The notes under the pieces: model-generated
What the model was told of the DNA's origin: nothing
What the model saw: only the letters and a program-made list of their open reading frames with translations
The model's database searches: none
From: Stagnimonas sp.
GTDB taxonomy: Bacteria; Pseudomonadota; Gammaproteobacteria; Nevskiales; Nevskiaceae
NCBI GenBank assembly: GCA_030652575.1
Contig: JAUSQI010000125.1
Coordinates: 19,240-51,239, forward strand
Reading direction: 5' to 3'
Length of the DNA stretch: 32,000 nucleotides
Shown: positions 1-32,000 of the stretch, piece after piece
Numbering within the stretch: the first letter of the stretch is position 1
How the letters are laid out: each line of letters starts with the position of its first letter
Position numbers and translations under genes: made by a program

Positions 1-1077
1 TTCCCTCGGCTTCACCGGATTCCCGAAGCGATCCTGAATCGTCAGGTCGATCTGCGCCGCGCCAAACAGGCGGTGGAAGATGTTTTCCAGCTTGGTGCGA
101 TTGAGGTTATGGAGCCTGTAAGTGGCAACGATCTCCACGGCAGCCAGCAGGTAGGTAGCATCTTTCTCGGCACCGGCAATGCGCGTCTCTACCTTGCCGC
201 CGGTCACGCCGATCTTGTGGATCAGCGCGCGATGCTCGGCCACAAAGGGGTGACAGGACTGGCTGCGCAGCACATAGATGGTGCCGGTCTCGATGTCGTC
301 GGGCTCAGGTGCATCGCCGAACAATGGTCCCATCTCAGGGTCCGTCAGACGACGGCCCGTTTCGTCTTTGTAAAGCGCGCGCTGTAGTGAGCGAAGAAGA
401 AGGTCGCTCTCTGTTCCGTTGGAATAAATCACCCGGAGTCGAGCATCAGGGTGGCCATTTGACGTGCGGAAGTCCTCCCCTCTGTCGGCCACATAGGCAA
501 GCTGGCCGCCGAGGATGAAATAGTCGCCTTTGGCAATGCTGGCATCGCGCCCAAACCGCAGCGTTTTACGGACGCCAGATTTAAGCTCCCGTTCCACCTG
601 CTCGAATAGTTGCTGAAACCGCGCAAAATCTTCACAGCGGGTACGGTCGGCCACTTCCTCCGCCGCCTTGATTTCTCGGTAGGGGCGCACATGGCGCAGC
701 GTCATGATGTCGTTCTGCGCCTCGGCGTTGTCGCCAATACCCAGCTCCGCTAGCAACGCATCCTCATCCAGGCTGTCGATATCCACCTGAGATGCAGCTG
801 CCGCCGTCAGCAAGCCGGGCGTGTCGACGCCTGCCAACAGCACCTGCGCTTCAGGCAGCTTGCGCAGCTGATCCAAGCGCACCGCGTACAGGCGCTCGAA
901 AATATCGCGGCCTTCGCCATGCAGTGGCGCTCGGCCATGCTGCTGGTGGAAGCGCAGGATGTCCTCAAAGCCCGCGATGATCCGCTCCTCGCGGGGACTG
1001 TGGCTGGAAGCCTTGAGCGGGGCAACCTCTACACCGAGTTCTGCGAGCAGTTCTTCGGCCTCGTCGAGTTCAGACAT
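1..1077 (-). CDS. GIY-YIG / T5orf172 (MUG113)-type nuclease family protein, C-terminus cut by window edge
   Basis: Open minus-strand frame from ATG at 1077 to position 1, absent from the ORF track because it has no stop inside the window. My translation begins MSELDEAEELLAELGVEV and contains TGTIYVLRS...HKIGVTGGKVETRI...LENIFHRLF, which is typical of T5orf172/GIY-YIG-like domains. The start overlaps the upstream ORF stop by 8 nt. Confidence 0.65.
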   Translation of the reverse strand, partial: MSELDEAEELLAELGVEVAPLKASSHSPREERIIAGFEDILRFHQQHGRAPLHGEGRDIFERLYAVRLDQLRKLPEAQVLLAGVDTPGLLTAAAASQVDIDSLDEDALLAELGIGDNAEAQNDIMTLRHVRPYREIKAAEEVADRTRCEDFARFQQLFEQVERELKSGVRKTLRFGRDASIAKGDYFILGGQLAYVADRGEDFRTSNGHPDARLRVIYSNGTESDLLLRSLQRALYKDETGRRLTDPEMGPLFGDAPEPDDIETGTIYVLRSQSCHPFVAEHRALIHKIGVTGGKVETRIAGAEKDATYLLAAVEIVATYRLHNLNRTKLENIFHRLFGAAQIDLTIQDRFGNPVKPRE

Positions 1078-1483
1078 CGCCAGACTCCTGGCGAGCCTTT
1101 TCAGCCTTCATTTGAGCAACGTAGCGCGAATAGGCAGCGACACCTTCAGCCATCTTCTTCTCCCAGGCGTCGGGTGAACTGATGTCTGGGTTACGTCCAC
1201 GCTCTTTCTTGAACAGCACGGCGCGCTTGGTCATCTCTTTCGCTTCTTCAAACGGCATGCTCGTTTTCTTCGCCGCAATGCTGGCCTGCACCTGGCGCAG
1301 TGACTTCTCATCCATCGCCTTCGCCAGCACCGAATAGGCAGCCTCGAAGGGGTTGATGCGATCAATGAGGATCCGGTTCCAAAATGCCACCTTGGCCTCT
1401 CGCTGAATAATCCCTGGTCGACCTGGAGAATGCATCACCGGCTGTCCAGTCTGTGCCGCCCCCCAACCTTTTGCTCTTCCCAT
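1070..1483 (-). CDS. hypothetical protein, translationally coupled to the nuclease gene; N-terminus possibly displaced or truncated by the adjacent IS remnant
   Basis: 137-aa ORF with no family recognised. An alternative start exists at the internal Met (MHSPGRPG, about 1435). Its 5' end abuts the breakpoint of the IS3 fragment. Confidence 0.4.
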   Translation of the reverse strand: MGRAKGWGAAQTGQPVMHSPGRPGIIQREAKVAFWNRILIDRINPFEAAYSVLAKAMDEKSLRQVQASIAAKKTSMPFEEAKEMTKRAVLFKKERGRNPDISSPDAWEKKMAEGVAAYSRYVAQMKAEKARQESGDV

Positions 1484-1509
1484 TCAACACCTCCTGTTTC
1501 GAGATGTTG

Positions 1510-1803
1510 CAACGACCGCTTGAATCCACCCAATACACCAGCGAATCATTTCAGTCGCTGCTGGAGGATCACGGCGTGGCGTGCAGCATGAGCCGGTCTG
1601 GCGACTGCTGGGACAACGCCGCAATGGAGAGCTTCTTCTCCAGCCTCAAGACCGAGCGAACAAGCCGGAAGCGCTACCGATCCAGAGACGAAGCCAAAGC
1701 CGACGTCTTCGATTACACCGAACGCTTCTACAACCCCACACGACGACACTCAACGCTCGGCTACCTCAGCCCCATGAGCTATGAGAAGCTGCAAAAAACT
1801 TAA
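1510..1803 (+). pseudogene. IS3-family transposase OrfB, C-terminal fragment only (5'-truncated)
   Basis: QYTSESFQSLLEDHGVACSMSRSGDCWDNAAMESFFSSLKTE...FYNPTRRHSTLGYLSPMSYE is the conserved end of the DDE/rve integrase core of IS3-family transposases. The N-terminal two thirds (HTH, the DD part of the catalytic triad, OrfA) are absent. The left boundary is approximate. Confidence 0.85.
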
Positions 1804-1833
1804 CTGCGTGTCCGGGGAAGAAGGGGAAGCTCA
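1797..1833 (+). repeat. candidate right terminal inverted repeat (IRR) of the IS3 remnant
   Basis: See the IS3 remnant feature. The outer tip is 5'-TG/CA-3'. The tip 9-mer GGAAGCTCA (1825-1833) recurs at 1853-1861. Confidence 0.5.
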
Positions 1834-1983
1834 TCCTGCACACCAAAAGATCGGAAGCTCACGCTATATCCACGTAGAAGTTGCTGCCTGCGTCGCTTGT
1901 CCCGCCTCTTGAGCACCCTACACTCACATTATGTTTGCGTTCCGTGCCCTGATGGTCCGGTTTCTGGCGCTGTACCGCTCCGT

Positions 1984-2856
1984 CTATTTAACTAGATCGA
2001 ATAGCTCATCGGTAACTGCATTCGGACACTCCATAGGCAGAAAATGGCTGCTATTTGCGATGGAGACGATTTTTGCACCCGGTATGCGACGCCGAAATCT
2101 GCTGTGAACAGCCTGAGGAAATGTCGATCCTTTAGTGCCAGCCAATACTCGGACTTCAACTGGCAGTTGTTTCATCCTGCCCCATGGACTCGACTCCGTG
2201 TGCTGAAAAGTCAGGGACTCCCATTGTGGTGAGCAGGCCAACTGCACACCCCCGCCCTCATGCACTCTGAAGCCTGAATCGACATAAGCGCGCAGCCACT
2301 CATCTGTCCAGCTTCGGAAAGTGGCCTTCGCCCGGTAATTCGCCAACGCATCATCTCGTGAAGGGAATGTTGAACGGCGACGCGCTGCGCCTTTCGCAAG
2401 GCCGATTCTGTCGGCGCGTCCGAGCGTTCGCATCAGCCGGAGTAGCAATCGGCTTCGCAGATCAAGAATCACAGGCTCGCAGAGCAACAGGCCTTTAACT
2501 TTCTCAGGCCGCTGGCATGCTGCAACCAGGCTGCAGGTCGCACCAATGGAGTGGCCTGCGAGCCAGATCGGCTCTGGCGATGCATCGAGCATGGCAACCA
2601 TGTCGCGATAGTAAGTCTCCCACCCGCTGAAACTGTCCCTGACGCCGCTTCCGCTGCTACCTCCATGCCCACGCATGTCCCAGGCGACAACATTCATCTC
2701 TTCGGCGAGCGAATTGAGTATGGGGAGATAGGTGAGCGCGCTAAAGCCGGTTGCATGAGCCCAGTGAAGCGTCGGCCGCGAGATGACGGGCGGGCTGCGC
2801 CAAAGCACCAGAGTCGCGTGATCAAAAGAGGTGAACGATTCTGCCGCGAAAATCAT
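1984..2856 (-). CDS. alpha/beta-fold hydrolase
   Basis: 290 aa. It has the nucleophile elbow GHSIG (LAGHSIGAT), an HGGS oxyanion region, and a C-terminal SSHF histidine motif. The start overlaps the upstream thioesterase stop by 4 nt. Confidence 0.85.
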   Translation of the reverse strand: MIFAAESFTSFDHATLVLWRSPPVISRPTLHWAHATGFSALTYLPILNSLAEEMNVVAWDMRGHGGSSGSGVRDSFSGWETYYRDMVAMLDASPEPIWLAGHSIGATCSLVAACQRPEKVKGLLLCEPVILDLRSRLLLRLMRTLGRADRIGLAKGAARRRSTFPSRDDALANYRAKATFRSWTDEWLRAYVDSGFRVHEGGGVQLACSPQWESLTFQHTESSPWGRMKQLPVEVRVLAGTKGSTFPQAVHSRFRRRIPGAKIVSIANSSHFLPMECPNAVTDELFDLVK

Positions 2857-3851
2857 TGAGGATTTGAACCGGGAACCAGCAATTGCATTCGCATAATTGC
2901 TATGACGTTGCTTGGATCATCCTGCCAGCATTCAACGTGAACGGTGATCACACGCTGGCCACTGCGCACGATTGTGGCCAGCGCGTACGTGTCCTTCGTC
3001 TTGCCAGAGCGGAGGTAGTCGATGGTGCTGTCGACCAGCTTCGGCATCCGACGAAGGGAATCCAGCCGCTGGCAGGCGATCAAAGCCGCAATTTCCATCA
3101 ACGCACCCAGGGTGCCGCCATGAAGTGCTGGCAACATCATATTGCCGACCAGCCCACTGTGGTACGGCATCTTGAGGTAACTAATCCCGGAAATCATTGC
3201 GATGCACAGTCCAAGATGTTGTGCGTACGGAAGTTGCTCGATTAGACGACGCAGGTCATCGCGCTCTTCGTCCTGATGATTAGAGCTATCGCCCGTCGCC
3301 ACAGGCTCTGTGATTGATTGCGATGCCGACAGCTTCGGCTTCCGATGGTGGATGCCGACCTCAACGTCTGAGGAACTCCCTTTCTCCAATGCGGCCTTCC
3401 AGACCTCCTGCCCCTTACCCCCTTCTTTTGCTCGCATGAACACACTGCTACCAATCGCAACGGGCTCCGCGATTTCTTCTGAGTAAACCGAGCAGCGGAC
3501 GAAAGCAATCTCTGCAGTGTGGCGATAGCAACTTGCGATTGCAGTCAAGGCTTGATGACCTGGCATCGCTCGCAAGTAATCCATGCGTAAATCCAGCGTC
3601 GAAATCGGCAGCAGTGTCTTTGTTGCAACGAAGACGGCCAACCCTGAGCAGGCATCTGCCAACGACAGAGCGACGCTGTTGAATACTAGGTTTCGACTGG
3701 AGTTCCCCAGGAGGCCACCATGAGGCTTCAGCCTCATGGTGGCGAGTTCATTCTCCATCGACACAATCTCGATGCCGAGGTCGCGGTTGTGAGGCACTGC
3801 GTCACAAAAGTGGCGCGCCATTTCCAGGGTGCCTAGCGTCTTCGCCAACAT
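2853..3851 (-). CDS. tandem hot-dog (PaaI/YigI-like) thioesterase family protein
   Basis: 332 aa with two PaaI-like halves: MRLKPHGGLLGN...DLRMDYLR and LKMPYHSGLVGN...LHGGTLGALME...DYLR. They are joined by a charged linker. An AGGAGA RBS lies upstream. Confidence 0.75.
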   Translation of the reverse strand: MLAKTLGTLEMARHFCDAVPHNRDLGIEIVSMENELATMRLKPHGGLLGNSSRNLVFNSVALSLADACSGLAVFVATKTLLPISTLDLRMDYLRAMPGHQALTAIASCYRHTAEIAFVRCSVYSEEIAEPVAIGSSVFMRAKEGGKGQEVWKAALEKGSSSDVEVGIHHRKPKLSASQSITEPVATGDSSNHQDEERDDLRRLIEQLPYAQHLGLCIAMISGISYLKMPYHSGLVGNMMLPALHGGTLGALMEIAALIACQRLDSLRRMPKLVDSTIDYLRSGKTKDTYALATIVRSGQRVITVHVECWQDDPSNVIAIMRMQLLVPGSNPQ

Positions 3852-3899
3852 GATGGTTGATCTCCTGCGCGGATCTTTCGATGCCTATTGTAGGCGCAG

Positions 3900-3984
3900 A
3901 TGACTCGACTTTTCTTAAAGTGGTTAGTCTTACTTATCAGTTATGCGAAGACAGTAATTCCAGATCGCCCGGCATGACTCGACT
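3900..3984 (+). repeat. 11-bp direct repeat ATGACTCGACT (3900-3910 and 3974-3984), with a partial third copy ATGACTCAC at 4088-4096
   Basis: Exact copies read directly from the sequence, inside the 417-bp divergent intergenic region. Confidence 0.9.
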
Positions 3985-3991
3985 GCACGCA

Positions 3992-4039
3992 GCCCTACAA
4001 AACAGGCAGAAATTACATGGCGCTATCGACTTGTAGGGC
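3992..4039. repeat. perfect 9-bp inverted repeat GCCCTACAA / TTGTAGGGC with a 30-nt spacer; related TTGTAGG at 3888-3894
   Basis: Read directly from the sequence. The function (operator or RNA hairpin) is unknown. Confidence 0.9.
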
Positions 4040-4268
4040 ATCATCAGCGACCTATAAGACCCCAGACAGAGCTCCGCAGACAACACTATGACTCACGCTG
4101 CGTCTCTGGTCTCTCCGCGCTTATATTGACATAGTGCGTATCTTTACTGGATGCTTGTGAAGAGTCGTAAAGATGAGCGAGCAAAACGACGCAACGCTGT
4201 CTACTTCACCAACAAAAGCTGTCGGCACACGTGCCAGATAGCAACATGCACATGAGGAGAGCACTGGC

Positions 4269-5474
4269 ATGAACCGAAACAAGTTGTTGATCGCTATCTC
4301 AGTCGGGTGTTTGGCGATTCCGCTTCCTGCGTTCACTCAGGACGAAGAAGGCAGCAGCGCAACGGGATCCTCTGGCCTTAGCGCATCTGTTGCGATCGCT
4401 GATCGCTTCTATGTATCGCCGATGGCCACTTACACACTGGCGGACTCTGACCGGGGCACCAAAAACGGGCTGGGCGGCACCGTTGCCATCGGCAAACAGT
4501 TCCAGCAACGATTTGCCTTTGAATTGGCTGCCCATTACGCATCATTCAAGGCTGACGCAAACGGCGCAGACAGTGCGAAGCTGGTGTCGGGTGCTGTGAG
4601 GGGCCTGCTGTTCCCCACCAGTGGTGGTCTTTATGGTCTCGCCGGTCTCGGTTACGGTCGATTCAAGGATCACCCTGGCCTCGATCCGGATTACCGATCC
4701 ATTCTGTGGACCGTCGGCATGGGCTATCTGGTCGGGCCATTCGACCTGGTAGCTACGGGTGTGTCGCTGCGTGCGGAGGTCGCTTTCCGCAGCGACATGC
4801 ACCGTGGTGAACTGACTGCCGACAAGTACAACAATGCTCTCAACGAGGGTGTTGCCAGTCTAGGTCTTCTGATTCCCATCGGTGCAGGCCCCGCACCAGC
4901 GCCCTTGGCTCCCGAACCTGAAGTCGCAAGCGTTGAGGTAGTTCCAGTCGTTGCGCCAACAGACACCGATGGTGATGGCGTGACAGACGATGCGGACCAA
5001 TGTCCGGATACCCCACCGGGAACTGCTGTGGACGCCACTGGTTGTCCGCTGCCCGAGCCAACTCCTCCGCCTGTACCCGATTGCCAGTCACCTGAAAACG
5101 GCGCGCCGGTAAGCCTCGAGGGCTGCAAGGCCGGCGACAAAATTGTGCTTCGGGGTGTGACGTTCGAGTTTGATCGCGCGAATCTCGTGCGCAATGCGAA
5201 GACAATTCTCGATCAGGCTGGGGATGCCTTGCTCAGCGCACAGAACATTCGCGTCGAAATTGCCGGTCATACCGACGCACGTGGCAGCGATGCCTATAAC
5301 TCTAAGCTCTCCAACCAGCGTGCTCAAAGTGTCATGAACTACTTGACCGAACGAGGCATTGCAGCCGACAGGATGTCAGCCAAAGGCTATGGCGAATCAG
5401 AGCCTGTGGCAGACAACGATACCGATGAAGGTCGAGAGCTTAATCGCAGGGTTGAGCTCAAGATTGTGGAGTGA
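4269..5474 (+). CDS. OmpA-family outer-membrane protein (N-terminal beta-barrel, Pro-rich linker with a thrombospondin type-3-like Ca-binding repeat, C-terminal OmpA/peptidoglycan-binding domain)
   Basis: Signal peptide MNRNKLLIAISVGCLAIPLPAFTQ; DTDGDGVTDDADQCPDTP; GHTDARGSDAYNSKLSNQRAQSV...NRRVEL. GAGGAGA RBS before the ATG. Confidence 0.9.
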   Translation: MNRNKLLIAISVGCLAIPLPAFTQDEEGSSATGSSGLSASVAIADRFYVSPMATYTLADSDRGTKNGLGGTVAIGKQFQQRFAFELAAHYASFKADANGADSAKLVSGAVRGLLFPTSGGLYGLAGLGYGRFKDHPGLDPDYRSILWTVGMGYLVGPFDLVATGVSLRAEVAFRSDMHRGELTADKYNNALNEGVASLGLLIPIGAGPAPAPLAPEPEVASVEVVPVVAPTDTDGDGVTDDADQCPDTPPGTAVDATGCPLPEPTPPPVPDCQSPENGAPVSLEGCKAGDKIVLRGVTFEFDRANLVRNAKTILDQAGDALLSAQNIRVEIAGHTDARGSDAYNSKLSNQRAQSVMNYLTERGIAADRMSAKGYGESEPVADNDTDEGRELNRRVELKIVE

Positions 5475-5529
5475 GCGGGCGATCAGCCGTCGGAATTGAC
5501 AAACAAATGTAAATTTTGAGGTGCGAGCA

Positions 5530-7155
5530 ATGACTGAAAATACTTTCGACTACATCATCGTAGGTGGTGGTTCTGCAGGGTGTGCCGCCGCAGCCCGGCT
5601 GAGTGCAGAGAAGGACTGCACGGTTTGTCTTATTGAAGCCGGCCCCGTCGATAACAGCCCGCTCATCCACATGCCGTTGGGCCTGATCGGTCTGATCGGC
5701 AGCCCGAAGGTCAACTGGTGTTTCAACACAGAGCCGGAGGCGCAGTTAAATGGACGCCGCCTGTTCTGGCCAAGGGGCAAGACTTTGGGTGGTTCCAGTT
5801 CTATAAACGCGATGGTCTACATCCGCGGCCATGCAAAGGACTATGACGACTGGGCTGTTCAGAACGGCAGCCAGTGGAGCTATTCGTCATTGCTGAAGGT
5901 GTTCAAGGAACATGAAGACAACGTGCGCGGCGGCTCTTCATTCCACGGCAAGGGCGGCCCATTGAGCGTGTCCGATGTGCTGGAGCCGAATCCACTGGCG
6001 GATGCATTTGTTGAAGCTGGAAAGCAAGTTGGCATTCCTGAAAATCGTGATTTCAATGGTGCCGTGCAAGAAGGCGTCGGCTTTTACCAAGTGACGCAGA
6101 AAAGCGGGCGACGCTGGAGTTCGGCACGCGCCTTTTTGGGTATGGCAGAGGGTCGTCCCAACCTCACCGTCTTCACGGCTGCCAGGGCAACGCGGGTGAT
6201 TCTTGAGGCTCGACGCGCTGTAGGCATCGAAGTCGAGCGTGCGGGACAGCGGCAGGTTTTGCGGGCAAAGAACGAAGTCATCCTGTGTGGCGGCGCGGTC
6301 AATTCGCCGCACCTGCTGTTGCTCTCCGGCATCGGCCCTCGTGAGATGTTGTCGAAGCACGGCATTCCGCTTCAGCATGAGCTGCCTGGCGTCGGCCAGA
6401 ATCTCCAGGACCATCTCGACATGACAGTGATGGTGCGTGATCGCAGCAAGCAGTCCATCGGCCTTGCGCTGTCTTTCATCCCTCGTGCGGTCATCGGTTT
6501 GTTCCGCTATCTGTTCAGCCGCCGCGGGTTTCTTGCTAGTAACGTTTCGGAAAGTGGGGGTTTCGTCAAGCTACATGCATCCTCAGAGCGTCCTGAGCTG
6601 CAACTGCACTTTCTGCCAACTTTCCTGAAAGATCATGGCCGAAAGCTGGTTGCTGGCTATGGCTGTACCTTGCACGTCTGCCAGCTGCGCCCGAAGAGTC
6701 GCGGCTTCATCGGCCTGCAGTCCGCGGATCCATTAGCAGACCCGCTGATCCAACCAAATTATCTGAGTCACCCCGATGACGCGAAAGAGCTAATCGAGGG
6801 CGTCAAACTGGCACGTCGTATCTTCGCAGCCCCAGCATTCAAAAACATCAACGGCGGGGAGACGGAGCCAGGCGCAGAGGTGCGCTCCGATGCGGATATT
6901 CTGGCTAACATCCGCAGCCGCGCTGAGACCATTTACCATCCCGTCGGCACCTGCAAGATGGGTGGGGATGCAATGGCGGTTGTCGATAGTCACCTACGCG
7001 TGCACGGCATCCAGGGTCTACGCGTCGCCGATGCCTCGATCATGCCTACTCTGATTGGAGGCAATACTAATGCCCCCTGCATGGTCATCGGCGAGCAGGC
7101 TGCGCGTATGGCATTGGCGGAACGTGGTGTAGCTGGGCTTCTGAAAGCCGCTTAG
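5530..7155 (+). CDS. GMC-family FAD oxidoreductase (choline/alcohol dehydrogenase, AlkJ-like)
   Basis: FDYIIVGGGSAGCAAAARLS Rossmann motif, GKTLGGSSSINAM, and C-terminal HPVGTCKMG...VVD..LRVHG...LRVADASIMP. ATG at 5530 (GAGGTG RBS) is preferred over the track's GTG at 5521. Confidence 0.9.
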   Translation: MTENTFDYIIVGGGSAGCAAAARLSAEKDCTVCLIEAGPVDNSPLIHMPLGLIGLIGSPKVNWCFNTEPEAQLNGRRLFWPRGKTLGGSSSINAMVYIRGHAKDYDDWAVQNGSQWSYSSLLKVFKEHEDNVRGGSSFHGKGGPLSVSDVLEPNPLADAFVEAGKQVGIPENRDFNGAVQEGVGFYQVTQKSGRRWSSARAFLGMAEGRPNLTVFTAARATRVILEARRAVGIEVERAGQRQVLRAKNEVILCGGAVNSPHLLLLSGIGPREMLSKHGIPLQHELPGVGQNLQDHLDMTVMVRDRSKQSIGLALSFIPRAVIGLFRYLFSRRGFLASNVSESGGFVKLHASSERPELQLHFLPTFLKDHGRKLVAGYGCTLHVCQLRPKSRGFIGLQSADPLADPLIQPNYLSHPDDAKELIEGVKLARRIFAAPAFKNINGGETEPGAEVRSDADILANIRSRAETIYHPVGTCKMGGDAMAVVDSHLRVHGIQGLRVADASIMPTLIGGNTNAPCMVIGEQAARMALAERGVAGLLKAA

Positions 7156-7164
7156 GAGCACTTA

Positions 7165-7614
7165 GTGAGCCCAGGAGCTGCACTGCACCTTGGCCTGCAT
7201 GCGCTGATCCCTGCCCTGCTGGCTTGGCTCTTGTTCCGAGAGCGATTTTTGTGGGCTGCCTGCTGGCTGCTGGCCGGCTGGGGGATAGATATCGATCACC
7301 TACTCGCCACACCCATCTACTCGGCCGGTCGCTGCAGTCTGGGATTCCACCCCCTGCATACACTTCCCGCGATTGTGCTCTACGCCACCCTCATGGTGGC
7401 GAAGCCATTGAGGCTGCTCGGCCTTGGCTTGCTCATCCATATTGCTCTCGACGGAATCGATTGCCTGCGAATGGCCTGCAAGGTTCAAAGTCACAAGATG
7501 TCGATACACCATGAGCATCACTTTCAAGGCAACTCAGTGATGGGGCCAGGTCACCTCATTCTGCTGACTAGCAATCTTTCTGAACAAAGTCATTACGCGA
7601 GGATGCAGGCATGA
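7165..7614 (+). CDS. small polytopic membrane protein, DUF6122-like, with a His-rich C-terminal tail
   Basis: GTG start 6 nt after an AGGAG that overlaps the upstream stop. HLGLHALIPALLAWLLF...IDIDHLLATPIY...C.LGFHPLH matches my recollection of DUF6122. The tail reads SIHHEHHF. The stop overlaps the next start as ATGA. Confidence 0.55.
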   Translation: MSPGAALHLGLHALIPALLAWLLFRERFLWAACWLLAGWGIDIDHLLATPIYSAGRCSLGFHPLHTLPAIVLYATLMVAKPLRLLGLGLLIHIALDGIDCLRMACKVQSHKMSIHHEHHFQGNSVMGPGHLILLTSNLSEQSHYARMQA

Positions 7615-9026
7615 GCAGAAGATTGGTGCCACCACTTGATCTGGGCTGGCTGCTACTTGAAAGCCGCGATACTCCGAATCACGTCGGCGGACTAATGATT
7701 TTCGAGCTCCCACCGGGAGCACCTCCCAGCTATATGCGCGACCTCACTACCCATCTGCGATCGGTGCAGTCGCTGACAAGCCCTTGGAATCTGCATCTTG
7801 CCGCTGGCGCTGTGGCACGACGCCTACCGCTGCTTGAAAATGAAGGCCAGCCCGATCTCGAATATCACGTCCGGCGGCTGGCGTTGCCGCAGCCGGGCGG
7901 CGAACGTGAACTGGGTGAGCTGGTCTCGCGGTTGCACGCCAATTCACTGGATCTGCGCAGGCCGATGTGGGAGTGCTACGTCATCGAAGGTCTGGAGGAA
8001 AATCGCTTCGCGTTGTTTCTCAAAATTCACCACGTCCTGCTCGATGGGGTCGCTGGCATGCGCATCATCTCGCAGGCACTCTCACCTGATCCTACGGTGA
8101 TCGGTTCGCCACCTTGGGGGCATGTCAGCAAGGCCTCCAAAAAGCACAGGAATCCGAGTCGAGACAGCGCGCCAGAGTCTTCCGAGACCAAATCACAGCA
8201 AATTCTGCCCCGTACAGCGCTGGTCAATCGCCGCGGCCTGCTGCTCAAGTCCATCCGTAATCTGTATCCGCTGATACTCCCAAGGTCACAACGCGTAGCG
8301 AATCTGGTTTCCGCTTTCGCGGCACCACATACCGTCTTGAACGGACGCATTACCGGTCAGCGCCGCGTATCAACCCAGTGCGTGCAGCTGGCAAGACTCA
8401 AACGCATTGCAGATCAAGCCGAAGTATCGGTGAATGATGTAGTGCTCGCATTCTGTGGAGGTGGCCTGCGCCGACTACTGGCCGAAGCCGGTGAATTGCC
8501 CGACAAGGCAACCACCGCCTGCATCCCCATCAACGTGAGGCCCGCTGGAGAAATCAGTGTTGGCACTGCAATCAGTTTCGGGTTTGCGGATCTGGCGACT
8601 GACGAGGCTGATCCACTTGAAAGATTAAAGCGAGTGCATGCATCGACTGCGGCACTCAAAAGGCACATCAGTGCCTTGCCACGGACCACTGTTGGCGCGT
8701 TCACGATGGCGGTGATGGGGCCTTATCTTCTTCAGCAGCTGACCGGACTCGGTGGCCGAACACGTCCCATGTTCAACGTCACCATCTCCAATGTGCCCGG
8801 CCCGCAGCAGGAGCTTTACCTGTTTGGCGCCAAGATGCAGGCCATGTATCCGGCATCGGTGCTCTACCACGGCCAAGCCCTGAACATCACTTGCGTGCGC
8901 TATCACGACAATTTGAATTTTGGCTTCACAGCCTGGCGCGATGCGTTGCCGCATGTTCAGCGCATCGCGGTGTATTGCGGGGAAGCACTGGACGAATTGG
9001 AAGCTGCACTCGGCATTGGGAAGTGA
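7611..9026 (+). CDS. wax ester synthase / acyl-CoA:diacylglycerol acyltransferase (WS/DGAT family)
   Basis: 471 aa with the catalytic HHxxxDG motif (HHVLLDGVAGM), N-terminal PLD..WLL.E....HVGGL, and C-terminal NVPGP...LY..GA motifs typical of WS/DGAT. Confidence 0.9.
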   Translation: MSRRLVPPLDLGWLLLESRDTPNHVGGLMIFELPPGAPPSYMRDLTTHLRSVQSLTSPWNLHLAAGAVARRLPLLENEGQPDLEYHVRRLALPQPGGERELGELVSRLHANSLDLRRPMWECYVIEGLEENRFALFLKIHHVLLDGVAGMRIISQALSPDPTVIGSPPWGHVSKASKKHRNPSRDSAPESSETKSQQILPRTALVNRRGLLLKSIRNLYPLILPRSQRVANLVSAFAAPHTVLNGRITGQRRVSTQCVQLARLKRIADQAEVSVNDVVLAFCGGGLRRLLAEAGELPDKATTACIPINVRPAGEISVGTAISFGFADLATDEADPLERLKRVHASTAALKRHISALPRTTVGAFTMAVMGPYLLQQLTGLGGRTRPMFNVTISNVPGPQQELYLFGAKMQAMYPASVLYHGQALNITCVRYHDNLNFGFTAWRDALPHVQRIAVYCGEALDELEAALGIGK

Positions 9027-9059
9027 TGCTGAGCACTTGCCATCAGTTTGTCCTTTAGT

Positions 9060-11693
9060 TCAGCGCAAATGTTTGGCTTGCACACTTGCCGGCAGAAACT
9101 GGTTCTTGTTCATCGCCGAGTTGAAAATCGGAGCCGGTTCTTCTGAAAGCAGGCGGCTCGCGAAGTAGCGACCATCCTTGAGATCGTAGGTGATGACGGG
9201 GAAGCAGTTTGCCGACTGCACGGCATAGTGCGGCAGAACATGCCCCTCCTGGAACCGCCAGAGACGTCCCTCATGGTCGTAGTTCTCAACCAGAACAACG
9301 TTCCAACTGTCCTCATCAAGATAGAAGACTCTGAGTCCAAAGCTGTGCCTCTTTCCACCACGCTCGGTGGCCTCCACGACCCAGACTCGGTGGCGCTCAT
9401 AACGCACGTTGTCGGGATTGAAAAAGTTCGGCGTGAGTTGCTCTGCGTAGGTCTGGCTGCCGTCGGAGAGTCTGTAGGCGTTGTAGGGCAACATCAGCTC
9501 GCGCTTGCCAATCAGTTTCCAGACGTATCGGTCGAACGGGCCGTTATACATGTCGATCATATCGACGAAATACATCGCCTCGGTACCAGGGAATGGCTGG
9601 TCGTAGCCGACTGGCGGGATACGAAAAAGCTTTGGTGAACCCGGCGGCGCCACCCAGATAGCACGCGCGTCTTTCTCTGAGTTGGCGGTTTCGTGTGCCA
9701 GTGCGAGGAAGTTGGCAAGACCGGCACCAGTGAACTTGAGCAGGTAATAAAGCAGGATGTTCTGCGAGGAGATATCGACGGGGTCATCCGTGTTGCCATA
9801 GCGAAAATAGGCTGTCTCGTTAAGTCGATACTCTTGTGTCACCTTGCCAGTTGCAGTGACCACGGCCTGTCTCGACTGCAGCGCCACCGTGTTGCCCCGG
9901 TAGCGTACGCGGTGGTTCCAAAGCGCCTCTACGCCGTTCTCCGGCTTCGGAAATGGGAACCCCAGTCGTGCGTTTTCAAGCGAGTCGGACCCGACCAACC
10001 GTGCCTTACCGATGTTGGCCTCGGAGCTCTTGGTGATGGCTACCGGATAGGACACGCTGCGATGGGTTTTATAGATTGGCATTCGGTAGTCGGGATACCG
10101 TGCGAACAGCGCCTGATGGCCCTTCGAAAGCAGATTCCGGAATTGATCGACATTTCTCGCGGTGATGGTCTGCGTCGGCCGCTCGATCGAGAATGGATCG
10201 ACAAGCCGCTGTCCGGCCCGGAATGAAGCGGGCAGCCGTGCGGGCGAAATGCCGCCAGACCAGGCCGGGATGCTGCCGTCGGCATTGCCCTCAACTTCAG
10301 CACCGATTGCAGTTAGCGGCCCCGGAGCCCGACGGCGAACGGCAGGCATAGAGCCTGAAGTCTCGGCGGGACCATTGTTTCCTGCGACTCCAGCACTGGC
10401 GATTTCGGTGCGCCCCAGCAACCGCCCACTGAGGCTGACCGACTCATCCAGCACCGCAGGGCCCTGGGCAGCGGCAGCGAGCGCCAGCTCGCGCGCCTGA
10501 CCAGATTCGAGGTAACGAATCCAATCCGATGCCAGCTTCTGCTGGCTTGAAAACCCAGCCGCCTGGCGAAAGGCACTCAATGCGCCATCGACATCCGCCT
10601 GCTGATAGCGCACCAATCCAAGATTGAGCATCAGGGTTCCACTGGGTTTTCCCAGTTGCAGCGCCTGGCTCAGCGCAGCTTCTGCGCGTGCGTAATCGCG
10701 CCGCTCGCGCAGCAGCTGCGCCATCTGTTCATAGATTTCTCGGCTTCCCTGGCTGACGGCAAGCTCCTCAAGCACTTTCAACGCCAGCGTTTTCTCTTTG
10801 GCACGCACCCATAGGGCAGCCAGCAGTTTGCGGTTCTCGGCACTGGGCGGCATCAAACCCTGCTGCATCCAAGCCTGAAGCACCGATCCAGCCTCGAAGG
10901 GGGCACCGATCTGGCCAGTCAACAGCACGAGCCGCTCTCTGTCTTCCACACTGCGCAGATATCCCAGGCGATTGGCGACCTCCATCGTCGCTTGAGCGCG
11001 TTCAGAGTTGCCGGCTTTCAGATACAAAGCTGCAAGCTGCATCCAGGCTTCCTTCCGATTAGGGTCGGTTCGCAGTATGGATTCGAGTTCGGTCGCTGCC
11101 TCACCTTCCCGACCCGATCCCATCAGGGCGGCGATCAGCGCCATGCGCCAGTTGGGATTTGGACGTGGCGTGGCGGCAATTCCCTTTTGAAGCAGTGGCA
11201 CCGCCTCCTTGAATCTGCGTTGTTCCAGATAGGCCGCACCGAGTGCCATATGGACTTCAGGACTCGCCTGCCCCGCTTTCACCAGTGCTTCCAGCTGCGG
11301 TACTTTTTGCTTCAGGTTTCCCGATGCCATTGCCAGCGAGGCCAGGTCCTTGCGCAGCAGCTCGGCTGCTGGCCCGGATAGGACATTGAGGTTTAGCGCC
11401 TGCTGTAACAGATGCTGCGCCTTGGAATAGTCCTTCTGCTCAATAGCCTGGCCAGCCAGTTCTTGAAGTAGTAAGGCACGGCCGTAAGGATCGGTAGTGG
11501 ACTTCAGCAGTGTCTGCGCATCAACTGCCTTTAGTGGAAGCTTGGGGATGTCGATCTCCCGCACCTCGCTCTGGTACTGATCGGCCCTCGTGATGCCGCA
11601 AGGCAAAAGCACCATAGCCAAGGTTGTCAGCACAGCAAGCTTTACGTGCTGACGCGCCAGCAGCGGGCTACCAGTTGTAGGCACAGTCTTCAT
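9060..11693 (-). CDS. fusion protein: N-terminal TPR-repeat module (TtpD-like position in a TonB2-type cluster) + C-terminal DUF1329 (LolA-like) domain
   Basis: 877-aa uninterrupted ORF. Residues 1-~405 are a signal or lipoprotein-like leader plus repeated TPR-like helices. Residues ~406-458 form a Gly/Ala/Ser-rich linker. From residue ~459 the sequence LTAIGAEVEGNADGSIPAWSGG...RYPDYRMPIYKTHRS...GFPFPKPENGVEALWNHRVRYRGN reads as a DUF1329 signature. The start overlaps the tonB end by 26 nt. Confidence 0.8.
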   Translation of the reverse strand: MKTVPTTGSPLLARQHVKLAVLTTLAMVLLPCGITRADQYQSEVREIDIPKLPLKAVDAQTLLKSTTDPYGRALLLQELAGQAIEQKDYSKAQHLLQQALNLNVLSGPAAELLRKDLASLAMASGNLKQKVPQLEALVKAGQASPEVHMALGAAYLEQRRFKEAVPLLQKGIAATPRPNPNWRMALIAALMGSGREGEAATELESILRTDPNRKEAWMQLAALYLKAGNSERAQATMEVANRLGYLRSVEDRERLVLLTGQIGAPFEAGSVLQAWMQQGLMPPSAENRKLLAALWVRAKEKTLALKVLEELAVSQGSREIYEQMAQLLRERRDYARAEAALSQALQLGKPSGTLMLNLGLVRYQQADVDGALSAFRQAAGFSSQQKLASDWIRYLESGQARELALAAAAQGPAVLDESVSLSGRLLGRTEIASAGVAGNNGPAETSGSMPAVRRRAPGPLTAIGAEVEGNADGSIPAWSGGISPARLPASFRAGQRLVDPFSIERPTQTITARNVDQFRNLLSKGHQALFARYPDYRMPIYKTHRSVSYPVAITKSSEANIGKARLVGSDSLENARLGFPFPKPENGVEALWNHRVRYRGNTVALQSRQAVVTATGKVTQEYRLNETAYFRYGNTDDPVDISSQNILLYYLLKFTGAGLANFLALAHETANSEKDARAIWVAPPGSPKLFRIPPVGYDQPFPGTEAMYFVDMIDMYNGPFDRYVWKLIGKRELMLPYNAYRLSDGSQTYAEQLTPNFFNPDNVRYERHRVWVVEATERGGKRHSFGLRVFYLDEDSWNVVLVENYDHEGRLWRFQEGHVLPHYAVQSANCFPVITYDLKDGRYFASRLLSEEPAPIFNSAMNKNQFLPASVQAKHLR

Positions 11694-12405
11694 GGTTCAT
11701 CGGCACGCGCTGCTTAACCTCTGCCGCCTTGCCGGTGGCCGAATACAGCCACTTGGAGATGCTCTGCACCGCAGCAGCCTCGAAGACCCCCTTGGGGTCT
11801 GCATCGAGGATGCGCACGTCCTGAACATGACCGTTCGGCATCACCACGAATAGCGCCTCAACCCAGCCGGAGAGCTTCTGCTTGCAGGCCCACTCAGGCA
11901 TTTGCGGGCGCGCCGTAGAGAGCGGCACAAGGGGCTTCCCCTTCCAACCCCGCCCGCCACTACCCACACCGCCGGCACCGTTGCCATTGCCATTGCCACC
12001 TGCACCGTTTCCGCTGCCAAAACCGGAGAATGCACCACCACCCAGTATCCCCTCGCGAGACCCAAACGCCAGCGGGACATTGATGTTGCTGAGATCGACC
12101 GGGGTCAGGGCGACGCTGGGCGCATCCAGCGGAGGCAAGTCAGGCTGACCGAGTGCTGGTGGGGACGCTGGTGGAGGGGGTGGCGCCTCGTCCAACAGGT
12201 CTGGCGGATTGGGTGGCTCTGCTGGCGGTGGCTGATTGCGTGCGATGCTTACCGCATCAATCACCCTCTGCGCGCCGAGCCCCTCGTCATTTGGCGTGCG
12301 AACGAGCCAGCCCAACGCGAGGAACAACAGTGCCGTCAGCAGGATGCTCAAGGCCGAAAGCAGAAACCAGCGCGTCGAAAGCCTCAGGTGAAGATCGGAT
12401 GGCAT
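11668..12405 (-). CDS. tonB: energy transducer TonB
   Basis: N-terminal TM anchor, a Pro-rich spacer (PPPAEPPNPPDLLDEAPPPPPASPP), and a C-terminal TonB domain (ARPQMPEW...GWVEALFVVMPNGHVQDVRILDA). It also carries an unusual Gly/Asn-rich tract. Confidence 0.85.
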   Translation of the reverse strand: MPSDLHLRLSTRWFLLSALSILLTALLFLALGWLVRTPNDEGLGAQRVIDAVSIARNQPPPAEPPNPPDLLDEAPPPPPASPPALGQPDLPPLDAPSVALTPVDLSNINVPLAFGSREGILGGGAFSGFGSGNGAGGNGNGNGAGGVGSGGRGWKGKPLVPLSTARPQMPEWACKQKLSGWVEALFVVMPNGHVQDVRILDADPKGVFEAAAVQSISKWLYSATGKAAEVKQRVPMNHEDCAYNW

Positions 12406-12408
12406 GGA

Positions 12409-12816
12409 TCAATTAGGCGTTGCCGCTACCGAGACATCAGCGACACCCGCGAGACGCGCCTGATCCATGACTTCCACCATCAGTCCCAGTCTTGCGCTCT
12501 GGTCGCCCTGGATCACCACGGCGGCTTTCGGTTTACCACGACGCAGGCGCTCGATCTCGGTGCGCAGGCGGCGGATATCGACGCGCTCGCGGTTAATCCA
12601 GATCTGGTTCTCGGCGGAGATGGCAACGAAGATGCTGGCGCGGTCTTCTTCTTTCGCCGTCTTGGCGGAGGGTTTGTTGACGCGAATTCCAGATTCCTGA
12701 ACGAAGGCAGCTGCAATGATGAAAAAGATCAGCAAGTTCATGACGAAGTCGAGCATCGGCGCGAGGTCGATGCCGGTTTCCTCATTAACAGGATGATTGC
12801 GGCGAAGTTTCATCAC
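12409..12816 (-). CDS. exbD: biopolymer transport protein ExbD/TolR
   Basis: IDLAPMLDFVMNLLIFFII... followed by a periplasmic domain, 135 aa. The track start is GTG at 12816; the ATG at 12813 is an equally plausible start. Confidence 0.9.
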   Translation of the reverse strand: MMKLRRNHPVNEETGIDLAPMLDFVMNLLIFFIIAAAFVQESGIRVNKPSAKTAKEEDRASIFVAISAENQIWINRERVDIRRLRTEIERLRRGKPKAAVVIQGDQSARLGLMVEVMDQARLAGVADVSVAATPN

Positions 12817-12817
12817 T

Positions 12818-13342
12818 TCAGGCGGGTGGGATCAGGTCGTTGAGGCGCTCAGTTTCACGCTGTACTCGCGACGTGAAGATGTTGCCGAAAAACAATCCGA
12901 TCACGCTGACCACCAGTCCCGCCATGGTGGCAACCATCGCGTGGGAGATGCCATCGGCCATGGCCCTGGTGTCGCCGCCACGTGTGAAAGCCATCGCATC
13001 AAACACCTGCAACATGCCCATCACAGTGCCGAGCAGGCCAAGCAGCGGGGCCATGGGCACCATGACGCGAATCACTGGCAGGCCAGATTCCAATGCCGCT
13101 CGCAACTGTGAAATCAGCGCTAGGCGGATGCGCTGCGCTGCCCATGAGTGACGATCAACGCGACCTCCCCATTCGGCAAGTGCCTCGGCACGCAATCTCG
13201 GATACACCTTTAACAGAAACCATGCGCGCTCCAGGACTACGGTAATCAGCACGCAGCAGGCAAACAATAACCAGCGTGTTACCCAGCCGCCGGAATCGAG
13301 AAACTCATTGAGGGTTTCGTATGGCACAACGATCGGTTCCAT
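12818..13342 (-). CDS. exbB: MotA/TolQ/ExbB proton-channel protein (short ExbB)
   Basis: Three TM segments with LLGLLGTVMGM..F and AMADGISHAMVATMAGL motifs. ATG at 13342 (MEPIVVPYE) is chosen because the track's longer ORF would overlap the upstream gene by 62 nt. Confidence 0.9.
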   Translation of the reverse strand: MEPIVVPYETLNEFLDSGGWVTRWLLFACCVLITVVLERAWFLLKVYPRLRAEALAEWGGRVDRHSWAAQRIRLALISQLRAALESGLPVIRVMVPMAPLLGLLGTVMGMLQVFDAMAFTRGGDTRAMADGISHAMVATMAGLVVSVIGLFFGNIFTSRVQRETERLNDLIPPA

Positions 13343-13349
13343 CAGCAAG

Positions 13350-14699
13350 CTAAGCACTGGATTTCCCCATTGCTTCCAGTTGTCGAGCCAGCAGCCCCGC
13401 AGCCTGCTCATCCAGCACTTGGATGAGTGTTCGTGATCGCGCTGTGATGAAGGTATTTACGAACAGCAGCGGGATGGCGATCATCAATCCGAGAGCCGTG
13501 GCGATCATCGCCCGCGAAATCCCTTCGGCCATCAACTTGGGATCGCTGGCACCAGCCTCGGTGATGACTTGGAAGGTGATGATCATGCCAACCACCGTGC
13601 CAAGCAGCCCCAGCAATGGCCCCGCTGCGACGATCATCCGCAGCAGCGATTGGAACCGTTCGAGTTTGGGGGTTTCTCGCAATACCGCTTCTGACAATCG
13701 CGTCTCCAGAACCTCAGGGTCTTGTCCGGTCGGATCACCCTTGAGGCTGAGAAGCACGCGGCCCAGCGGGTTGTCGTGATTCGGCCTCGTGATGTCGCGC
13801 AATTGATGTCCTACCCTTCGGCCCACCATCACCAGAAAGCCGAACTGCCACGTGGCGACGACTGCACCCAGCACGCCGATTGCGATGATCACATAACCTA
13901 CCTCACCGCCTTGATGGAGACGATCCGCCAGCGTGGGCCGATCGGCGATCAGGCGAAGCAAATCACCTCGCGAGGGATCAACCAGAACGTCGTGCAAACC
14001 CTCAGTGGCTTCGGTGAAGGCCTTTGCCAGTTCGATGCCATCCTCAGGCTGGCGCTCCAAAACCGACAGCTCGCCGGTCTCGGGCTGGAGTATCAGGTGC
14101 CCCTCTGCAGTCAACGCTGAAAATTGACCAATGCGGACGACATCGGTCTGGATTTTTTCACCCAGCACATCCCGCACCGTGGTTCTGAAGCGACTGATAC
14201 GCCCACTTTCAGCGGCCTCCTGAGCATAGAGGAACCACAGGCGCTCGATCTCAGTGATGTTGGGAATTTCGTCTGCTGCGGCGAGTTTATCGAGCAGCGG
14301 CAGGCGAGCGGGAAACTGAGGTGTAGTCAAAGCATGTGCTAGTTGGCCGCGGAACTCGCCGGCGGACTGCGCGATGCCTGCATAGATTTGACCTGTGTCA
14401 CCCACCTGCTCAGCGAGCTGCTTCTTCAGCTGGGCAACTTCCTGCTGACGCGCCGCAAAGCGCGCCTTGACGGCACTCACTCGCGTGTTTGCCGCTCCCA
14501 AGTCTGCCTCCGCCTTGGCGAGCAACGCGGCCTGCTCGTTCTTGTTGCGGAGGAATCGTGCCTCCCGCTCGCCATTCAACTTGCCAGAGGCCTGCGAGGA
14601 CTGCGTGATGTCACGCAGCAGCGCATCCATACCCGACGTCGCCTGGGCCTGAACCTGGCAGCTTGCAGCGAGCAGAGTCGCCAGTAAAAGACGTCTCAT
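13350..14699 (-). CDS. long MotA/TolQ/ExbB-family protein with a large N-terminal periplasmic coiled-coil domain (TtpC-like)
   Basis: 449 aa with a signal peptide, a ~250-aa periplasmic region, and a C-terminal ExbB core (GPLLGLLGTVVGMIITF, LMAEGISRAMIATALGL). Its size and position match TtpC of Vibrio TonB2 clusters. Confidence 0.8.
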   Translation of the reverse strand: MRRLLLATLLAASCQVQAQATSGMDALLRDITQSSQASGKLNGEREARFLRNKNEQAALLAKAEADLGAANTRVSAVKARFAARQQEVAQLKKQLAEQVGDTGQIYAGIAQSAGEFRGQLAHALTTPQFPARLPLLDKLAAADEIPNITEIERLWFLYAQEAAESGRISRFRTTVRDVLGEKIQTDVVRIGQFSALTAEGHLILQPETGELSVLERQPEDGIELAKAFTEATEGLHDVLVDPSRGDLLRLIADRPTLADRLHQGGEVGYVIIAIGVLGAVVATWQFGFLVMVGRRVGHQLRDITRPNHDNPLGRVLLSLKGDPTGQDPEVLETRLSEAVLRETPKLERFQSLLRMIVAAGPLLGLLGTVVGMIITFQVITEAGASDPKLMAEGISRAMIATALGLMIAIPLLFVNTFITARSRTLIQVLDEQAAGLLARQLEAMGKSSA

Positions 14700-15472
14700 G
14701 GTCTCGCACCTGCAGCGAGAATCGGCAAACGCAGCAAATCGGGTGCCGCAGTTTCACGCGCCATTCTCAAACCGAGGCGGATCTGGCTCGCATATTCGTA
14801 AGGCAGCACGGCCCATGTTTTTGAAGAAGAGTCCCAAATACCGCAGCGCTTGCCATCCATCGACAGGTAATAAAGCGCCGCCCTGCCCACGCGCAATACA
14901 TGAACTGTGCGCTCGTCGATCTCCCCCTGCTCGATGCCTATCGAGCGGCCGTATTCGGCTTCAATCTGCCAAGCTTCCAAGGCTTTCTTGAACTTCTCTG
15001 CACGATCGGCAGCTGGATCGGCAATCAGCTTCTTGAGCGCCTGCAATCGCTCACGTCGCTCAATCAACAGGAAAGGCGCGTCTAACGCAATGAACTTTTC
15101 AAGCCCCTGAACCATGCGAGCCAGCAGGGGCGATAGCTCTCGTTCAGTGCGTTCCAGTTCACCCAACTGCCGTTGGAGTCCGGTGCGCTGCGCGTCGAGA
15201 CTGGCGGCCTGCTCCTCAAGCTGCTGCGCGTAGGCCGTGAGCTGCTGGGACTGCCAACTGGCTGACAGGTAGCGCTCAAGAAGAGTACGCGTCTCGCCGT
15301 CGAGCTGATCGATACGCTGCTGCGAAGCTCGCGAAGCTCTGTTCGCCGTCAACGTCTCGTCGATGGCCTTGGATGCCGTGCCTTGCGCAGCTGCAGCAAC
15401 CGCGTATCCCCCCAAGAGCAGGGCAGCCAAAACGCAGTAGAGGTGCGGTTTATGGCCGCGCGATGTGGACAA
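14696..15472 (-). CDS. DUF3450-family periplasmic coiled-coil protein (TtpB-like)
   Basis: 258 aa. TTG start 7 nt after a GAGGAGA RBS, then a signal peptide, a long coiled coil, and a C-terminal RVGRAALYYLSMDG...W motif typical of DUF3450. The stop overlaps the next ATG as ATGA. Confidence 0.75.
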   Translation of the reverse strand: MSTSRGHKPHLYCVLAALLLGGYAVAAAAQGTASKAIDETLTANRASRASQQRIDQLDGETRTLLERYLSASWQSQQLTAYAQQLEEQAASLDAQRTGLQRQLGELERTERELSPLLARMVQGLEKFIALDAPFLLIERRERLQALKKLIADPAADRAEKFKKALEAWQIEAEYGRSIGIEQGEIDERTVHVLRVGRAALYYLSMDGKRCGIWDSSSKTWAVLPYEYASQIRLGLRMARETAAPDLLRLPILAAGARP

Positions 15473-15601
15473 AGCTGTTCTCTCCTCAATGTTTGCGTAC
15501 CGGGGGCGAAGCCATCTGCCGCCCGGTTACACAATGCCTGTGCGCTATTAGCTGCAATCCGCTGAAATCCTCGCAGAGGGCCACGAACACGAATGCAAAT
15601 A

Positions 15602-15623
15602 ATATAGTGCGTAGTGACTATAT
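15602..15623. promoter_or_regulatory. operator-like inverted repeat ATATAGT-N8-ACTATAT in the DUF1302/DUF3450 intergenic region
   Basis: Perfect 7-bp arms read directly from the sequence. They lie within a cluster of (C)ATAGTG motifs. The function is not established. Confidence 0.4.
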
Positions 15624-15681
15624 CTACATTTTCACTCAAATAACAGCCGCCTCTACCCGTCGCGAAGTCACTATGGTAGAG

Positions 15682-18174
15682 CTAGAACTGGTATTTGAAG
15701 TAGAAGCCCAGATTGTCTCTGTCACGGTATAGGTTGTTTGACGAGCCACCAAAGAAGGTGTTGTAGGCGACGGTGAACGACAGCGCCTTTTCGTAGCGTG
15801 TCTCCAGCAGAAGATTCAGGCTTTTTCGACCCTGCACGAAGTTGCCTGCGGGGCCCGGTGAATTGCCTTGAATATCGTGCATGAGAATGAAGATGGGCTG
15901 CACGCTGATCGACGGCAGCACGGACTCGTAACTGATGCGTCCAACCACTCGATAGCCCCAGGAGAAAGCATCTGCAAACGCGCCACGTCGCGCCTGGAAA
16001 GGATTGAATCGCAAGCCATCTGGGCCGACTGTGCAACTTGGGTTGGTCGAACAGGCAAGGCGAGAACCATCGGCACCACTACCGTCCGCTCCAGCACTGG
16101 CGTGAGTGGTAGCGGTTAGAGGACCTTCGATTTGCAACTTATCGAAATCAGGCATGTTGAGTACGTGCGTCGCGGCCAGTTCGTACAGCAGGATGACCTG
16201 ATCGGCACGAATCCAATTTTCGGAAGCTCCTAATACCTGCGTGGCTCCGATGTTGTATTGCGCAACCTTGCCTGGAATCCAGCCCTGGATATAGCTATTC
16301 GGCGGGTTCTCGCCGATCGTTCCGCCCCGGAATGGCGTGATGAAATTCGGAAATGAGCGTGCGGAGCCTGGTGCTGCACCAATCACCAGATTGACCGTAT
16401 CGGCATACGGGTTGTTGCCGTTGGCATCCGTGAAGTCATTGCCGTCATACACCACATAGCCACCAGCTTCATTGAAACCCAAGCCAGCTTGAGAGCCTGC
16501 ACAGCCGACACTGGCATCGTGACAACTGGTCAAGACCGGACCGAAGGAGGCAAAAGCAAGGTCAATCAATGCAACCTGCAATGGCAGGTTTGGTCGATAG
16601 GCTACTTCACCTTGCAGTGATAAATCCCCGACCGTGGTGGTGAAACTGAAGCCAAACAGCTTGCGGTCTTCTGGGTATTCGAGCTGGATCGCAGCCGTGT
16701 CCAGCGGCACTGCATCTGACGCTGGCTGCCCCGGCTGCGGCAGCAGCAGATTCACCAATCCACCTAGCGCCGAAGGATCTGCAGCAACGCCGAGATCGCC
16801 CAATACCTGTGGGCGTTGTGCCGTCAGGCTGATCAGATCAGCGCTGATCTGGGAGTTGGCACTCGGTGCGGTAAGCGGCAGATTGGGGCAGACATCCAGG
16901 AATTCCAGTGTGTTCCGTGCATCGATTCCGCGGGCGTTGCCAAGCCGACGGGCACAACTGGCATTGGTCGAGAAGAAGCTGACGTACGGCAATTTTGAGT
17001 GGTAGTTCATGTAGTACAGACTGAGCTCGGTTCCGTTGTTGAGCTCTTCTGCGTAGTACTTGAGCGAGACGCCGTACTGGCCCTGGCTTCGAGCGTTCTT
17101 GTCTGGCCGACGATCCAATGTCAGCGTCGTCGGTGTGATCAGCGTCAAAGGATTATCCAGCGGAGCACCAACCTTATCCGGGTCATCAGCCGCCCCACCA
17201 AAAGCGGCGTTGACGGTGTCACGCAGATCGCCAGTACCGATATCCACGAACGAGAAGTAGGCACCTGGCGTGGGAATTTCCACAGGCTGCCATTCGTATT
17301 GATAGAAGGCCTCCATGCTGACACCGCCAAAAAGGGATGTGCCGGCACGCACGCTGCCGATGGGAACAAAAAGCTCTTCCAGCAAACCAAAACCAAGTCT
17401 GTAGAGGCTATTGGCATTAACTGGCTGCGCCTGATTGAGGCTGTTGATAACTGCTACGGTGCTTTGGCCCCAGTTCACACTTTGTCGCCCGACTCGGAAG
17501 GTTAATTCACGGTCGCCTGGTAGCGATGCCGTACCGAAGAAGTTGGCATCAAGCAAATCAAATCGCAGACCGATCTGTTGTGCTTCGTCGTTCGCTCTTT
17601 CACTCCGCACTGATGCACCAGGGCCATACACCCGGGGTAGATAGCGGTTGGAGGTGGTGGGACGATCTGCAATACCGACCTGCTCTACATTGTCGGCCGT
17701 AATGAGATTGGGACGGTACTCACGAAAGTCGAATCCATTGACTGGATCAGCAATCCCAATGCCGCGCACGAAGAATCCATAGTTTCCAAAGCTCACCGTC
17801 AGATCTTGCGATAGCTTGAAAGGGGCCTGGGTGATATCGCCCTTGTCGTAATTGAGATTGCCATCATCAAAATTGACCGAGGCCATTCCAGGCGAACGGG
17901 TCAGCTGCTGCGCAGGGAAGTTTTGCAGGCGATGCAGGCCCTGACAGGATTGATATTGGCCGGAGCACACGGTCGGATTTAGGTTTGCCTTGCCCACCAA
18001 ATCGTCCGCACGATCCTCGATTCGCCAAGATGCACCGAAGGTTACGGTATTGTTGAGAACGGCAGATACCGCAGTGTCCCCCGCTTGAAAATTGAAGTCG
18101 ACGGCCAGTGCTTTCTGCGCAAGAGTGACAAGCGCAGCTGCGCAGGCGATATGGTGCAGGTTCAAACGTCGCAT
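15682..18174 (-). CDS. DUF1302-family outer-membrane beta-barrel protein (unusually long, 830 aa)
   Basis: Signal peptide MRRLNLHHIACAAALVTLAQKALA. It also has FRVGRQSVNWGQST, a C-terminal FFGG...NLYRDRDNLGFYFKYQF, and a terminal aromatic residue typical of OMPs. ATG at 18174 is chosen; the track's 881-aa version would overlap the upstream gene. Confidence 0.8.
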   Translation of the reverse strand: MRRLNLHHIACAAALVTLAQKALAVDFNFQAGDTAVSAVLNNTVTFGASWRIEDRADDLVGKANLNPTVCSGQYQSCQGLHRLQNFPAQQLTRSPGMASVNFDDGNLNYDKGDITQAPFKLSQDLTVSFGNYGFFVRGIGIADPVNGFDFREYRPNLITADNVEQVGIADRPTTSNRYLPRVYGPGASVRSERANDEAQQIGLRFDLLDANFFGTASLPGDRELTFRVGRQSVNWGQSTVAVINSLNQAQPVNANSLYRLGFGLLEELFVPIGSVRAGTSLFGGVSMEAFYQYEWQPVEIPTPGAYFSFVDIGTGDLRDTVNAAFGGAADDPDKVGAPLDNPLTLITPTTLTLDRRPDKNARSQGQYGVSLKYYAEELNNGTELSLYYMNYHSKLPYVSFFSTNASCARRLGNARGIDARNTLEFLDVCPNLPLTAPSANSQISADLISLTAQRPQVLGDLGVAADPSALGGLVNLLLPQPGQPASDAVPLDTAAIQLEYPEDRKLFGFSFTTTVGDLSLQGEVAYRPNLPLQVALIDLAFASFGPVLTSCHDASVGCAGSQAGLGFNEAGGYVVYDGNDFTDANGNNPYADTVNLVIGAAPGSARSFPNFITPFRGGTIGENPPNSYIQGWIPGKVAQYNIGATQVLGASENWIRADQVILLYELAATHVLNMPDFDKLQIEGPLTATTHASAGADGSGADGSRLACSTNPSCTVGPDGLRFNPFQARRGAFADAFSWGYRVVGRISYESVLPSISVQPIFILMHDIQGNSPGPAGNFVQGRKSLNLLLETRYEKALSFTVAYNTFFGGSSNNLYRDRDNLGFYFKYQF

Positions 18175-18253
18175 GATTGGGTGCTGTAGTAAGAGATGGA
18201 GTCGTTGGCCGCCAGCGCAGAGGTTGCCGGCACAAATGTTGTCGCTCCGACGT

Positions 18254-18727
18254 TCAAGGTTGGGTGGCCTCTTCGACAATGACGTTGACACTCTTGATTG
18301 TTGACTTGATGGTCTTGTGGTCACCATCCGCCCAGAACACTTTCAGGGTGTGCGGGCCTGGCTTTGCCGGCAGATCGAAGACGAAGAGGTACCGATCGCC
18401 ACCGAGGCGGATGAGCTGGTCGTTTACCGGCATCAGCGAGATACCTTCGGTCTCGATGTGAAGATGTGTGCCCACCGTAGGCGCACTCATGGTGAGACGA
18501 CGCAGGTCGCCAGGCGTTTCAAAAATCAGGGCCAGCTGGGTCCCAACTCTGGCACCTTCAGTCGGCATCAGGATGCGCAGCGCAGGCACCTCCGTCGGTG
18601 CAGCGCCCTGCCCCGTCGCAGACTTTGCGTGGTGGGCATGATGGTGCTCATGTCCGACCTCTGCGGAGAATGCAGCGAGTGGGAACAGCGCTGAAGTCAA
18701 CAATGCGAACAGGGGTTTGGTATTCAT
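18254..18727 (-). CDS. periplasmic His-rich protein, DUF4399-like (putative metal/copper-binding)
   Basis: ATG at 18727 gives a 157-aa protein with signal peptide MNTKPLFALLTSALFPLAAFSA. This is followed by EVGHEHHHAHH, and then by VGTHLHIE...PGPHTLKVFWADGDHK, which resembles the DUF4399 pattern (GHHHL..D ... pGxHTL...D..H). Confidence 0.55.
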   Translation of the reverse strand: MNTKPLFALLTSALFPLAAFSAEVGHEHHHAHHAKSATGQGAAPTEVPALRILMPTEGARVGTQLALIFETPGDLRRLTMSAPTVGTHLHIETEGISLMPVNDQLIRLGGDRYLFVFDLPAKPGPHTLKVFWADGDHKTIKSTIKSVNVIVEEATQP

Positions 18728-18764
18728 GCGTGAGGTCCTTGTGTAAGGCTGTGGAAAAAGAGGG

Positions 18765-20732
18765 TTAGTGGACGTGATCGTCTGGCGGCGGCTTGAGTTG
18801 TGGCTCGAGGTTGAGCGTTGCGAGCTGGGGGTAGAGTTTTTCAAGCTGGTCCCAACCGTCAGAGTCTGCTTCAGCGATCCAGCGCGCACGCAAGTATCCG
18901 AAGCGATCAATCAGGAACTCGACGTGTTGCCACTCCATGCCGAGACGGTCTGGCATGCCGCGATTTGCAACCGTGCGCGACAACAATTCGTAAGACGACC
19001 AGATCGGTGTGCCGCCCCCTTGGATGACCGTGAATGGCAAACCGGCGGGTATCGGGAGCGCGGTATCGACCACCGCTAGAATGGTCGTGCGCAGACCTGC
19101 CAGCTGGCCTTGTGCCTCCGCCAACTGCATGAGACGTCCTTTGGCTGTAGGCCCTTCAAGAAATACCAGCAAGACATTATGCAAACCTCGATAGCCCTTG
19201 AGTTCCATCGGGCCAGCTGGTTGCTCGATGTAGAAATTCGGCGCGCCTAACCAAGGCTGCTTTGGGGTCACCTGCGGCCGCAGCAGACGCGCTTCGAAGC
19301 CCTGCGAAAAAGTGCGCAGAAAATTGATGACGTCCCAGCGGTCGGTGACAGTCATCACCTTCTCGAATCCAGGCATGCCGCCGGCGGGAATTCCGTGCGT
19401 CAACCACCAGTGCATATCGCCAGCAGTGTGCAGTGCCGTGTGCGGTTCGCTGAGATTGGCCGGCAACCGTGGCAACGATTTTGCGAACGGGCCATCACCC
19501 AAGCCACCGCTACCGTGGCAACCAGTGCAGTGCGCCTCATACAGGGCACGACCTTCGGCGATTGAGACTGTCAGATAAGGTACATCTGAGCGCCGAAAGC
19601 TATCCGGATAGGCAGGCACCGCCAGTGCCCAGCACAACGTCCCAACACTAGCGAGGCCGATGACCCCGCCCAGGATACGCAGTCTGCTGCTGCGCCCCAA
19701 ACCGACCAACAGCGAAGCCACCGTGAGACTGCCGACTGCACCGAGGATCCAAACACGCAGCGCCTTGTCGACCCAAGTGGCATCCCATGACCAGCGAACC
19801 GGCATCCACCAGAAGGCGGTGTCGTGCAGTGCTGGAGTAGTCTGACCAAGCAAGGTAGCGCATCCCAGCATGGCAGCTGCCAACCCCATCTCGATACCGA
19901 CATGCCGCAGCGCCTGAGGTGCGATCTGTAAGGCATCTTCGCCTGAGTGAAGCGCAGGCAGAAAGCGTTGCCGCAACCGGTTGGCAAGCAACAGAACACT
20001 GCCCAACAAGGCGAGCTTCACCAGCAATAATGCCCCGTATCGAGTGCCGAGGAGATCTCCTTCGGTATCAATGTAGTTGTCGGCAAGCAGTAGTCCGCTC
20101 ACGACAATAACCGCCATGAGGCCCGTCGCCAGATGCGAGAAACGCGTCAGTGCATCGGCGAGCCTGGACTGCGATAGCCCGAGGTGGCGATATGAAAATC
20201 GATGCACCGTGATTGCCCATATCGGCAAACCGCCGACCCAGAGCGCAACAGCAATCTGGTGGCTCACATTCAGCAGCAACGCCTCGGCCAGATTCTCGGC
20301 ACCAGCTGCATGTCCTCCCCAAGGTCCAAGACAGATATAGAGCGCTACCAGAGCGGGCAGCAAAGCGATGGCCATGGGGCGGGTCGACTCGTATCGGGTC
20401 AGCACGGCAGCTGGCACCACAAGAAGGGCAACAGCAGCTCGCCACATCCAGACTCGTCCCACGTGAGTATCGAGAATAAATTGGGTCCAGCCGTCAAGCG
20501 TCAGCGCACGTTCACCCAGTGCATTGAACTGGCCTGCCAGAGTGCCGATGTGCAAGAGCAGCAGAAGACCTGAAGGCAGCAGCCAAAAAAGCAGCTCACT
20601 GCGGACATCAGTTCGGGCGGTGTGCGGCCCCAGATCGCGGAGACAGAAATAGCGAAACAGGGTGGTGCCGATGATGACCGACCCGGATATTGCGGCCATC
20701 CACCGGCAGACGCCGGCGACGGCTTCAATCAT
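18765..20732 (-). CDS. copD: CopD-family copper-transport membrane protein fused to a class-I cytochrome c domain and a Cys-less thioredoxin-fold-like C-terminal domain
   Basis: 655 aa. Residues ~1-375 are polytopic and CopD-like. The heme motif CTGCH (nt 19515-19529) is followed by a downstream GGMPGF Met ligand region. Residues ~495-655 have a redoxin-like layout (NVLLVFLEG...ILAVVDT...EFLIDRFGYLR) without a CxxC. Confidence 0.8.
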   Translation of the reverse strand: MIEAVAGVCRWMAAISGSVIIGTTLFRYFCLRDLGPHTARTDVRSELLFWLLPSGLLLLLHIGTLAGQFNALGERALTLDGWTQFILDTHVGRVWMWRAAVALLVVPAAVLTRYESTRPMAIALLPALVALYICLGPWGGHAAGAENLAEALLLNVSHQIAVALWVGGLPIWAITVHRFSYRHLGLSQSRLADALTRFSHLATGLMAVIVVSGLLLADNYIDTEGDLLGTRYGALLLVKLALLGSVLLLANRLRQRFLPALHSGEDALQIAPQALRHVGIEMGLAAAMLGCATLLGQTTPALHDTAFWWMPVRWSWDATWVDKALRVWILGAVGSLTVASLLVGLGRSSRLRILGGVIGLASVGTLCWALAVPAYPDSFRRSDVPYLTVSIAEGRALYEAHCTGCHGSGGLGDGPFAKSLPRLPANLSEPHTALHTAGDMHWWLTHGIPAGGMPGFEKVMTVTDRWDVINFLRTFSQGFEARLLRPQVTPKQPWLGAPNFYIEQPAGPMELKGYRGLHNVLLVFLEGPTAKGRLMQLAEAQGQLAGLRTTILAVVDTALPIPAGLPFTVIQGGGTPIWSSYELLSRTVANRGMPDRLGMEWQHVEFLIDRFGYLRARWIAEADSDGWDQLEKLYPQLATLNLEPQLKPPPDDHVH

Positions 20733-21129
20733 TCACTGCACCTGCTGCCTGGATGCGGAAACCGTAACCGTATTCGACGATGTGACCGTCTACCGAAAGC
20801 ACCTTGTATTTCACGGTGTAACTGCCGTTCGCAAGCGCTGGCAGAGGCACGATCAGACAGCGTGTCTTGGCTCCATCTCTCGCCGGCGGCGGCAGCACTA
20901 CCGCCTTGCCTGCCCCGTCCTCAAGCAGCACTTTGGAAAAGCCCGCCTCGACGTTTTCGTTGAAGCACAGTCGGATCTGCTTTGGTGCGATGCTCAAGAC
21001 TGCGCGTCGCCCGGGTTCCGAACTAATCATGCCGGCATGAGCAGATGCAGCAGTCGGCAGCACCAACAAAAACACAAGTGCTGCCGCCTCTGTGGCGACA
21101 CTGGCCCGCAGCAACGCGCGCGTCGTCAT
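20725..21129 (-). CDS. copC: periplasmic copper-binding protein CopC (Cu(II)-site type)
   Basis: Signal peptide ending ASA|HAGMISSEP, so the mature N-terminus is a His. It has SVDGH near the C-terminus and no Met-rich Cu(I) loop. ATGA overlap with the upstream gene and an 8-nt overlap with copD. Confidence 0.85.
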   Translation of the reverse strand: MTTRALLRASVATEAAALVFLLVLPTAASAHAGMISSEPGRRAVLSIAPKQIRLCFNENVEAGFSKVLLEDGAGKAVVLPPPARDGAKTRCLIVPLPALANGSYTVKYKVLSVDGHIVEYGYGFRIQAAGAVND

Positions 21130-21722
21130 GATGTGCTTTTTGCAGCTTTGCGTGATGTCAAATAATAGGCAAGGCCGGCAAGTCCCAGCGAGAAGATTGC
21201 GGCACCCACGTAACGACCGTAGTGACGAACGCCGACTCGGAACGGGAAAACCGAATGTTCGACCTTGCCAGTTTTTGGGTCGGTCGCCGTGAGGAATCCG
21301 ATATACCAGCCGGAGGCCTCAAAGACGTGATCGAACGTCAGTGTGCCTCGCGGGTAAATGCCGGCAGGCATTTTCACGACCGTCGCCGCATCGATCTCCT
21401 CTGCATTGCCTAAATCCTCGTAACGACCGGCGGCCTTGCGATTCTTCACATCGCGCAGCACCCGAAACTCGACACGCTGCTCACGAAGTGCTGGTGTGAT
21501 GTAGTCGATCACGATGATCGCTCGCCCCAATTCAGGAATGTCTTCGCAGAACTCCTGGGTGGCCCGCACCTCCGGCTGATAGCCGGTGAAGTGGGCACGC
21601 ATGCCGGCAACCTTGAGAATGCAGTTGTCGTCCTCAATAGACACACCGCCGTGTGCCTCTGCCTCAAGTGGCAACAGCAGTATCAAGGTCGCGACGGAAA
21701 ACGCAGTGAGTAGTTTCTTCAT
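21126..21722 (-). CDS. PmoD/AmoD-like periplasmic protein with a C-terminal membrane anchor (putative)
   Basis: ATG at 21722 gives 198 aa. The signal peptide is MKKLLTAFSVATLILLLPLEAEA|HGG. A Cys-x6-Met-x2-His cluster (CILKVAGMRAH) sits near the mature N-terminus. A single C-terminal TM helix (YVGAAIFSLGLAGLAYYL) is followed by a basic tail. The position between pmoB and copCD matches amoD/pmoD. Confidence 0.5.
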   Translation of the reverse strand: MKKLLTAFSVATLILLLPLEAEAHGGVSIEDDNCILKVAGMRAHFTGYQPEVRATQEFCEDIPELGRAIIVIDYITPALREQRVEFRVLRDVKNRKAAGRYEDLGNAEEIDAATVVKMPAGIYPRGTLTFDHVFEASGWYIGFLTATDPKTGKVEHSVFPFRVGVRHYGRYVGAAIFSLGLAGLAYYLTSRKAAKSTS

Positions 21723-21730
21723 CGCAGGGG

Positions 21731-22960
21731 TTATCCGAATACCGGGATCATCGGGCCGCCAAACTCGACCAGATAACGTTTGCCGGTGCCTGTATAAAAG
21801 TGCAGCAGCCCTGCAACAACCGCATCGGGTGAAGCGATCATGGTGGTCATCCGTTCGGTCTCCCACATCGCATCGTCTGCGTAGATCACCAGACGCTTGG
21901 TTTCACCGGGTGCCACGGGGCCGCCCTCCACGCGCAGGGCATCAGGCGCAAGAAGATCATGCTCGTCAAGAGGCTTGACCTTCAGCACAGCCGAGTTGAT
22001 GAAGCGCAGATTTCCCGCAGCGAACTCGCCGACAGTGATTGGCTCATCGCCTCGGTTGGTTACTTCGACCTCAAGACGGAAACTGCGACCAGGAATTCGA
22101 TATCTTGCTTCGATGAGCTTGATGGATACGGGATTGGGCGCACGTTCGATCGCCGGGACATCGACTCGCCCGGTTTGCAGTGGAGTCGTGATCGGGTATT
22201 GCTCCTGTGCATACAGGTAACCACCGGCAATCAATCCGAGTGTCAGCAGCAGAAAGCCACCTGCTATACGGCGATCCCACGTCGTAATCATCTCATCGGC
22301 TCTAGTACCCAACTCCTGCGCGCGTTTGAATCTCGGCACGATGATCGGGCACTTGGTCAGCCAGTAGATGAACCAGGCGAGCCCTACGGAAAACCAGAGT
22401 GCAGACCAGAACACGACATTGGAGAAGCCATACGTTTCAAGATCGATTTTCTTGCCCAGCAACGTGGTTGTGCTGTTCTCAAAGTCCGCAAAGCTGCCGG
22501 TGACCTCAACCCAGATACCAGGGCCGATGATCGGCCCGGTGCCTTTGACGTTGATCACAGGATGGACGTGATAGCGACCTGGCTTGCGAGCCTTCATCGT
22601 CACCTCGAAGTCATAGAGCTCGCCGTAACGAAACGAGGTAGAGCGAATCATCGGAACGCCATTGACACGCGAATCCAGACGCACAAAGGAAGGCCCCGGC
22701 ACCCCGATATTGAGATAGGCAGTGTCTTCGATAGAGTTCACGTGATGAGGCCAATACTTCGAGGGCATGAACTGCCCCTTGATCGTAATGACCTCATTCA
22801 CTGCCAGTTTGGCGGTGGAGACTTGGACATCTAGCCAATGGACCGTGCGCATGCGCAACTGCGGCATCTGCGCGCGTTCACCGTGTGCTACGGCTTCAAG
22901 TGGCAGGAGGCTGATGAAGAACACCAGCGCGGAGATACTCAGAGAAAGAATGGTTTTCAT
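21731..22960 (-). CDS. pmoB: copper membrane monooxygenase subunit B (PmoB/AmoB family)
   Basis: 409 aa, collinear with M. capsulatus PmoB as I recall it. Matching segments are A|HGERAQ...MRTVHWLD, RYHVHPVINVKGTGPIIGPG, two central TM helices, YPITTPLQ, and C-terminal APGETKRL...LIPVFG-like. The CuB ligands (N-terminal His plus HxH) are present. Confidence 0.93.
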   Translation of the reverse strand: MKTILSLSISALVFFISLLPLEAVAHGERAQMPQLRMRTVHWLDVQVSTAKLAVNEVITIKGQFMPSKYWPHHVNSIEDTAYLNIGVPGPSFVRLDSRVNGVPMIRSTSFRYGELYDFEVTMKARKPGRYHVHPVINVKGTGPIIGPGIWVEVTGSFADFENSTTTLLGKKIDLETYGFSNVVFWSALWFSVGLAWFIYWLTKCPIIVPRFKRAQELGTRADEMITTWDRRIAGGFLLLTLGLIAGGYLYAQEQYPITTPLQTGRVDVPAIERAPNPVSIKLIEARYRIPGRSFRLEVEVTNRGDEPITVGEFAAGNLRFINSAVLKVKPLDEHDLLAPDALRVEGGPVAPGETKRLVIYADDAMWETERMTTMIASPDAVVAGLLHFYTGTGKRYLVEFGGPMIPVFG

Positions 22961-22969
22961 GTGAGGGTC

Positions 22970-23737
22970 CTAGACGATCTTGCGAATCCAGATCGCTTTA
23001 GTACCGAGGTACCCGATCCAGAGCCAGAACCAGTAATTGAGGATGTTGAGAAAGCCTGCAAACACTGCCGTGAGTGGCGTTACAGCTTCCCCGAAAGTGC
23101 GAAGCGTGGACTCTTCAATGATCCGAACGTACTCCGGGATTGCTGTACGGATGTATTCGTAGCCCAGCGTGTCTGCGACCGTCAGCATCGTGCCGTGCAT
23201 TTCCACGGGCACTTGAAAGGGCGCGAGCATCGACCAGTTGAGTGGATACAGGAATGCACCGACCGCAAAACCACCAAACAAGCCCGTCCAGAAAAAGCTT
23301 CGGGTCAGCAGCAGCATGCAATCCAGTATCAAGCCCAGTCCGATGTAGGTTGAAGGCCAGACAAAGTTCATCGGAAAGTCGGCGAACAAGTGGAAGTTCA
23401 GATAGCGGCTTATCCAGGCCGCAAAGGTCAGACAAAGAATGGTGAGCGTACCTCCAAGAGGTAGGCGCAGCTTGTCCCACAAGACGTATGAGAAAACGGC
23501 GGGCAACACCGTGATCGCCAAGGGCGTAACCAAGGGCCACCAGCGGCGGTCACGCCAATCCACCCAGTAGTCCCAGTCACCAACCAGCAGTGCGAAGTGA
23601 AAGCTGAAGATGCCGGCGAATAGCAACACCACTAGTGGGATGGCAAGAAGATCCACTTGGATGTAAGCCTTGCGCTGCTCAGCCGATGAGGACATACCTG
23701 ATCTGGTTGCCGATACCGCTTGCGAGCTCTTGCTCAT
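22970..23737 (-). CDS. pmoA: copper membrane monooxygenase subunit A (PmoA/AmoA family)
   Basis: ATG at 23737 (GGAG RBS) gives 255 aa. GDWDYWVDWRDRRWWP, RYLNFHLFADFPMNFVWPS and GYEYIRTAIPEYVRIIEESTLRTFG all closely match PmoA/AmoA conserved blocks. Confidence 0.93.
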   Translation of the reverse strand: MSKSSQAVSATRSGMSSSAEQRKAYIQVDLLAIPLVVLLFAGIFSFHFALLVGDWDYWVDWRDRRWWPLVTPLAITVLPAVFSYVLWDKLRLPLGGTLTILCLTFAAWISRYLNFHLFADFPMNFVWPSTYIGLGLILDCMLLLTRSFFWTGLFGGFAVGAFLYPLNWSMLAPFQVPVEMHGTMLTVADTLGYEYIRTAIPEYVRIIEESTLRTFGEAVTPLTAVFAGFLNILNYWFWLWIGYLGTKAIWIRKIV

Positions 23738-23956
23738 TCTCAACTCCGATTTATGTGGTGCCCGCCGCCCGAGCCTGCTGAGGACGCTCGCTGCACCGTT
23801 TAGTTTTTTTGTGACAAGGCAAACCATGCTGCGAGGAGCGACGCACCGGTTAGGGGCCCGCAACTTCAAATCAATGGCGGATGCTCTTTTTCAAGCTCTC
23901 AGCAGGCCACATGTGGAATCCCTCGTGGCCAGCTGAGAAGACTTGAGGAACCTTCG

Positions 23957-24724
23957 TTACCCAGCAGCCAATACTTTCTGAGGCTCTGCGCTGTCCTCGG
24001 AAACAAGCCGTGTCAGCTCGACGATGCGTGTCAGCAGTTGAACCAGCAAACCGCCCGCTGCAAATGCCGACCACCCCAGCAGAACGAAGCCCCAATGGAT
24101 CGGCGCTGCAAAAAGCTCTTCCGCGTAGAAGAAGGTGTGCCCCCATTCGTTGAGGCCTAAGTTGGGCATGATCATGATCGGCCCAGCAACCAGCAGTGCA
24201 AAAGGCAATGACACCCGGTCGGCGAACTGCGGAAGCCGGGTTCGTGCGTATACGAACGCCGCAACGCCAGACATGATGAACATCGGGATCGCGAAGTAGA
24301 ACAGCACAATGTGGGTCGGTGTGAAATCGGTATCACGGACGGTCACTTGATGCCATGCCGCGTCGGCCTCCGTGAAGGGAGAGGCTGTTAGATAGGCGAT
24401 GCACGCGAACAGCAGAATCTGCGAGAGAAGCACGAAATAGCGGCGCAGCTCTTCCGCCGGCTCCAGCTTGTCCAAGTTGCGATCTCGTGTCACCAGAAGC
24501 CAACCGACAATGCCTGCACCAGCCAGCGCCAGCACCGGCAACTGGATATACAAAAGCCTCATCCAGTACTGCTGAAACTCGGGCGAGAAATAGTCAAGCC
24601 CAACGGTAAAGGCTGTTGCATGCTGATAGACGCGATAGGCCGAAAAAATGATCGCAACCAACGAAAGCAACAGAAAAAAACGCGCCCAAGGTGTCTTGGG
24701 GGAACTATATGCGGCTGTCTTCAT
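23957..24724 (-). CDS. pmoC: copper membrane monooxygenase subunit C (PmoC/AmoC family)
   Basis: ATG at 24724 (GAGGAG RBS 8 nt upstream) gives 255 aa. GLDYFSPEFQQYWM, EADAAWHQVTVRDTDFTPTH and NLGLNEWGHTFFYAEELFAAPIHWG are present. Equivalents of the CuC (D, H, H) and CuD (N, H, H) ligand triads are all present. Confidence 0.93.
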   Translation of the reverse strand: MKTAAYSSPKTPWARFFLLLSLVAIIFSAYRVYQHATAFTVGLDYFSPEFQQYWMRLLYIQLPVLALAGAGIVGWLLVTRDRNLDKLEPAEELRRYFVLLSQILLFACIAYLTASPFTEADAAWHQVTVRDTDFTPTHIVLFYFAIPMFIMSGVAAFVYARTRLPQFADRVSLPFALLVAGPIMIMPNLGLNEWGHTFFYAEELFAAPIHWGFVLLGWSAFAAGGLLVQLLTRIVELTRLVSEDSAEPQKVLAAG

Positions 24725-24784
24725 GGTGTTTTCTCCTCTCAAGTATTACTGCCTTTCCGCGCGGACTTGGCGAAGGCATGGCAG

Positions 24785-24813
24785 ACGGTAGTCACACATC
24801 CGCTCATTGTCAA
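24785..24813 (-). promoter_or_regulatory. candidate sigma70 promoter for pmoC (-35 TTGACA, 17-nt spacer, -10 TACCGT)
   Basis: Perfect -35 hexamer on the minus strand (24808-24813) but a weak -10 (24785-24790). About 60 nt upstream of the pmoC ATG. Sequence inspection only. Confidence 0.3.
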
Positions 24814-24844
24814 TAGTGGAGATATGCACTCTGCATTATTGCAT

Positions 24845-24874
24845 TTGACAGCACGTTCCTCCTTTTCGCATAGT
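24845..24874 (+). promoter_or_regulatory. candidate sigma70 promoter for the acyl-CoA synthetase/aldehyde dehydrogenase operon (-35 TTGACA, 18-nt spacer, -10 CATAGT)
   Basis: Perfect -35 at 24845-24850 and a -10-like CATAGT at 24869-24874, back to back with the pmoC candidate promoter. Sequence inspection only. Confidence 0.35.
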
Positions 24875-25022
24875 GCGTATTGTCGCTATTTGCTTTATGG
24901 GTCGACGCTCAGTGGTCTACATCGTCGTCAGTTAAGCGGACCGTGCAAGTCGATCCACACAAGAAAAATCAAAGAAGAGCGCATTGATCTGCATTTCAAC
25001 AGCTAGATGAGGAGGTGCCCCA

Positions 25023-26741
25023 ATGAATGTCGGCAATCCATTTCCATGGACCAAGTTTTCGCCCCCCGCCTACGACCTCGATGTCGTTCAGAGTCTTGCG
25101 CAGCAGATCGAATTGCACGCACGCACGCGCGGCGACCAGCCCGCAGCCGAATACCTCAGCAGCACGCTGACATACCGGCAACTAGATTGCCTTGGAAATC
25201 GGCTTGCACGTCACTTGATGGCACGCGGCCTCACGAGTGGCGAAGTGATTGCGATACACCTGCCAAATGTCCCCCAGTACCTGATCGGCCTAGTCGCTGC
25301 CTCCAAGTTGGGATGTCCCGTTACGGGAGTCTCGCCGCTGCTCACAGCTCCTGAACTCGTCCATCAGATGGCAGATTCTGGCGCCAGAGCGCTACTCACC
25401 CTCGATTCGCTCTATCGCCAAGCGGTGATGCCCGTTGCCGAGCAACTTGGCGGGCTTCGCTGTGCAGTCGTTACGGGGCCGATCGACTTCCTCCCGGCTC
25501 TGAAGCGAACACTGGCGTACGGACTAAAGAAGTTGCCTCGTGTGGAATGGAAGGCGATCCCAGGGCGAGCCACCGACCCATGGCTGGACGCAATGAAACG
25601 GCGTAACGATTCGAATGTGAGTTCACCGATTTCAGCAAATGACACGGTACTCATTCAATACACCGGAGGAACCACTGGGAAGCCGAAGGGCGCGGAACTG
25701 AGCTTGAGCAACCTCAGTGCGAATGCCGCGCAAGCCTCGTGTTTTCTTGGGTACCAGCCGACCGATACCGTGGCTTCAGCGTTTCCGCTCTTCCACCTCG
25801 CCGGGCTTGCCATTTCATTGATGTCGCTACGAAGCGGTGCGAGGCAATTGCTGATCCCTAATCCGAGAGACATTGGTCACTTCGTCGCCCAGATGCAGAA
25901 GTTTCCGCCGACCATGATGGGAAATGTGCCGTCGATGTATCAGATGCTGATGGATCATCCGGATTTCACTCGCATTGATTTCACCAATCTAAGACTCGCA
26001 TTCTCTGGTGCCGCCCCTTTCGCGGTCGAGGCCATTCACAAGCTGGAAACGTTCGTCGGCAAGAACAAGCTCTGCGAGGTCTACGGCATGACCGAGGCCA
26101 GTCCGTTGATGACCATCAACCCTCCCGCTCGCGCCAAGCCGGGGACGGTTGGCATCCCGGTCCCAGGATGCAATCTCAAGATCATGGATGTCGAAACCGG
26201 CCAGATCGAAATGCCTACTGGCGAGCCCGGCGAGATCACGCTCTGCGGCCCTCAGGTGATGAAGGGCTATCGCAATGCCCGGGAAGCCACTGCCAAGACC
26301 GTACGAACACGCGATGGCGAACGATGGCTCTACTCCGGTGATGTCGGCTACCTCGATGAGGAGGGTTACCTCACCATTTCGGATCGCGCCAAGGACATGT
26401 TGATCGTCGGCGGCTTCAAGGTGTTTTCAGTTGAGGTCGAGGGCAAGCTCAAGGAATTGTCCTTCATCGAACACGCCGCGTTGATCGGTGTGCCTGATCC
26501 GGTCAAGCCTGGCAACGAGACAGTACACCTTTTCGTGCAACGGTCCCAAGCGCATCTGGCTGACGATGTCGCAGCGCTACAGCAGAAAATACTGGAGTTC
26601 TGCCGCGCCAACATGGCGCCGTACAAGATTCCAAAGCGAATCCACTTCATCGCAGCCATGCCGCTGACTGCGGTCGGCAAGCTCGACAAGAAGCTGCTCC
26701 GCAGCCAGCTAATGACCGAAATTCAGGAGAACGCCGCATGA
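25023..26741 (+). CDS. AMP-dependent acyl-CoA synthetase (FadD-like fatty-acid--CoA ligase)
   Basis: 572 aa with the AMP-binding signature IQYTGGTTGKPKGA, YGMTEASP, SGDVGYLDEEGYLTISDRAKD and a C-terminal GKLDKK. GAGGAGG RBS. Confidence 0.9.
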   Translation: MNVGNPFPWTKFSPPAYDLDVVQSLAQQIELHARTRGDQPAAEYLSSTLTYRQLDCLGNRLARHLMARGLTSGEVIAIHLPNVPQYLIGLVAASKLGCPVTGVSPLLTAPELVHQMADSGARALLTLDSLYRQAVMPVAEQLGGLRCAVVTGPIDFLPALKRTLAYGLKKLPRVEWKAIPGRATDPWLDAMKRRNDSNVSSPISANDTVLIQYTGGTTGKPKGAELSLSNLSANAAQASCFLGYQPTDTVASAFPLFHLAGLAISLMSLRSGARQLLIPNPRDIGHFVAQMQKFPPTMMGNVPSMYQMLMDHPDFTRIDFTNLRLAFSGAAPFAVEAIHKLETFVGKNKLCEVYGMTEASPLMTINPPARAKPGTVGIPVPGCNLKIMDVETGQIEMPTGEPGEITLCGPQVMKGYRNAREATAKTVRTRDGERWLYSGDVGYLDEEGYLTISDRAKDMLIVGGFKVFSVEVEGKLKELSFIEHAALIGVPDPVKPGNETVHLFVQRSQAHLADDVAALQQKILEFCRANMAPYKIPKRIHFIAAMPLTAVGKLDKKLLRSQLMTEIQENAA

Positions 26742-28195
26742 ATGCACCACTGCGCAGCGAGGCCGTTCCGATGCAGATGATCGAGGCCACCAAGCCAGCG
26801 ATTTCGGACATGTTTGCAAGTCAGCGCAACACGGCGCTGCGTTGGCGCACATCAGCGGCCGCCGAACGCATCGAACGCATTCGTCGTCTGCGAGATGCCG
26901 TGCAGAAAGCCGCGCCCGCAATCCGGCTCGCCGCCGCTGCGGATTTTAGGAAGCCTGAAGCAGAAGTTGATTTGACCGAGCTTTTCACGGTGGTGGCAGA
27001 GGCGAACATGGCCATCCGCCGCTTGAAGCGATGGATGAAACCGCAGAAAGTGTCTACCAGCCTGCTCATGCTGGGCACACAAGGCCGGGTGGAATATCAG
27101 CCACGCGGCCGCTGCCTGATTGTGTCGCCTTGGAACTACCCGGTGAACCTCAGCTTTTGCCCGCTCATCCTCGCACTGGCCGCAGGCAACACAGCCATCA
27201 TCAAACCATCGGAGCTGACACCGCATCTCGCGGCAGTGATGCAGGGGATCATCGACGAAACTTTCCCCGCCGACGAAGTGGCGCTGATTCAGGGTGATGC
27301 CGAGGTGGCCAAAGTGCTGCTATCCCTCCCTTTCGATCACATTTTTTTTACCGGCTCGCCGGCGCTTGGTAAGCAGGTCATGGCCGCTGCTGCGCGCAAT
27401 CTCACCAGCGTCACGCTGGAACTGGGAGGCAAGAGCCCCACAGTGGTCGATGCCAGCGCCGATCTCGTGGCGGCCGTCAACAACATCTGTTGGTCGAAGT
27501 TCATGAACAATGGACAGACCTGCGTCGCGCCCGATCACGTCTTCGTACATGAGTCGATAGCCGACGCTTTTGTGGAAGGCATGCGCGCCAGGATCACCGC
27601 CGTCTACGGCAGCGACGCATCCGCCCGCTTCAACTCCCCTGATCTCGCACGCATCGTCAACGCTCGCCATACCGCCAGAGTGCGGCATCTGCTGGATGAC
27701 GCAAGCGCACGAGGCGCACAAATCGTGGTGGGAGGCGAGGTTGTTGAAGAGAGTTGCTTCATCTCACCAACCGTGCTCGATCGAGTGCCCGTGGATGCCG
27801 CGATCATGCGTGAAGAAATCTTCGGGCCCCTGCTGCCGGTGATCCGGTTCAGCGAGCTGGACGAAGTGATCGAACGCATCAATGCGGATGAAAAGCCCTT
27901 GGCTCTTTATCTCTGGGGACGCGACCGTCAGCGCATCCGCACCCTTCTTGATCGCACTTCTTCCGGCGGTGCCTGTGTGAACAACACAGTCGTGCAGGTC
28001 TTGCATCCCAATCTTCCGTTCGGCGGCGTCAATCATTCTGGATTGGGCAGCACGCATGGCGAGTTTGGGTTCCGCGCATTTTCCCATCCTCGTGCAATCG
28101 CGGATACCCGCATCGCATTGGTCAGCTTGTTCTACGCGCCCTATACCGCGCGTGTTCGAGCTCTCATCCGTCTGGTCCTCCGCTGGATGGCCTGA
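26738..28195 (+). CDS. NAD(P)+-dependent aldehyde dehydrogenase (class-3 / coniferyl- or fatty-aldehyde dehydrogenase-like)
   Basis: 485 aa. It has ELGGKSP (catalytic Glu), GQTCVAPD (catalytic Cys), EEIFGPLLP and PFGGVNHSGLG. ATGA start/stop overlap with the synthetase gene. Confidence 0.9.
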   Translation: MNAPLRSEAVPMQMIEATKPAISDMFASQRNTALRWRTSAAAERIERIRRLRDAVQKAAPAIRLAAAADFRKPEAEVDLTELFTVVAEANMAIRRLKRWMKPQKVSTSLLMLGTQGRVEYQPRGRCLIVSPWNYPVNLSFCPLILALAAGNTAIIKPSELTPHLAAVMQGIIDETFPADEVALIQGDAEVAKVLLSLPFDHIFFTGSPALGKQVMAAAARNLTSVTLELGGKSPTVVDASADLVAAVNNICWSKFMNNGQTCVAPDHVFVHESIADAFVEGMRARITAVYGSDASARFNSPDLARIVNARHTARVRHLLDDASARGAQIVVGGEVVEESCFISPTVLDRVPVDAAIMREEIFGPLLPVIRFSELDEVIERINADEKPLALYLWGRDRQRIRTLLDRTSSGGACVNNTVVQVLHPNLPFGGVNHSGLGSTHGEFGFRAFSHPRAIADTRIALVSLFYAPYTARVRALIRLVLRWMA

Positions 28196-28201
28196 AGCAC
28201 T

Positions 28202-28228
28202 GAGCGGGCTCTCCTCCCCCGCTCTTTT
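28202..28228 (+). terminator. intrinsic terminator candidate 1 (GAGCGGG-9 nt loop-CCCGCTC + TTTT)
   Basis: 7-bp GC-rich stem (28202-28208 / 28218-28224) followed by T4, 7 nt after the aldehyde dehydrogenase stop. Confidence 0.55.
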
Positions 28229-28229
28229 G

Positions 28230-28259
28230 GCGTCGGCATTACTGCCGACGCTGTTTTTT
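28230..28259 (+). terminator. intrinsic terminator 2 (GCGTCGGCA-TTAC-TGCCGACGC + TGTTTTTT)
   Basis: Perfect 9-bp stem (28230-28238 / 28243-28251) with a 4-nt loop and a run of six T. Confidence 0.8.
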
Positions 28260-28297
28260 GATTTGCAGTTCTCATCGACTTGAAAGGAGACACAACC

Positions 28298-29476
28298 TTG
28301 ATCCGTCATACCGTCGTCAGTGGTGTCGGCATGGTGCCGTTTGCAAAGCCTGGCAGTTCCGCACCCTATTTCGAGATGGGTGCCGATGCCGTGCGCCGCG
28401 CGCTGGCCGACGCGGGCGTCGACTACCGTAAGGTGCAGCAGGCCTATGTGGGCTACGTATATGGCGACTCCACCTGCGGACAGCGCGCGCTTTACCCGGT
28501 AGGCATGACCGGCATCCCGATCATCAATGTCAACAACAACTGCTCGACCGGCTCGACGGCACTCTTTCTTGCCCGGCAGGCGGTCGAGAGCGGTGCCGCC
28601 GAATGTGTATTGGCGCTCGGTTTCGAGCAGATGAAACCCGGCGCGCTGGGTAGCTACTTCAACGACAGGCCCACGCCGTTCGAGCCCTTCGACCAGGTCT
28701 GTGACGAGCTGGTAGGCCAGACGGAAATCCCGATGGCAATCCGTTACTTCGGTGGCGCCGGCATGGCGCACATGGAGAAATACGGCACCAAGGCCGAGAC
28801 CTTCGCCAAGATTCGCGCCAAGGCCAGCCGTCACGCGGCGAACAACCCGGTGGCCCTGTTCCGCAAGGAAGTCAGTGTCGAGGAAGTGATGGCCTCACCC
28901 GTGCTGATGGGGCCTTTGACGCGACTAATGGCCTGTCCGCCAACCTGCGGCGCGGCGGCGGCCATCATTTGTTCCGAGGCGTTCGCGAAGGCCAACGGTC
29001 TCGATCACCGCGTGAAGATTGCCGCGCAGGCGATGACCACCGACACGCCCAGCACCTTCGAGGCACGCAACATGATGCAGCTAGTCGGCAGCGATATGGC
29101 CCGCGCGGCGGGTGATCTGGTCTATGCCGCTGCTGGCATCGGCCCGGAGGACGTGGATGTGGTGGAGTTGCACGACTGCTTTGCCACCAACGAGCTGCTC
29201 AGCTACGAGGCGCTGCGGCTGGCCCCTGAGGGTGGCGGTGAGAAGATGGTGGCAGACGGTGACAACACCTACGGAGGACGGGTGGTGACCAACCCGTCGG
29301 GTGGACTGCTTTCCAAGGGCCATCCGCTGGGTGCCACAGGGCTTGCCCAATGCACCGAGCTGGTTCAGCAGCTACGTGGTCAGGCCGATGCCCGGCAGGT
29401 CGCGGGCGCGAGGATTGCCTTGCAACACAATTTGGGTCTCGGCGGTGCCTGTGTCGTCACGCTGTATCAGGTCTGA
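28298..29476 (+). CDS. SCP-x / nonspecific lipid-transfer-type thiolase (3-ketoacyl-CoA thiolase, SCP2-thiolase class)
   Basis: NVNNNCSTGSTALFLA (nucleophilic Cys retained), GGLLSKGHPLGATGLAQ and HNLGLGGACVV. TTG at 28298 (AGGAGA RBS 7 nt upstream) is preferred over the track's TTG at 28280. Confidence 0.85.
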   Translation: MIRHTVVSGVGMVPFAKPGSSAPYFEMGADAVRRALADAGVDYRKVQQAYVGYVYGDSTCGQRALYPVGMTGIPIINVNNNCSTGSTALFLARQAVESGAAECVLALGFEQMKPGALGSYFNDRPTPFEPFDQVCDELVGQTEIPMAIRYFGGAGMAHMEKYGTKAETFAKIRAKASRHAANNPVALFRKEVSVEEVMASPVLMGPLTRLMACPPTCGAAAAIICSEAFAKANGLDHRVKIAAQAMTTDTPSTFEARNMMQLVGSDMARAAGDLVYAAAGIGPEDVDVVELHDCFATNELLSYEALRLAPEGGGEKMVADGDNTYGGRVVTNPSGGLLSKGHPLGATGLAQCTELVQQLRGQADARQVAGARIALQHNLGLGGACVVTLYQV

Positions 29477-29488
29477 GGCGCAGCCCCC

Positions 29489-29947
29489 ATGATCAATACT
29501 AAGCACATCGGGCGTGAGCTGCCGCCGGTAACCTTTGAGGTGGAAAAAGGCCGCCTGCGCTTCTTCGGCAAGGCCACGGGCGAGACGCGTCCGGAGTATC
29601 TCGACGAGACTGCTGCGCTGGACGCCGGGCATCCCTCCATTCCCGCGCCACCGACCTTTGTCTTCGCCGCTGAACTCGATGCCGGCACGCTGTTTTCGCT
29701 GCTGGAGGAATTGCAGGTGCCACTGGGTCACATCCTGCATGGCGAGCAGCAGTTCACCTACCACGCCCCCGTGCATGCCGGTGATGTGCTGACAGTGCAG
29801 TCCACCATCGCGGACATCTACGCCAAGAAGAACGGCGAACTGGAGTTCGTCATCAAGGACTCCAGCGTCCGCAATCAGCATGGCCACCAAGTGCTTGAAG
29901 CGCGTAGCGTGATTGTTGTCCGCAACCCTGGCGAGAAATCCGTATGA
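29489..29947 (+). CDS. MaoC-family dehydratase, N-terminal-type hot-dog subunit (non-catalytic partner of a split R-hydratase)
   Basis: 152 aa. Its layout ...FFGKATGE....Y.D......AG...IPAPPTF......HGEQQFTYH.P...GD.L resembles FAS1-like or MaoC N-terminal dehydratase domains. The stop overlaps the next start. Confidence 0.75.
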   Translation: MINTKHIGRELPPVTFEVEKGRLRFFGKATGETRPEYLDETAALDAGHPSIPAPPTFVFAAELDAGTLFSLLEELQVPLGHILHGEQQFTYHAPVHAGDVLTVQSTIADIYAKKNGELEFVIKDSSVRNQHGHQVLEARSVIVVRNPGEKSV

Positions 29948-30363
29948 GTATTCCCAGTTGGGACACTGTGAGCGTCGGCGACGCGCTGCCGACGTTGGCA
30001 TTGCCGGCTATCAGTCGCACGACGCTGGCGCTGTTCGCTGGCGCTTCGGGCGACCACAATCCGATTCACATCGACAGCGATTTCGCCAGGGCTGCCGGGA
30101 TGGAGGACGTCTTTGCGCAGGGCATGTTGCCGATGGCATACCTCGCTCGCCTGCTCACCACCTGGGCACCTCAATGGCAGCTACGACAGTTCCACGTTCG
30201 CTTCTCCTCGATGACTGCGGTCGGCACCAAGCTCGTTTGCAGCGGCATGGTCACCGAGAAGTTGGAGCGAGACGGCGAGCGGCTGGCAAAACTGCAACTT
30301 GCAGTCTGCGACGAACAGGGTGTGGCCAAAATCAAAGGCGAGGCGCTGGTCGCACTCACTTGA
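29944..30363 (+). CDS. MaoC-like (R)-specific enoyl-CoA hydratase, catalytic hot-dog subunit
   Basis: 139 aa with the hydratase-2 motif LFAGASGDHNPIHIDSDFA followed by FAQGML. Confidence 0.85.
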   Translation: MSIPSWDTVSVGDALPTLALPAISRTTLALFAGASGDHNPIHIDSDFARAAGMEDVFAQGMLPMAYLARLLTTWAPQWQLRQFHVRFSSMTAVGTKLVCSGMVTEKLERDGERLAKLQLAVCDEQGVAKIKGEALVALT

Positions 30364-30397
30364 CATCCCACCTAAAAAATACTTCAGGAGATTCCGC

Positions 30398-31222
30398 ATG
30401 AAATTGGCAGGCAAGGTGGCACTGGTCACTGGATCGGGACGCGGCATTGGCCGGGAAATTGCGCTCAAGCTGGCCGCAGAAGGGGCGGCGGTGGTCGTCA
30501 ACGATCTCGACGCAGCGCCGGCAGAAGAAACCATCGAGGCAATCAAGGCGCTTGGCGGCACCGCCGTCGCCTGCATCGGCAGCGTCACCGAAAGCGGCTT
30601 TGCCGAGCGTTTTGTCGGCACTGCCATCGAGCAATTGGGCGGCCTCGACATCATCGTCAACAATGCCGGCTACACCTGGGATAACGTCATCCACAAGATG
30701 AGCGATGAACAGTGGCACGCGATCATGAACGTGCATGTCACTGCGCCCTTCCAGATTCTGCGGGCCGCCTCCGAGTTCCTGCGGGTGCAATCCAAGAAGG
30801 AGGCCATGGAGGGGCGCGAAGTATTCCGCAAGGTGGTCAACATCTCTTCCATCGCCGGCACTGGCGGTAACGCCGGGCAGGCCAATTATTCGGCGGGCAA
30901 GGCGGCGATCATCGGGCTGACCAAGGCGATGTCGAAGGAATGGGGACGCTACAAGGTCAACGTCAACTGCGTGGCCTTTGGCCTCATCAAGACACGCCTG
31001 ACCGAAGCCACCGCAGATGGCAGCGCCGCGATTGATGTCGAAGGCCGCAGCATCAAGGTCGGCGTCAATCCTGATCTGATGAAGATGATGGAGGCGAATG
31101 TGCCACTGGGTCGTGCCGGCACCCCCGCTGAGGCAGCTGGAGCCGTCTATCTCTTCTGCCTGCCAGAGTCGAATTACGTCAGCGGCCAAGTCATCGTCTG
31201 CGGCGGCGGCTTCTCGATGTAG
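30398..31222 (+). CDS. short-chain dehydrogenase/reductase (FabG / 3-hydroxyacyl-CoA dehydrogenase-like)
   Basis: ATG at 30398 (CAGGAG RBS). It has TGSGRGIGREIA (TGxxxGxG), NNAG and a YSAGK catalytic Tyr-x3-Lys. The track's longer ORF overlaps the upstream gene. Confidence 0.9.
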   Translation: MKLAGKVALVTGSGRGIGREIALKLAAEGAAVVVNDLDAAPAEETIEAIKALGGTAVACIGSVTESGFAERFVGTAIEQLGGLDIIVNNAGYTWDNVIHKMSDEQWHAIMNVHVTAPFQILRAASEFLRVQSKKEAMEGREVFRKVVNISSIAGTGGNAGQANYSAGKAAIIGLTKAMSKEWGRYKVNVNCVAFGLIKTRLTEATADGSAAIDVEGRSIKVGVNPDLMKMMEANVPLGRAGTPAEAAGAVYLFCLPESNYVSGQVIVCGGGFSM

Positions 31223-31231
31223 GCCCGGCTC

Positions 31232-32000
31232 ATGAGCTATCAATCACCGTGGATGGATGCCGACCTCGCACTGTTCCGCGACAACGTCCGGAAGTTCATC
31301 GCCAACGAGATCACCCCTCACGAAGAGCGCTGGGACGGACAACAGCATGTTGATCGGGGACTATGGAACAAGGCTGGTGCTGCCGGTCTGCTTTGCACGG
31401 ACGTGCCTGAGCAATATGGTGGATCCGGCGCTCACTTTGCCTATGAGGCAGTGATTCTCGAAGAGCAGGCGCGTGCTGGCAACACCAGCTGGGCGAAGGG
31501 CGTTCACGAGATTGTTGTGCATTACATTCTCGGCTACGGCACTGAAGAGCAGAAAGCTCGTTGGCTGCCGAAGCTCGCCTCCGGCGAGATGGTGGGTGCG
31601 ATCGCCATGACTGAACCTGGAACGGGCTCGGATCTGCAGGCGGTGCGCACCCGCGCCGAGCGGGAGGGCGACTTCTTCCGTATCAACGGTGCGAAAACGT
31701 TCATCTCCAACGGCCTTCACTGCGACCTGTTGATCATCGTCTGCAAGACAGATCCCGGCGAAACAGGCAAGGGTATATCCCTGATCGTTGCCGAGACCCG
31801 GAACTTGAAGGGCTTCAAACGCGGCCGCTTGTTGCACAAGCTGGGACAGAAAGGACAGGACACTGCCGAGCTGTTCTTCGAAGACATGCTGGTTCCAGCC
31901 GAGAACCTGCTGGGAGGACGCGAGTCACAGGGCTTTGTTCAACTCATGAAGCAACTGCCCCGTGAGCGGCTGATCATCGGCATCGGTGCTATTGCCGCTG
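31232..32000 (+). CDS. acyl-CoA dehydrogenase, C-terminus cut by window edge
   Basis: My translation from ATG 31232 reads MSYQSPWMDADLALFRDNVRKFI...GAIAMTEPGTGSDLQAVRTRAEREGD.F.INGAKTFISNG...GQKGQDTAELFFEDMLVP. These are classic ACAD N-terminal and middle-domain motifs. It is absent from the ORF track because there is no stop in the window. Confidence 0.9.
   Translation, partial: MSYQSPWMDADLALFRDNVRKFIANEITPHEERWDGQQHVDRGLWNKAGAAGLLCTDVPEQYGGSGAHFAYEAVILEEQARAGNTSWAKGVHEIVVHYILGYGTEEQKARWLPKLASGEMVGAIAMTEPGTGSDLQAVRTRAEREGDFFRINGAKTFISNGLHCDLLIIVCKTDPGETGKGISLIVAETRNLKGFKRGRLLHKLGQKGQDTAELFFEDMLVPAENLLGGRESQGFVQLMKQLPRERLIIGIGAIAA

Follow-up and report, generated by a model that had tools for sequence, protein, structure and literature searches.

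The 14 consecutive minus-strand genes from pmoC (24724) to a gene joining TPR and DUF1329 domains (9060) form an array of separable modules, a composite of two units rather than one dedicated machine. The window, the whole 32,000-nucleotide stretch of DNA analysed here, contains both. Unit 1 (24724-18254) is a hydrocarbon-type copper membrane monooxygenase (CuMMO) with its own copper-delivery set, and unit 2 (18174-9060) is an envelope block of about 9 kb, composed of a DUF1302 barrel and a second copy of a TonB2-type motor carrying a TtpD::DUF1329 fusion. The DNA comes from an uncultured relative of Panacagrimonas in the Nevskiales (Gammaproteobacteria), and the array lies within a hydrocarbon-catabolic island, where it neighbours genes for a GMC alcohol oxidoreductase, WS/DGAT, acyl-CoA synthetase, aldehyde dehydrogenase, thiolase, a MaoC-type hydratase and an SDR. 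An rve fragment at window positions 1453-1803 is a mobile-element remnant bordering the island, as are the transposase, integrase and KfrA genes at the island border of locus L002.

The open reading frames and their translations bear out the gene array and the junctions given in an earlier note on this DNA. The features are as follows, in the order of transcription:

23957-24724, minus strand: pmoC/xmoC, CuMMO subunit C (Pfam AmoC, 3.3e-84); 219-nt gap to pmoA
22970-23737, minus strand: pmoA/xmoA, CuMMO subunit A (Pfam AMO, 2e-77); 9-nt gap to pmoB
21731-22960, minus strand: pmoB/xmoB, CuMMO subunit B (Pfam Monooxygenase_B, 1.2e-124; NCBIfam AmoB_BACT, 518 bits); 8-nt gap to pmoD
21126-21722, minus strand: pmoD homologue, periplasmic domain then C-terminal transmembrane helix (PDB 6CPD match); 4-nt overlap (ATGA), the copC start lying over the pmoD stop
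20725-21129, minus strand: copC, periplasmic copper-binding protein (Pfam CopC, 1.1e-19); 8-nt overlap with copD
18765-20732, minus strand: copD::cytochrome c, 655 aa (Pfam CopD, 6e-17, residues 193-295; Cytochrom_C, 1e-12, residues 391-474); 34-nt gap to the His-rich gene
18254-18730, minus strand: small secreted His-rich protein, 158 aa, last gene of the copper module (from its translation); 79-nt gap (18175-18253) to DUF1302
15682-18174, minus strand: DUF1302 outer-membrane beta-barrel of a Nevskiales subfamily of about 830 aa (Pfam DUF1302, 3.4e-152); 209-nt gap (15473-15681) to DUF3450
15607-15628, minus strand: conserved operator-like element TGTAGATATAGTCACTACGCAC, overlapping a sigma-70-like promoter match (15626->15599)
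14696-15472, minus strand: TtpB-like DUF3450 protein, first gene of the TonB2-type operon (Pfam DUF3450, 1.2e-70); 4-nt overlap with TtpC
13350-14699, minus strand: TtpC-like long MotA/ExbB-family protein, 449 aa (Pfam MotA_ExbB, 3.9e-29, residues 324-430); overlap with ExbB depends on the ExbB start
12818-13411, minus strand: ExbB, about 180-197 aa, start codon ambiguous (Pfam MotA_ExbB, 3.2e-25); 1-nt gap to ExbD
12409-12816, minus strand: ExbD (Pfam ExbD, 1.6e-26); 3-nt gap to TonB
11668-12405, minus strand: TonB with C-terminal TonB_C domain (Pfam TonB_C, 3.1e-10; TIGR01352 above cut-off); 26-nt overlap with the fusion gene
9060-11693, minus strand: TtpD::DUF1329 fusion, 877 aa (Pfam TPR families; DUF1329, 3e-105)

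The pmoC translation contains NEWGHTFFYAEELFAAPIHW, which we take to be the Asp/His/His metal-site motif of pMMO, and PmoB has HGE as its mature N-terminus together with an HVH motif. PmoA falls slightly under the NCBIfam AmoA_BACT cut-off (270 against 290 bits), and PmoB homologues at 64-80% identity bear the names Panacagrimonas, Sinimarinibacterium, Nevskia or Nevskiales. The pmoD homologue has no match in Pfam or NCBIfam; phmmer aligns its residues 34-164 with PmoD (PDB 6CPD, E 1.2e-16). The copD::cytochrome c protein includes a C-terminal domain of about 180 aa without a family match, and its architecture is kept in 43 metagenome loci. A Pfam scan upheld all the family assignments made from the sequence earlier except DUF4399 for the His-rich protein (E 0.004, 17.8 bits against a cut-off of 28), a label that is not established because the score lies below the Pfam cut-off. 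This periplasmic protein carries HEHHHAHH after its signal peptide. Its gene comes after copD::cytochrome c in nearly all related loci, and pmoCAB-pmoD-copC-copD::cytochrome c-His-rich constitutes a travelling unit in about 40 loci.

TonB2 systems are known by the gene order DUF3450-TtpC-ExbB-ExbD-TonB-TPR and by a requirement for TtpD (PMC6957404). The DUF3450 gene here has a TTG start behind a GAGGAG ribosome-binding site, in a conserved start context. ExbB overlaps TtpC by 62 nt with the ATG at 13411 and by about 8 nt with the start of the shorter ExbB (176-182 aa), which is the call in most related loci, and TonB has a Pro-rich and Gly-rich spacer. In the AF2 domain map, the fusion protein consists of a signal/transmembrane helix, a TPR solenoid (59-410), a disordered, flexible linker of about 47 residues (410-456) and a complete mature, LolA-like DUF1329 domain (457-877). 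Its TPR half is homologous to the TPR protein that the last gene of canonical DUF3450-TtpC-ExbB-ExbD-TonB-TPR clusters encodes, while residues 458/460-877 correspond to stand-alone DUF1329 proteins over their whole mature length. More than 120 full-length homologues exist, and all genus-level names among them are Nevskiales genera. A Nevskiales genome scan found the fusion in 80 of 80 loci, with the full TonB2 operon upstream in 60 of the 61 that had enough flank; DUF1302 or CopD stood upstream of the fusion operon in 2 of 80 loci, and a DUF1302 gene within 10 kb of it in 5 of 80. The TtpD::DUF1329 fusion is an order-wide trait of Nevskiales TonB2 operons, and these counts overturn the earlier proposal that a DUF1302/DUF1329 pair was split here by insertion of the motor.

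A literature search found no published description of the joined CuMMO/DUF1302/TonB2 composition, in agreement with the earlier note. The order copper module, DUF1302, TonB2 does recur on independent contigs (L002/L090/L104, L004, L089, L096, L087, L091 and L007/L008), with divergence reaching about 77-80% identity in PmoB, 75% in DUF1302, 63% in the fusion protein and 50% in CopD. However, conservation of the joined form is confined to a single clade related to Panacagrimonas (PmoB identity down to about 77%), and the fusion operon in Nevskiales is almost always without a nearby CuMMO. Loci of a nested sister subclade (L088, L093-L095), and others further removed, have the CuMMO and copper module but lack the block, which makes the block an accessory rather than an integral part. 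PmoB and CopD trees place the unlinked subclade among linked loci, the genes 3' of the L007 fusion gene (convergent PQQ-ADH, WS/DGAT, OmpA) are those found 3' of the His-rich gene in the L088 type, and L094 keeps a relic consisting of the last 13 or so codons and the stop of the fusion gene. One subclade has lost DUF1302 and TonB2 jointly as a 9-kb unit; the two have been gained and lost together. In the MAG SAW216 the operon occurs twice, linked in L007 and unlinked in L013, with fusion proteins that are 71% identical, and to the extent that its binning holds, the linked TonB2 operon is a second copy (paralogue) in the joined clade. The linked TonB2 copies are not monophyletic (0 of 300 bootstraps), and the tree thus does not show a single origin in co-evolution with the CuMMO.

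This history bears on a tentative alternative, somewhat unlikely in our judgement, in which adjacency comes without mechanistic coupling: the TonB2 paralogue would power conventional TonB-dependent receptors whose genes lie elsewhere, DUF1302 would be a passive channel, and the two would be neighbours only because catabolic islands gather envelope genes. TonB2-type systems do power classical receptors (PMC6957404), in Pseudoalteromonas a TonB-dependent receptor gene comes after a canonical cluster, DUF1302 is absent from the neighbourhood of most fusion operons, and mobile-element remnants lie at the island border. Yet the fusion ties the motor to DUF1329, the partner family of DUF1302, irrespective of gene neighbourhood, DUF1302 and the TonB2 operon were lost jointly, additional stand-alone DUF1329 genes lie within 10 kb downstream of 27 of the 59 unlinked operons, and no TonB-dependent receptor gene was found in the window.

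A terminator scan of the minus strand found no intrinsic-terminator-like site in the 79-nt or 209-nt gap, and the DUF1302 stop codon is followed by a weak hairpin (-14.6 kcal/mol, z -0.8), much as the earlier reading of both gaps had it. That reading missed the sigma-70-like site and the conserved palindromic element in the 209-nt gap. The element, TGTAGATATAGTCACTACGCAC, is single copy in the window and aligned in all linked loci; its pattern (a regular expression) has 9 matches in 2.0 Mb, every one in the DUF1302-DUF3450 gap, and in L087 it is a near-perfect palindrome. Because the TonB2 operon thus has a predicted conserved promoter/operator region of its own, a single 14-gene transcript is not the likeliest reading.

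The AF2 model of DUF1302 (pLDDT 83, pTM 0.84) finds its best PDB fold matches in MOMP, chitoporin, OccAB1 and AlgE and has no plug. The model accords with the earlier view that DUF1302 is not a classical plug-and-barrel TonB-dependent transporter, and predicts a plug-less, porin-like barrel. It also agrees with the 18-strand AlgE/Occ-like barrel published for the DUF1302/DUF1329 pair (AlphaFold-Multimer ipTM 0.84; PMC13499233). No TonB box specific to the linked lineage was found in DUF1302, whose N-terminus is the same in linked and unlinked orthologues. The analogy once drawn with AupA/AupB does not hold, since AupA is a member of the FadL family and not of DUF1302 (PMC5989066). In L132 and L136, orthologues of DUF1302 occur paired with stand-alone DUF1329, MMPL and BNR genes, and in these two other arrangements DUF1302 modules flank Nevskiales CuMMOs; the CuMMO-DUF1302 link is therefore real, as is the TonB2-DUF1329 link.

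These families have also been tied to outward traffic. The cofitness of DUF1302, DUF1329, BNR and RND genes led Price et al. to suggest that a cell-wall component is exported (bioRxiv 10.1101/072470), and a study of Castellaniella monoterpene metabolism associates an RND efflux system with the DUF1302/DUF1329 families (PMC6394551). The block could, by extension, be an export, tolerance or outer-membrane-maintenance system in which the Ton motor replaces an RND pump, with toxic alcohols or aldehydes, wax esters or an outer-membrane lipid component as cargo. The orthologues beside MMPL/RND transporters (L132, L136) and the WS/DGAT wax-ester synthase gene adjoining the block fit this proposal. 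We nevertheless consider it unlikely, as Ton systems are known for import rather than export, and when P. putida was assayed for fitness on Tween 20 and butyl stearate, mutants of the DUF1302/DUF1329 family failed to grow on fatty esters, which fits uptake or utilisation at least equally well (bioRxiv 10.1101/2020.07.04.188060).

A dedicated TonB-energised importer of copper or a copper chelate, made of DUF1302, TonB2 and DUF1329, co-transcribed with the CuMMO and feeding it, is very improbable. The block does lie directly 3' of pmoD-copC-copD-His-rich on the same strand across a terminator-free gap of 79 nt, with synteny kept in one clade, and methanotroph pMMO offers a precedent in TonB-dependent copper uptake through the methanobactin receptor MbnT. 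However, the complete copper module is retained after block loss (L088, L093-L095), the fusion operon is order-wide and mostly without CuMMO linkage, and a separate conserved operator precedes the TonB2 genes. Experiments, namely the P. putida fitness assays and the cofitness data, and gene contexts, among them that of L137, associate the DUF1302/DUF1329 families with hydrophobic substrates and their catabolism, and no His- or Met-rich motif was seen in the barrel or fusion translations. Nothing points to copper, which the earlier note had held out as one option and which is the less likely cargo.

Our preferred reading, to which we give about an even chance, is that the Ton motor is linked to DUF1302 via the fused DUF1329 and that the block assists a CuMMO pathway whose enzyme is independent of it. 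The DUF1329 domain would dock onto the barrel from its periplasmic side, in the way that has been predicted for the separate DUF1302 and DUF1329 proteins of Pseudomonas, and the TPR half would bind the ExbB/ExbD/TtpC/TonB complex, tethering the barrel to a motor driven by proton-motive force. Through this putative Ton action on DUF1302, the motor may gate the barrel or pull hydrophobic cargo out of it. Candidate cargoes are the alkane substrate or the island's alcohol, aldehyde or ester intermediates; neither cargo nor direction, uptake or export, is constrained by sequence. The earlier note's proposal of TonB-energised import serving the CuMMO is partly supported and is still an inference.

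The Vibrio TonB2 motor powers ordinary TonB-dependent receptors, and by analogy the fusion operon probably does so too. In L132 and L136, orthologous DUF1302/DUF1329 pairs are accompanied by MMPL and BNR proteins, whereas in the joined clade a Ton motor would occupy the place of the MMPL/RND pump and BNR protein. The TtpD::DUF1329 fusion hints at a possible new mode of energising outer-membrane traffic.

The 14 genes of the array are consecutive and all lie on the minus strand from 24724 to 9060, as the gene listing and translations confirm. Junction lengths read earlier from the sequence fit the coordinates, with gaps of 219, 79 and 209 nt, ATGA overlaps, and overlaps of 8 and 26 nt. Each part is of a known kind: a copper monooxygenase (CuMMO) accompanied by pmoD and copCD, a Ton system of TonB2 type, and a module of DUF1302 and DUF1329. 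A Pfam scan recovered every family label of the earlier note except DUF4399, whose match (E 0.004) falls under the curated cut-off.

The last gene, 9060-11693, encodes a protein of 877 aa in which TPR repeats are followed by a DUF1329 domain (Pfam). It closes an operon in the order DUF3450 (TtpB)-TtpC-ExbB-ExbD-TonB-TPR (TtpD), which matches the Vibrio TonB2 order and bears out the earlier assignment of a TonB2-type motor; the reference order was taken from PMC6957404 and a Pseudoalteromonas cluster (L135). Pfam places two MotA_ExbB proteins in the window, one of them a long TtpC-like form, together with ExbD and TonB_C. Over residues 38-411 the fusion protein is homologous to the last gene, a TPR gene, of the Pseudoalteromonas cluster (E 2e-13, 75% coverage), and also to part of an Aeromonas caviae record (E 5e-23, 89% coverage) in which the gene context is unannotated. 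Stand-alone DUF1329 proteins align to residues 458/460-877, a complete mature DUF1329, and the AF2 model shows a TPR solenoid at 59-410, a disordered linker at 410-456 and a confident beta domain at 457-877. The TPR homology, the Vibrio TonB2 gene order, the DUF1329 alignment and the AF2 domain map together show a clean head-to-tail fusion of TtpD and DUF1329, and this fusion is order-wide.

In a database search the fusion has over 120 full-length homologues at 50-99% identity, and the genus-level names among them are all Nevskiales: Panacagrimonas, Solimonas, Hydrocarboniphaga, Nevskia, Fontimonas, Sinimarinibacterium and Stenotrophobium. Scanning one genome per species gave 80 loci, every one with a full-length fusion (80/80). 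In tblastn with the window proteins, DUF3450-TtpC-ExbB-ExbD-TonB lies directly upstream of the fusion in 60 of the 61 loci that have at least 6 kb of upstream sequence. The fused form occurs on no plasmid record. In the literature searched, the TtpD::DUF1329 architecture, its order-wide presence and the CuMMO-DUF1302-TonB2 arrangement are undescribed, in line with the earlier note, to which no described system of this composition was known, and no paper joins DUF1302 or DUF1329 to TonB.

Orphan stand-alone DUF1329 genes were also seen, in one or two copies at most 10 kb downstream, in 27 of 59 Nevskiales TonB2 operons that are unlinked to a CuMMO. Among the related loci compared, examples 2-5 kb past the fusion gene are L021, L024, L029-L031, L036, L041, L046, L063 and others. 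Those of L029 and L030 come after an ABC1/UbiB-type kinase gene and have no DUF1302 beside them; such a placement is seen in Hydrocarboniphaga and a Solimonas MAG.

The barrel encoded upstream of the motor (15682-18174, minus strand) matches DUF1302 (Pfam 3e-152) and belongs to a subfamily of about 830 aa found throughout the Nevskiales. Its AF2 model is a porin-like barrel (pLDDT 83, pTM 0.84) that agrees with the published 18-strand description of DUF1302, which came with a predicted DUF1302-DUF1329 complex (ipTM 0.84; PMC13499233). MOMP, chitoporin, OccAB1 and AlgE head the PDB fold matches, the list of which includes no TonB-dependent transporter, and the barrel protein has no Pfam match to Plug, TonB_dep_Rec or Toluene_X/FadL. 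A TonB box was considered; the short mature N-terminus is kept in linked and unlinked orthologues alike and speaks neither for nor against one. The subfamily has four invariant Cys pairs and, at residues ~690-725, an invariant loop, SAGADGSGADGSRLACSTNPxC…DGLRFNP, of low AF2 confidence.

No stand-alone DUF1329 stands beside DUF1302 in the window, where DUF1329 is the C-terminal domain of the fusion six genes downstream. Orthologous neighbourhoods show other arrangements. A Sinimarinibacterium locus (L132, DUF1302 71% identity) has MMPL-DUF1329-DUF1302-BNR, with the stand-alone DUF1302/DUF1329 pair at 8557-9912 and 10001-12511 and a CuMMO and its copper module 7 kb away; L136 (60% identity) has MMPL divergent from DUF1329-DUF1302-BNR-MerR-pmoCAB-pmoD; and L137, a Flagellatimonas locus without a CuMMO, has DUF1329-DUF1302-ALDH-ACS-SDR. 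A DUF1302 module thus recurs beside the CuMMOs of Nevskiales, and likewise beside genes of aldehyde and acyl-CoA metabolism. BNR and RND/MMPL genes, present in both L132 and L136, are absent from the 32-kb window by Pfam. In the window clade the stand-alone DUF1329, MMPL and BNR are absent, and a Ton motor with DUF1329 is in their place. The block might instead serve export or tolerance, a reading that is rather improbable.

The CuMMO itself is complete in the C-A-B order of its subunits (AmoC 3e-84, AMO 2e-77, Monooxygenase_B 1e-124; Pfam), and the NCBIfam AmoB_BACT score of PmoB exceeds its cut-off. In translation, mature PmoB begins with HGE and carries an HVH motif, and PmoC carries EWGHTF...PIHW; the N-terminal His and HxH of PmoB and the D/H/H of PmoC are, we presume from pMMO, the metal ligands. 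The copper module that accompanies it comprises the following genes.

21126-21722, minus strand: pmoD homologue (PDB 6CPD match, E 1.2e-16; no Pfam match)
copC, minus strand: CopC family match (Pfam)
18765-20732, minus strand: CopD with a cytochrome c domain and a C-terminal domain of ~180 aa that has no family match
18254-18730, minus strand: small His-rich secreted protein, 158 aa, with HEHHHAHH right after the signal peptide

The pmoCAB-pmoD-copCD order proposed earlier is thereby established, through Pfam families and, for PmoD, through PDB 6CPD. The C-terminal domain of CopD has a non-significant PDB similarity to peroxiredoxin/thioredoxin folds (E 0.3) and no catalytic Cys, and the CopD::cytochrome c::C-terminal-domain architecture is kept in more than 40 metagenome loci. 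The His-rich protein, whose gene follows copD::cyt c in nearly all related loci, is probably a periplasmic copper-binding protein. It has no curated family match, and its PDB matches were discarded as His-tag artefacts. In NCBIfam, neither PmoD nor the His-rich protein nor DUF1302 has a family. Scanning metagenomes with CopD::cyt c gave 43 loci; in those with enough sequence to read gene order, copC, copD::cyt c, the His-rich gene and pmoCAB-pmoD lie near one another in several orders. The CuMMO and copper module are a unit of their own. A separate Nevskiales CuMMO, at 7306-16786 of L136, has MerR directly upstream of pmoC, a divergent TetR, and FadL/TodX channel and multicopper oxidase genes, and is without copCD and the His-rich gene.

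Joining of this unit to the barrel and motor is rare. DUF1302 and CopD lie upstream of the fusion operon in two of the 80 genome loci (L007 and L008), and neither does in, for example, Panacagrimonas L001 and Solimonas aquatica L006. The cultured strain Panacagrimonas perspica DSM 26377 has a fusion operon (L011) as well as a PmoB of 69% identity. The joined form, with copper module, DUF1302 and TonB2 operon, occurs in the window, L089, L096, L004 and L002/L090/L104 (clade A) and in L087, L091 and L007/L008 (clade B). Proteins of L089 are 94-100% identical to those of the window; for clade B the values are 77-80% for PmoB, 75-76% for DUF1302, 63% for the fusion protein and ~50% for CopD. The co-occurrence elsewhere that the earlier note wished to see is thus found at further loci of both clades, but its neighbourhood search comes out mixed, as the TonB2-fusion operon is almost always unlinked to a CuMMO. 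So sparse a linkage would suit mere adjacency without coupling, the motor serving ordinary receptors encoded elsewhere. The fusion of TtpD to DUF1329 points the other way, as does the lack of a TonB-dependent receptor gene in the window, and we regard mere adjacency as somewhat unlikely.

Clade B also records loss. In PmoB and CopD trees, L088 and L093-L095, which are unlinked, fall inside this clade among linked loci. Convergent PQQ-ADH::cyt c, WS/DGAT and OmpA genes come after the fusion gene in linked L007, and in unlinked L088 the same PQQ-ADH and WS/DGAT follow the His-rich gene. L094 retains at 12144-12186, just before PQQ-ADH, the 3' end of the fusion gene, its final ~13 codons with the stop (…ACTTCCTGCCGGCGACCGT…CTGA; compare FLPATV…), a relic that is a deletion scar. 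By these sequence comparisons, DUF1302 and the TonB2 genes behave as one 9-kb unit, lost at least once, barrel and motor together. The nesting, the shared flank and the relic show that the CuMMO and copper genes therefore survive without the block. The ordinary part of the result is the modularity of the whole array and the independence of the CuMMO from the block.

The motor of the joined form is a second copy in at least one genome. Of the two operons in the MAG SAW216, L007 is linked and L013 is not; their fusion proteins are 71% and their concatenated motor proteins 81% identical. In neighbour-joining bootstraps on concatenated DUF3450, TtpC, ExbB and ExbD, the linked copies all fall inside a Panacagrimonas-type clade, where L087 and L091/L007/L008 cluster with unlinked copies from Panacagrimonas (94%). 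Since the linked copies are monophyletic in 0 of 300 bootstraps, no single co-evolving origin of the linked motor is claimed. Repeated duplication, conversion or transfer may account for their history.

The gap between DUF1302 and DUF3450 carries a conserved element.

15607-15628, minus strand: operator-like palindromic element TGTAGATATAGTCACTACGCAC, conserved in the DUF1302-DUF3450 gap

Its consensus is approximately ATGTGCGYATAC-NN-GTATRCGCACAT, and the L087 version is a near-perfect palindrome. A pattern search found it in the linked loci L004, L089, L096, L087, L091 and L007/L008, in no unlinked TonB2 operon and nowhere else in the window. By eye it bears no likeness to a Fur box, and no regulator gene lies nearby. 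The element, a putative operator, overlaps a sigma-70-like site in the gap. Taken together, these features suggest that the TonB2 genes are regulated separately. A scan found no intrinsic-terminator-like site in either the 79- or the 209-nt gap, and only a weak hairpin (z -0.8) follows the DUF1302 stop, both as first observed. A strong hairpin at that position occurs in L091 only (15236-15280; 17 bp, GC-rich, -46 kcal/mol, z -6.4, no T tract). A reading of the array as a single 14-gene operon serving the CuMMO is set aside, since the TonB2 genes have their own conserved operator and promoter-like site in the 209-nt gap and the modules occur separately.

Both flanks of the array encode hydrocarbon and lipid catabolism. 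On one side lie OmpA, GMC oxidoreductase, DUF6122 and WS/DGAT genes; on the other, divergent from pmoC, lie genes for acyl-CoA synthetase, aldehyde dehydrogenase, a thiolase-like protein, hydratase and SDR. Alcohol and aldehyde dehydrogenase, acyl-CoA synthetase, WS/DGAT and beta-oxidation genes neighbour the CuMMO in the window (4269-9026 and 25023-31222) and in L088 (15130-20809), the alcohol dehydrogenases being of GMC or PQQ type; L088 also carries P450 and ferredoxin genes. This context suggests, by inference, an alkane as substrate. The usual CuMMO substrate range is C1-C4; because alcohol, aldehyde, acyl-CoA, wax-ester and beta-oxidation genes encircle this CuMMO, longer substrates are suggested. 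An integrase-core (rve) fragment lies at 1453-1803 on the plus strand at the left edge of the window, and the close relative L002 has transposase, phage-integrase and KfrA genes at 20044-22628, past the same hydrolase gene. Mobility of the island, now or in the past, is possible. A plasmid origin was set aside after a PLSDB megablast with the array gave no match.

What the block might carry can be judged from this setting. The methanobactin receptor MbnT supplies copper to pMMO, and import of copper for the CuMMO would be an analogous task for a block beside a copper module. No mbn genes occur in the window. The copper module is kept after block loss, and copper import is very improbable. We favour a hydrophobic cargo because of that retention, because the experimental and contextual ties of the family are to esters, alcohols and hydrocarbons, and because the island encodes a wax-ester synthase along with enzymes for the alcohol, aldehyde and acyl-CoA steps. 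Mutant phenotypes tie DUF1302 and DUF1329 to growth on hydrophobic esters (bioRxiv 10.1101/2020.07.04.188060). In the mechanism we propose, the DUF1329 domain would dock on the DUF1302 barrel and the TPR half of the fusion would bind the motor. The proton-motive force would thereby act on a plug-less barrel and move the island's hydrophobic cargo.

One fusion thus joins two widespread, mechanistically unexplained parts, the TtpD essential to TonB2 and the DUF1302 partner DUF1329. Its order-wide presence supplies a Rosetta-stone argument, drawn from gene architecture, that Ton motors and DUF1302/DUF1329 complexes would work together. Ton-driven transport through a plug-less barrel is a possible, unproven and categorically new reading. 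In its full form, the Nevskiales TonB2 motor, coupled through TtpD::DUF1329 to plug-less DUF1302, would be a new class of Ton transport free of plug and TonB box, and the dedicated second copy of the window clade would import hydrophobic substrate for the CuMMO pathway in place of MMPL/BNR; we hold this to be unlikely. If true, it would extend Ton-dependent transport beyond plug-and-barrel receptors and give hydrophobic substrates an energised route. The CuMMOs of Nevskiales lie within catabolic islands of alkane type and have recruited DUF1302 envelope modules repeatedly, in three arrangements, and this recurrence gives a handle on the substrate supply of non-methanotroph CuMMOs.

A comparison with known systems places each module. 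The Vibrio TonB2 system, which requires TtpD, has the same gene order as the operon here (PMC6957404), and the families are identical down to the terminal TPR protein. The window TtpD, in contrast, bears a whole DUF1329 domain at its C-terminus. Its operon has a different conserved palindrome in place of an evident Fur-box-like element, has no TonB-dependent receptor gene near it, and is preceded by a DUF1302 barrel within a hydrocarbon island. The DUF1302/DUF1329/BNR/RND(MMPL) cluster of Shewanella, Pseudomonas and Kangiella (P. putida PP_0765/0766) shares with the array the barrel, the LolA-like DUF1329 and the link to hydrophobic-compound catabolism. The orthologous DUF1302 genes of L132 and L136 lie in exactly this classical cluster, adjoining a CuMMO, whereas the window has a Ton motor where the RND pump stands.

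Classical TonB-dependent transporters, MbnT included, share the idea of proton-motive-force-driven import for a copper monooxygenase. They are 22-strand barrels with an N-terminal plug and a TonB box, an architecture that DUF1302, with folds among 16-18-strand porins and AlgE, does not have. It is porin-like, has ~18 strands and no plug, and is nearest to AlgE, Occ and MOMP. With AupA/AupB, AlkL and FadL, DUF1302 has in common a proposed role in bringing hydrophobic substrate through the outer membrane. Transport of the FadL type requires no source of energy, and the FadL/TodX gene that adjoins the CuMMO in L136 is absent from the window. The earlier equation of AupA/AupB with DUF1302/DUF1329 does not hold, since AupA belongs to the FadL family of outer-membrane proteins and has a FadL-type domain (PMC5989066); DUF1302 is a different family, and the window protein lacks a Toluene_X/FadL match. 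Finally, proteobacterial amoCAB/pmoCAB operons with amoD/pmoD and copCD have the same gene order as the window, whose CopD differs in being fused to cytochrome c and to a further domain at the C-terminus and whose module has the His-rich protein gene appended. Unlike the amoCAB/pmoCAB operons of methane and ammonia oxidisers, the window CuMMO stands in a context that points to hydrocarbon oxidation.

Follow-up and report, generated by a model that had tools for sequence, protein, structure and literature searches.

The last gene of a Ton operon in Stagnimonas sp., found within a stretch of 32,000 nucleotides that we refer to as the window, raises the question of whether a motor subunit has truly been fused to a DUF1329 domain and, if so, whether the fusion ties the Ton motor to the DUF1302 outer-membrane barrel encoded five genes away. 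DUF1302 and DUF1329 are widespread 'dark' envelope proteins, and the competing hypotheses about them include export of wall components, esterase activity, and uptake of hydrophobic or aromatic substrates.

The ttpD::DUF1329 fusion gene (9060..11693, minus strand) is a single ORF of 877 aa plus stop that begins with ATG, has no internal stop and carries both TPR and PF07044 matches. A Sec signal peptide opens its product, followed by a full-length TtpD-type TPR solenoid, a disordered tether and finally a complete DUF1329 domain. The uninterrupted frame and the division into a TPR part, a Gly/Ala/Ser linker and a DUF1329 part had been proposed in the first-pass annotation, and both agree with our results: the domain HMM scan and structure prediction that it had called for recovered the two halves, by Pfam and in an AF2 model of mean pLDDT 85.4. 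The signal peptide (11583..11693, minus strand; residues 1-37), modeled as a hydrophobic helix at residues 11-33, ends in a conserved A-x-A before the cleavage site and the sequence DQY, in which Q39 and Y40 are invariant in the alignment of homologues (A1). These two residues, invariant or at least 90% conserved in alignments A1 and A3, belong to the mature N-terminal motif DQYQSEVRE (11556..11582, minus strand; residues 38-46), which is conserved, predicted to be disordered (pLDDT below 50 over residues 34-54) and common to the nearest stand-alone TtpDs (P0124, P0141 and P0142). The fusion gene encodes a secreted periplasmic protein. Since no alternative in-frame start yields a normal signal peptide, the ATG at 11693 is the most plausible start, and with it the gene overlaps tonB by the 26 nt noted previously; overlaps in relatives range from 1 to 29 nt. 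Such an overlap suggests that the two genes are translationally coupled.

The fusion gene is the last of a ttpB-ttpC-exbB-exbD-tonB cluster lying on the same strand. Reading upstream from it, tonB (11668..12405, minus strand; 245 aa, PF03544 TonB_C), whose stop overlaps the fusion start, is preceded by exbD (12409..12816, minus strand; 135 aa, PF02472, E 1.6e-26), exbB (12818..13411, minus strand; a 197-aa ORF matching PF01618, called at 179-197 aa in relatives), a ttpC-type large MotA/ExbB protein (13350..14699, minus strand; 449 aa, PF01618 at residues 324-430) that is 33-36% identical to its Vibrio, Pseudoalteromonas and Thalassotalea counterparts, and a ttpB-type DUF3450 protein (14696..15472, minus strand; 258 aa, PF11932, E 1.2e-70), the family to which TtpB2 belongs (PMC6957404). 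The region between the DUF1302 gene and ttpB (15473..15681, minus strand) contains a promoter-like site at 15626-15599, a 7-bp inverted repeat at 15602-15623 and a GC hairpin at 15499-15527; neither an Rfam match nor a Fur box upstream of ttpB was found there, nor any further regulatory hint of what the substrate might be. The operon lies within an alkane-type oxidation island, with an alkane-type copper monooxygenase island beside the DUF1302 gene.

The TPR solenoid (10467..11582, minus strand; residues 38-409) ends with the motif W391-I-R-Y-L395, is matched by multiple Pfam TPR families over residues ~66-383, and is predicted to form about 21 TPR helices over residues 59-409 (pLDDT ~90+). 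It has hundreds of end-to-end relatives of ~400 aa. As a TtpD reference set we used the TPR proteins encoded after tonB in Vibrio campbellii, Pseudoalteromonas and Thalassotalea. Pairwise, the TPR half is 24% identical to the Vibrio campbellii protein over 317 aa (E 2e-8) and 26% identical to that of Pseudoalteromonas over 290 aa (E 4e-22), and against a profile of all three the hhalign probability is 100% (E 1.4e-41) across 336 collinear columns that include the C-terminal W-x-x-Y-L motif. The earlier proposals that this half is related to TonB2-cluster TPR proteins and that the gene fills the TtpD slot after tonB are therefore borne out, by these matches and by its position at the end of the ttpB-ttpC-exbB-exbD-tonB-ttpD order with a start overlapping the tonB stop; in all fused relatives whose upstream sequence is available, the start likewise overlaps the end of tonB or directly adjoins it. 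Instead of being a stand-alone all-TPR protein of ~390-430 aa, the product runs on for 468 residues past residue 409. Its N-terminal ~370 residues are a whole TtpD subunit, belonging to a Ton motor of the six-gene TonB2/TonB3 type. In V. vulnificus, the TonB2 system cannot function without its TtpD2 (PMC6957404).

The window shares both gene order and protein families (DUF3450, large MotA_ExbB, ExbB, ExbD, TonB_C and a TPR protein) with the Vibrio TonB2/TonB3 six-protein systems, TtpB-TtpC-ExbB-ExbD-TonB-TtpD (PMC6957404), and the likeness extends to the overlapping or abutting tonB and TPR genes and to full-length homology of the TPR half. An outer-membrane protein gene precedes ttpB in the window's genus, in a Vibrio campbellii cluster (L005) and in the published TonB3 operon (PMC6957404). 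Unlike the Vibrio systems, however, the window has a TtpD that bears an additional tether and DUF1329 domain, an upstream outer-membrane gene that encodes a plug-less DUF1302 protein rather than a TonB-dependent receptor, no Fur box, and a freshwater or soil Nevskiaceae-like gammaproteobacterium as host. Tol-Pal operons likewise end in a TPR protein (CpoB/YbgF), and there too a PMF-driven motor of the ExbBD/TolQR type is accompanied by a terminal TPR protein that links, in the periplasm, to partners near the outer membrane. The components in the window are Ton-type, not Tol-type.

Between the two halves lies a flexible Ala/Gly/Ser-rich tether (10317..10466, minus strand; residues ~410-459), with pLDDT below 50 at residues 428-454. 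Across 123 homologues, the L395-T461 region measures 52-150 residues (median 58) and consists of 21% A, 12% G and 10% S, and it holds some conserved sequence, YLESGxAREQA and LSxRLLG. This tether of at least 52 residues stands in place of the DUF1329 domain's own signal peptide, which is absent. The DUF1329/LolA-like domain itself (9063..10316, minus strand; residues 460-877) matches PF07044 at residues 509-870 (E 3e-105; 353 bits, the cut-off being 23.1) and covers model positions 1-366 of 368; alignment with stand-alone DUF1329 proteins begins at residue 460, with 36-42% identity. Residues 461-877 are modeled as a beta-rich domain with pLDDT mostly above 90, for which Foldseek returned LolA3 (9tp6, target TM 0.78), 4z48, which is annotated as a DUF1329 family protein, and the LolA-like 3bk5 and 3buu. 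The complete family match and the LolA-like fold confirm the assignment of the C-terminal half to DUF1329, and the motifs on which it had originally been based, GNADGSIPAWSGG, RYPDYRMPIYKTHRS and LWNHRVRYRGN, are all found in the product. With LolA/LolB-type carriers of lipoproteins or lipids (P. gingivalis LolA3 9tp6; 3bk5; 4z48) the fold is shared over about 240-290 residues (E 2.5e-12 to 4.7e-10, target TM 0.68-0.78) at a sequence identity of only 13-17%, and the fused domain differs from them in its larger size (~420 aa) and in being anchored by a tether to a motor subunit, whereas the carriers diffuse freely.

Could two adjacent genes have been joined by an assembly or frameshift error? 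We found no point in support of such an artefact, and consider its probability negligible: the frame runs unbroken through the linker in 31/31 independent loci that encode both halves, two separate metagenome samples yielded contigs matching the window at 99-100% identity (L099 and L100), and the same architecture is present on 5.4 and 0.8 Mb contigs assigned to named Solimonas strains and species. The fusion architecture is common to the best 120 of 193 homologues (90% clusters), spans at least 16 clusters at 50% identity, occurs across Nevskiaceae, Salinisphaeraceae and Oceanococcaceae, and is kept by all sampled members, whose identities range from 26% to 100%. Ton motor genes lie directly upstream in every fused locus with upstream sequence, including the most divergent fusions (about 26% identical), and the full ttpB-ttpC-exbB-exbD-tonB set is present wherever the flank reaches that far. 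The fusion is ancient and fixed, and three families have kept it. A search among relatives for the split state, also suggested beforehand, revealed one locus (L091) in which a stand-alone 384-aa TtpD (44% identical) follows tonB, and in which a divergently transcribed DUF1302-DUF1329 pair adjoins the unfused Ton operon. In an NJ tree the main fused DUF1329 clade is monophyletic, with a single origin, and sister to stand-alone paralogues of Nevskiales and Oceanococcaceae; the P0205/P0281/P0179 group may represent a second, independent fusion.

Whether the DUF1302 barrel is the partner of the fused protein is a separate matter. The gene (15682..18174, minus strand; PF06980, E 4e-152) encodes 830 aa when read from M52, which is probably the true start, having a signal peptide and being called in relatives, although the ORF extends to 18327. 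Only in the window's genus, among relatives with 82-100% identity, does it adjoin the Ton operon; in the other fused loci with flanks, no DUF1302 gene was seen within the sequence examined, except in L107, where one lies 6.6 kb downstream of the fusion. Conversely, Ton genes are missing from all canonical DUF1302-DUF1329 loci compared, about 65 in number and drawn from many phyla; an RND/MMPL gene is present instead, in about 38 of them. A stand-alone DUF1329 of its own accompanies the Solimonas flava orthologue of the window DUF1302 (L025; 73% identity), and likewise other members of the subfamily (L050 and L062). The window protein shows no TonB-dependent transporter features, neither a Plug domain (no PF07715 match in Pfam) nor an N-terminal TonB box, its mature N-terminus VDFNFQAGDTAVSAVLNNTVTFGASWR following the pattern of most compared DUF1302s, which lack Ton genes in their vicinity. 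Just three window ORFs reach 600 aa, namely the fusion, the DUF1302 gene and a CopD-cytochrome c gene. Additional stand-alone DUF1329 genes are located 0.1-4 kb downstream of the fusion in nine loci (within ~100 nt in L016). Together with the barrel gene in the window's genus, the L091 pair and the L107 gene, they make up a looser, recurring linkage to DUF1302/DUF1329 that favors a functional tie, but because there are many paralogues per genome, these few adjacencies are not statistically compelling.

The fused domain has also diverged from its stand-alone relatives. Compared with canonical DUF1302-DUF1329(-BNR-RND) clusters, such as PP_0765/PP_0766 of P. putida and Sama_1588-1591 of Shewanella, it remains a full PF07044 member with a LolA-like fold that keeps 68 of 89 family-conserved positions, and in the window a DUF1302 gene belongs to the same gene string. 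In contrast to the ~450-aa DUF1329 proteins with their own signal peptide encoded beside DUF1302, however, it has no signal peptide and in most lineages is not adjacent to DUF1302, and among the window ORFs scanned there was neither a BNR/Ycf48-like nor a COG1033 RND gene of the kind found in the system of Price et al. The other 21 of the 89 positions are lost and 17 clade-specific residues are fixed. In a remodelled block (9558..9731, minus strand; residues ~655-712), the P-x-R-x-A-G ... R-V-R-R-A-P sequence that is 99-100% conserved in stand-alone DUF1329 is replaced in the fused clade by K-L-F-R-I-P-P-V-G-Y-D-Q-P-F-P-G; pLDDT is low at residues 698-715. Loss of the invariant block and of other conserved positions means that the fused domain may no longer bind the canonical partner. 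In published work, an AlphaFold-Multimer complex of DUF1302 and DUF1329 has an ipTM of 0.84 (PMC13499233), and the two show fatty-ester phenotypes as well as cofitness with an RND exporter. The first-pass annotation regarded the fusion as linking a motor subunit to the partner of the DUF1302 barrel, and as direct evidence of a single machine formed by the two systems. The fusion is a tie between TtpD and DUF1329, not one between the Ton motor and the barrel system, and the one-machine claim goes too far given the genus-restricted adjacency, the Ton-free canonical pairs, the missing Plug and the replaced block. Gene fusions are no more than suggestive of joint function; the proposed coupling to DUF1302 is weakly supported, and any outer-membrane partner of the fusion is putative.

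Another neighbor is found in the deepest fused lineages, where a LolA_like gene and an MMPL/RND (cNMP-binding) transporter gene lie immediately upstream of ttpB, as in the Oceanococcus and Spectribacter fused loci; the module directly precedes ttpB in L015, overlaps it by 4 nt in L016, and lies 2.8-4 kb upstream in some Nevskiaceae (L001 and L010). About 4 of 13 evaluable fused lineages show this adjacency, and the window does not. On Thalassospira marina pCSC3H3, the same two genes (LolA_like being PF17131) are followed by a 464-aa protein ending barrel-like in ...YSF, a putative outer-membrane barrel, with no Ton genes. The module's presence in the deepest lineages suggests that the common theme is the trafficking of lipids or hydrophobic substrates across the envelope.

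Our preferred reading, to which we give about an even chance, is that the fused protein is a Ton motor subunit with a tethered LolA-like adaptor for hydrophobic-molecule trafficking, tied to a route of the DUF1302/DUF1329/RND type. The TPR half would retain its TtpD role inside the PMF-driven motor, and the tether would let the LolA-like module reach the outer membrane, where it could dock on an outer-membrane protein and/or bind hydrophobic cargo, thereby coupling the motor to that route. In the window's genus the likeliest outer-membrane partner would be the DUF1302 barrel, which sits where Vibrio TonB3-type operons encode the TonB-dependent receptor, beside the copper monooxygenase island, whereas the deepest fused lineages would have the operon joined to the LolA_like and MMPL/RND genes instead. 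Possible, though rather less likely, is that the domain acts as a periplasmic cargo chaperone independently of docking on a DUF1302 barrel, taking hydrophobic cargo from TonB-dependent receptors and exchanging it with an MMPL/RND transporter, with the fusion to TtpD holding the chaperone at the release site. The LolA-like fold, the remodelling of a surface block otherwise invariant in the family, the absence of DUF1302 from the sequence examined in most fused lineages and the LolA_like-MMPL module, both upstream of ttpB and in Ton-less Thalassospira, would all fit; yet no TBDT gene was seen in any annotated fused locus, the MMPL link is missing from the window and most lineages, and the adjacency of DUF1302 in the window's genus, L091 and L107 would be left unexplained.

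It could also be that the system is an envelope-lipid export or outer-membrane maintenance machine with a Tol-Pal-like logic, in which the TonB2-type motor of this clade, rather than driving nutrient uptake, powers delivery or insertion of a LolA-carried lipid or envelope component and the MMPL protein is the inner-membrane exporter. The proposal of Price et al. that DUF1302/DUF1329/BNR/RND export a cell-wall component, the coupling of an MMPL/sterol-sensing-type transporter to ttpB in L016, a conserved housekeeping-like chromosomal position (with rhodanese upstream in L001 and L003), the lack of a Fur box upstream of ttpB and the CpoB/YbgF parallel argue in its favor. We nevertheless find it unlikely, as the homology is to Ton (TonB_C, ExbB/ExbD) and to TtpB/C/D, which serve siderophore uptake in Vibrio. 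A functionally neutral fusion, in which a downstream DUF1329 gene was joined after loss of the stop and the signal peptide while both halves kept independent jobs, might explain why stand-alone DUF1329 genes often lie just downstream and why the fused clade is sister to local stand-alone paralogues. Such neutrality is very improbable in view of the retention of the fusion in every member sampled, a tether that is never shorter than 52 residues and has conserved motifs, the clade-specific fixed residues, the dependence of DUF1329 export on the signal peptide of the TtpD half, and a possible second fusion event.

Being fixed over deep divergence, the fusion provides a concrete, testable physical link that places a LolA-like module within tether reach of a Ton motor, and thus a clue to a connection between two systems that handle hydrophobic molecules in the envelope. 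Natural experiments are offered by the fused state, by the L091 locus with its unfused gene, and by operons that have MMPL, DUF1302 or neither of them. TtpB/C/D-type motors are hereby extended past marine vibrios into freshwater and soil Nevskiaceae. A further and rather doubtful suggestion concerns all three families, Nevskiaceae, Salinisphaeraceae and Oceanococcaceae: their TonB2-type motor might serve a client other than a TBDT, directly energising a plug-less pathway for hydrophobic molecules (DUF1302 barrels and/or MMPL-LolA_like) via the domain tethered to TtpD. If true, Ton-dependent envelope transport would gain a new class whose adaptor belongs to the motor and not to the receptor, and TtpD and DUF1329 would each acquire a first mechanistic role.

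The gene at 9060-11693(-) was confirmed as a single ATG-initiated frame of 877 codons with zero internal stops, and all three sequence motifs named in the first-pass annotation were found in its product. Pfam places TPR families over residues ~66-383, and PF07044 (DUF1329) matches with an E-value of 3e-105 and 353 bits (cut-off 23.1) over model positions 1-366 of 368. The AlphaFold2 model, computed with 123 homologues as input (mean pLDDT 85.4), comprises an N-terminal hydrophobic helix (residues 11-33), a stretch of low model confidence (34-54), a TPR solenoid of ~21 helices (59-409), a disordered segment with pLDDT <50 (428-454) and a confidently modelled beta-rich domain (461-877); its pTM is low (0.57), consistent with an undefined orientation of the TPR part relative to DUF1329. 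In Foldseek searches against the PDB, the C-terminal domain matched P. gingivalis LolA3 (9tp6; E 2.5e-12, target TM 0.78), the crystal structure 4z48, whose annotation is DUF1329 family protein, and the LolA-like structures 3bk5 and 3buu; the N-terminal half matched TPR superhelices. The full-length PF07044 match and the LolA-like fold together bear out the assignment of the C-terminal half to DUF1329. Sequence searching of the PDB with the fusion returned TPR matches only, so that the DUF1329 relatives there are detectable by fold alone, and NCBIfam contains no specific model for TtpB, TtpD, DUF1302 or DUF1329, its generic TPR matches lying far under the cut-offs. From the conserved L395 to T461 the fused proteins always have 52-150 residues (median 58), rich in Ala, Gly and Ser, and this tether region holds the partly conserved elements YLESGxAREQA and LSxRLLG.

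The N-terminal half had been proposed to be TtpD, the TPR subunit of the Vibrio-type motor, and both its position after tonB and its collinear sequence match confirm it. Upstream of the fusion lie tonB (11668-12405(-)), exbD (12409-12816(-)), exbB (12818-13411(-)), a gene for a 449-aa MotA/ExbB protein (13350-14699(-)), a DUF3450 gene (14696-15472(-)) and, beyond a 209-nt gap, a DUF1302 gene (15682-18327(-)). The same order, ttpB-ttpC-exbB-exbD-tonB-ttpD, has been described for the TonB2/TonB3 systems of Vibrio, whose TtpB belongs to DUF3450 and whose TtpD is a TPR protein of 425 aa (PMC6957404). The reported 26-nt overlap with tonB holds with the fusion ATG at 11693, the sole start yielding a normal signal peptide, and in relatives the overlap is 1-29 nt. 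Using tblastn with the window's DUF3450 protein, reference TonB2/3-type clusters were located on a Vibrio campbellii replicon and a Pseudoalteromonas chromid, the order in V. campbellii being TBDT-TtpB-TtpC-ExbB-ExbD-TonB-TPR (390 aa). The TPR half is collinear with the TPR proteins of both Pseudoalteromonas (26% over 290 aa, E 4e-22) and Vibrio (24% over 317 aa, E 2e-8), and both alignments finish in W-[IV]-[KR]-Y-[LV], a few residues from the stand-alone C-terminus. Compared by hhalign, one profile built from fused and near-fused TPR halves and another built from three context-verified TtpD proteins gave a probability of 100% (E 1.4e-41) over 336 collinear columns, and hundreds of relatives of ~395-430 aa align end to end in a single stretch; the fusion therefore retains a complete TtpD. 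A complete mature DUF1329 is retained as well, because homology to stand-alone DUF1329 starts at fusion residue 460, just past where stand-alone signal peptides end. In effect, TtpD and the tether stand in for the signal peptide of DUF1329.

At the mature N-terminus (11556-11582(-)), the segment D-Q-Y-[RQK]-S-E-V-R-E is near-invariant in alignments A1 and A3 of fused proteins and the nearest stand-alone TtpDs, distant TtpDs carrying L-S-x-x-T-Y-[KR]-x-L instead. Predicted as disordered, this segment may serve as a short docking motif.

The possibility of an assembly or frameshift artefact was rejected, since the linker is crossed by one frame in all 31 fetched loci having both halves, two contigs from different samples are 99-100% identical to the window, and contigs attributed to named Solimonas strains, 5.4 and 0.8 Mb long, show the same architecture. 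Searching 5.8 billion proteins gave 193 matches to the fusion, and the best 120 of these all combine TPR with PF07044 (822-988 aa, 49-99% identity); named sources include Panacagrimonas, Solimonas, Nevskia, Hydrocarboniphaga, Fontimonas, Sinimarinibacterium and Stenotrophobium. Among 1.8 billion 50%-identity representatives, the TPR half found ~16 fused ones, with TPR identity down to 30%. Salinisphaera has an 879-aa fused protein, recovered via one partial match, and the fusions of Oceanococcus and Spectribacter were added by genome and metagenome scans. A split state, in which ttpD is directly followed by an orthologous DUF1329 gene, was sought and not found; the DUF1329 downstream of the Oceanococcus fusion (locus L016) groups with stand-alone paralogues, outside the fused clade. 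In a neighbour-joining tree without support values, the main fused clade is monophyletic and sister to stand-alone paralogues of Nevskiales and Oceanococcaceae, including the downstream neighbours. The likely source of the fusion is a local DUF1329 gene captured by an ancestor shared by Nevskiaceae, Salinisphaeraceae and Oceanococcaceae, and the most divergent fused group, that of P0205, may represent a separate fusion.

The fused DUF1329 domain has been remodelled. Relative to 76 stand-alone DUF1329 sequences, in which 89 positions are at least 90% conserved, the fused clade keeps 68 of the 89, and 17 positions are fixed in the fused clade only. All main-clade fused proteins have a contiguous block replaced at residues ~655-712 (9558-9731(-)): the stand-alone pattern P-x-R-x-A-G ... 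R-x-A-W ... R-[VI]-R-R-A-P, 99-100% conserved, gives way to a clade-specific, conserved ... I-W ... K-[LM]-F-R-I-P-P-V-G-Y-D-Q-P-F-P-G, part of which AlphaFold2 models as a low-confidence loop. The divergent P0205 group retains more of the stand-alone pattern. Given this remodelling, a change of partner or ligand is plausible.

A general feature of the fused genes is their linkage to the motor. Motor genes lie directly upstream in every fused locus with upstream sequence, including those of the most divergent group (P0205/P0281/P0179, ~26% identity), and the full ttpB-ttpC-exbB-exbD-tonB set is present wherever the flank is long enough. The string is interrupted by one extra gene or gap in L003, L103 and L104; a 177-aa ORF stands between exbD and tonB in L003 (8762-9295), and ~1.3 kb separates tonB from the fusion in L103 and L104 (~8700-10000). 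DUF1302 is found directly 5' of the motor genes only in the window's genus-level group (L087, L089 and L102, 82-100% identity), and, among the other fused loci with flanking sequence, the stretch examined contains one only in L107, 6.6 kb downstream. Of ~65 stand-alone DUF1329 loci from many phyla fetched in the same scan, nearly all have DUF1302 adjoining and none has Ton genes; an RND/MMPL gene lies downstream at a distance of 1-3 kb in ~38, which fits the DUF1302-DUF1329-BNR-RND set known from fitness data. In Solimonas flava (L025), an orthologue of the window's DUF1302 (73% identity) adjoins its own stand-alone DUF1329. One or two further stand-alone DUF1329 genes, lacking an adjacent DUF1302, stand 0.1-4 kb downstream of the fusion in nine loci, among them L001 (15703-17055), L011 (14770-17552), L016 (12652-14016), L018 (11351-12580), L095, L098, L105 and L107; in the six loci sampled for the tree, these genes fall in the DUF1329 subfamily partnered by the window DUF1302's closest relatives. 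The extra gene is followed by DUF2505 in L001 and L016; L001 and L015 have an ABC1 kinase gene nearby. The unfused state is represented by L091, where P0124, the closest stand-alone TtpD (384 aa, 44% identical), follows ttpB-ttpC-exbB-exbD-tonB, with a MerR-desaturase-DUF1302-DUF1329 string diverging from the ttpB promoter region, so that a DUF1302-DUF1329 pair is close by. That this DUF1329 could be a fission product was rejected, as it is an ordinary paralogue with 38% identity.

The true start of DUF1302 is most probably M52, in agreement with the gene calls of relatives, giving 830 aa with a signal peptide MRRLNLHH...ALA followed by VDFNF. The ttpB leader (15499-15626(-)) contains a promoter-like site TAGATA-16-TATTAT, overlapped by a perfect 7-bp inverted repeat (ATATAGT-N8-ACTATAT, 15602-15623) loosely conserved in relatives, and a GC-rich hairpin (15499-15527, about -15 kcal/mol) that persists in L087, L089 and L102 despite sequence changes. 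In the promoter/terminator scan this one promoter-like site was suitably placed, yet the total count was below chance expectation, and no terminator was found 3' of DUF1302. The best Fur-box score 5' of ttpB was 10/19 in the window and 9-11/19 in fused relatives, no better than the background of 8-12 (median 10); the leader has no Rfam match, and GC composition indicates no island boundary at the DUF1302/ttpB junction.

Elsewhere, a different module stands upstream of ttpB. In Oceanococcus L016 (2713-6304), a LolA_like gene (PF17131) precedes one for a 908-aa MMPL/RND protein carrying a cNMP-binding domain at its C-terminus, and the stop of this second gene overlaps ttpB's start by 4 nt; motor genes, fusion, stand-alone DUF1329 and DUF2505 follow in order. 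The same pair is immediately 5' of ttpB in Spectribacter L015 (2061-5744), and an orthologous MMPL lies upstream of ttpB in Nevskiaceae L001 (1-3216), L097, L105 and L010, at ~2.8 kb in L001 and ~4 kb in L010, with LolA_like confirmed in L001 only. The pair is absent within ~6 kb in the window's genus and about nine other lineages. In Thalassospira L108 the module occurs, Ton genes being absent, ahead of a 464-aa protein that has no Pfam match and an outer-membrane-barrel-like end (...YSF); no homologue of this protein was found in the window or any locus. These arrangements point to an ancestral supra-operon in which an MMPL-type transporter and a LolA-like carrier were joined to the motor.

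Directly upstream of DUF1302 in the window is a copper membrane monooxygenase operon with CopCD genes (18765-24742(-)) in xmoCAB order: AmoC (23957-24742(-)), AmoA (22970-23869(-)), subunit B (21731-22960(-)), a 246-aa ORF with no Pfam match (21126-21866(-)), CopC (20725-21129(-)) and a CopD-cytochrome c fusion (18765-20732(-)). CuMMOs of unknown function have already been reported from Solimonas aquatica (PMC6215863), and the CopC-CopD/cytochrome c-DUF1302 arrangement is conserved in L087 and L102. An ORF of ~150 aa between CopD-cytochrome c and DUF1302 (18254-18730(-)), conserved in L087 and L089, has no significant Pfam match (weak DUF4399, E 0.004). The flanks at 1984-9026 and 25023-31222 encode a hydrocarbon or fatty-acid route: one includes a GMC oxidoreductase (5521-7155), a WS/DGAT wax-ester synthase (7611-9026) convergent with the fusion and also downstream of it in L001 and L105, DUF6122, a tandem thioesterase and an alpha/beta hydrolase, and the other an acyl-CoA synthetase, an aldehyde dehydrogenase, a thiolase-like protein, a MaoC-type dehydratase and an SDR. 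In L087 (82% identical), two transposase fragments, a phage-type integrase and a KfrA_N gene occur ~7 kb past the fusion (20044-22628), and a mobile element may therefore adjoin the alkane island and operon region of this genus.

The fusion is thus a secreted two-domain protein in which a complete TtpD and a complete LolA-like DUF1329 are joined by a long flexible tether, with strict linkage to the motor. The TPR half would act as the TtpD subunit, and the tether would bring partners near the outer membrane, or cargo, within range of the LolA-like module, coupling the motor to the trafficking of hydrophobic molecules; we give this general model about even chances. Docking of the fused domain on DUF1302 specifically is a more doubtful proposition. 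The best candidate partner in the window's genus is DUF1302: it holds the slot occupied in the Vibrio cluster by a TonB-dependent receptor gene, a DUF1302-DUF1329 complex has been predicted with high confidence (PMC13499233), and the gene string is flanked by the monooxygenase/CopCD cluster and by alcohol, aldehyde, acyl-CoA and wax-ester genes. Against the partnership are the lack of a plug domain, an unremarkable N-terminus and the non-conserved adjacency, the few cases of which are not statistically strong given the many paralogues per genome. The idea that DUF1302 is itself a TonB-box/plug protein was rejected on the missing Plug domain, its 'DTAVSAV' lying within a family-wide N-terminal segment.

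Of the first-pass proposal that Ton and DUF1302 work as one machine, the TtpD-DUF1329 fusion itself stands; the evidence for a single machine is limited. A rival to docking on DUF1302 is that the fused protein is a tethered chaperone independent of DUF1302, acting with TBDTs or with the MMPL transporter. The system could also be an export or maintenance machine, or the fusion could be neutral.

The motor part belongs to the TonB2/TonB3-type family and the C-terminal part to PF07044; we found no description of the TtpD-DUF1329 combination in the searchable literature, and databases label the fused proteins only 'DUF1329 domain-containing protein' or 'tetratricopeptide repeat protein'. The literature assigns ttpB, ttpC and ttpD to vibrios and some marine bacteria, and here they belong to the core genes of Nevskiaceae-like bacteria; the fusion of TtpD to DUF1329 is a good source of hypotheses for two dark families.

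Follow-up and report, generated by a model that had tools for sequence, protein, structure and literature searches.

An intact xmoCABD-type copper membrane monooxygenase operon, most likely acting on n-alkanes, in a Nevskiales-type gammaproteobacterium

We analysed a 32,000-nucleotide stretch of DNA, referred to here as the window (Table 1). Four genes on the minus strand, xmoC, xmoA, xmoB and pmoD, lie head to tail from 24724 to 21126, and the operon continues past pmoD through copC, a copD–cytochrome c fusion and orfX down to 18254. The first-pass annotation had described a complete C-A-B operon with a D-like gene; the gene order and all four genes agree with the coordinates and Pfam matches, but the operon is longer, the last three genes having been missed. 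XmoC, XmoA and XmoB score far above the Pfam gathering thresholds for their families, and gene callers picked the same starts for all three on identical public contigs. The xmoC ORF (24742..23957) extends to a TTG at 24742, but the start is likely the ATG at 24724, which has a GAGAGGAG ribosome-binding site upstream. The gap between xmoA and xmoB is 9 nt, and 5 nt separate the xmoB stop from the pmoD start; the pmoD/copC and copC/copD pairs overlap, the pmoD stop and the copC start sharing ATGA. The copper-module genes downstream of xmoB are translationally coupled or tightly spaced. xmoC and the acyl-CoA ligase gene are transcribed divergently, and the promoters of both presumably lie in the region between them. 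A sigma-54 consensus was not found in it, sigma-70-like matches in it did not exceed the shuffled expectation, and neither a recognisable promoter nor a regulator was found.

Table 1. Features of the window discussed in the text
Feature	Coordinates	Strand	Evidence or remark
xmoC, CuMMO C subunit, 255 aa	23957..24724	-	Pfam AmoC E=2e-84; aligned to solved PmoC chains
xmoA, CuMMO A subunit, 255 aa	22970..23737	-	Pfam AMO E=3.5e-77
xmoB, CuMMO B subunit, 409 aa, signal peptide	21731..22960	-	Pfam Monooxygenase_B E=1e-124
pmoD/xmoD, 198 aa	21126..21722	-	phmmer match to PmoD crystal structure 6CPD, E=1.2e-16
copC, periplasmic copper-binding protein	20725..21129	-	Pfam CopC E=1e-19
copD–c-type cytochrome fusion, 655 aa	18765..20732	-	Pfam CopD, Cytochrom_C, Cytochrome_CBB3
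orfX, 157 aa	18254..18727	-	Alignment of homologs; AF2 model
Divergent intergenic region, xmoC/acyl-CoA ligase gene	24725..25022	.	Sequence read
Acyl-CoA ligase, FadD-like AMP-binding family, 572 aa	25023..26741	+	Pfam AMP-binding E=3e-84
Aldehyde dehydrogenase (ALDH), 485 aa	26738..28195	+	Pfam Aldedh E=9e-100
Beta-oxidation-like set	28280..32000	+	Last gene runs off window
SCPx-type thiolase ("lipid-transfer protein")	28280..29476	+	
Hotdog hydratase subunits	29489..29947 and 29944..30363	+	
SDR	about 30299..31222	+	
Partial acyl-CoA dehydrogenase	from 31232	+	Runs off window
GMC (AlkJ-like, "choline dehydrogenase" subfamily) alcohol dehydrogenase	5521..7155	+	Pfam GMC_oxred_N, GMC_oxred_C
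WS/DGAT wax-ester synthase	7611..9026		

The copper ligands of XmoB and XmoC were positioned by alignment to solved pMMO chains. Against 3RGB_A, the CuB ligands of XmoB are H26, the mature N-terminal residue after cleavage between A and HGERAQ, which corresponds to His33 of M. capsulatus PmoB, and H131 and H133 of the HVH motif, which correspond to His137 and His139. XmoC carries the CuC ligands D121/H125/H138 (D-x3-H-x12-H) and the CuD ligands N192/H196/H210 (N-x3-H-x13-H; 255-aa numbering). These nine residues are invariant in 29/29 clade sequences, so the claim that every metal ligand that could be placed is conserved, together with the B- and C-subunit motifs on which it was based, is borne out. 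Of the bis-His site, the first His is retained (H41, equivalent to His48 of M. capsulatus PmoB), and the suspected loss of the second is confirmed, M65 occupying the position of His72 (GQFMPSKYW versus GKFHVFEGW). The CuD segment is the same across the clade save for A/S and I/V at two loop positions, and the CuC segment varies little more; the CuD segment is identical, and the CuC segment nearly identical, to those of the Polaromonas/Rhodoferax homologs. Compared with alpha-pMMO, the CuD loop carries smaller side chains at some positions (W→F, M→A, V→A).

The pmoD gene had no Pfam or NCBIfam match, but its product matches the PmoD crystal structure, which makes the D-like gene of the first reading a true PmoD homolog. 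Its signal peptide precedes the mature N-terminus HGGVSIEDDNC; a cupredoxin-like domain and, at the C-terminus, a TM helix complete the protein. By the motif classes defined in PMC6189053, it belongs to the Cx9HxnC class and not to the CuA-forming Cx7MxHxnC class; Cx9HxnC proteins are copper-binding and their genes often lie near copC (PMC6189053). The copC product has a mature N-terminal His (cleavage between ASA and HAG) and a D-G-H motif. The copD fusion, kept in 23 of 28 related loci, includes a cytochrome c domain with CTGCH and a C-terminal domain of ~170 aa, not assigned to a family, that ends in a conserved PPPDDHxH. The orfX product combines a signal peptide and a His-rich stretch (EVGHEHHHAHH) with an Ig/FN3-like beta-sandwich (AF2 pLDDT 81, with generic fold matches only). 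Its 56 homologs are all annotated "hypothetical" and lack Pfam domains; in their alignment, the invariant residues include H88-L-H90, M99, D118, W132, D134 and H137. The orfX gene adjoins copCD in 20/28 related loci. OrfX is probably a periplasmic metal-binding accessory protein, and PmoD, CopC, the CopD–cytochrome c fusion and OrfX would together constitute the copper-supply module of the monooxygenase.

The nearest relatives of XmoCAB come from heterotrophic genera outside the methanotrophs and nitrifiers. The closest are found in genomes of Panacagrimonas, Solimonas, Nevskia and Polycyclovorans (XmoA, 77–87% identity, with 87% to a Panacagrimonas MAG and 77% to S. aquatica; XmoB, 63–79%) and in Aquabacterium, Polaromonas, Rhodoferax and Hydrogenophaga (XmoB, 64–80%); the nearest relatives also include Sinimarinibacterium, and those in Polaromonas include sp. 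AET17H-212 and AER18D-145. Among GTDB species representatives, none matches XmoB better than 80%, indicating that the species differs from the known Nevskiales carriers, and an identical XmoB is present on 16 contigs drawn from several metagenomes, indicating that the organism is real and recurrent. MAG sequences of Pseudomonadales and Porticoccaceae, 50–67% identical, also belong to the broader clade.

Solved pMMO subunits are only 41–48% identical to the Xmo chains, and solved AMO chains score still lower. PmoA from gammaproteobacteria shares 41–42% identity with XmoA, and a Methylacidiphilum PmoA shares 35%; for XmoB and PmoB of M. capsulatus the figure is 44%. Protein clusters nearer to XmoA (262–495 bits) than any solved pMMO/AMO chain (180–215 bits) number more than 120, and in a library clustered at 50% identity, XmoA forms a cluster of its own, the other representatives being ≤44% identical to it, partial-length fragments excepted. 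In a neighbour-joining tree from which AmoA, PxmA, Haliea and Mycobacterium references were left out, XmoA pairs with the Panacagrimonas MAG (96% bootstrap) within a Nevskiales/Betaproteobacteria group that excludes PmoA of M. capsulatus, M. alcaliphilum and Methylacidiphilum as well as an actinobacterial representative; the broad clade is only moderately supported (67%). XmoA and XmoC do not reach the NCBI equivalog cut-offs, neither those for AmoA/AmoC nor those for the pMMO/AMO A and C subunits, whereas XmoB exceeds the NCBIfam cut-offs for AmoB and the pMMO/AMO B subunit. Scores, clusters, tree and cut-offs thus bear out the earlier placement as a hydrocarbon-type xmoCAB(D) off the canonical pmo and amo clades: the operon is intact and encodes a genuine CuMMO of the non-methane, non-ammonia xmoCABD type. 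This clade of Nevskiales and some Betaproteobacteria is already known. The Solimonas aquatica xmoCAB was published as being of unknown function (PMC6215863), and a Nevskia MAG xmoCAB has been published and is transcribed, with related xmoA transcripts detected in groundwater (PMC9562985).

All the neighbours named in the first-pass annotation, a wax-ester synthase, an AlkJ-like dehydrogenase, an ALDH, an acyl-CoA ligase and beta-oxidation genes, were identified; as it had also stated, no C1 or nitrification genes, including methanol, formaldehyde and hydroxylamine genes, were found in the 32-kb window. The neighbours differ in their conservation. xmoCAB-pmoD is present in 28/28 related loci and copC-copD comes next in most. 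Of the lipid/alkane neighbours, the ALDH and the GMC dehydrogenase alone are kept in both classes. The ALDH, divergent and class-3-like, is the neighbour most widely kept with the operon: it lies next to and divergent from xmoC in six Nevskiales-type loci (73–78% identity in L004, L005 and L007–L009; 56% in the Aquabacterium locus L001) and likewise beside xmoC in Polaromonas, Rhodoferax and Hydrogenophaga (58–60%). The GMC dehydrogenase (NCBIfam PRK02106, 643 bits versus a cut-off of 605) has 63–67% identical orthologs adjoining xmo in L001, L012, L014–L018 and L023, directly by the ALDH and xmoC in the betaproteobacterial loci; here it is not adjacent but 14 kb from the operon. Orthologs of the two dehydrogenases by xmoC in both classes (ALDH, 56–78%; GMC, 63–67%) have diverged about as much as the Xmo subunits, and this joint travel fits an alkane → alcohol → aldehyde → acid route. 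The beta-oxidation-like set stands beside the ALDH in only five Nevskiales-type loci. WS/DGAT genes lie ~5 kb or less from the operon in L004, L005, L006 and L009, but these and the TonB/DUF1302/DUF1329 genes are lineage-specific, not conserved across the clade and absent from most loci. The best NCBIfam matches of the acyl-CoA ligase are long-chain-fatty-acid–CoA ligase models, all under their cut-offs.

From the gene content, ligand conservation, phylogenetic placement and synteny observed directly at the xmo locus, we infer enzyme assembly, copper handling, substrate and pathway as follows. By homology to solved pMMO/AMO, XmoC, XmoA and XmoB would form a trimer of heterotrimers in the inner membrane, with copper at CuB in XmoB (His26, His131, His133) and at CuC and CuD in XmoC (Asp121/His125/His138 and Asn192/His196/His210). 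PmoD, CopC, the CopD–cytochrome c fusion and OrfX may take up periplasmic copper, reduce it and hand it to the enzyme. With O2 and two electrons from quinol, the enzyme would hydroxylate a small hydrophobic substrate. This is most likely an n-alkane and, at our best guess, one of the gaseous C2–C4 alkanes, in line with the Polaromonas/Rhodoferax homologs. The AlkJ-like GMC dehydrogenase, which is co-inherited, would convert the alcohol to the aldehyde, the divergently encoded ALDH would oxidise the aldehyde, and the acid could be activated by the adjacent acyl-CoA ligase for beta-oxidation. Judging from sequence, we consider it likely that this is a functional xmoCABD-clade enzyme with its own copper supply that feeds an n-alkane into alcohol and aldehyde oxidation and beta-oxidation. 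Polaromonas sp. AET17H-212 and AER18D-145 and Rhodoferax are reportedly the alkane-utilising xmoCABD carriers of Rochman et al. 2020 (ISME J 14:714); in that study, stable-isotope probing reportedly tied the betaproteobacterial xmoCABD to assimilation of ethane/propane, and propane reportedly induced it.

One point against a C2–C4 substrate is that GMC/AlkJ-type dehydrogenases and FadD-like ligases are atypical partners for it, usually serving medium or long chains. Hydroxylation of a medium-/long-chain alkane or other lipid-derived hydrophobic substrate, with the neighbouring lipid genes, those for DUF1302/DUF1329 outer-membrane proteins among them, reflecting that role, would be a substrate class new to CuMMOs. 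The partners kept across classes, the long-chain FadD models topping the ligase matches, WS/DGAT within about 5 kb in the four loci named above, the fitness defects of P. putida DUF1302/DUF1329 mutants on fatty esters and the smaller CuD loop residues all speak for it. We nevertheless judge it unlikely, as the same CuD loop occurs in the Polaromonas/Rhodoferax enzymes reportedly linked to ethane/propane, WS/DGAT and the TonB/DUF1302 cluster are missing from most loci, and every ligase match is below family cut-offs. Lipid genes also abound in Nevskiales genomes, which makes adjacency to them weak evidence. No characterised CuMMO is known to take substrates much past about C5, longer ones being poor substrates. 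The possibly novel substrate range proposed from the long-chain lipid neighbours found no support in the sequence, which gives no pointer to one. A divergent enzyme for methane or ammonia oxidation, as public annotation of homologs ("methane monooxygenase/ammonia monooxygenase subunit A") and the XmoB cut-off scores might suggest, we regard as having almost no likelihood given the distance to solved pMMO and AMO, the sub-cut-off A and C subunits, the heterotrophic relatives and the 32 kb without methanol, formaldehyde or hydroxylamine genes; methane assimilation was reportedly not found for the related clade by Rochman et al. 2020.

An ethylene/propylene monooxygenase making epoxides, like the Haliea-type CuMMOs, would accord with the Pseudomonadales and Porticoccaceae sequences in the broader clade and with Haliea strains that carry pmo-like genes, grow on ethylene and can also break down ethane, propane and propylene (PMC4036023). 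No gene for handling epoxides, be it an epoxyalkane:CoM transferase, an epoxide hydrolase or a glutathione transferase, was found in the window, and the conserved alcohol and aldehyde dehydrogenases fit alkane hydroxylation, making alkene oxidation decidedly improbable. CuMMOs are promiscuous, and acetone oxidation has been demonstrated for one homolog of pMMO (PMC8630023), a precedent for a small oxygenated substrate oxidised as by Methylacidiphilum PMO3, with any alkane link being only co-oxidation. Since XmoA shares only 35% identity with Methylacidiphilum PmoA and the conserved dehydrogenases suit a primary alcohol product, this is very improbable, and oxidation of an n-alkane stays our preferred reading.

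Among known systems, PmoD of Methylocystis sp. Rockwell (6CPD; PMC6189053) shares with the protein here the cupredoxin-like periplasmic domain, two invariant Cys 24 positions apart, a His 10 residues past the first Cys, the signal peptide and C-terminal TM helix, and a gene directly downstream of that for the B subunit. It differs in the CuA ligand Met49, replaced by R/T/Q/K in the clade (the protein here has a Met one position earlier), and in lacking the clade's extra invariant 10-residue N-terminal extension HGGVSxEDDxC, which starts with the mature N-terminal His. With pMMO (M. capsulatus Bath, 3RGB/7S4H) and bacterial AMO (9CL6, 9PXF), the operon has in common three homologous subunits in C-A-B order and full CuB, CuC and CuD ligand sets; its PmoD and CopCD accessory genes also have counterparts in the operons of alpha-methanotrophs and beta-AOB. 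Unlike them, it has Met for the second bis-His residue, the CuD loop HTFFYAEELFAAPIH versus HTFWFMEELFVAPLH, a non-CuA PmoD of the Cx9HxnC class and a setting of heterotrophic lipid/alkane catabolism, not C1 or N metabolism. Nevskiales xmoCAB (Solimonas aquatica DSM 25927, Nevskia MAG nzgw585) belong to the same clade and have the same layout, xmoCAB-pmoD-copC-copD-orfX; the species differs, and they are otherwise qualitatively alike. The Panacagrimonas MAG loci L007 and L008 also share the downstream DUF1302–TonB cluster. The Polaromonas/Rhodoferax xmoCABD loci (XmoA, 66–68%; XmoB, 64%; PmoD, 54–62% identity) have the same xmoC-A-B-D order, the N-terminal HGGV..C..H..C pattern of PmoD, copC, copD–cytochrome c and orfX in the vicinity, and the ALDH and GMC dehydrogenase, which there are divergent from xmoC. 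In the Nevskiales-type gammaproteobacterial host here, by contrast, copC, copD and orfX directly follow pmoD instead of being arranged as orfX-copC-copD some 3 kb further downstream, the GMC gene has shifted to a site 14 kb off, and the acyl-CoA ligase gene stands between xmoC and the ALDH gene.

The genes xmoC, xmoA and xmoB are contiguous in the order C-A-B and encode the three subunits of a copper membrane monooxygenase (CuMMO). XmoC, XmoA and XmoB cover the Pfam profiles AmoC, AMO and Monooxygenase_B over essentially their whole length, with scores (see table) that compare with cut-offs of 23–28 bits, and gene callers picked identical starts on identical public contigs. The D-like gene that the first-pass annotation placed after xmoB is a true PmoD homolog, as it aligns to the PmoD crystal structure; xmoCAB plus this gene were recognized correctly, but the operon was ended too early, as copC, copD–cyt c and orfX continue the run. 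The exact XmoB protein recurs on 16 contigs, which stem from several metagenomes and two NCBI assemblies, and we therefore consider that the locus comes from a recurrent, real organism, in all likelihood a Nevskiales member similar to Panacagrimonas. Promoter and terminator counts in the region 18000–25200 were not above those in shuffled sequence, no sigma-54 consensus was found upstream of xmoC, and neither an Rfam family match nor a regulator gene was found in the window.

Genes and other features in the window
Feature	Coordinates	Strand	Remarks
xmoC	24742..23957	-	ORF; likely start ATG 24724, GAGAGGAG upstream, 255 aa; Pfam AmoC E=2e-84, 283 bits
xmoA	23737..22970	-	255 aa; Pfam AMO E=3.5e-77, 260 bits
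xmoB	22960..21731	-	409 aa; Pfam Monooxygenase_B E=1e-124, 417 bits
pmoD	21722..21126	-	198 aa; match to 6CPD, E=1.2e-16
copC	21129..20725	-	start overlaps pmoD stop
copD–cyt c	20732..18765	-	655 aa; overlaps copC stop
orfX	18727..18254	-	157 aa; 37-nt gap after copD
GMC dehydrogenase	5521..7155		
25-nt direct repeat	21649-21673 and 22881-22905		84% identical
DUF1302–TonB–DUF1329 cluster	9060-18174	-	directly downstream of orfX
Beta-oxidation set	28280-32000	+	adjoins ALDH
Acyl-CoA dehydrogenase	starts at 31232	+	
orf158	31361..31837	-	158 aa
Partial ORF	1-1098	-	>366 aa, past window start

Aligned to PmoB of M. capsulatus Bath, XmoB H26, the mature N-terminal residue after cleavage at A↓HGERAQ, corresponds to His33, and H131 and H133 correspond to His137 and His139; the three residues make up the CuB site. 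In XmoC (255-aa numbering), the motifs D-x3-H-x12-H (D121/H125/H138, CuC) and N-x3-H-x13-H (N192/H196/H210, CuD) agree with the published ligand sets. The nine ligands of CuB, CuC and CuD do not vary among 29/29 sequences, i.e., those of the window and of 28 related loci found by scanning a single genome for each species, and the locus thus has the ligands that characterize a CuMMO. The ligand motifs noted in the first-pass annotation are borne out by this alignment, as is its reading that the second residue of the M. capsulatus bis-His site is lost: the first is retained (XmoB H41 at His48), the second is replaced by M65 at His72, and the orthologs from the 28 loci all have Met, Ile or Val at the position equivalent to His72. 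Sequences around CuC are nearly identical throughout the clade; the few differences are conservative and fall on non-ligand positions. The CuD segment of XmoC reads HTFFYAEELFAAPIH, in contrast to HTFWFMEELFVAPLH in alpha-pMMO, and is identical across the clade, including Polaromonas and Rhodoferax, except for A/S and I/V exchanges at two positions. A recent review proposed that the CuD region may set the substrate specificity of CuMMOs.

By XmoB identity, the closest relatives are Aquabacterium sp. CECT 9606 (80%) and Solimonas sp. SE-A11 (76%), followed by Panacagrimonas, Nevskia, Polycyclovorans and Nevskiaceae MAGs (71–76%), Panacagrimonas perspica DSM 26377 (69%), Polaromonas sp. AET17H-212 and AER18D-145, Rhodoferax and Hydrogenophaga (64–65%), Solimonas aquatica DSM 25927 (63%) and more distant gammaproteobacterial MAGs (50–57%). 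The best non-self match of XmoA is a Panacagrimonas MAG, at 83% (BLASTP) or 87% over trimmed alignment columns. With relatives of 63–87% identity in Solimonas, Nevskia, Polaromonas and Rhodoferax, and with pmoD directly after xmoB, the locus falls into the xmoCABD clade. The Aquabacterium locus is that of a betaproteobacterial isolate and the closest among the species representatives; its XmoA (85%) and PmoD (73%) are also more similar to those of the window than are those of most Nevskiales, which would suggest that the whole xmoCABD-copCD-orfX cluster moved between the classes recently or that the contig is misassigned.

We considered whether the enzyme could be a canonical pMMO or AMO. XmoB is the only subunit that passes the NCBIfam cut-offs for AMO and pMMO/AMO; XmoA scores 269.6 bits with AmoA_BACT (cut-off, 290) and XmoC 306 bits with AmoC_BACT (cut-off, 319), and the A/C-subunit equivalog tests TIGR03080 and TIGR03078 gave 246 (cut-off, 318) and 274 bits (cut-off, 281), respectively. 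Identities to canonical subunits are 41–42% for XmoA with PmoA of M. capsulatus and M. alcaliphilum, 44% for XmoB with M. capsulatus PmoB and 48% for XmoC with M. trichosporium PmoC. XmoA matched >120 clusters formed at 90% identity with 262–495 bits, as against 180–215 bits for the A subunits of solved pMMO/AMO structures. In a 50%-identity library, which gave only 180 matches family-wide, XmoA falls into one cluster with a representative that is 53% identical, and the other representatives are ≤44% identical, partial-length fragments excepted. In a bootstrapped NJ tree, which carries few named cluster representatives (Methylacidiphilum, an Actinomycetota MAG and an Alphaproteobacteria MAG) and no labelled AmoA, PxmA, HmoA or Haliea anchors, XmoA pairs with the Panacagrimonas MAG (96%) within a Nevskiales/Betaproteobacteria group, itself part of a wider gamma/beta clade that is apart from gamma-pMMO, Methylacidiphilum PmoA and one actinobacterial representative. 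Canonical identity was therefore rejected, based on the sub-cut-off equivalog scores of the A and C subunits and the separate 50% cluster and tree clade of XmoA. These results support the hydrocarbon-type placement originally proposed, XmoA being outside pmoA by cluster and tree and compared with AmoA by bit score only. In the 32 kb of the genome seen, i.e., the window, we found no genes for methanol/formaldehyde or hydroxylamine oxidation and none for epoxide metabolism, which would be expected alongside a Haliea-type, ethylene-assimilating CuMMO.

Using tblastn, xmoCAB-pmoD was found in all 28 related loci, as in the window. PmoD has no Pfam or NCBIfam match; nevertheless, it has the features of its family, i.e., cupredoxin-domain homology, two Cys residues that are invariant in the clade (C35 and C59), a signal peptide and a C-terminal TM helix (hydrophobic stretch YVGAAIFSLGLAGLAYYL). 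CuA formation by PmoD requires Cx7MxHxnC (Cys41, Met49 and His51); PmoD proteins of the Cx9HxnC class, whose genes often lie close to copC, bind copper but form no CuA (Fisher et al., PMC6189053). The PmoD of the window reads C35-x6-M-x2-H45 followed by the second invariant Cys, and across the clade R, T, Q or K stands in place of Met49; we therefore assign it to the Cx9HxnC class and reject the CuA-forming subclass, the Met ligand of which is missing across the clade. The mature N-terminus, HGGV(S/G/A)x(E/D)(D/N)DxC, is invariant in 29/29 sequences, and its His is predicted to be exposed 10 residues before the first invariant Cys. In contrast, the PmoD construct of Methylocystis sp. Rockwell (6CPD) has only ~3 native residues before Cys41. 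A predicted mature N-terminal His is common to PmoD (A↓HGG), XmoB (A↓HGE) and CopC (A↓HAG). The two copies of the 25-nt direct repeat comprise the signal-peptide end and cleavage site of PmoD (LLPLEAEAHG) and XmoB (LLPLEAVAHG). The repeat looks organism-specific, because the PmoD signal peptides differ in related loci, and could reflect chance or local gene conversion.

Searching the 28 loci by tblastn with the window proteins, we found copC and copD–cyt c alongside xmo in 23 and orfX in 20. The genes are arranged orfX-copC-copD ~3 kb downstream in Polaromonas-type loci, and orfX adjoins copCD across Gamma- and Betaproteobacteria. The copD product is a fusion: CopD is joined by a c-type cytochrome domain, which bears CTGCH and the conserved sequence PHTALHTAGD, and by ~170 C-terminal residues that make up a further, unassigned domain with a conserved EFLxDRFGYxRARW motif and a PPPDDHxH tail. 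That it serves Cu(II) reduction or import is no more than a guess. OrfX combines a signal peptide and an N-terminal, His-rich stretch (EVGHEHHHAHH) with a beta-rich domain, and its 56 homologs are all named hypothetical, none with a Pfam domain. Its only Pfam signal was a sub-threshold match to DUF4399 (E=0.0046), and matches to PDB sequences were discarded as His-tag artefacts. The confident AF2 model (pLDDT 81 overall, >90 for the folded part) shows a sandwich of the Ig/FN3-like type, for which only generic Ig/FN3 fold matches were obtained. From the gene position and the invariant residues, which include H88-L-H90, M99, D118, W132, D134 and H137, we infer a putative periplasmic metal-binding role for OrfX.

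Among the neighbouring genes, conservation with the operon is confined to two. A divergent ALDH gene lies next to xmoC in the Nevskiales-type loci L004, L005 and L007–L009 (73–78%), in the Aquabacterium locus (56%) and in the Polaromonas, Rhodoferax and Hydrogenophaga loci (58–60%). An ortholog of the AlkJ-like GMC dehydrogenase (63–67%) is located beside ALDH in the Polaromonas-type loci and in Aquabacterium; in the window, this gene is rearranged to a position 14 kb from the operon. For a given pair of genomes, GMC and ALDH are about as similar as the Xmo subunits are, which suggests that these genes were inherited or transferred together with the xmo genes. The thiolase/hydratase/SDR/acyl-CoA dehydrogenase set is conserved in five Nevskiales-type loci only, and WS/DGAT is nearby in four. 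In the window, this set comprises a thiolase of the 'lipid-transfer protein' kind, an (R)-hydratase with two HadA/HadB-like hotdog subunits, an SDR and an acyl-CoA dehydrogenase and is of the MFE-2/SCPx type rather than the FadAB type; such sets are usually associated with branched or bulky acyl-CoAs. An ORF antisense to its acyl-CoA dehydrogenase gene, orf158, had tblastn matches in related loci and was rejected as a shadow of that gene. The cluster downstream of orfX (DUF1302, DUF3450, a large ExbB/MotA-like protein, ExbB, ExbD, TonB and an 877-aa TPR–DUF1329 fusion) resembles a TonB2-type system joined to a DUF1302/DUF1329 outer-membrane pair, and it follows the operon only in the window and in two Panacagrimonas MAGs (L007 and L008). 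In P. putida, the DUF1302/DUF1329 pair has fitness effects on fatty esters. The partial ORF at the window start gave a single domain match, a weak one to MUG113 (GIY-YIG-like), and has no relation to the operon.

What these enzymes oxidize can be approached from the conserved context and from the active-site region. The long-chain lipid genes were discarded as a substrate clue, because only ALDH and GMC are conserved with the operon. Since only these two are kept across classes, the conserved context is that of an alcohol dehydrogenase paired with an aldehyde dehydrogenase, i.e., the steps that classically follow alkane hydroxylation, and by gene content would represent that pathway and not long-chain lipid metabolism as such. 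Rochman et al. 2020 reportedly linked the betaproteobacterial enzymes, the only members of the clade with a known connection to short-chain alkanes, to the assimilation of ethane/propane and to induction by propane, with methane excluded. Because the active-site region is not distinguishable from that of the Polaromonas/Rhodoferax enzymes, the same substrate class would be the default expectation for the enzyme of the window. The first-pass suggestion of a novel substrate range gains no support from the sequence, as the active-site segments are the same, or nearly so, in those enzymes. The AlkJ-type dehydrogenase and the FadD-like ligase might leave some room for longer chains, which we regard as improbable. 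It is similarly doubtful that the Nevskiales-type Xmo and the co-inherited AlkJ-like quinone-linked alcohol dehydrogenase and ALDH form a copper-dependent hydroxylase for medium-/long-chain alkanes or lipid-derived hydrocarbons served by a dedicated copper module; as part of this same unlikely joint reading, the module would comprise the N-terminal-His Cx9H-class PmoD, CopC, the CopD–cyt c–unknown-domain fusion and the His-rich OrfX and be partly undescribed. If true, the medium-/long-chain reading would extend CuMMO chemistry beyond gaseous substrates. Close homologs are carried by the cultured Panacagrimonas perspica, Solimonas aquatica, Solimonas sp. SE-A11, Sinimarinibacterium sp. CAU 1509 and Aquabacterium sp. 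CECT 9606, and the substrate of the Nevskiales enzyme is therefore directly open to experiment.

In public records, homologs of XmoA and XmoC are named 'methane monooxygenase/ammonia monooxygenase subunit A' despite sub-cut-off NCBIfam scores. Naming of this kind is routine outside methanotrophs and nitrifiers, can mislead carbon- and nitrogen-cycle surveys and could inflate methanotroph or nitrifier counts in metagenomes; recognizing the clade as alkane-type avoids such misannotation. Moreover, heterologous expression of CuMMOs is limited by 'missing components', for which the GMC and ALDH partners and the seven-gene core (xmoCAB, pmoD, copC, copD–cyt c and orfX) are candidates.

Betaproteobacterial xmoCABD clusters were reportedly described by Rochman et al. 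2020. Papers citing that study gave no further detail on the clade, and a literature search combining CuMMO and Nevskiales returned no match. Solimonas aquatica xmoCAB has been listed as a CuMMO of unknown function (PMC6215863; PMC8630023), and xmoCAB of a Nevskia MAG was transcribed in groundwater (PMC9562985). The locus has all the sequence features looked for in a CuMMO and in a member of the xmoCABD clade. Less well documented, it seems, are the cross-class GMC–ALDH conservation, the seven-gene core with orfX and CopD–cyt c, and the invariant N-terminal His of this subclass of PmoD; these points are details of a known type of cluster and not a new system.
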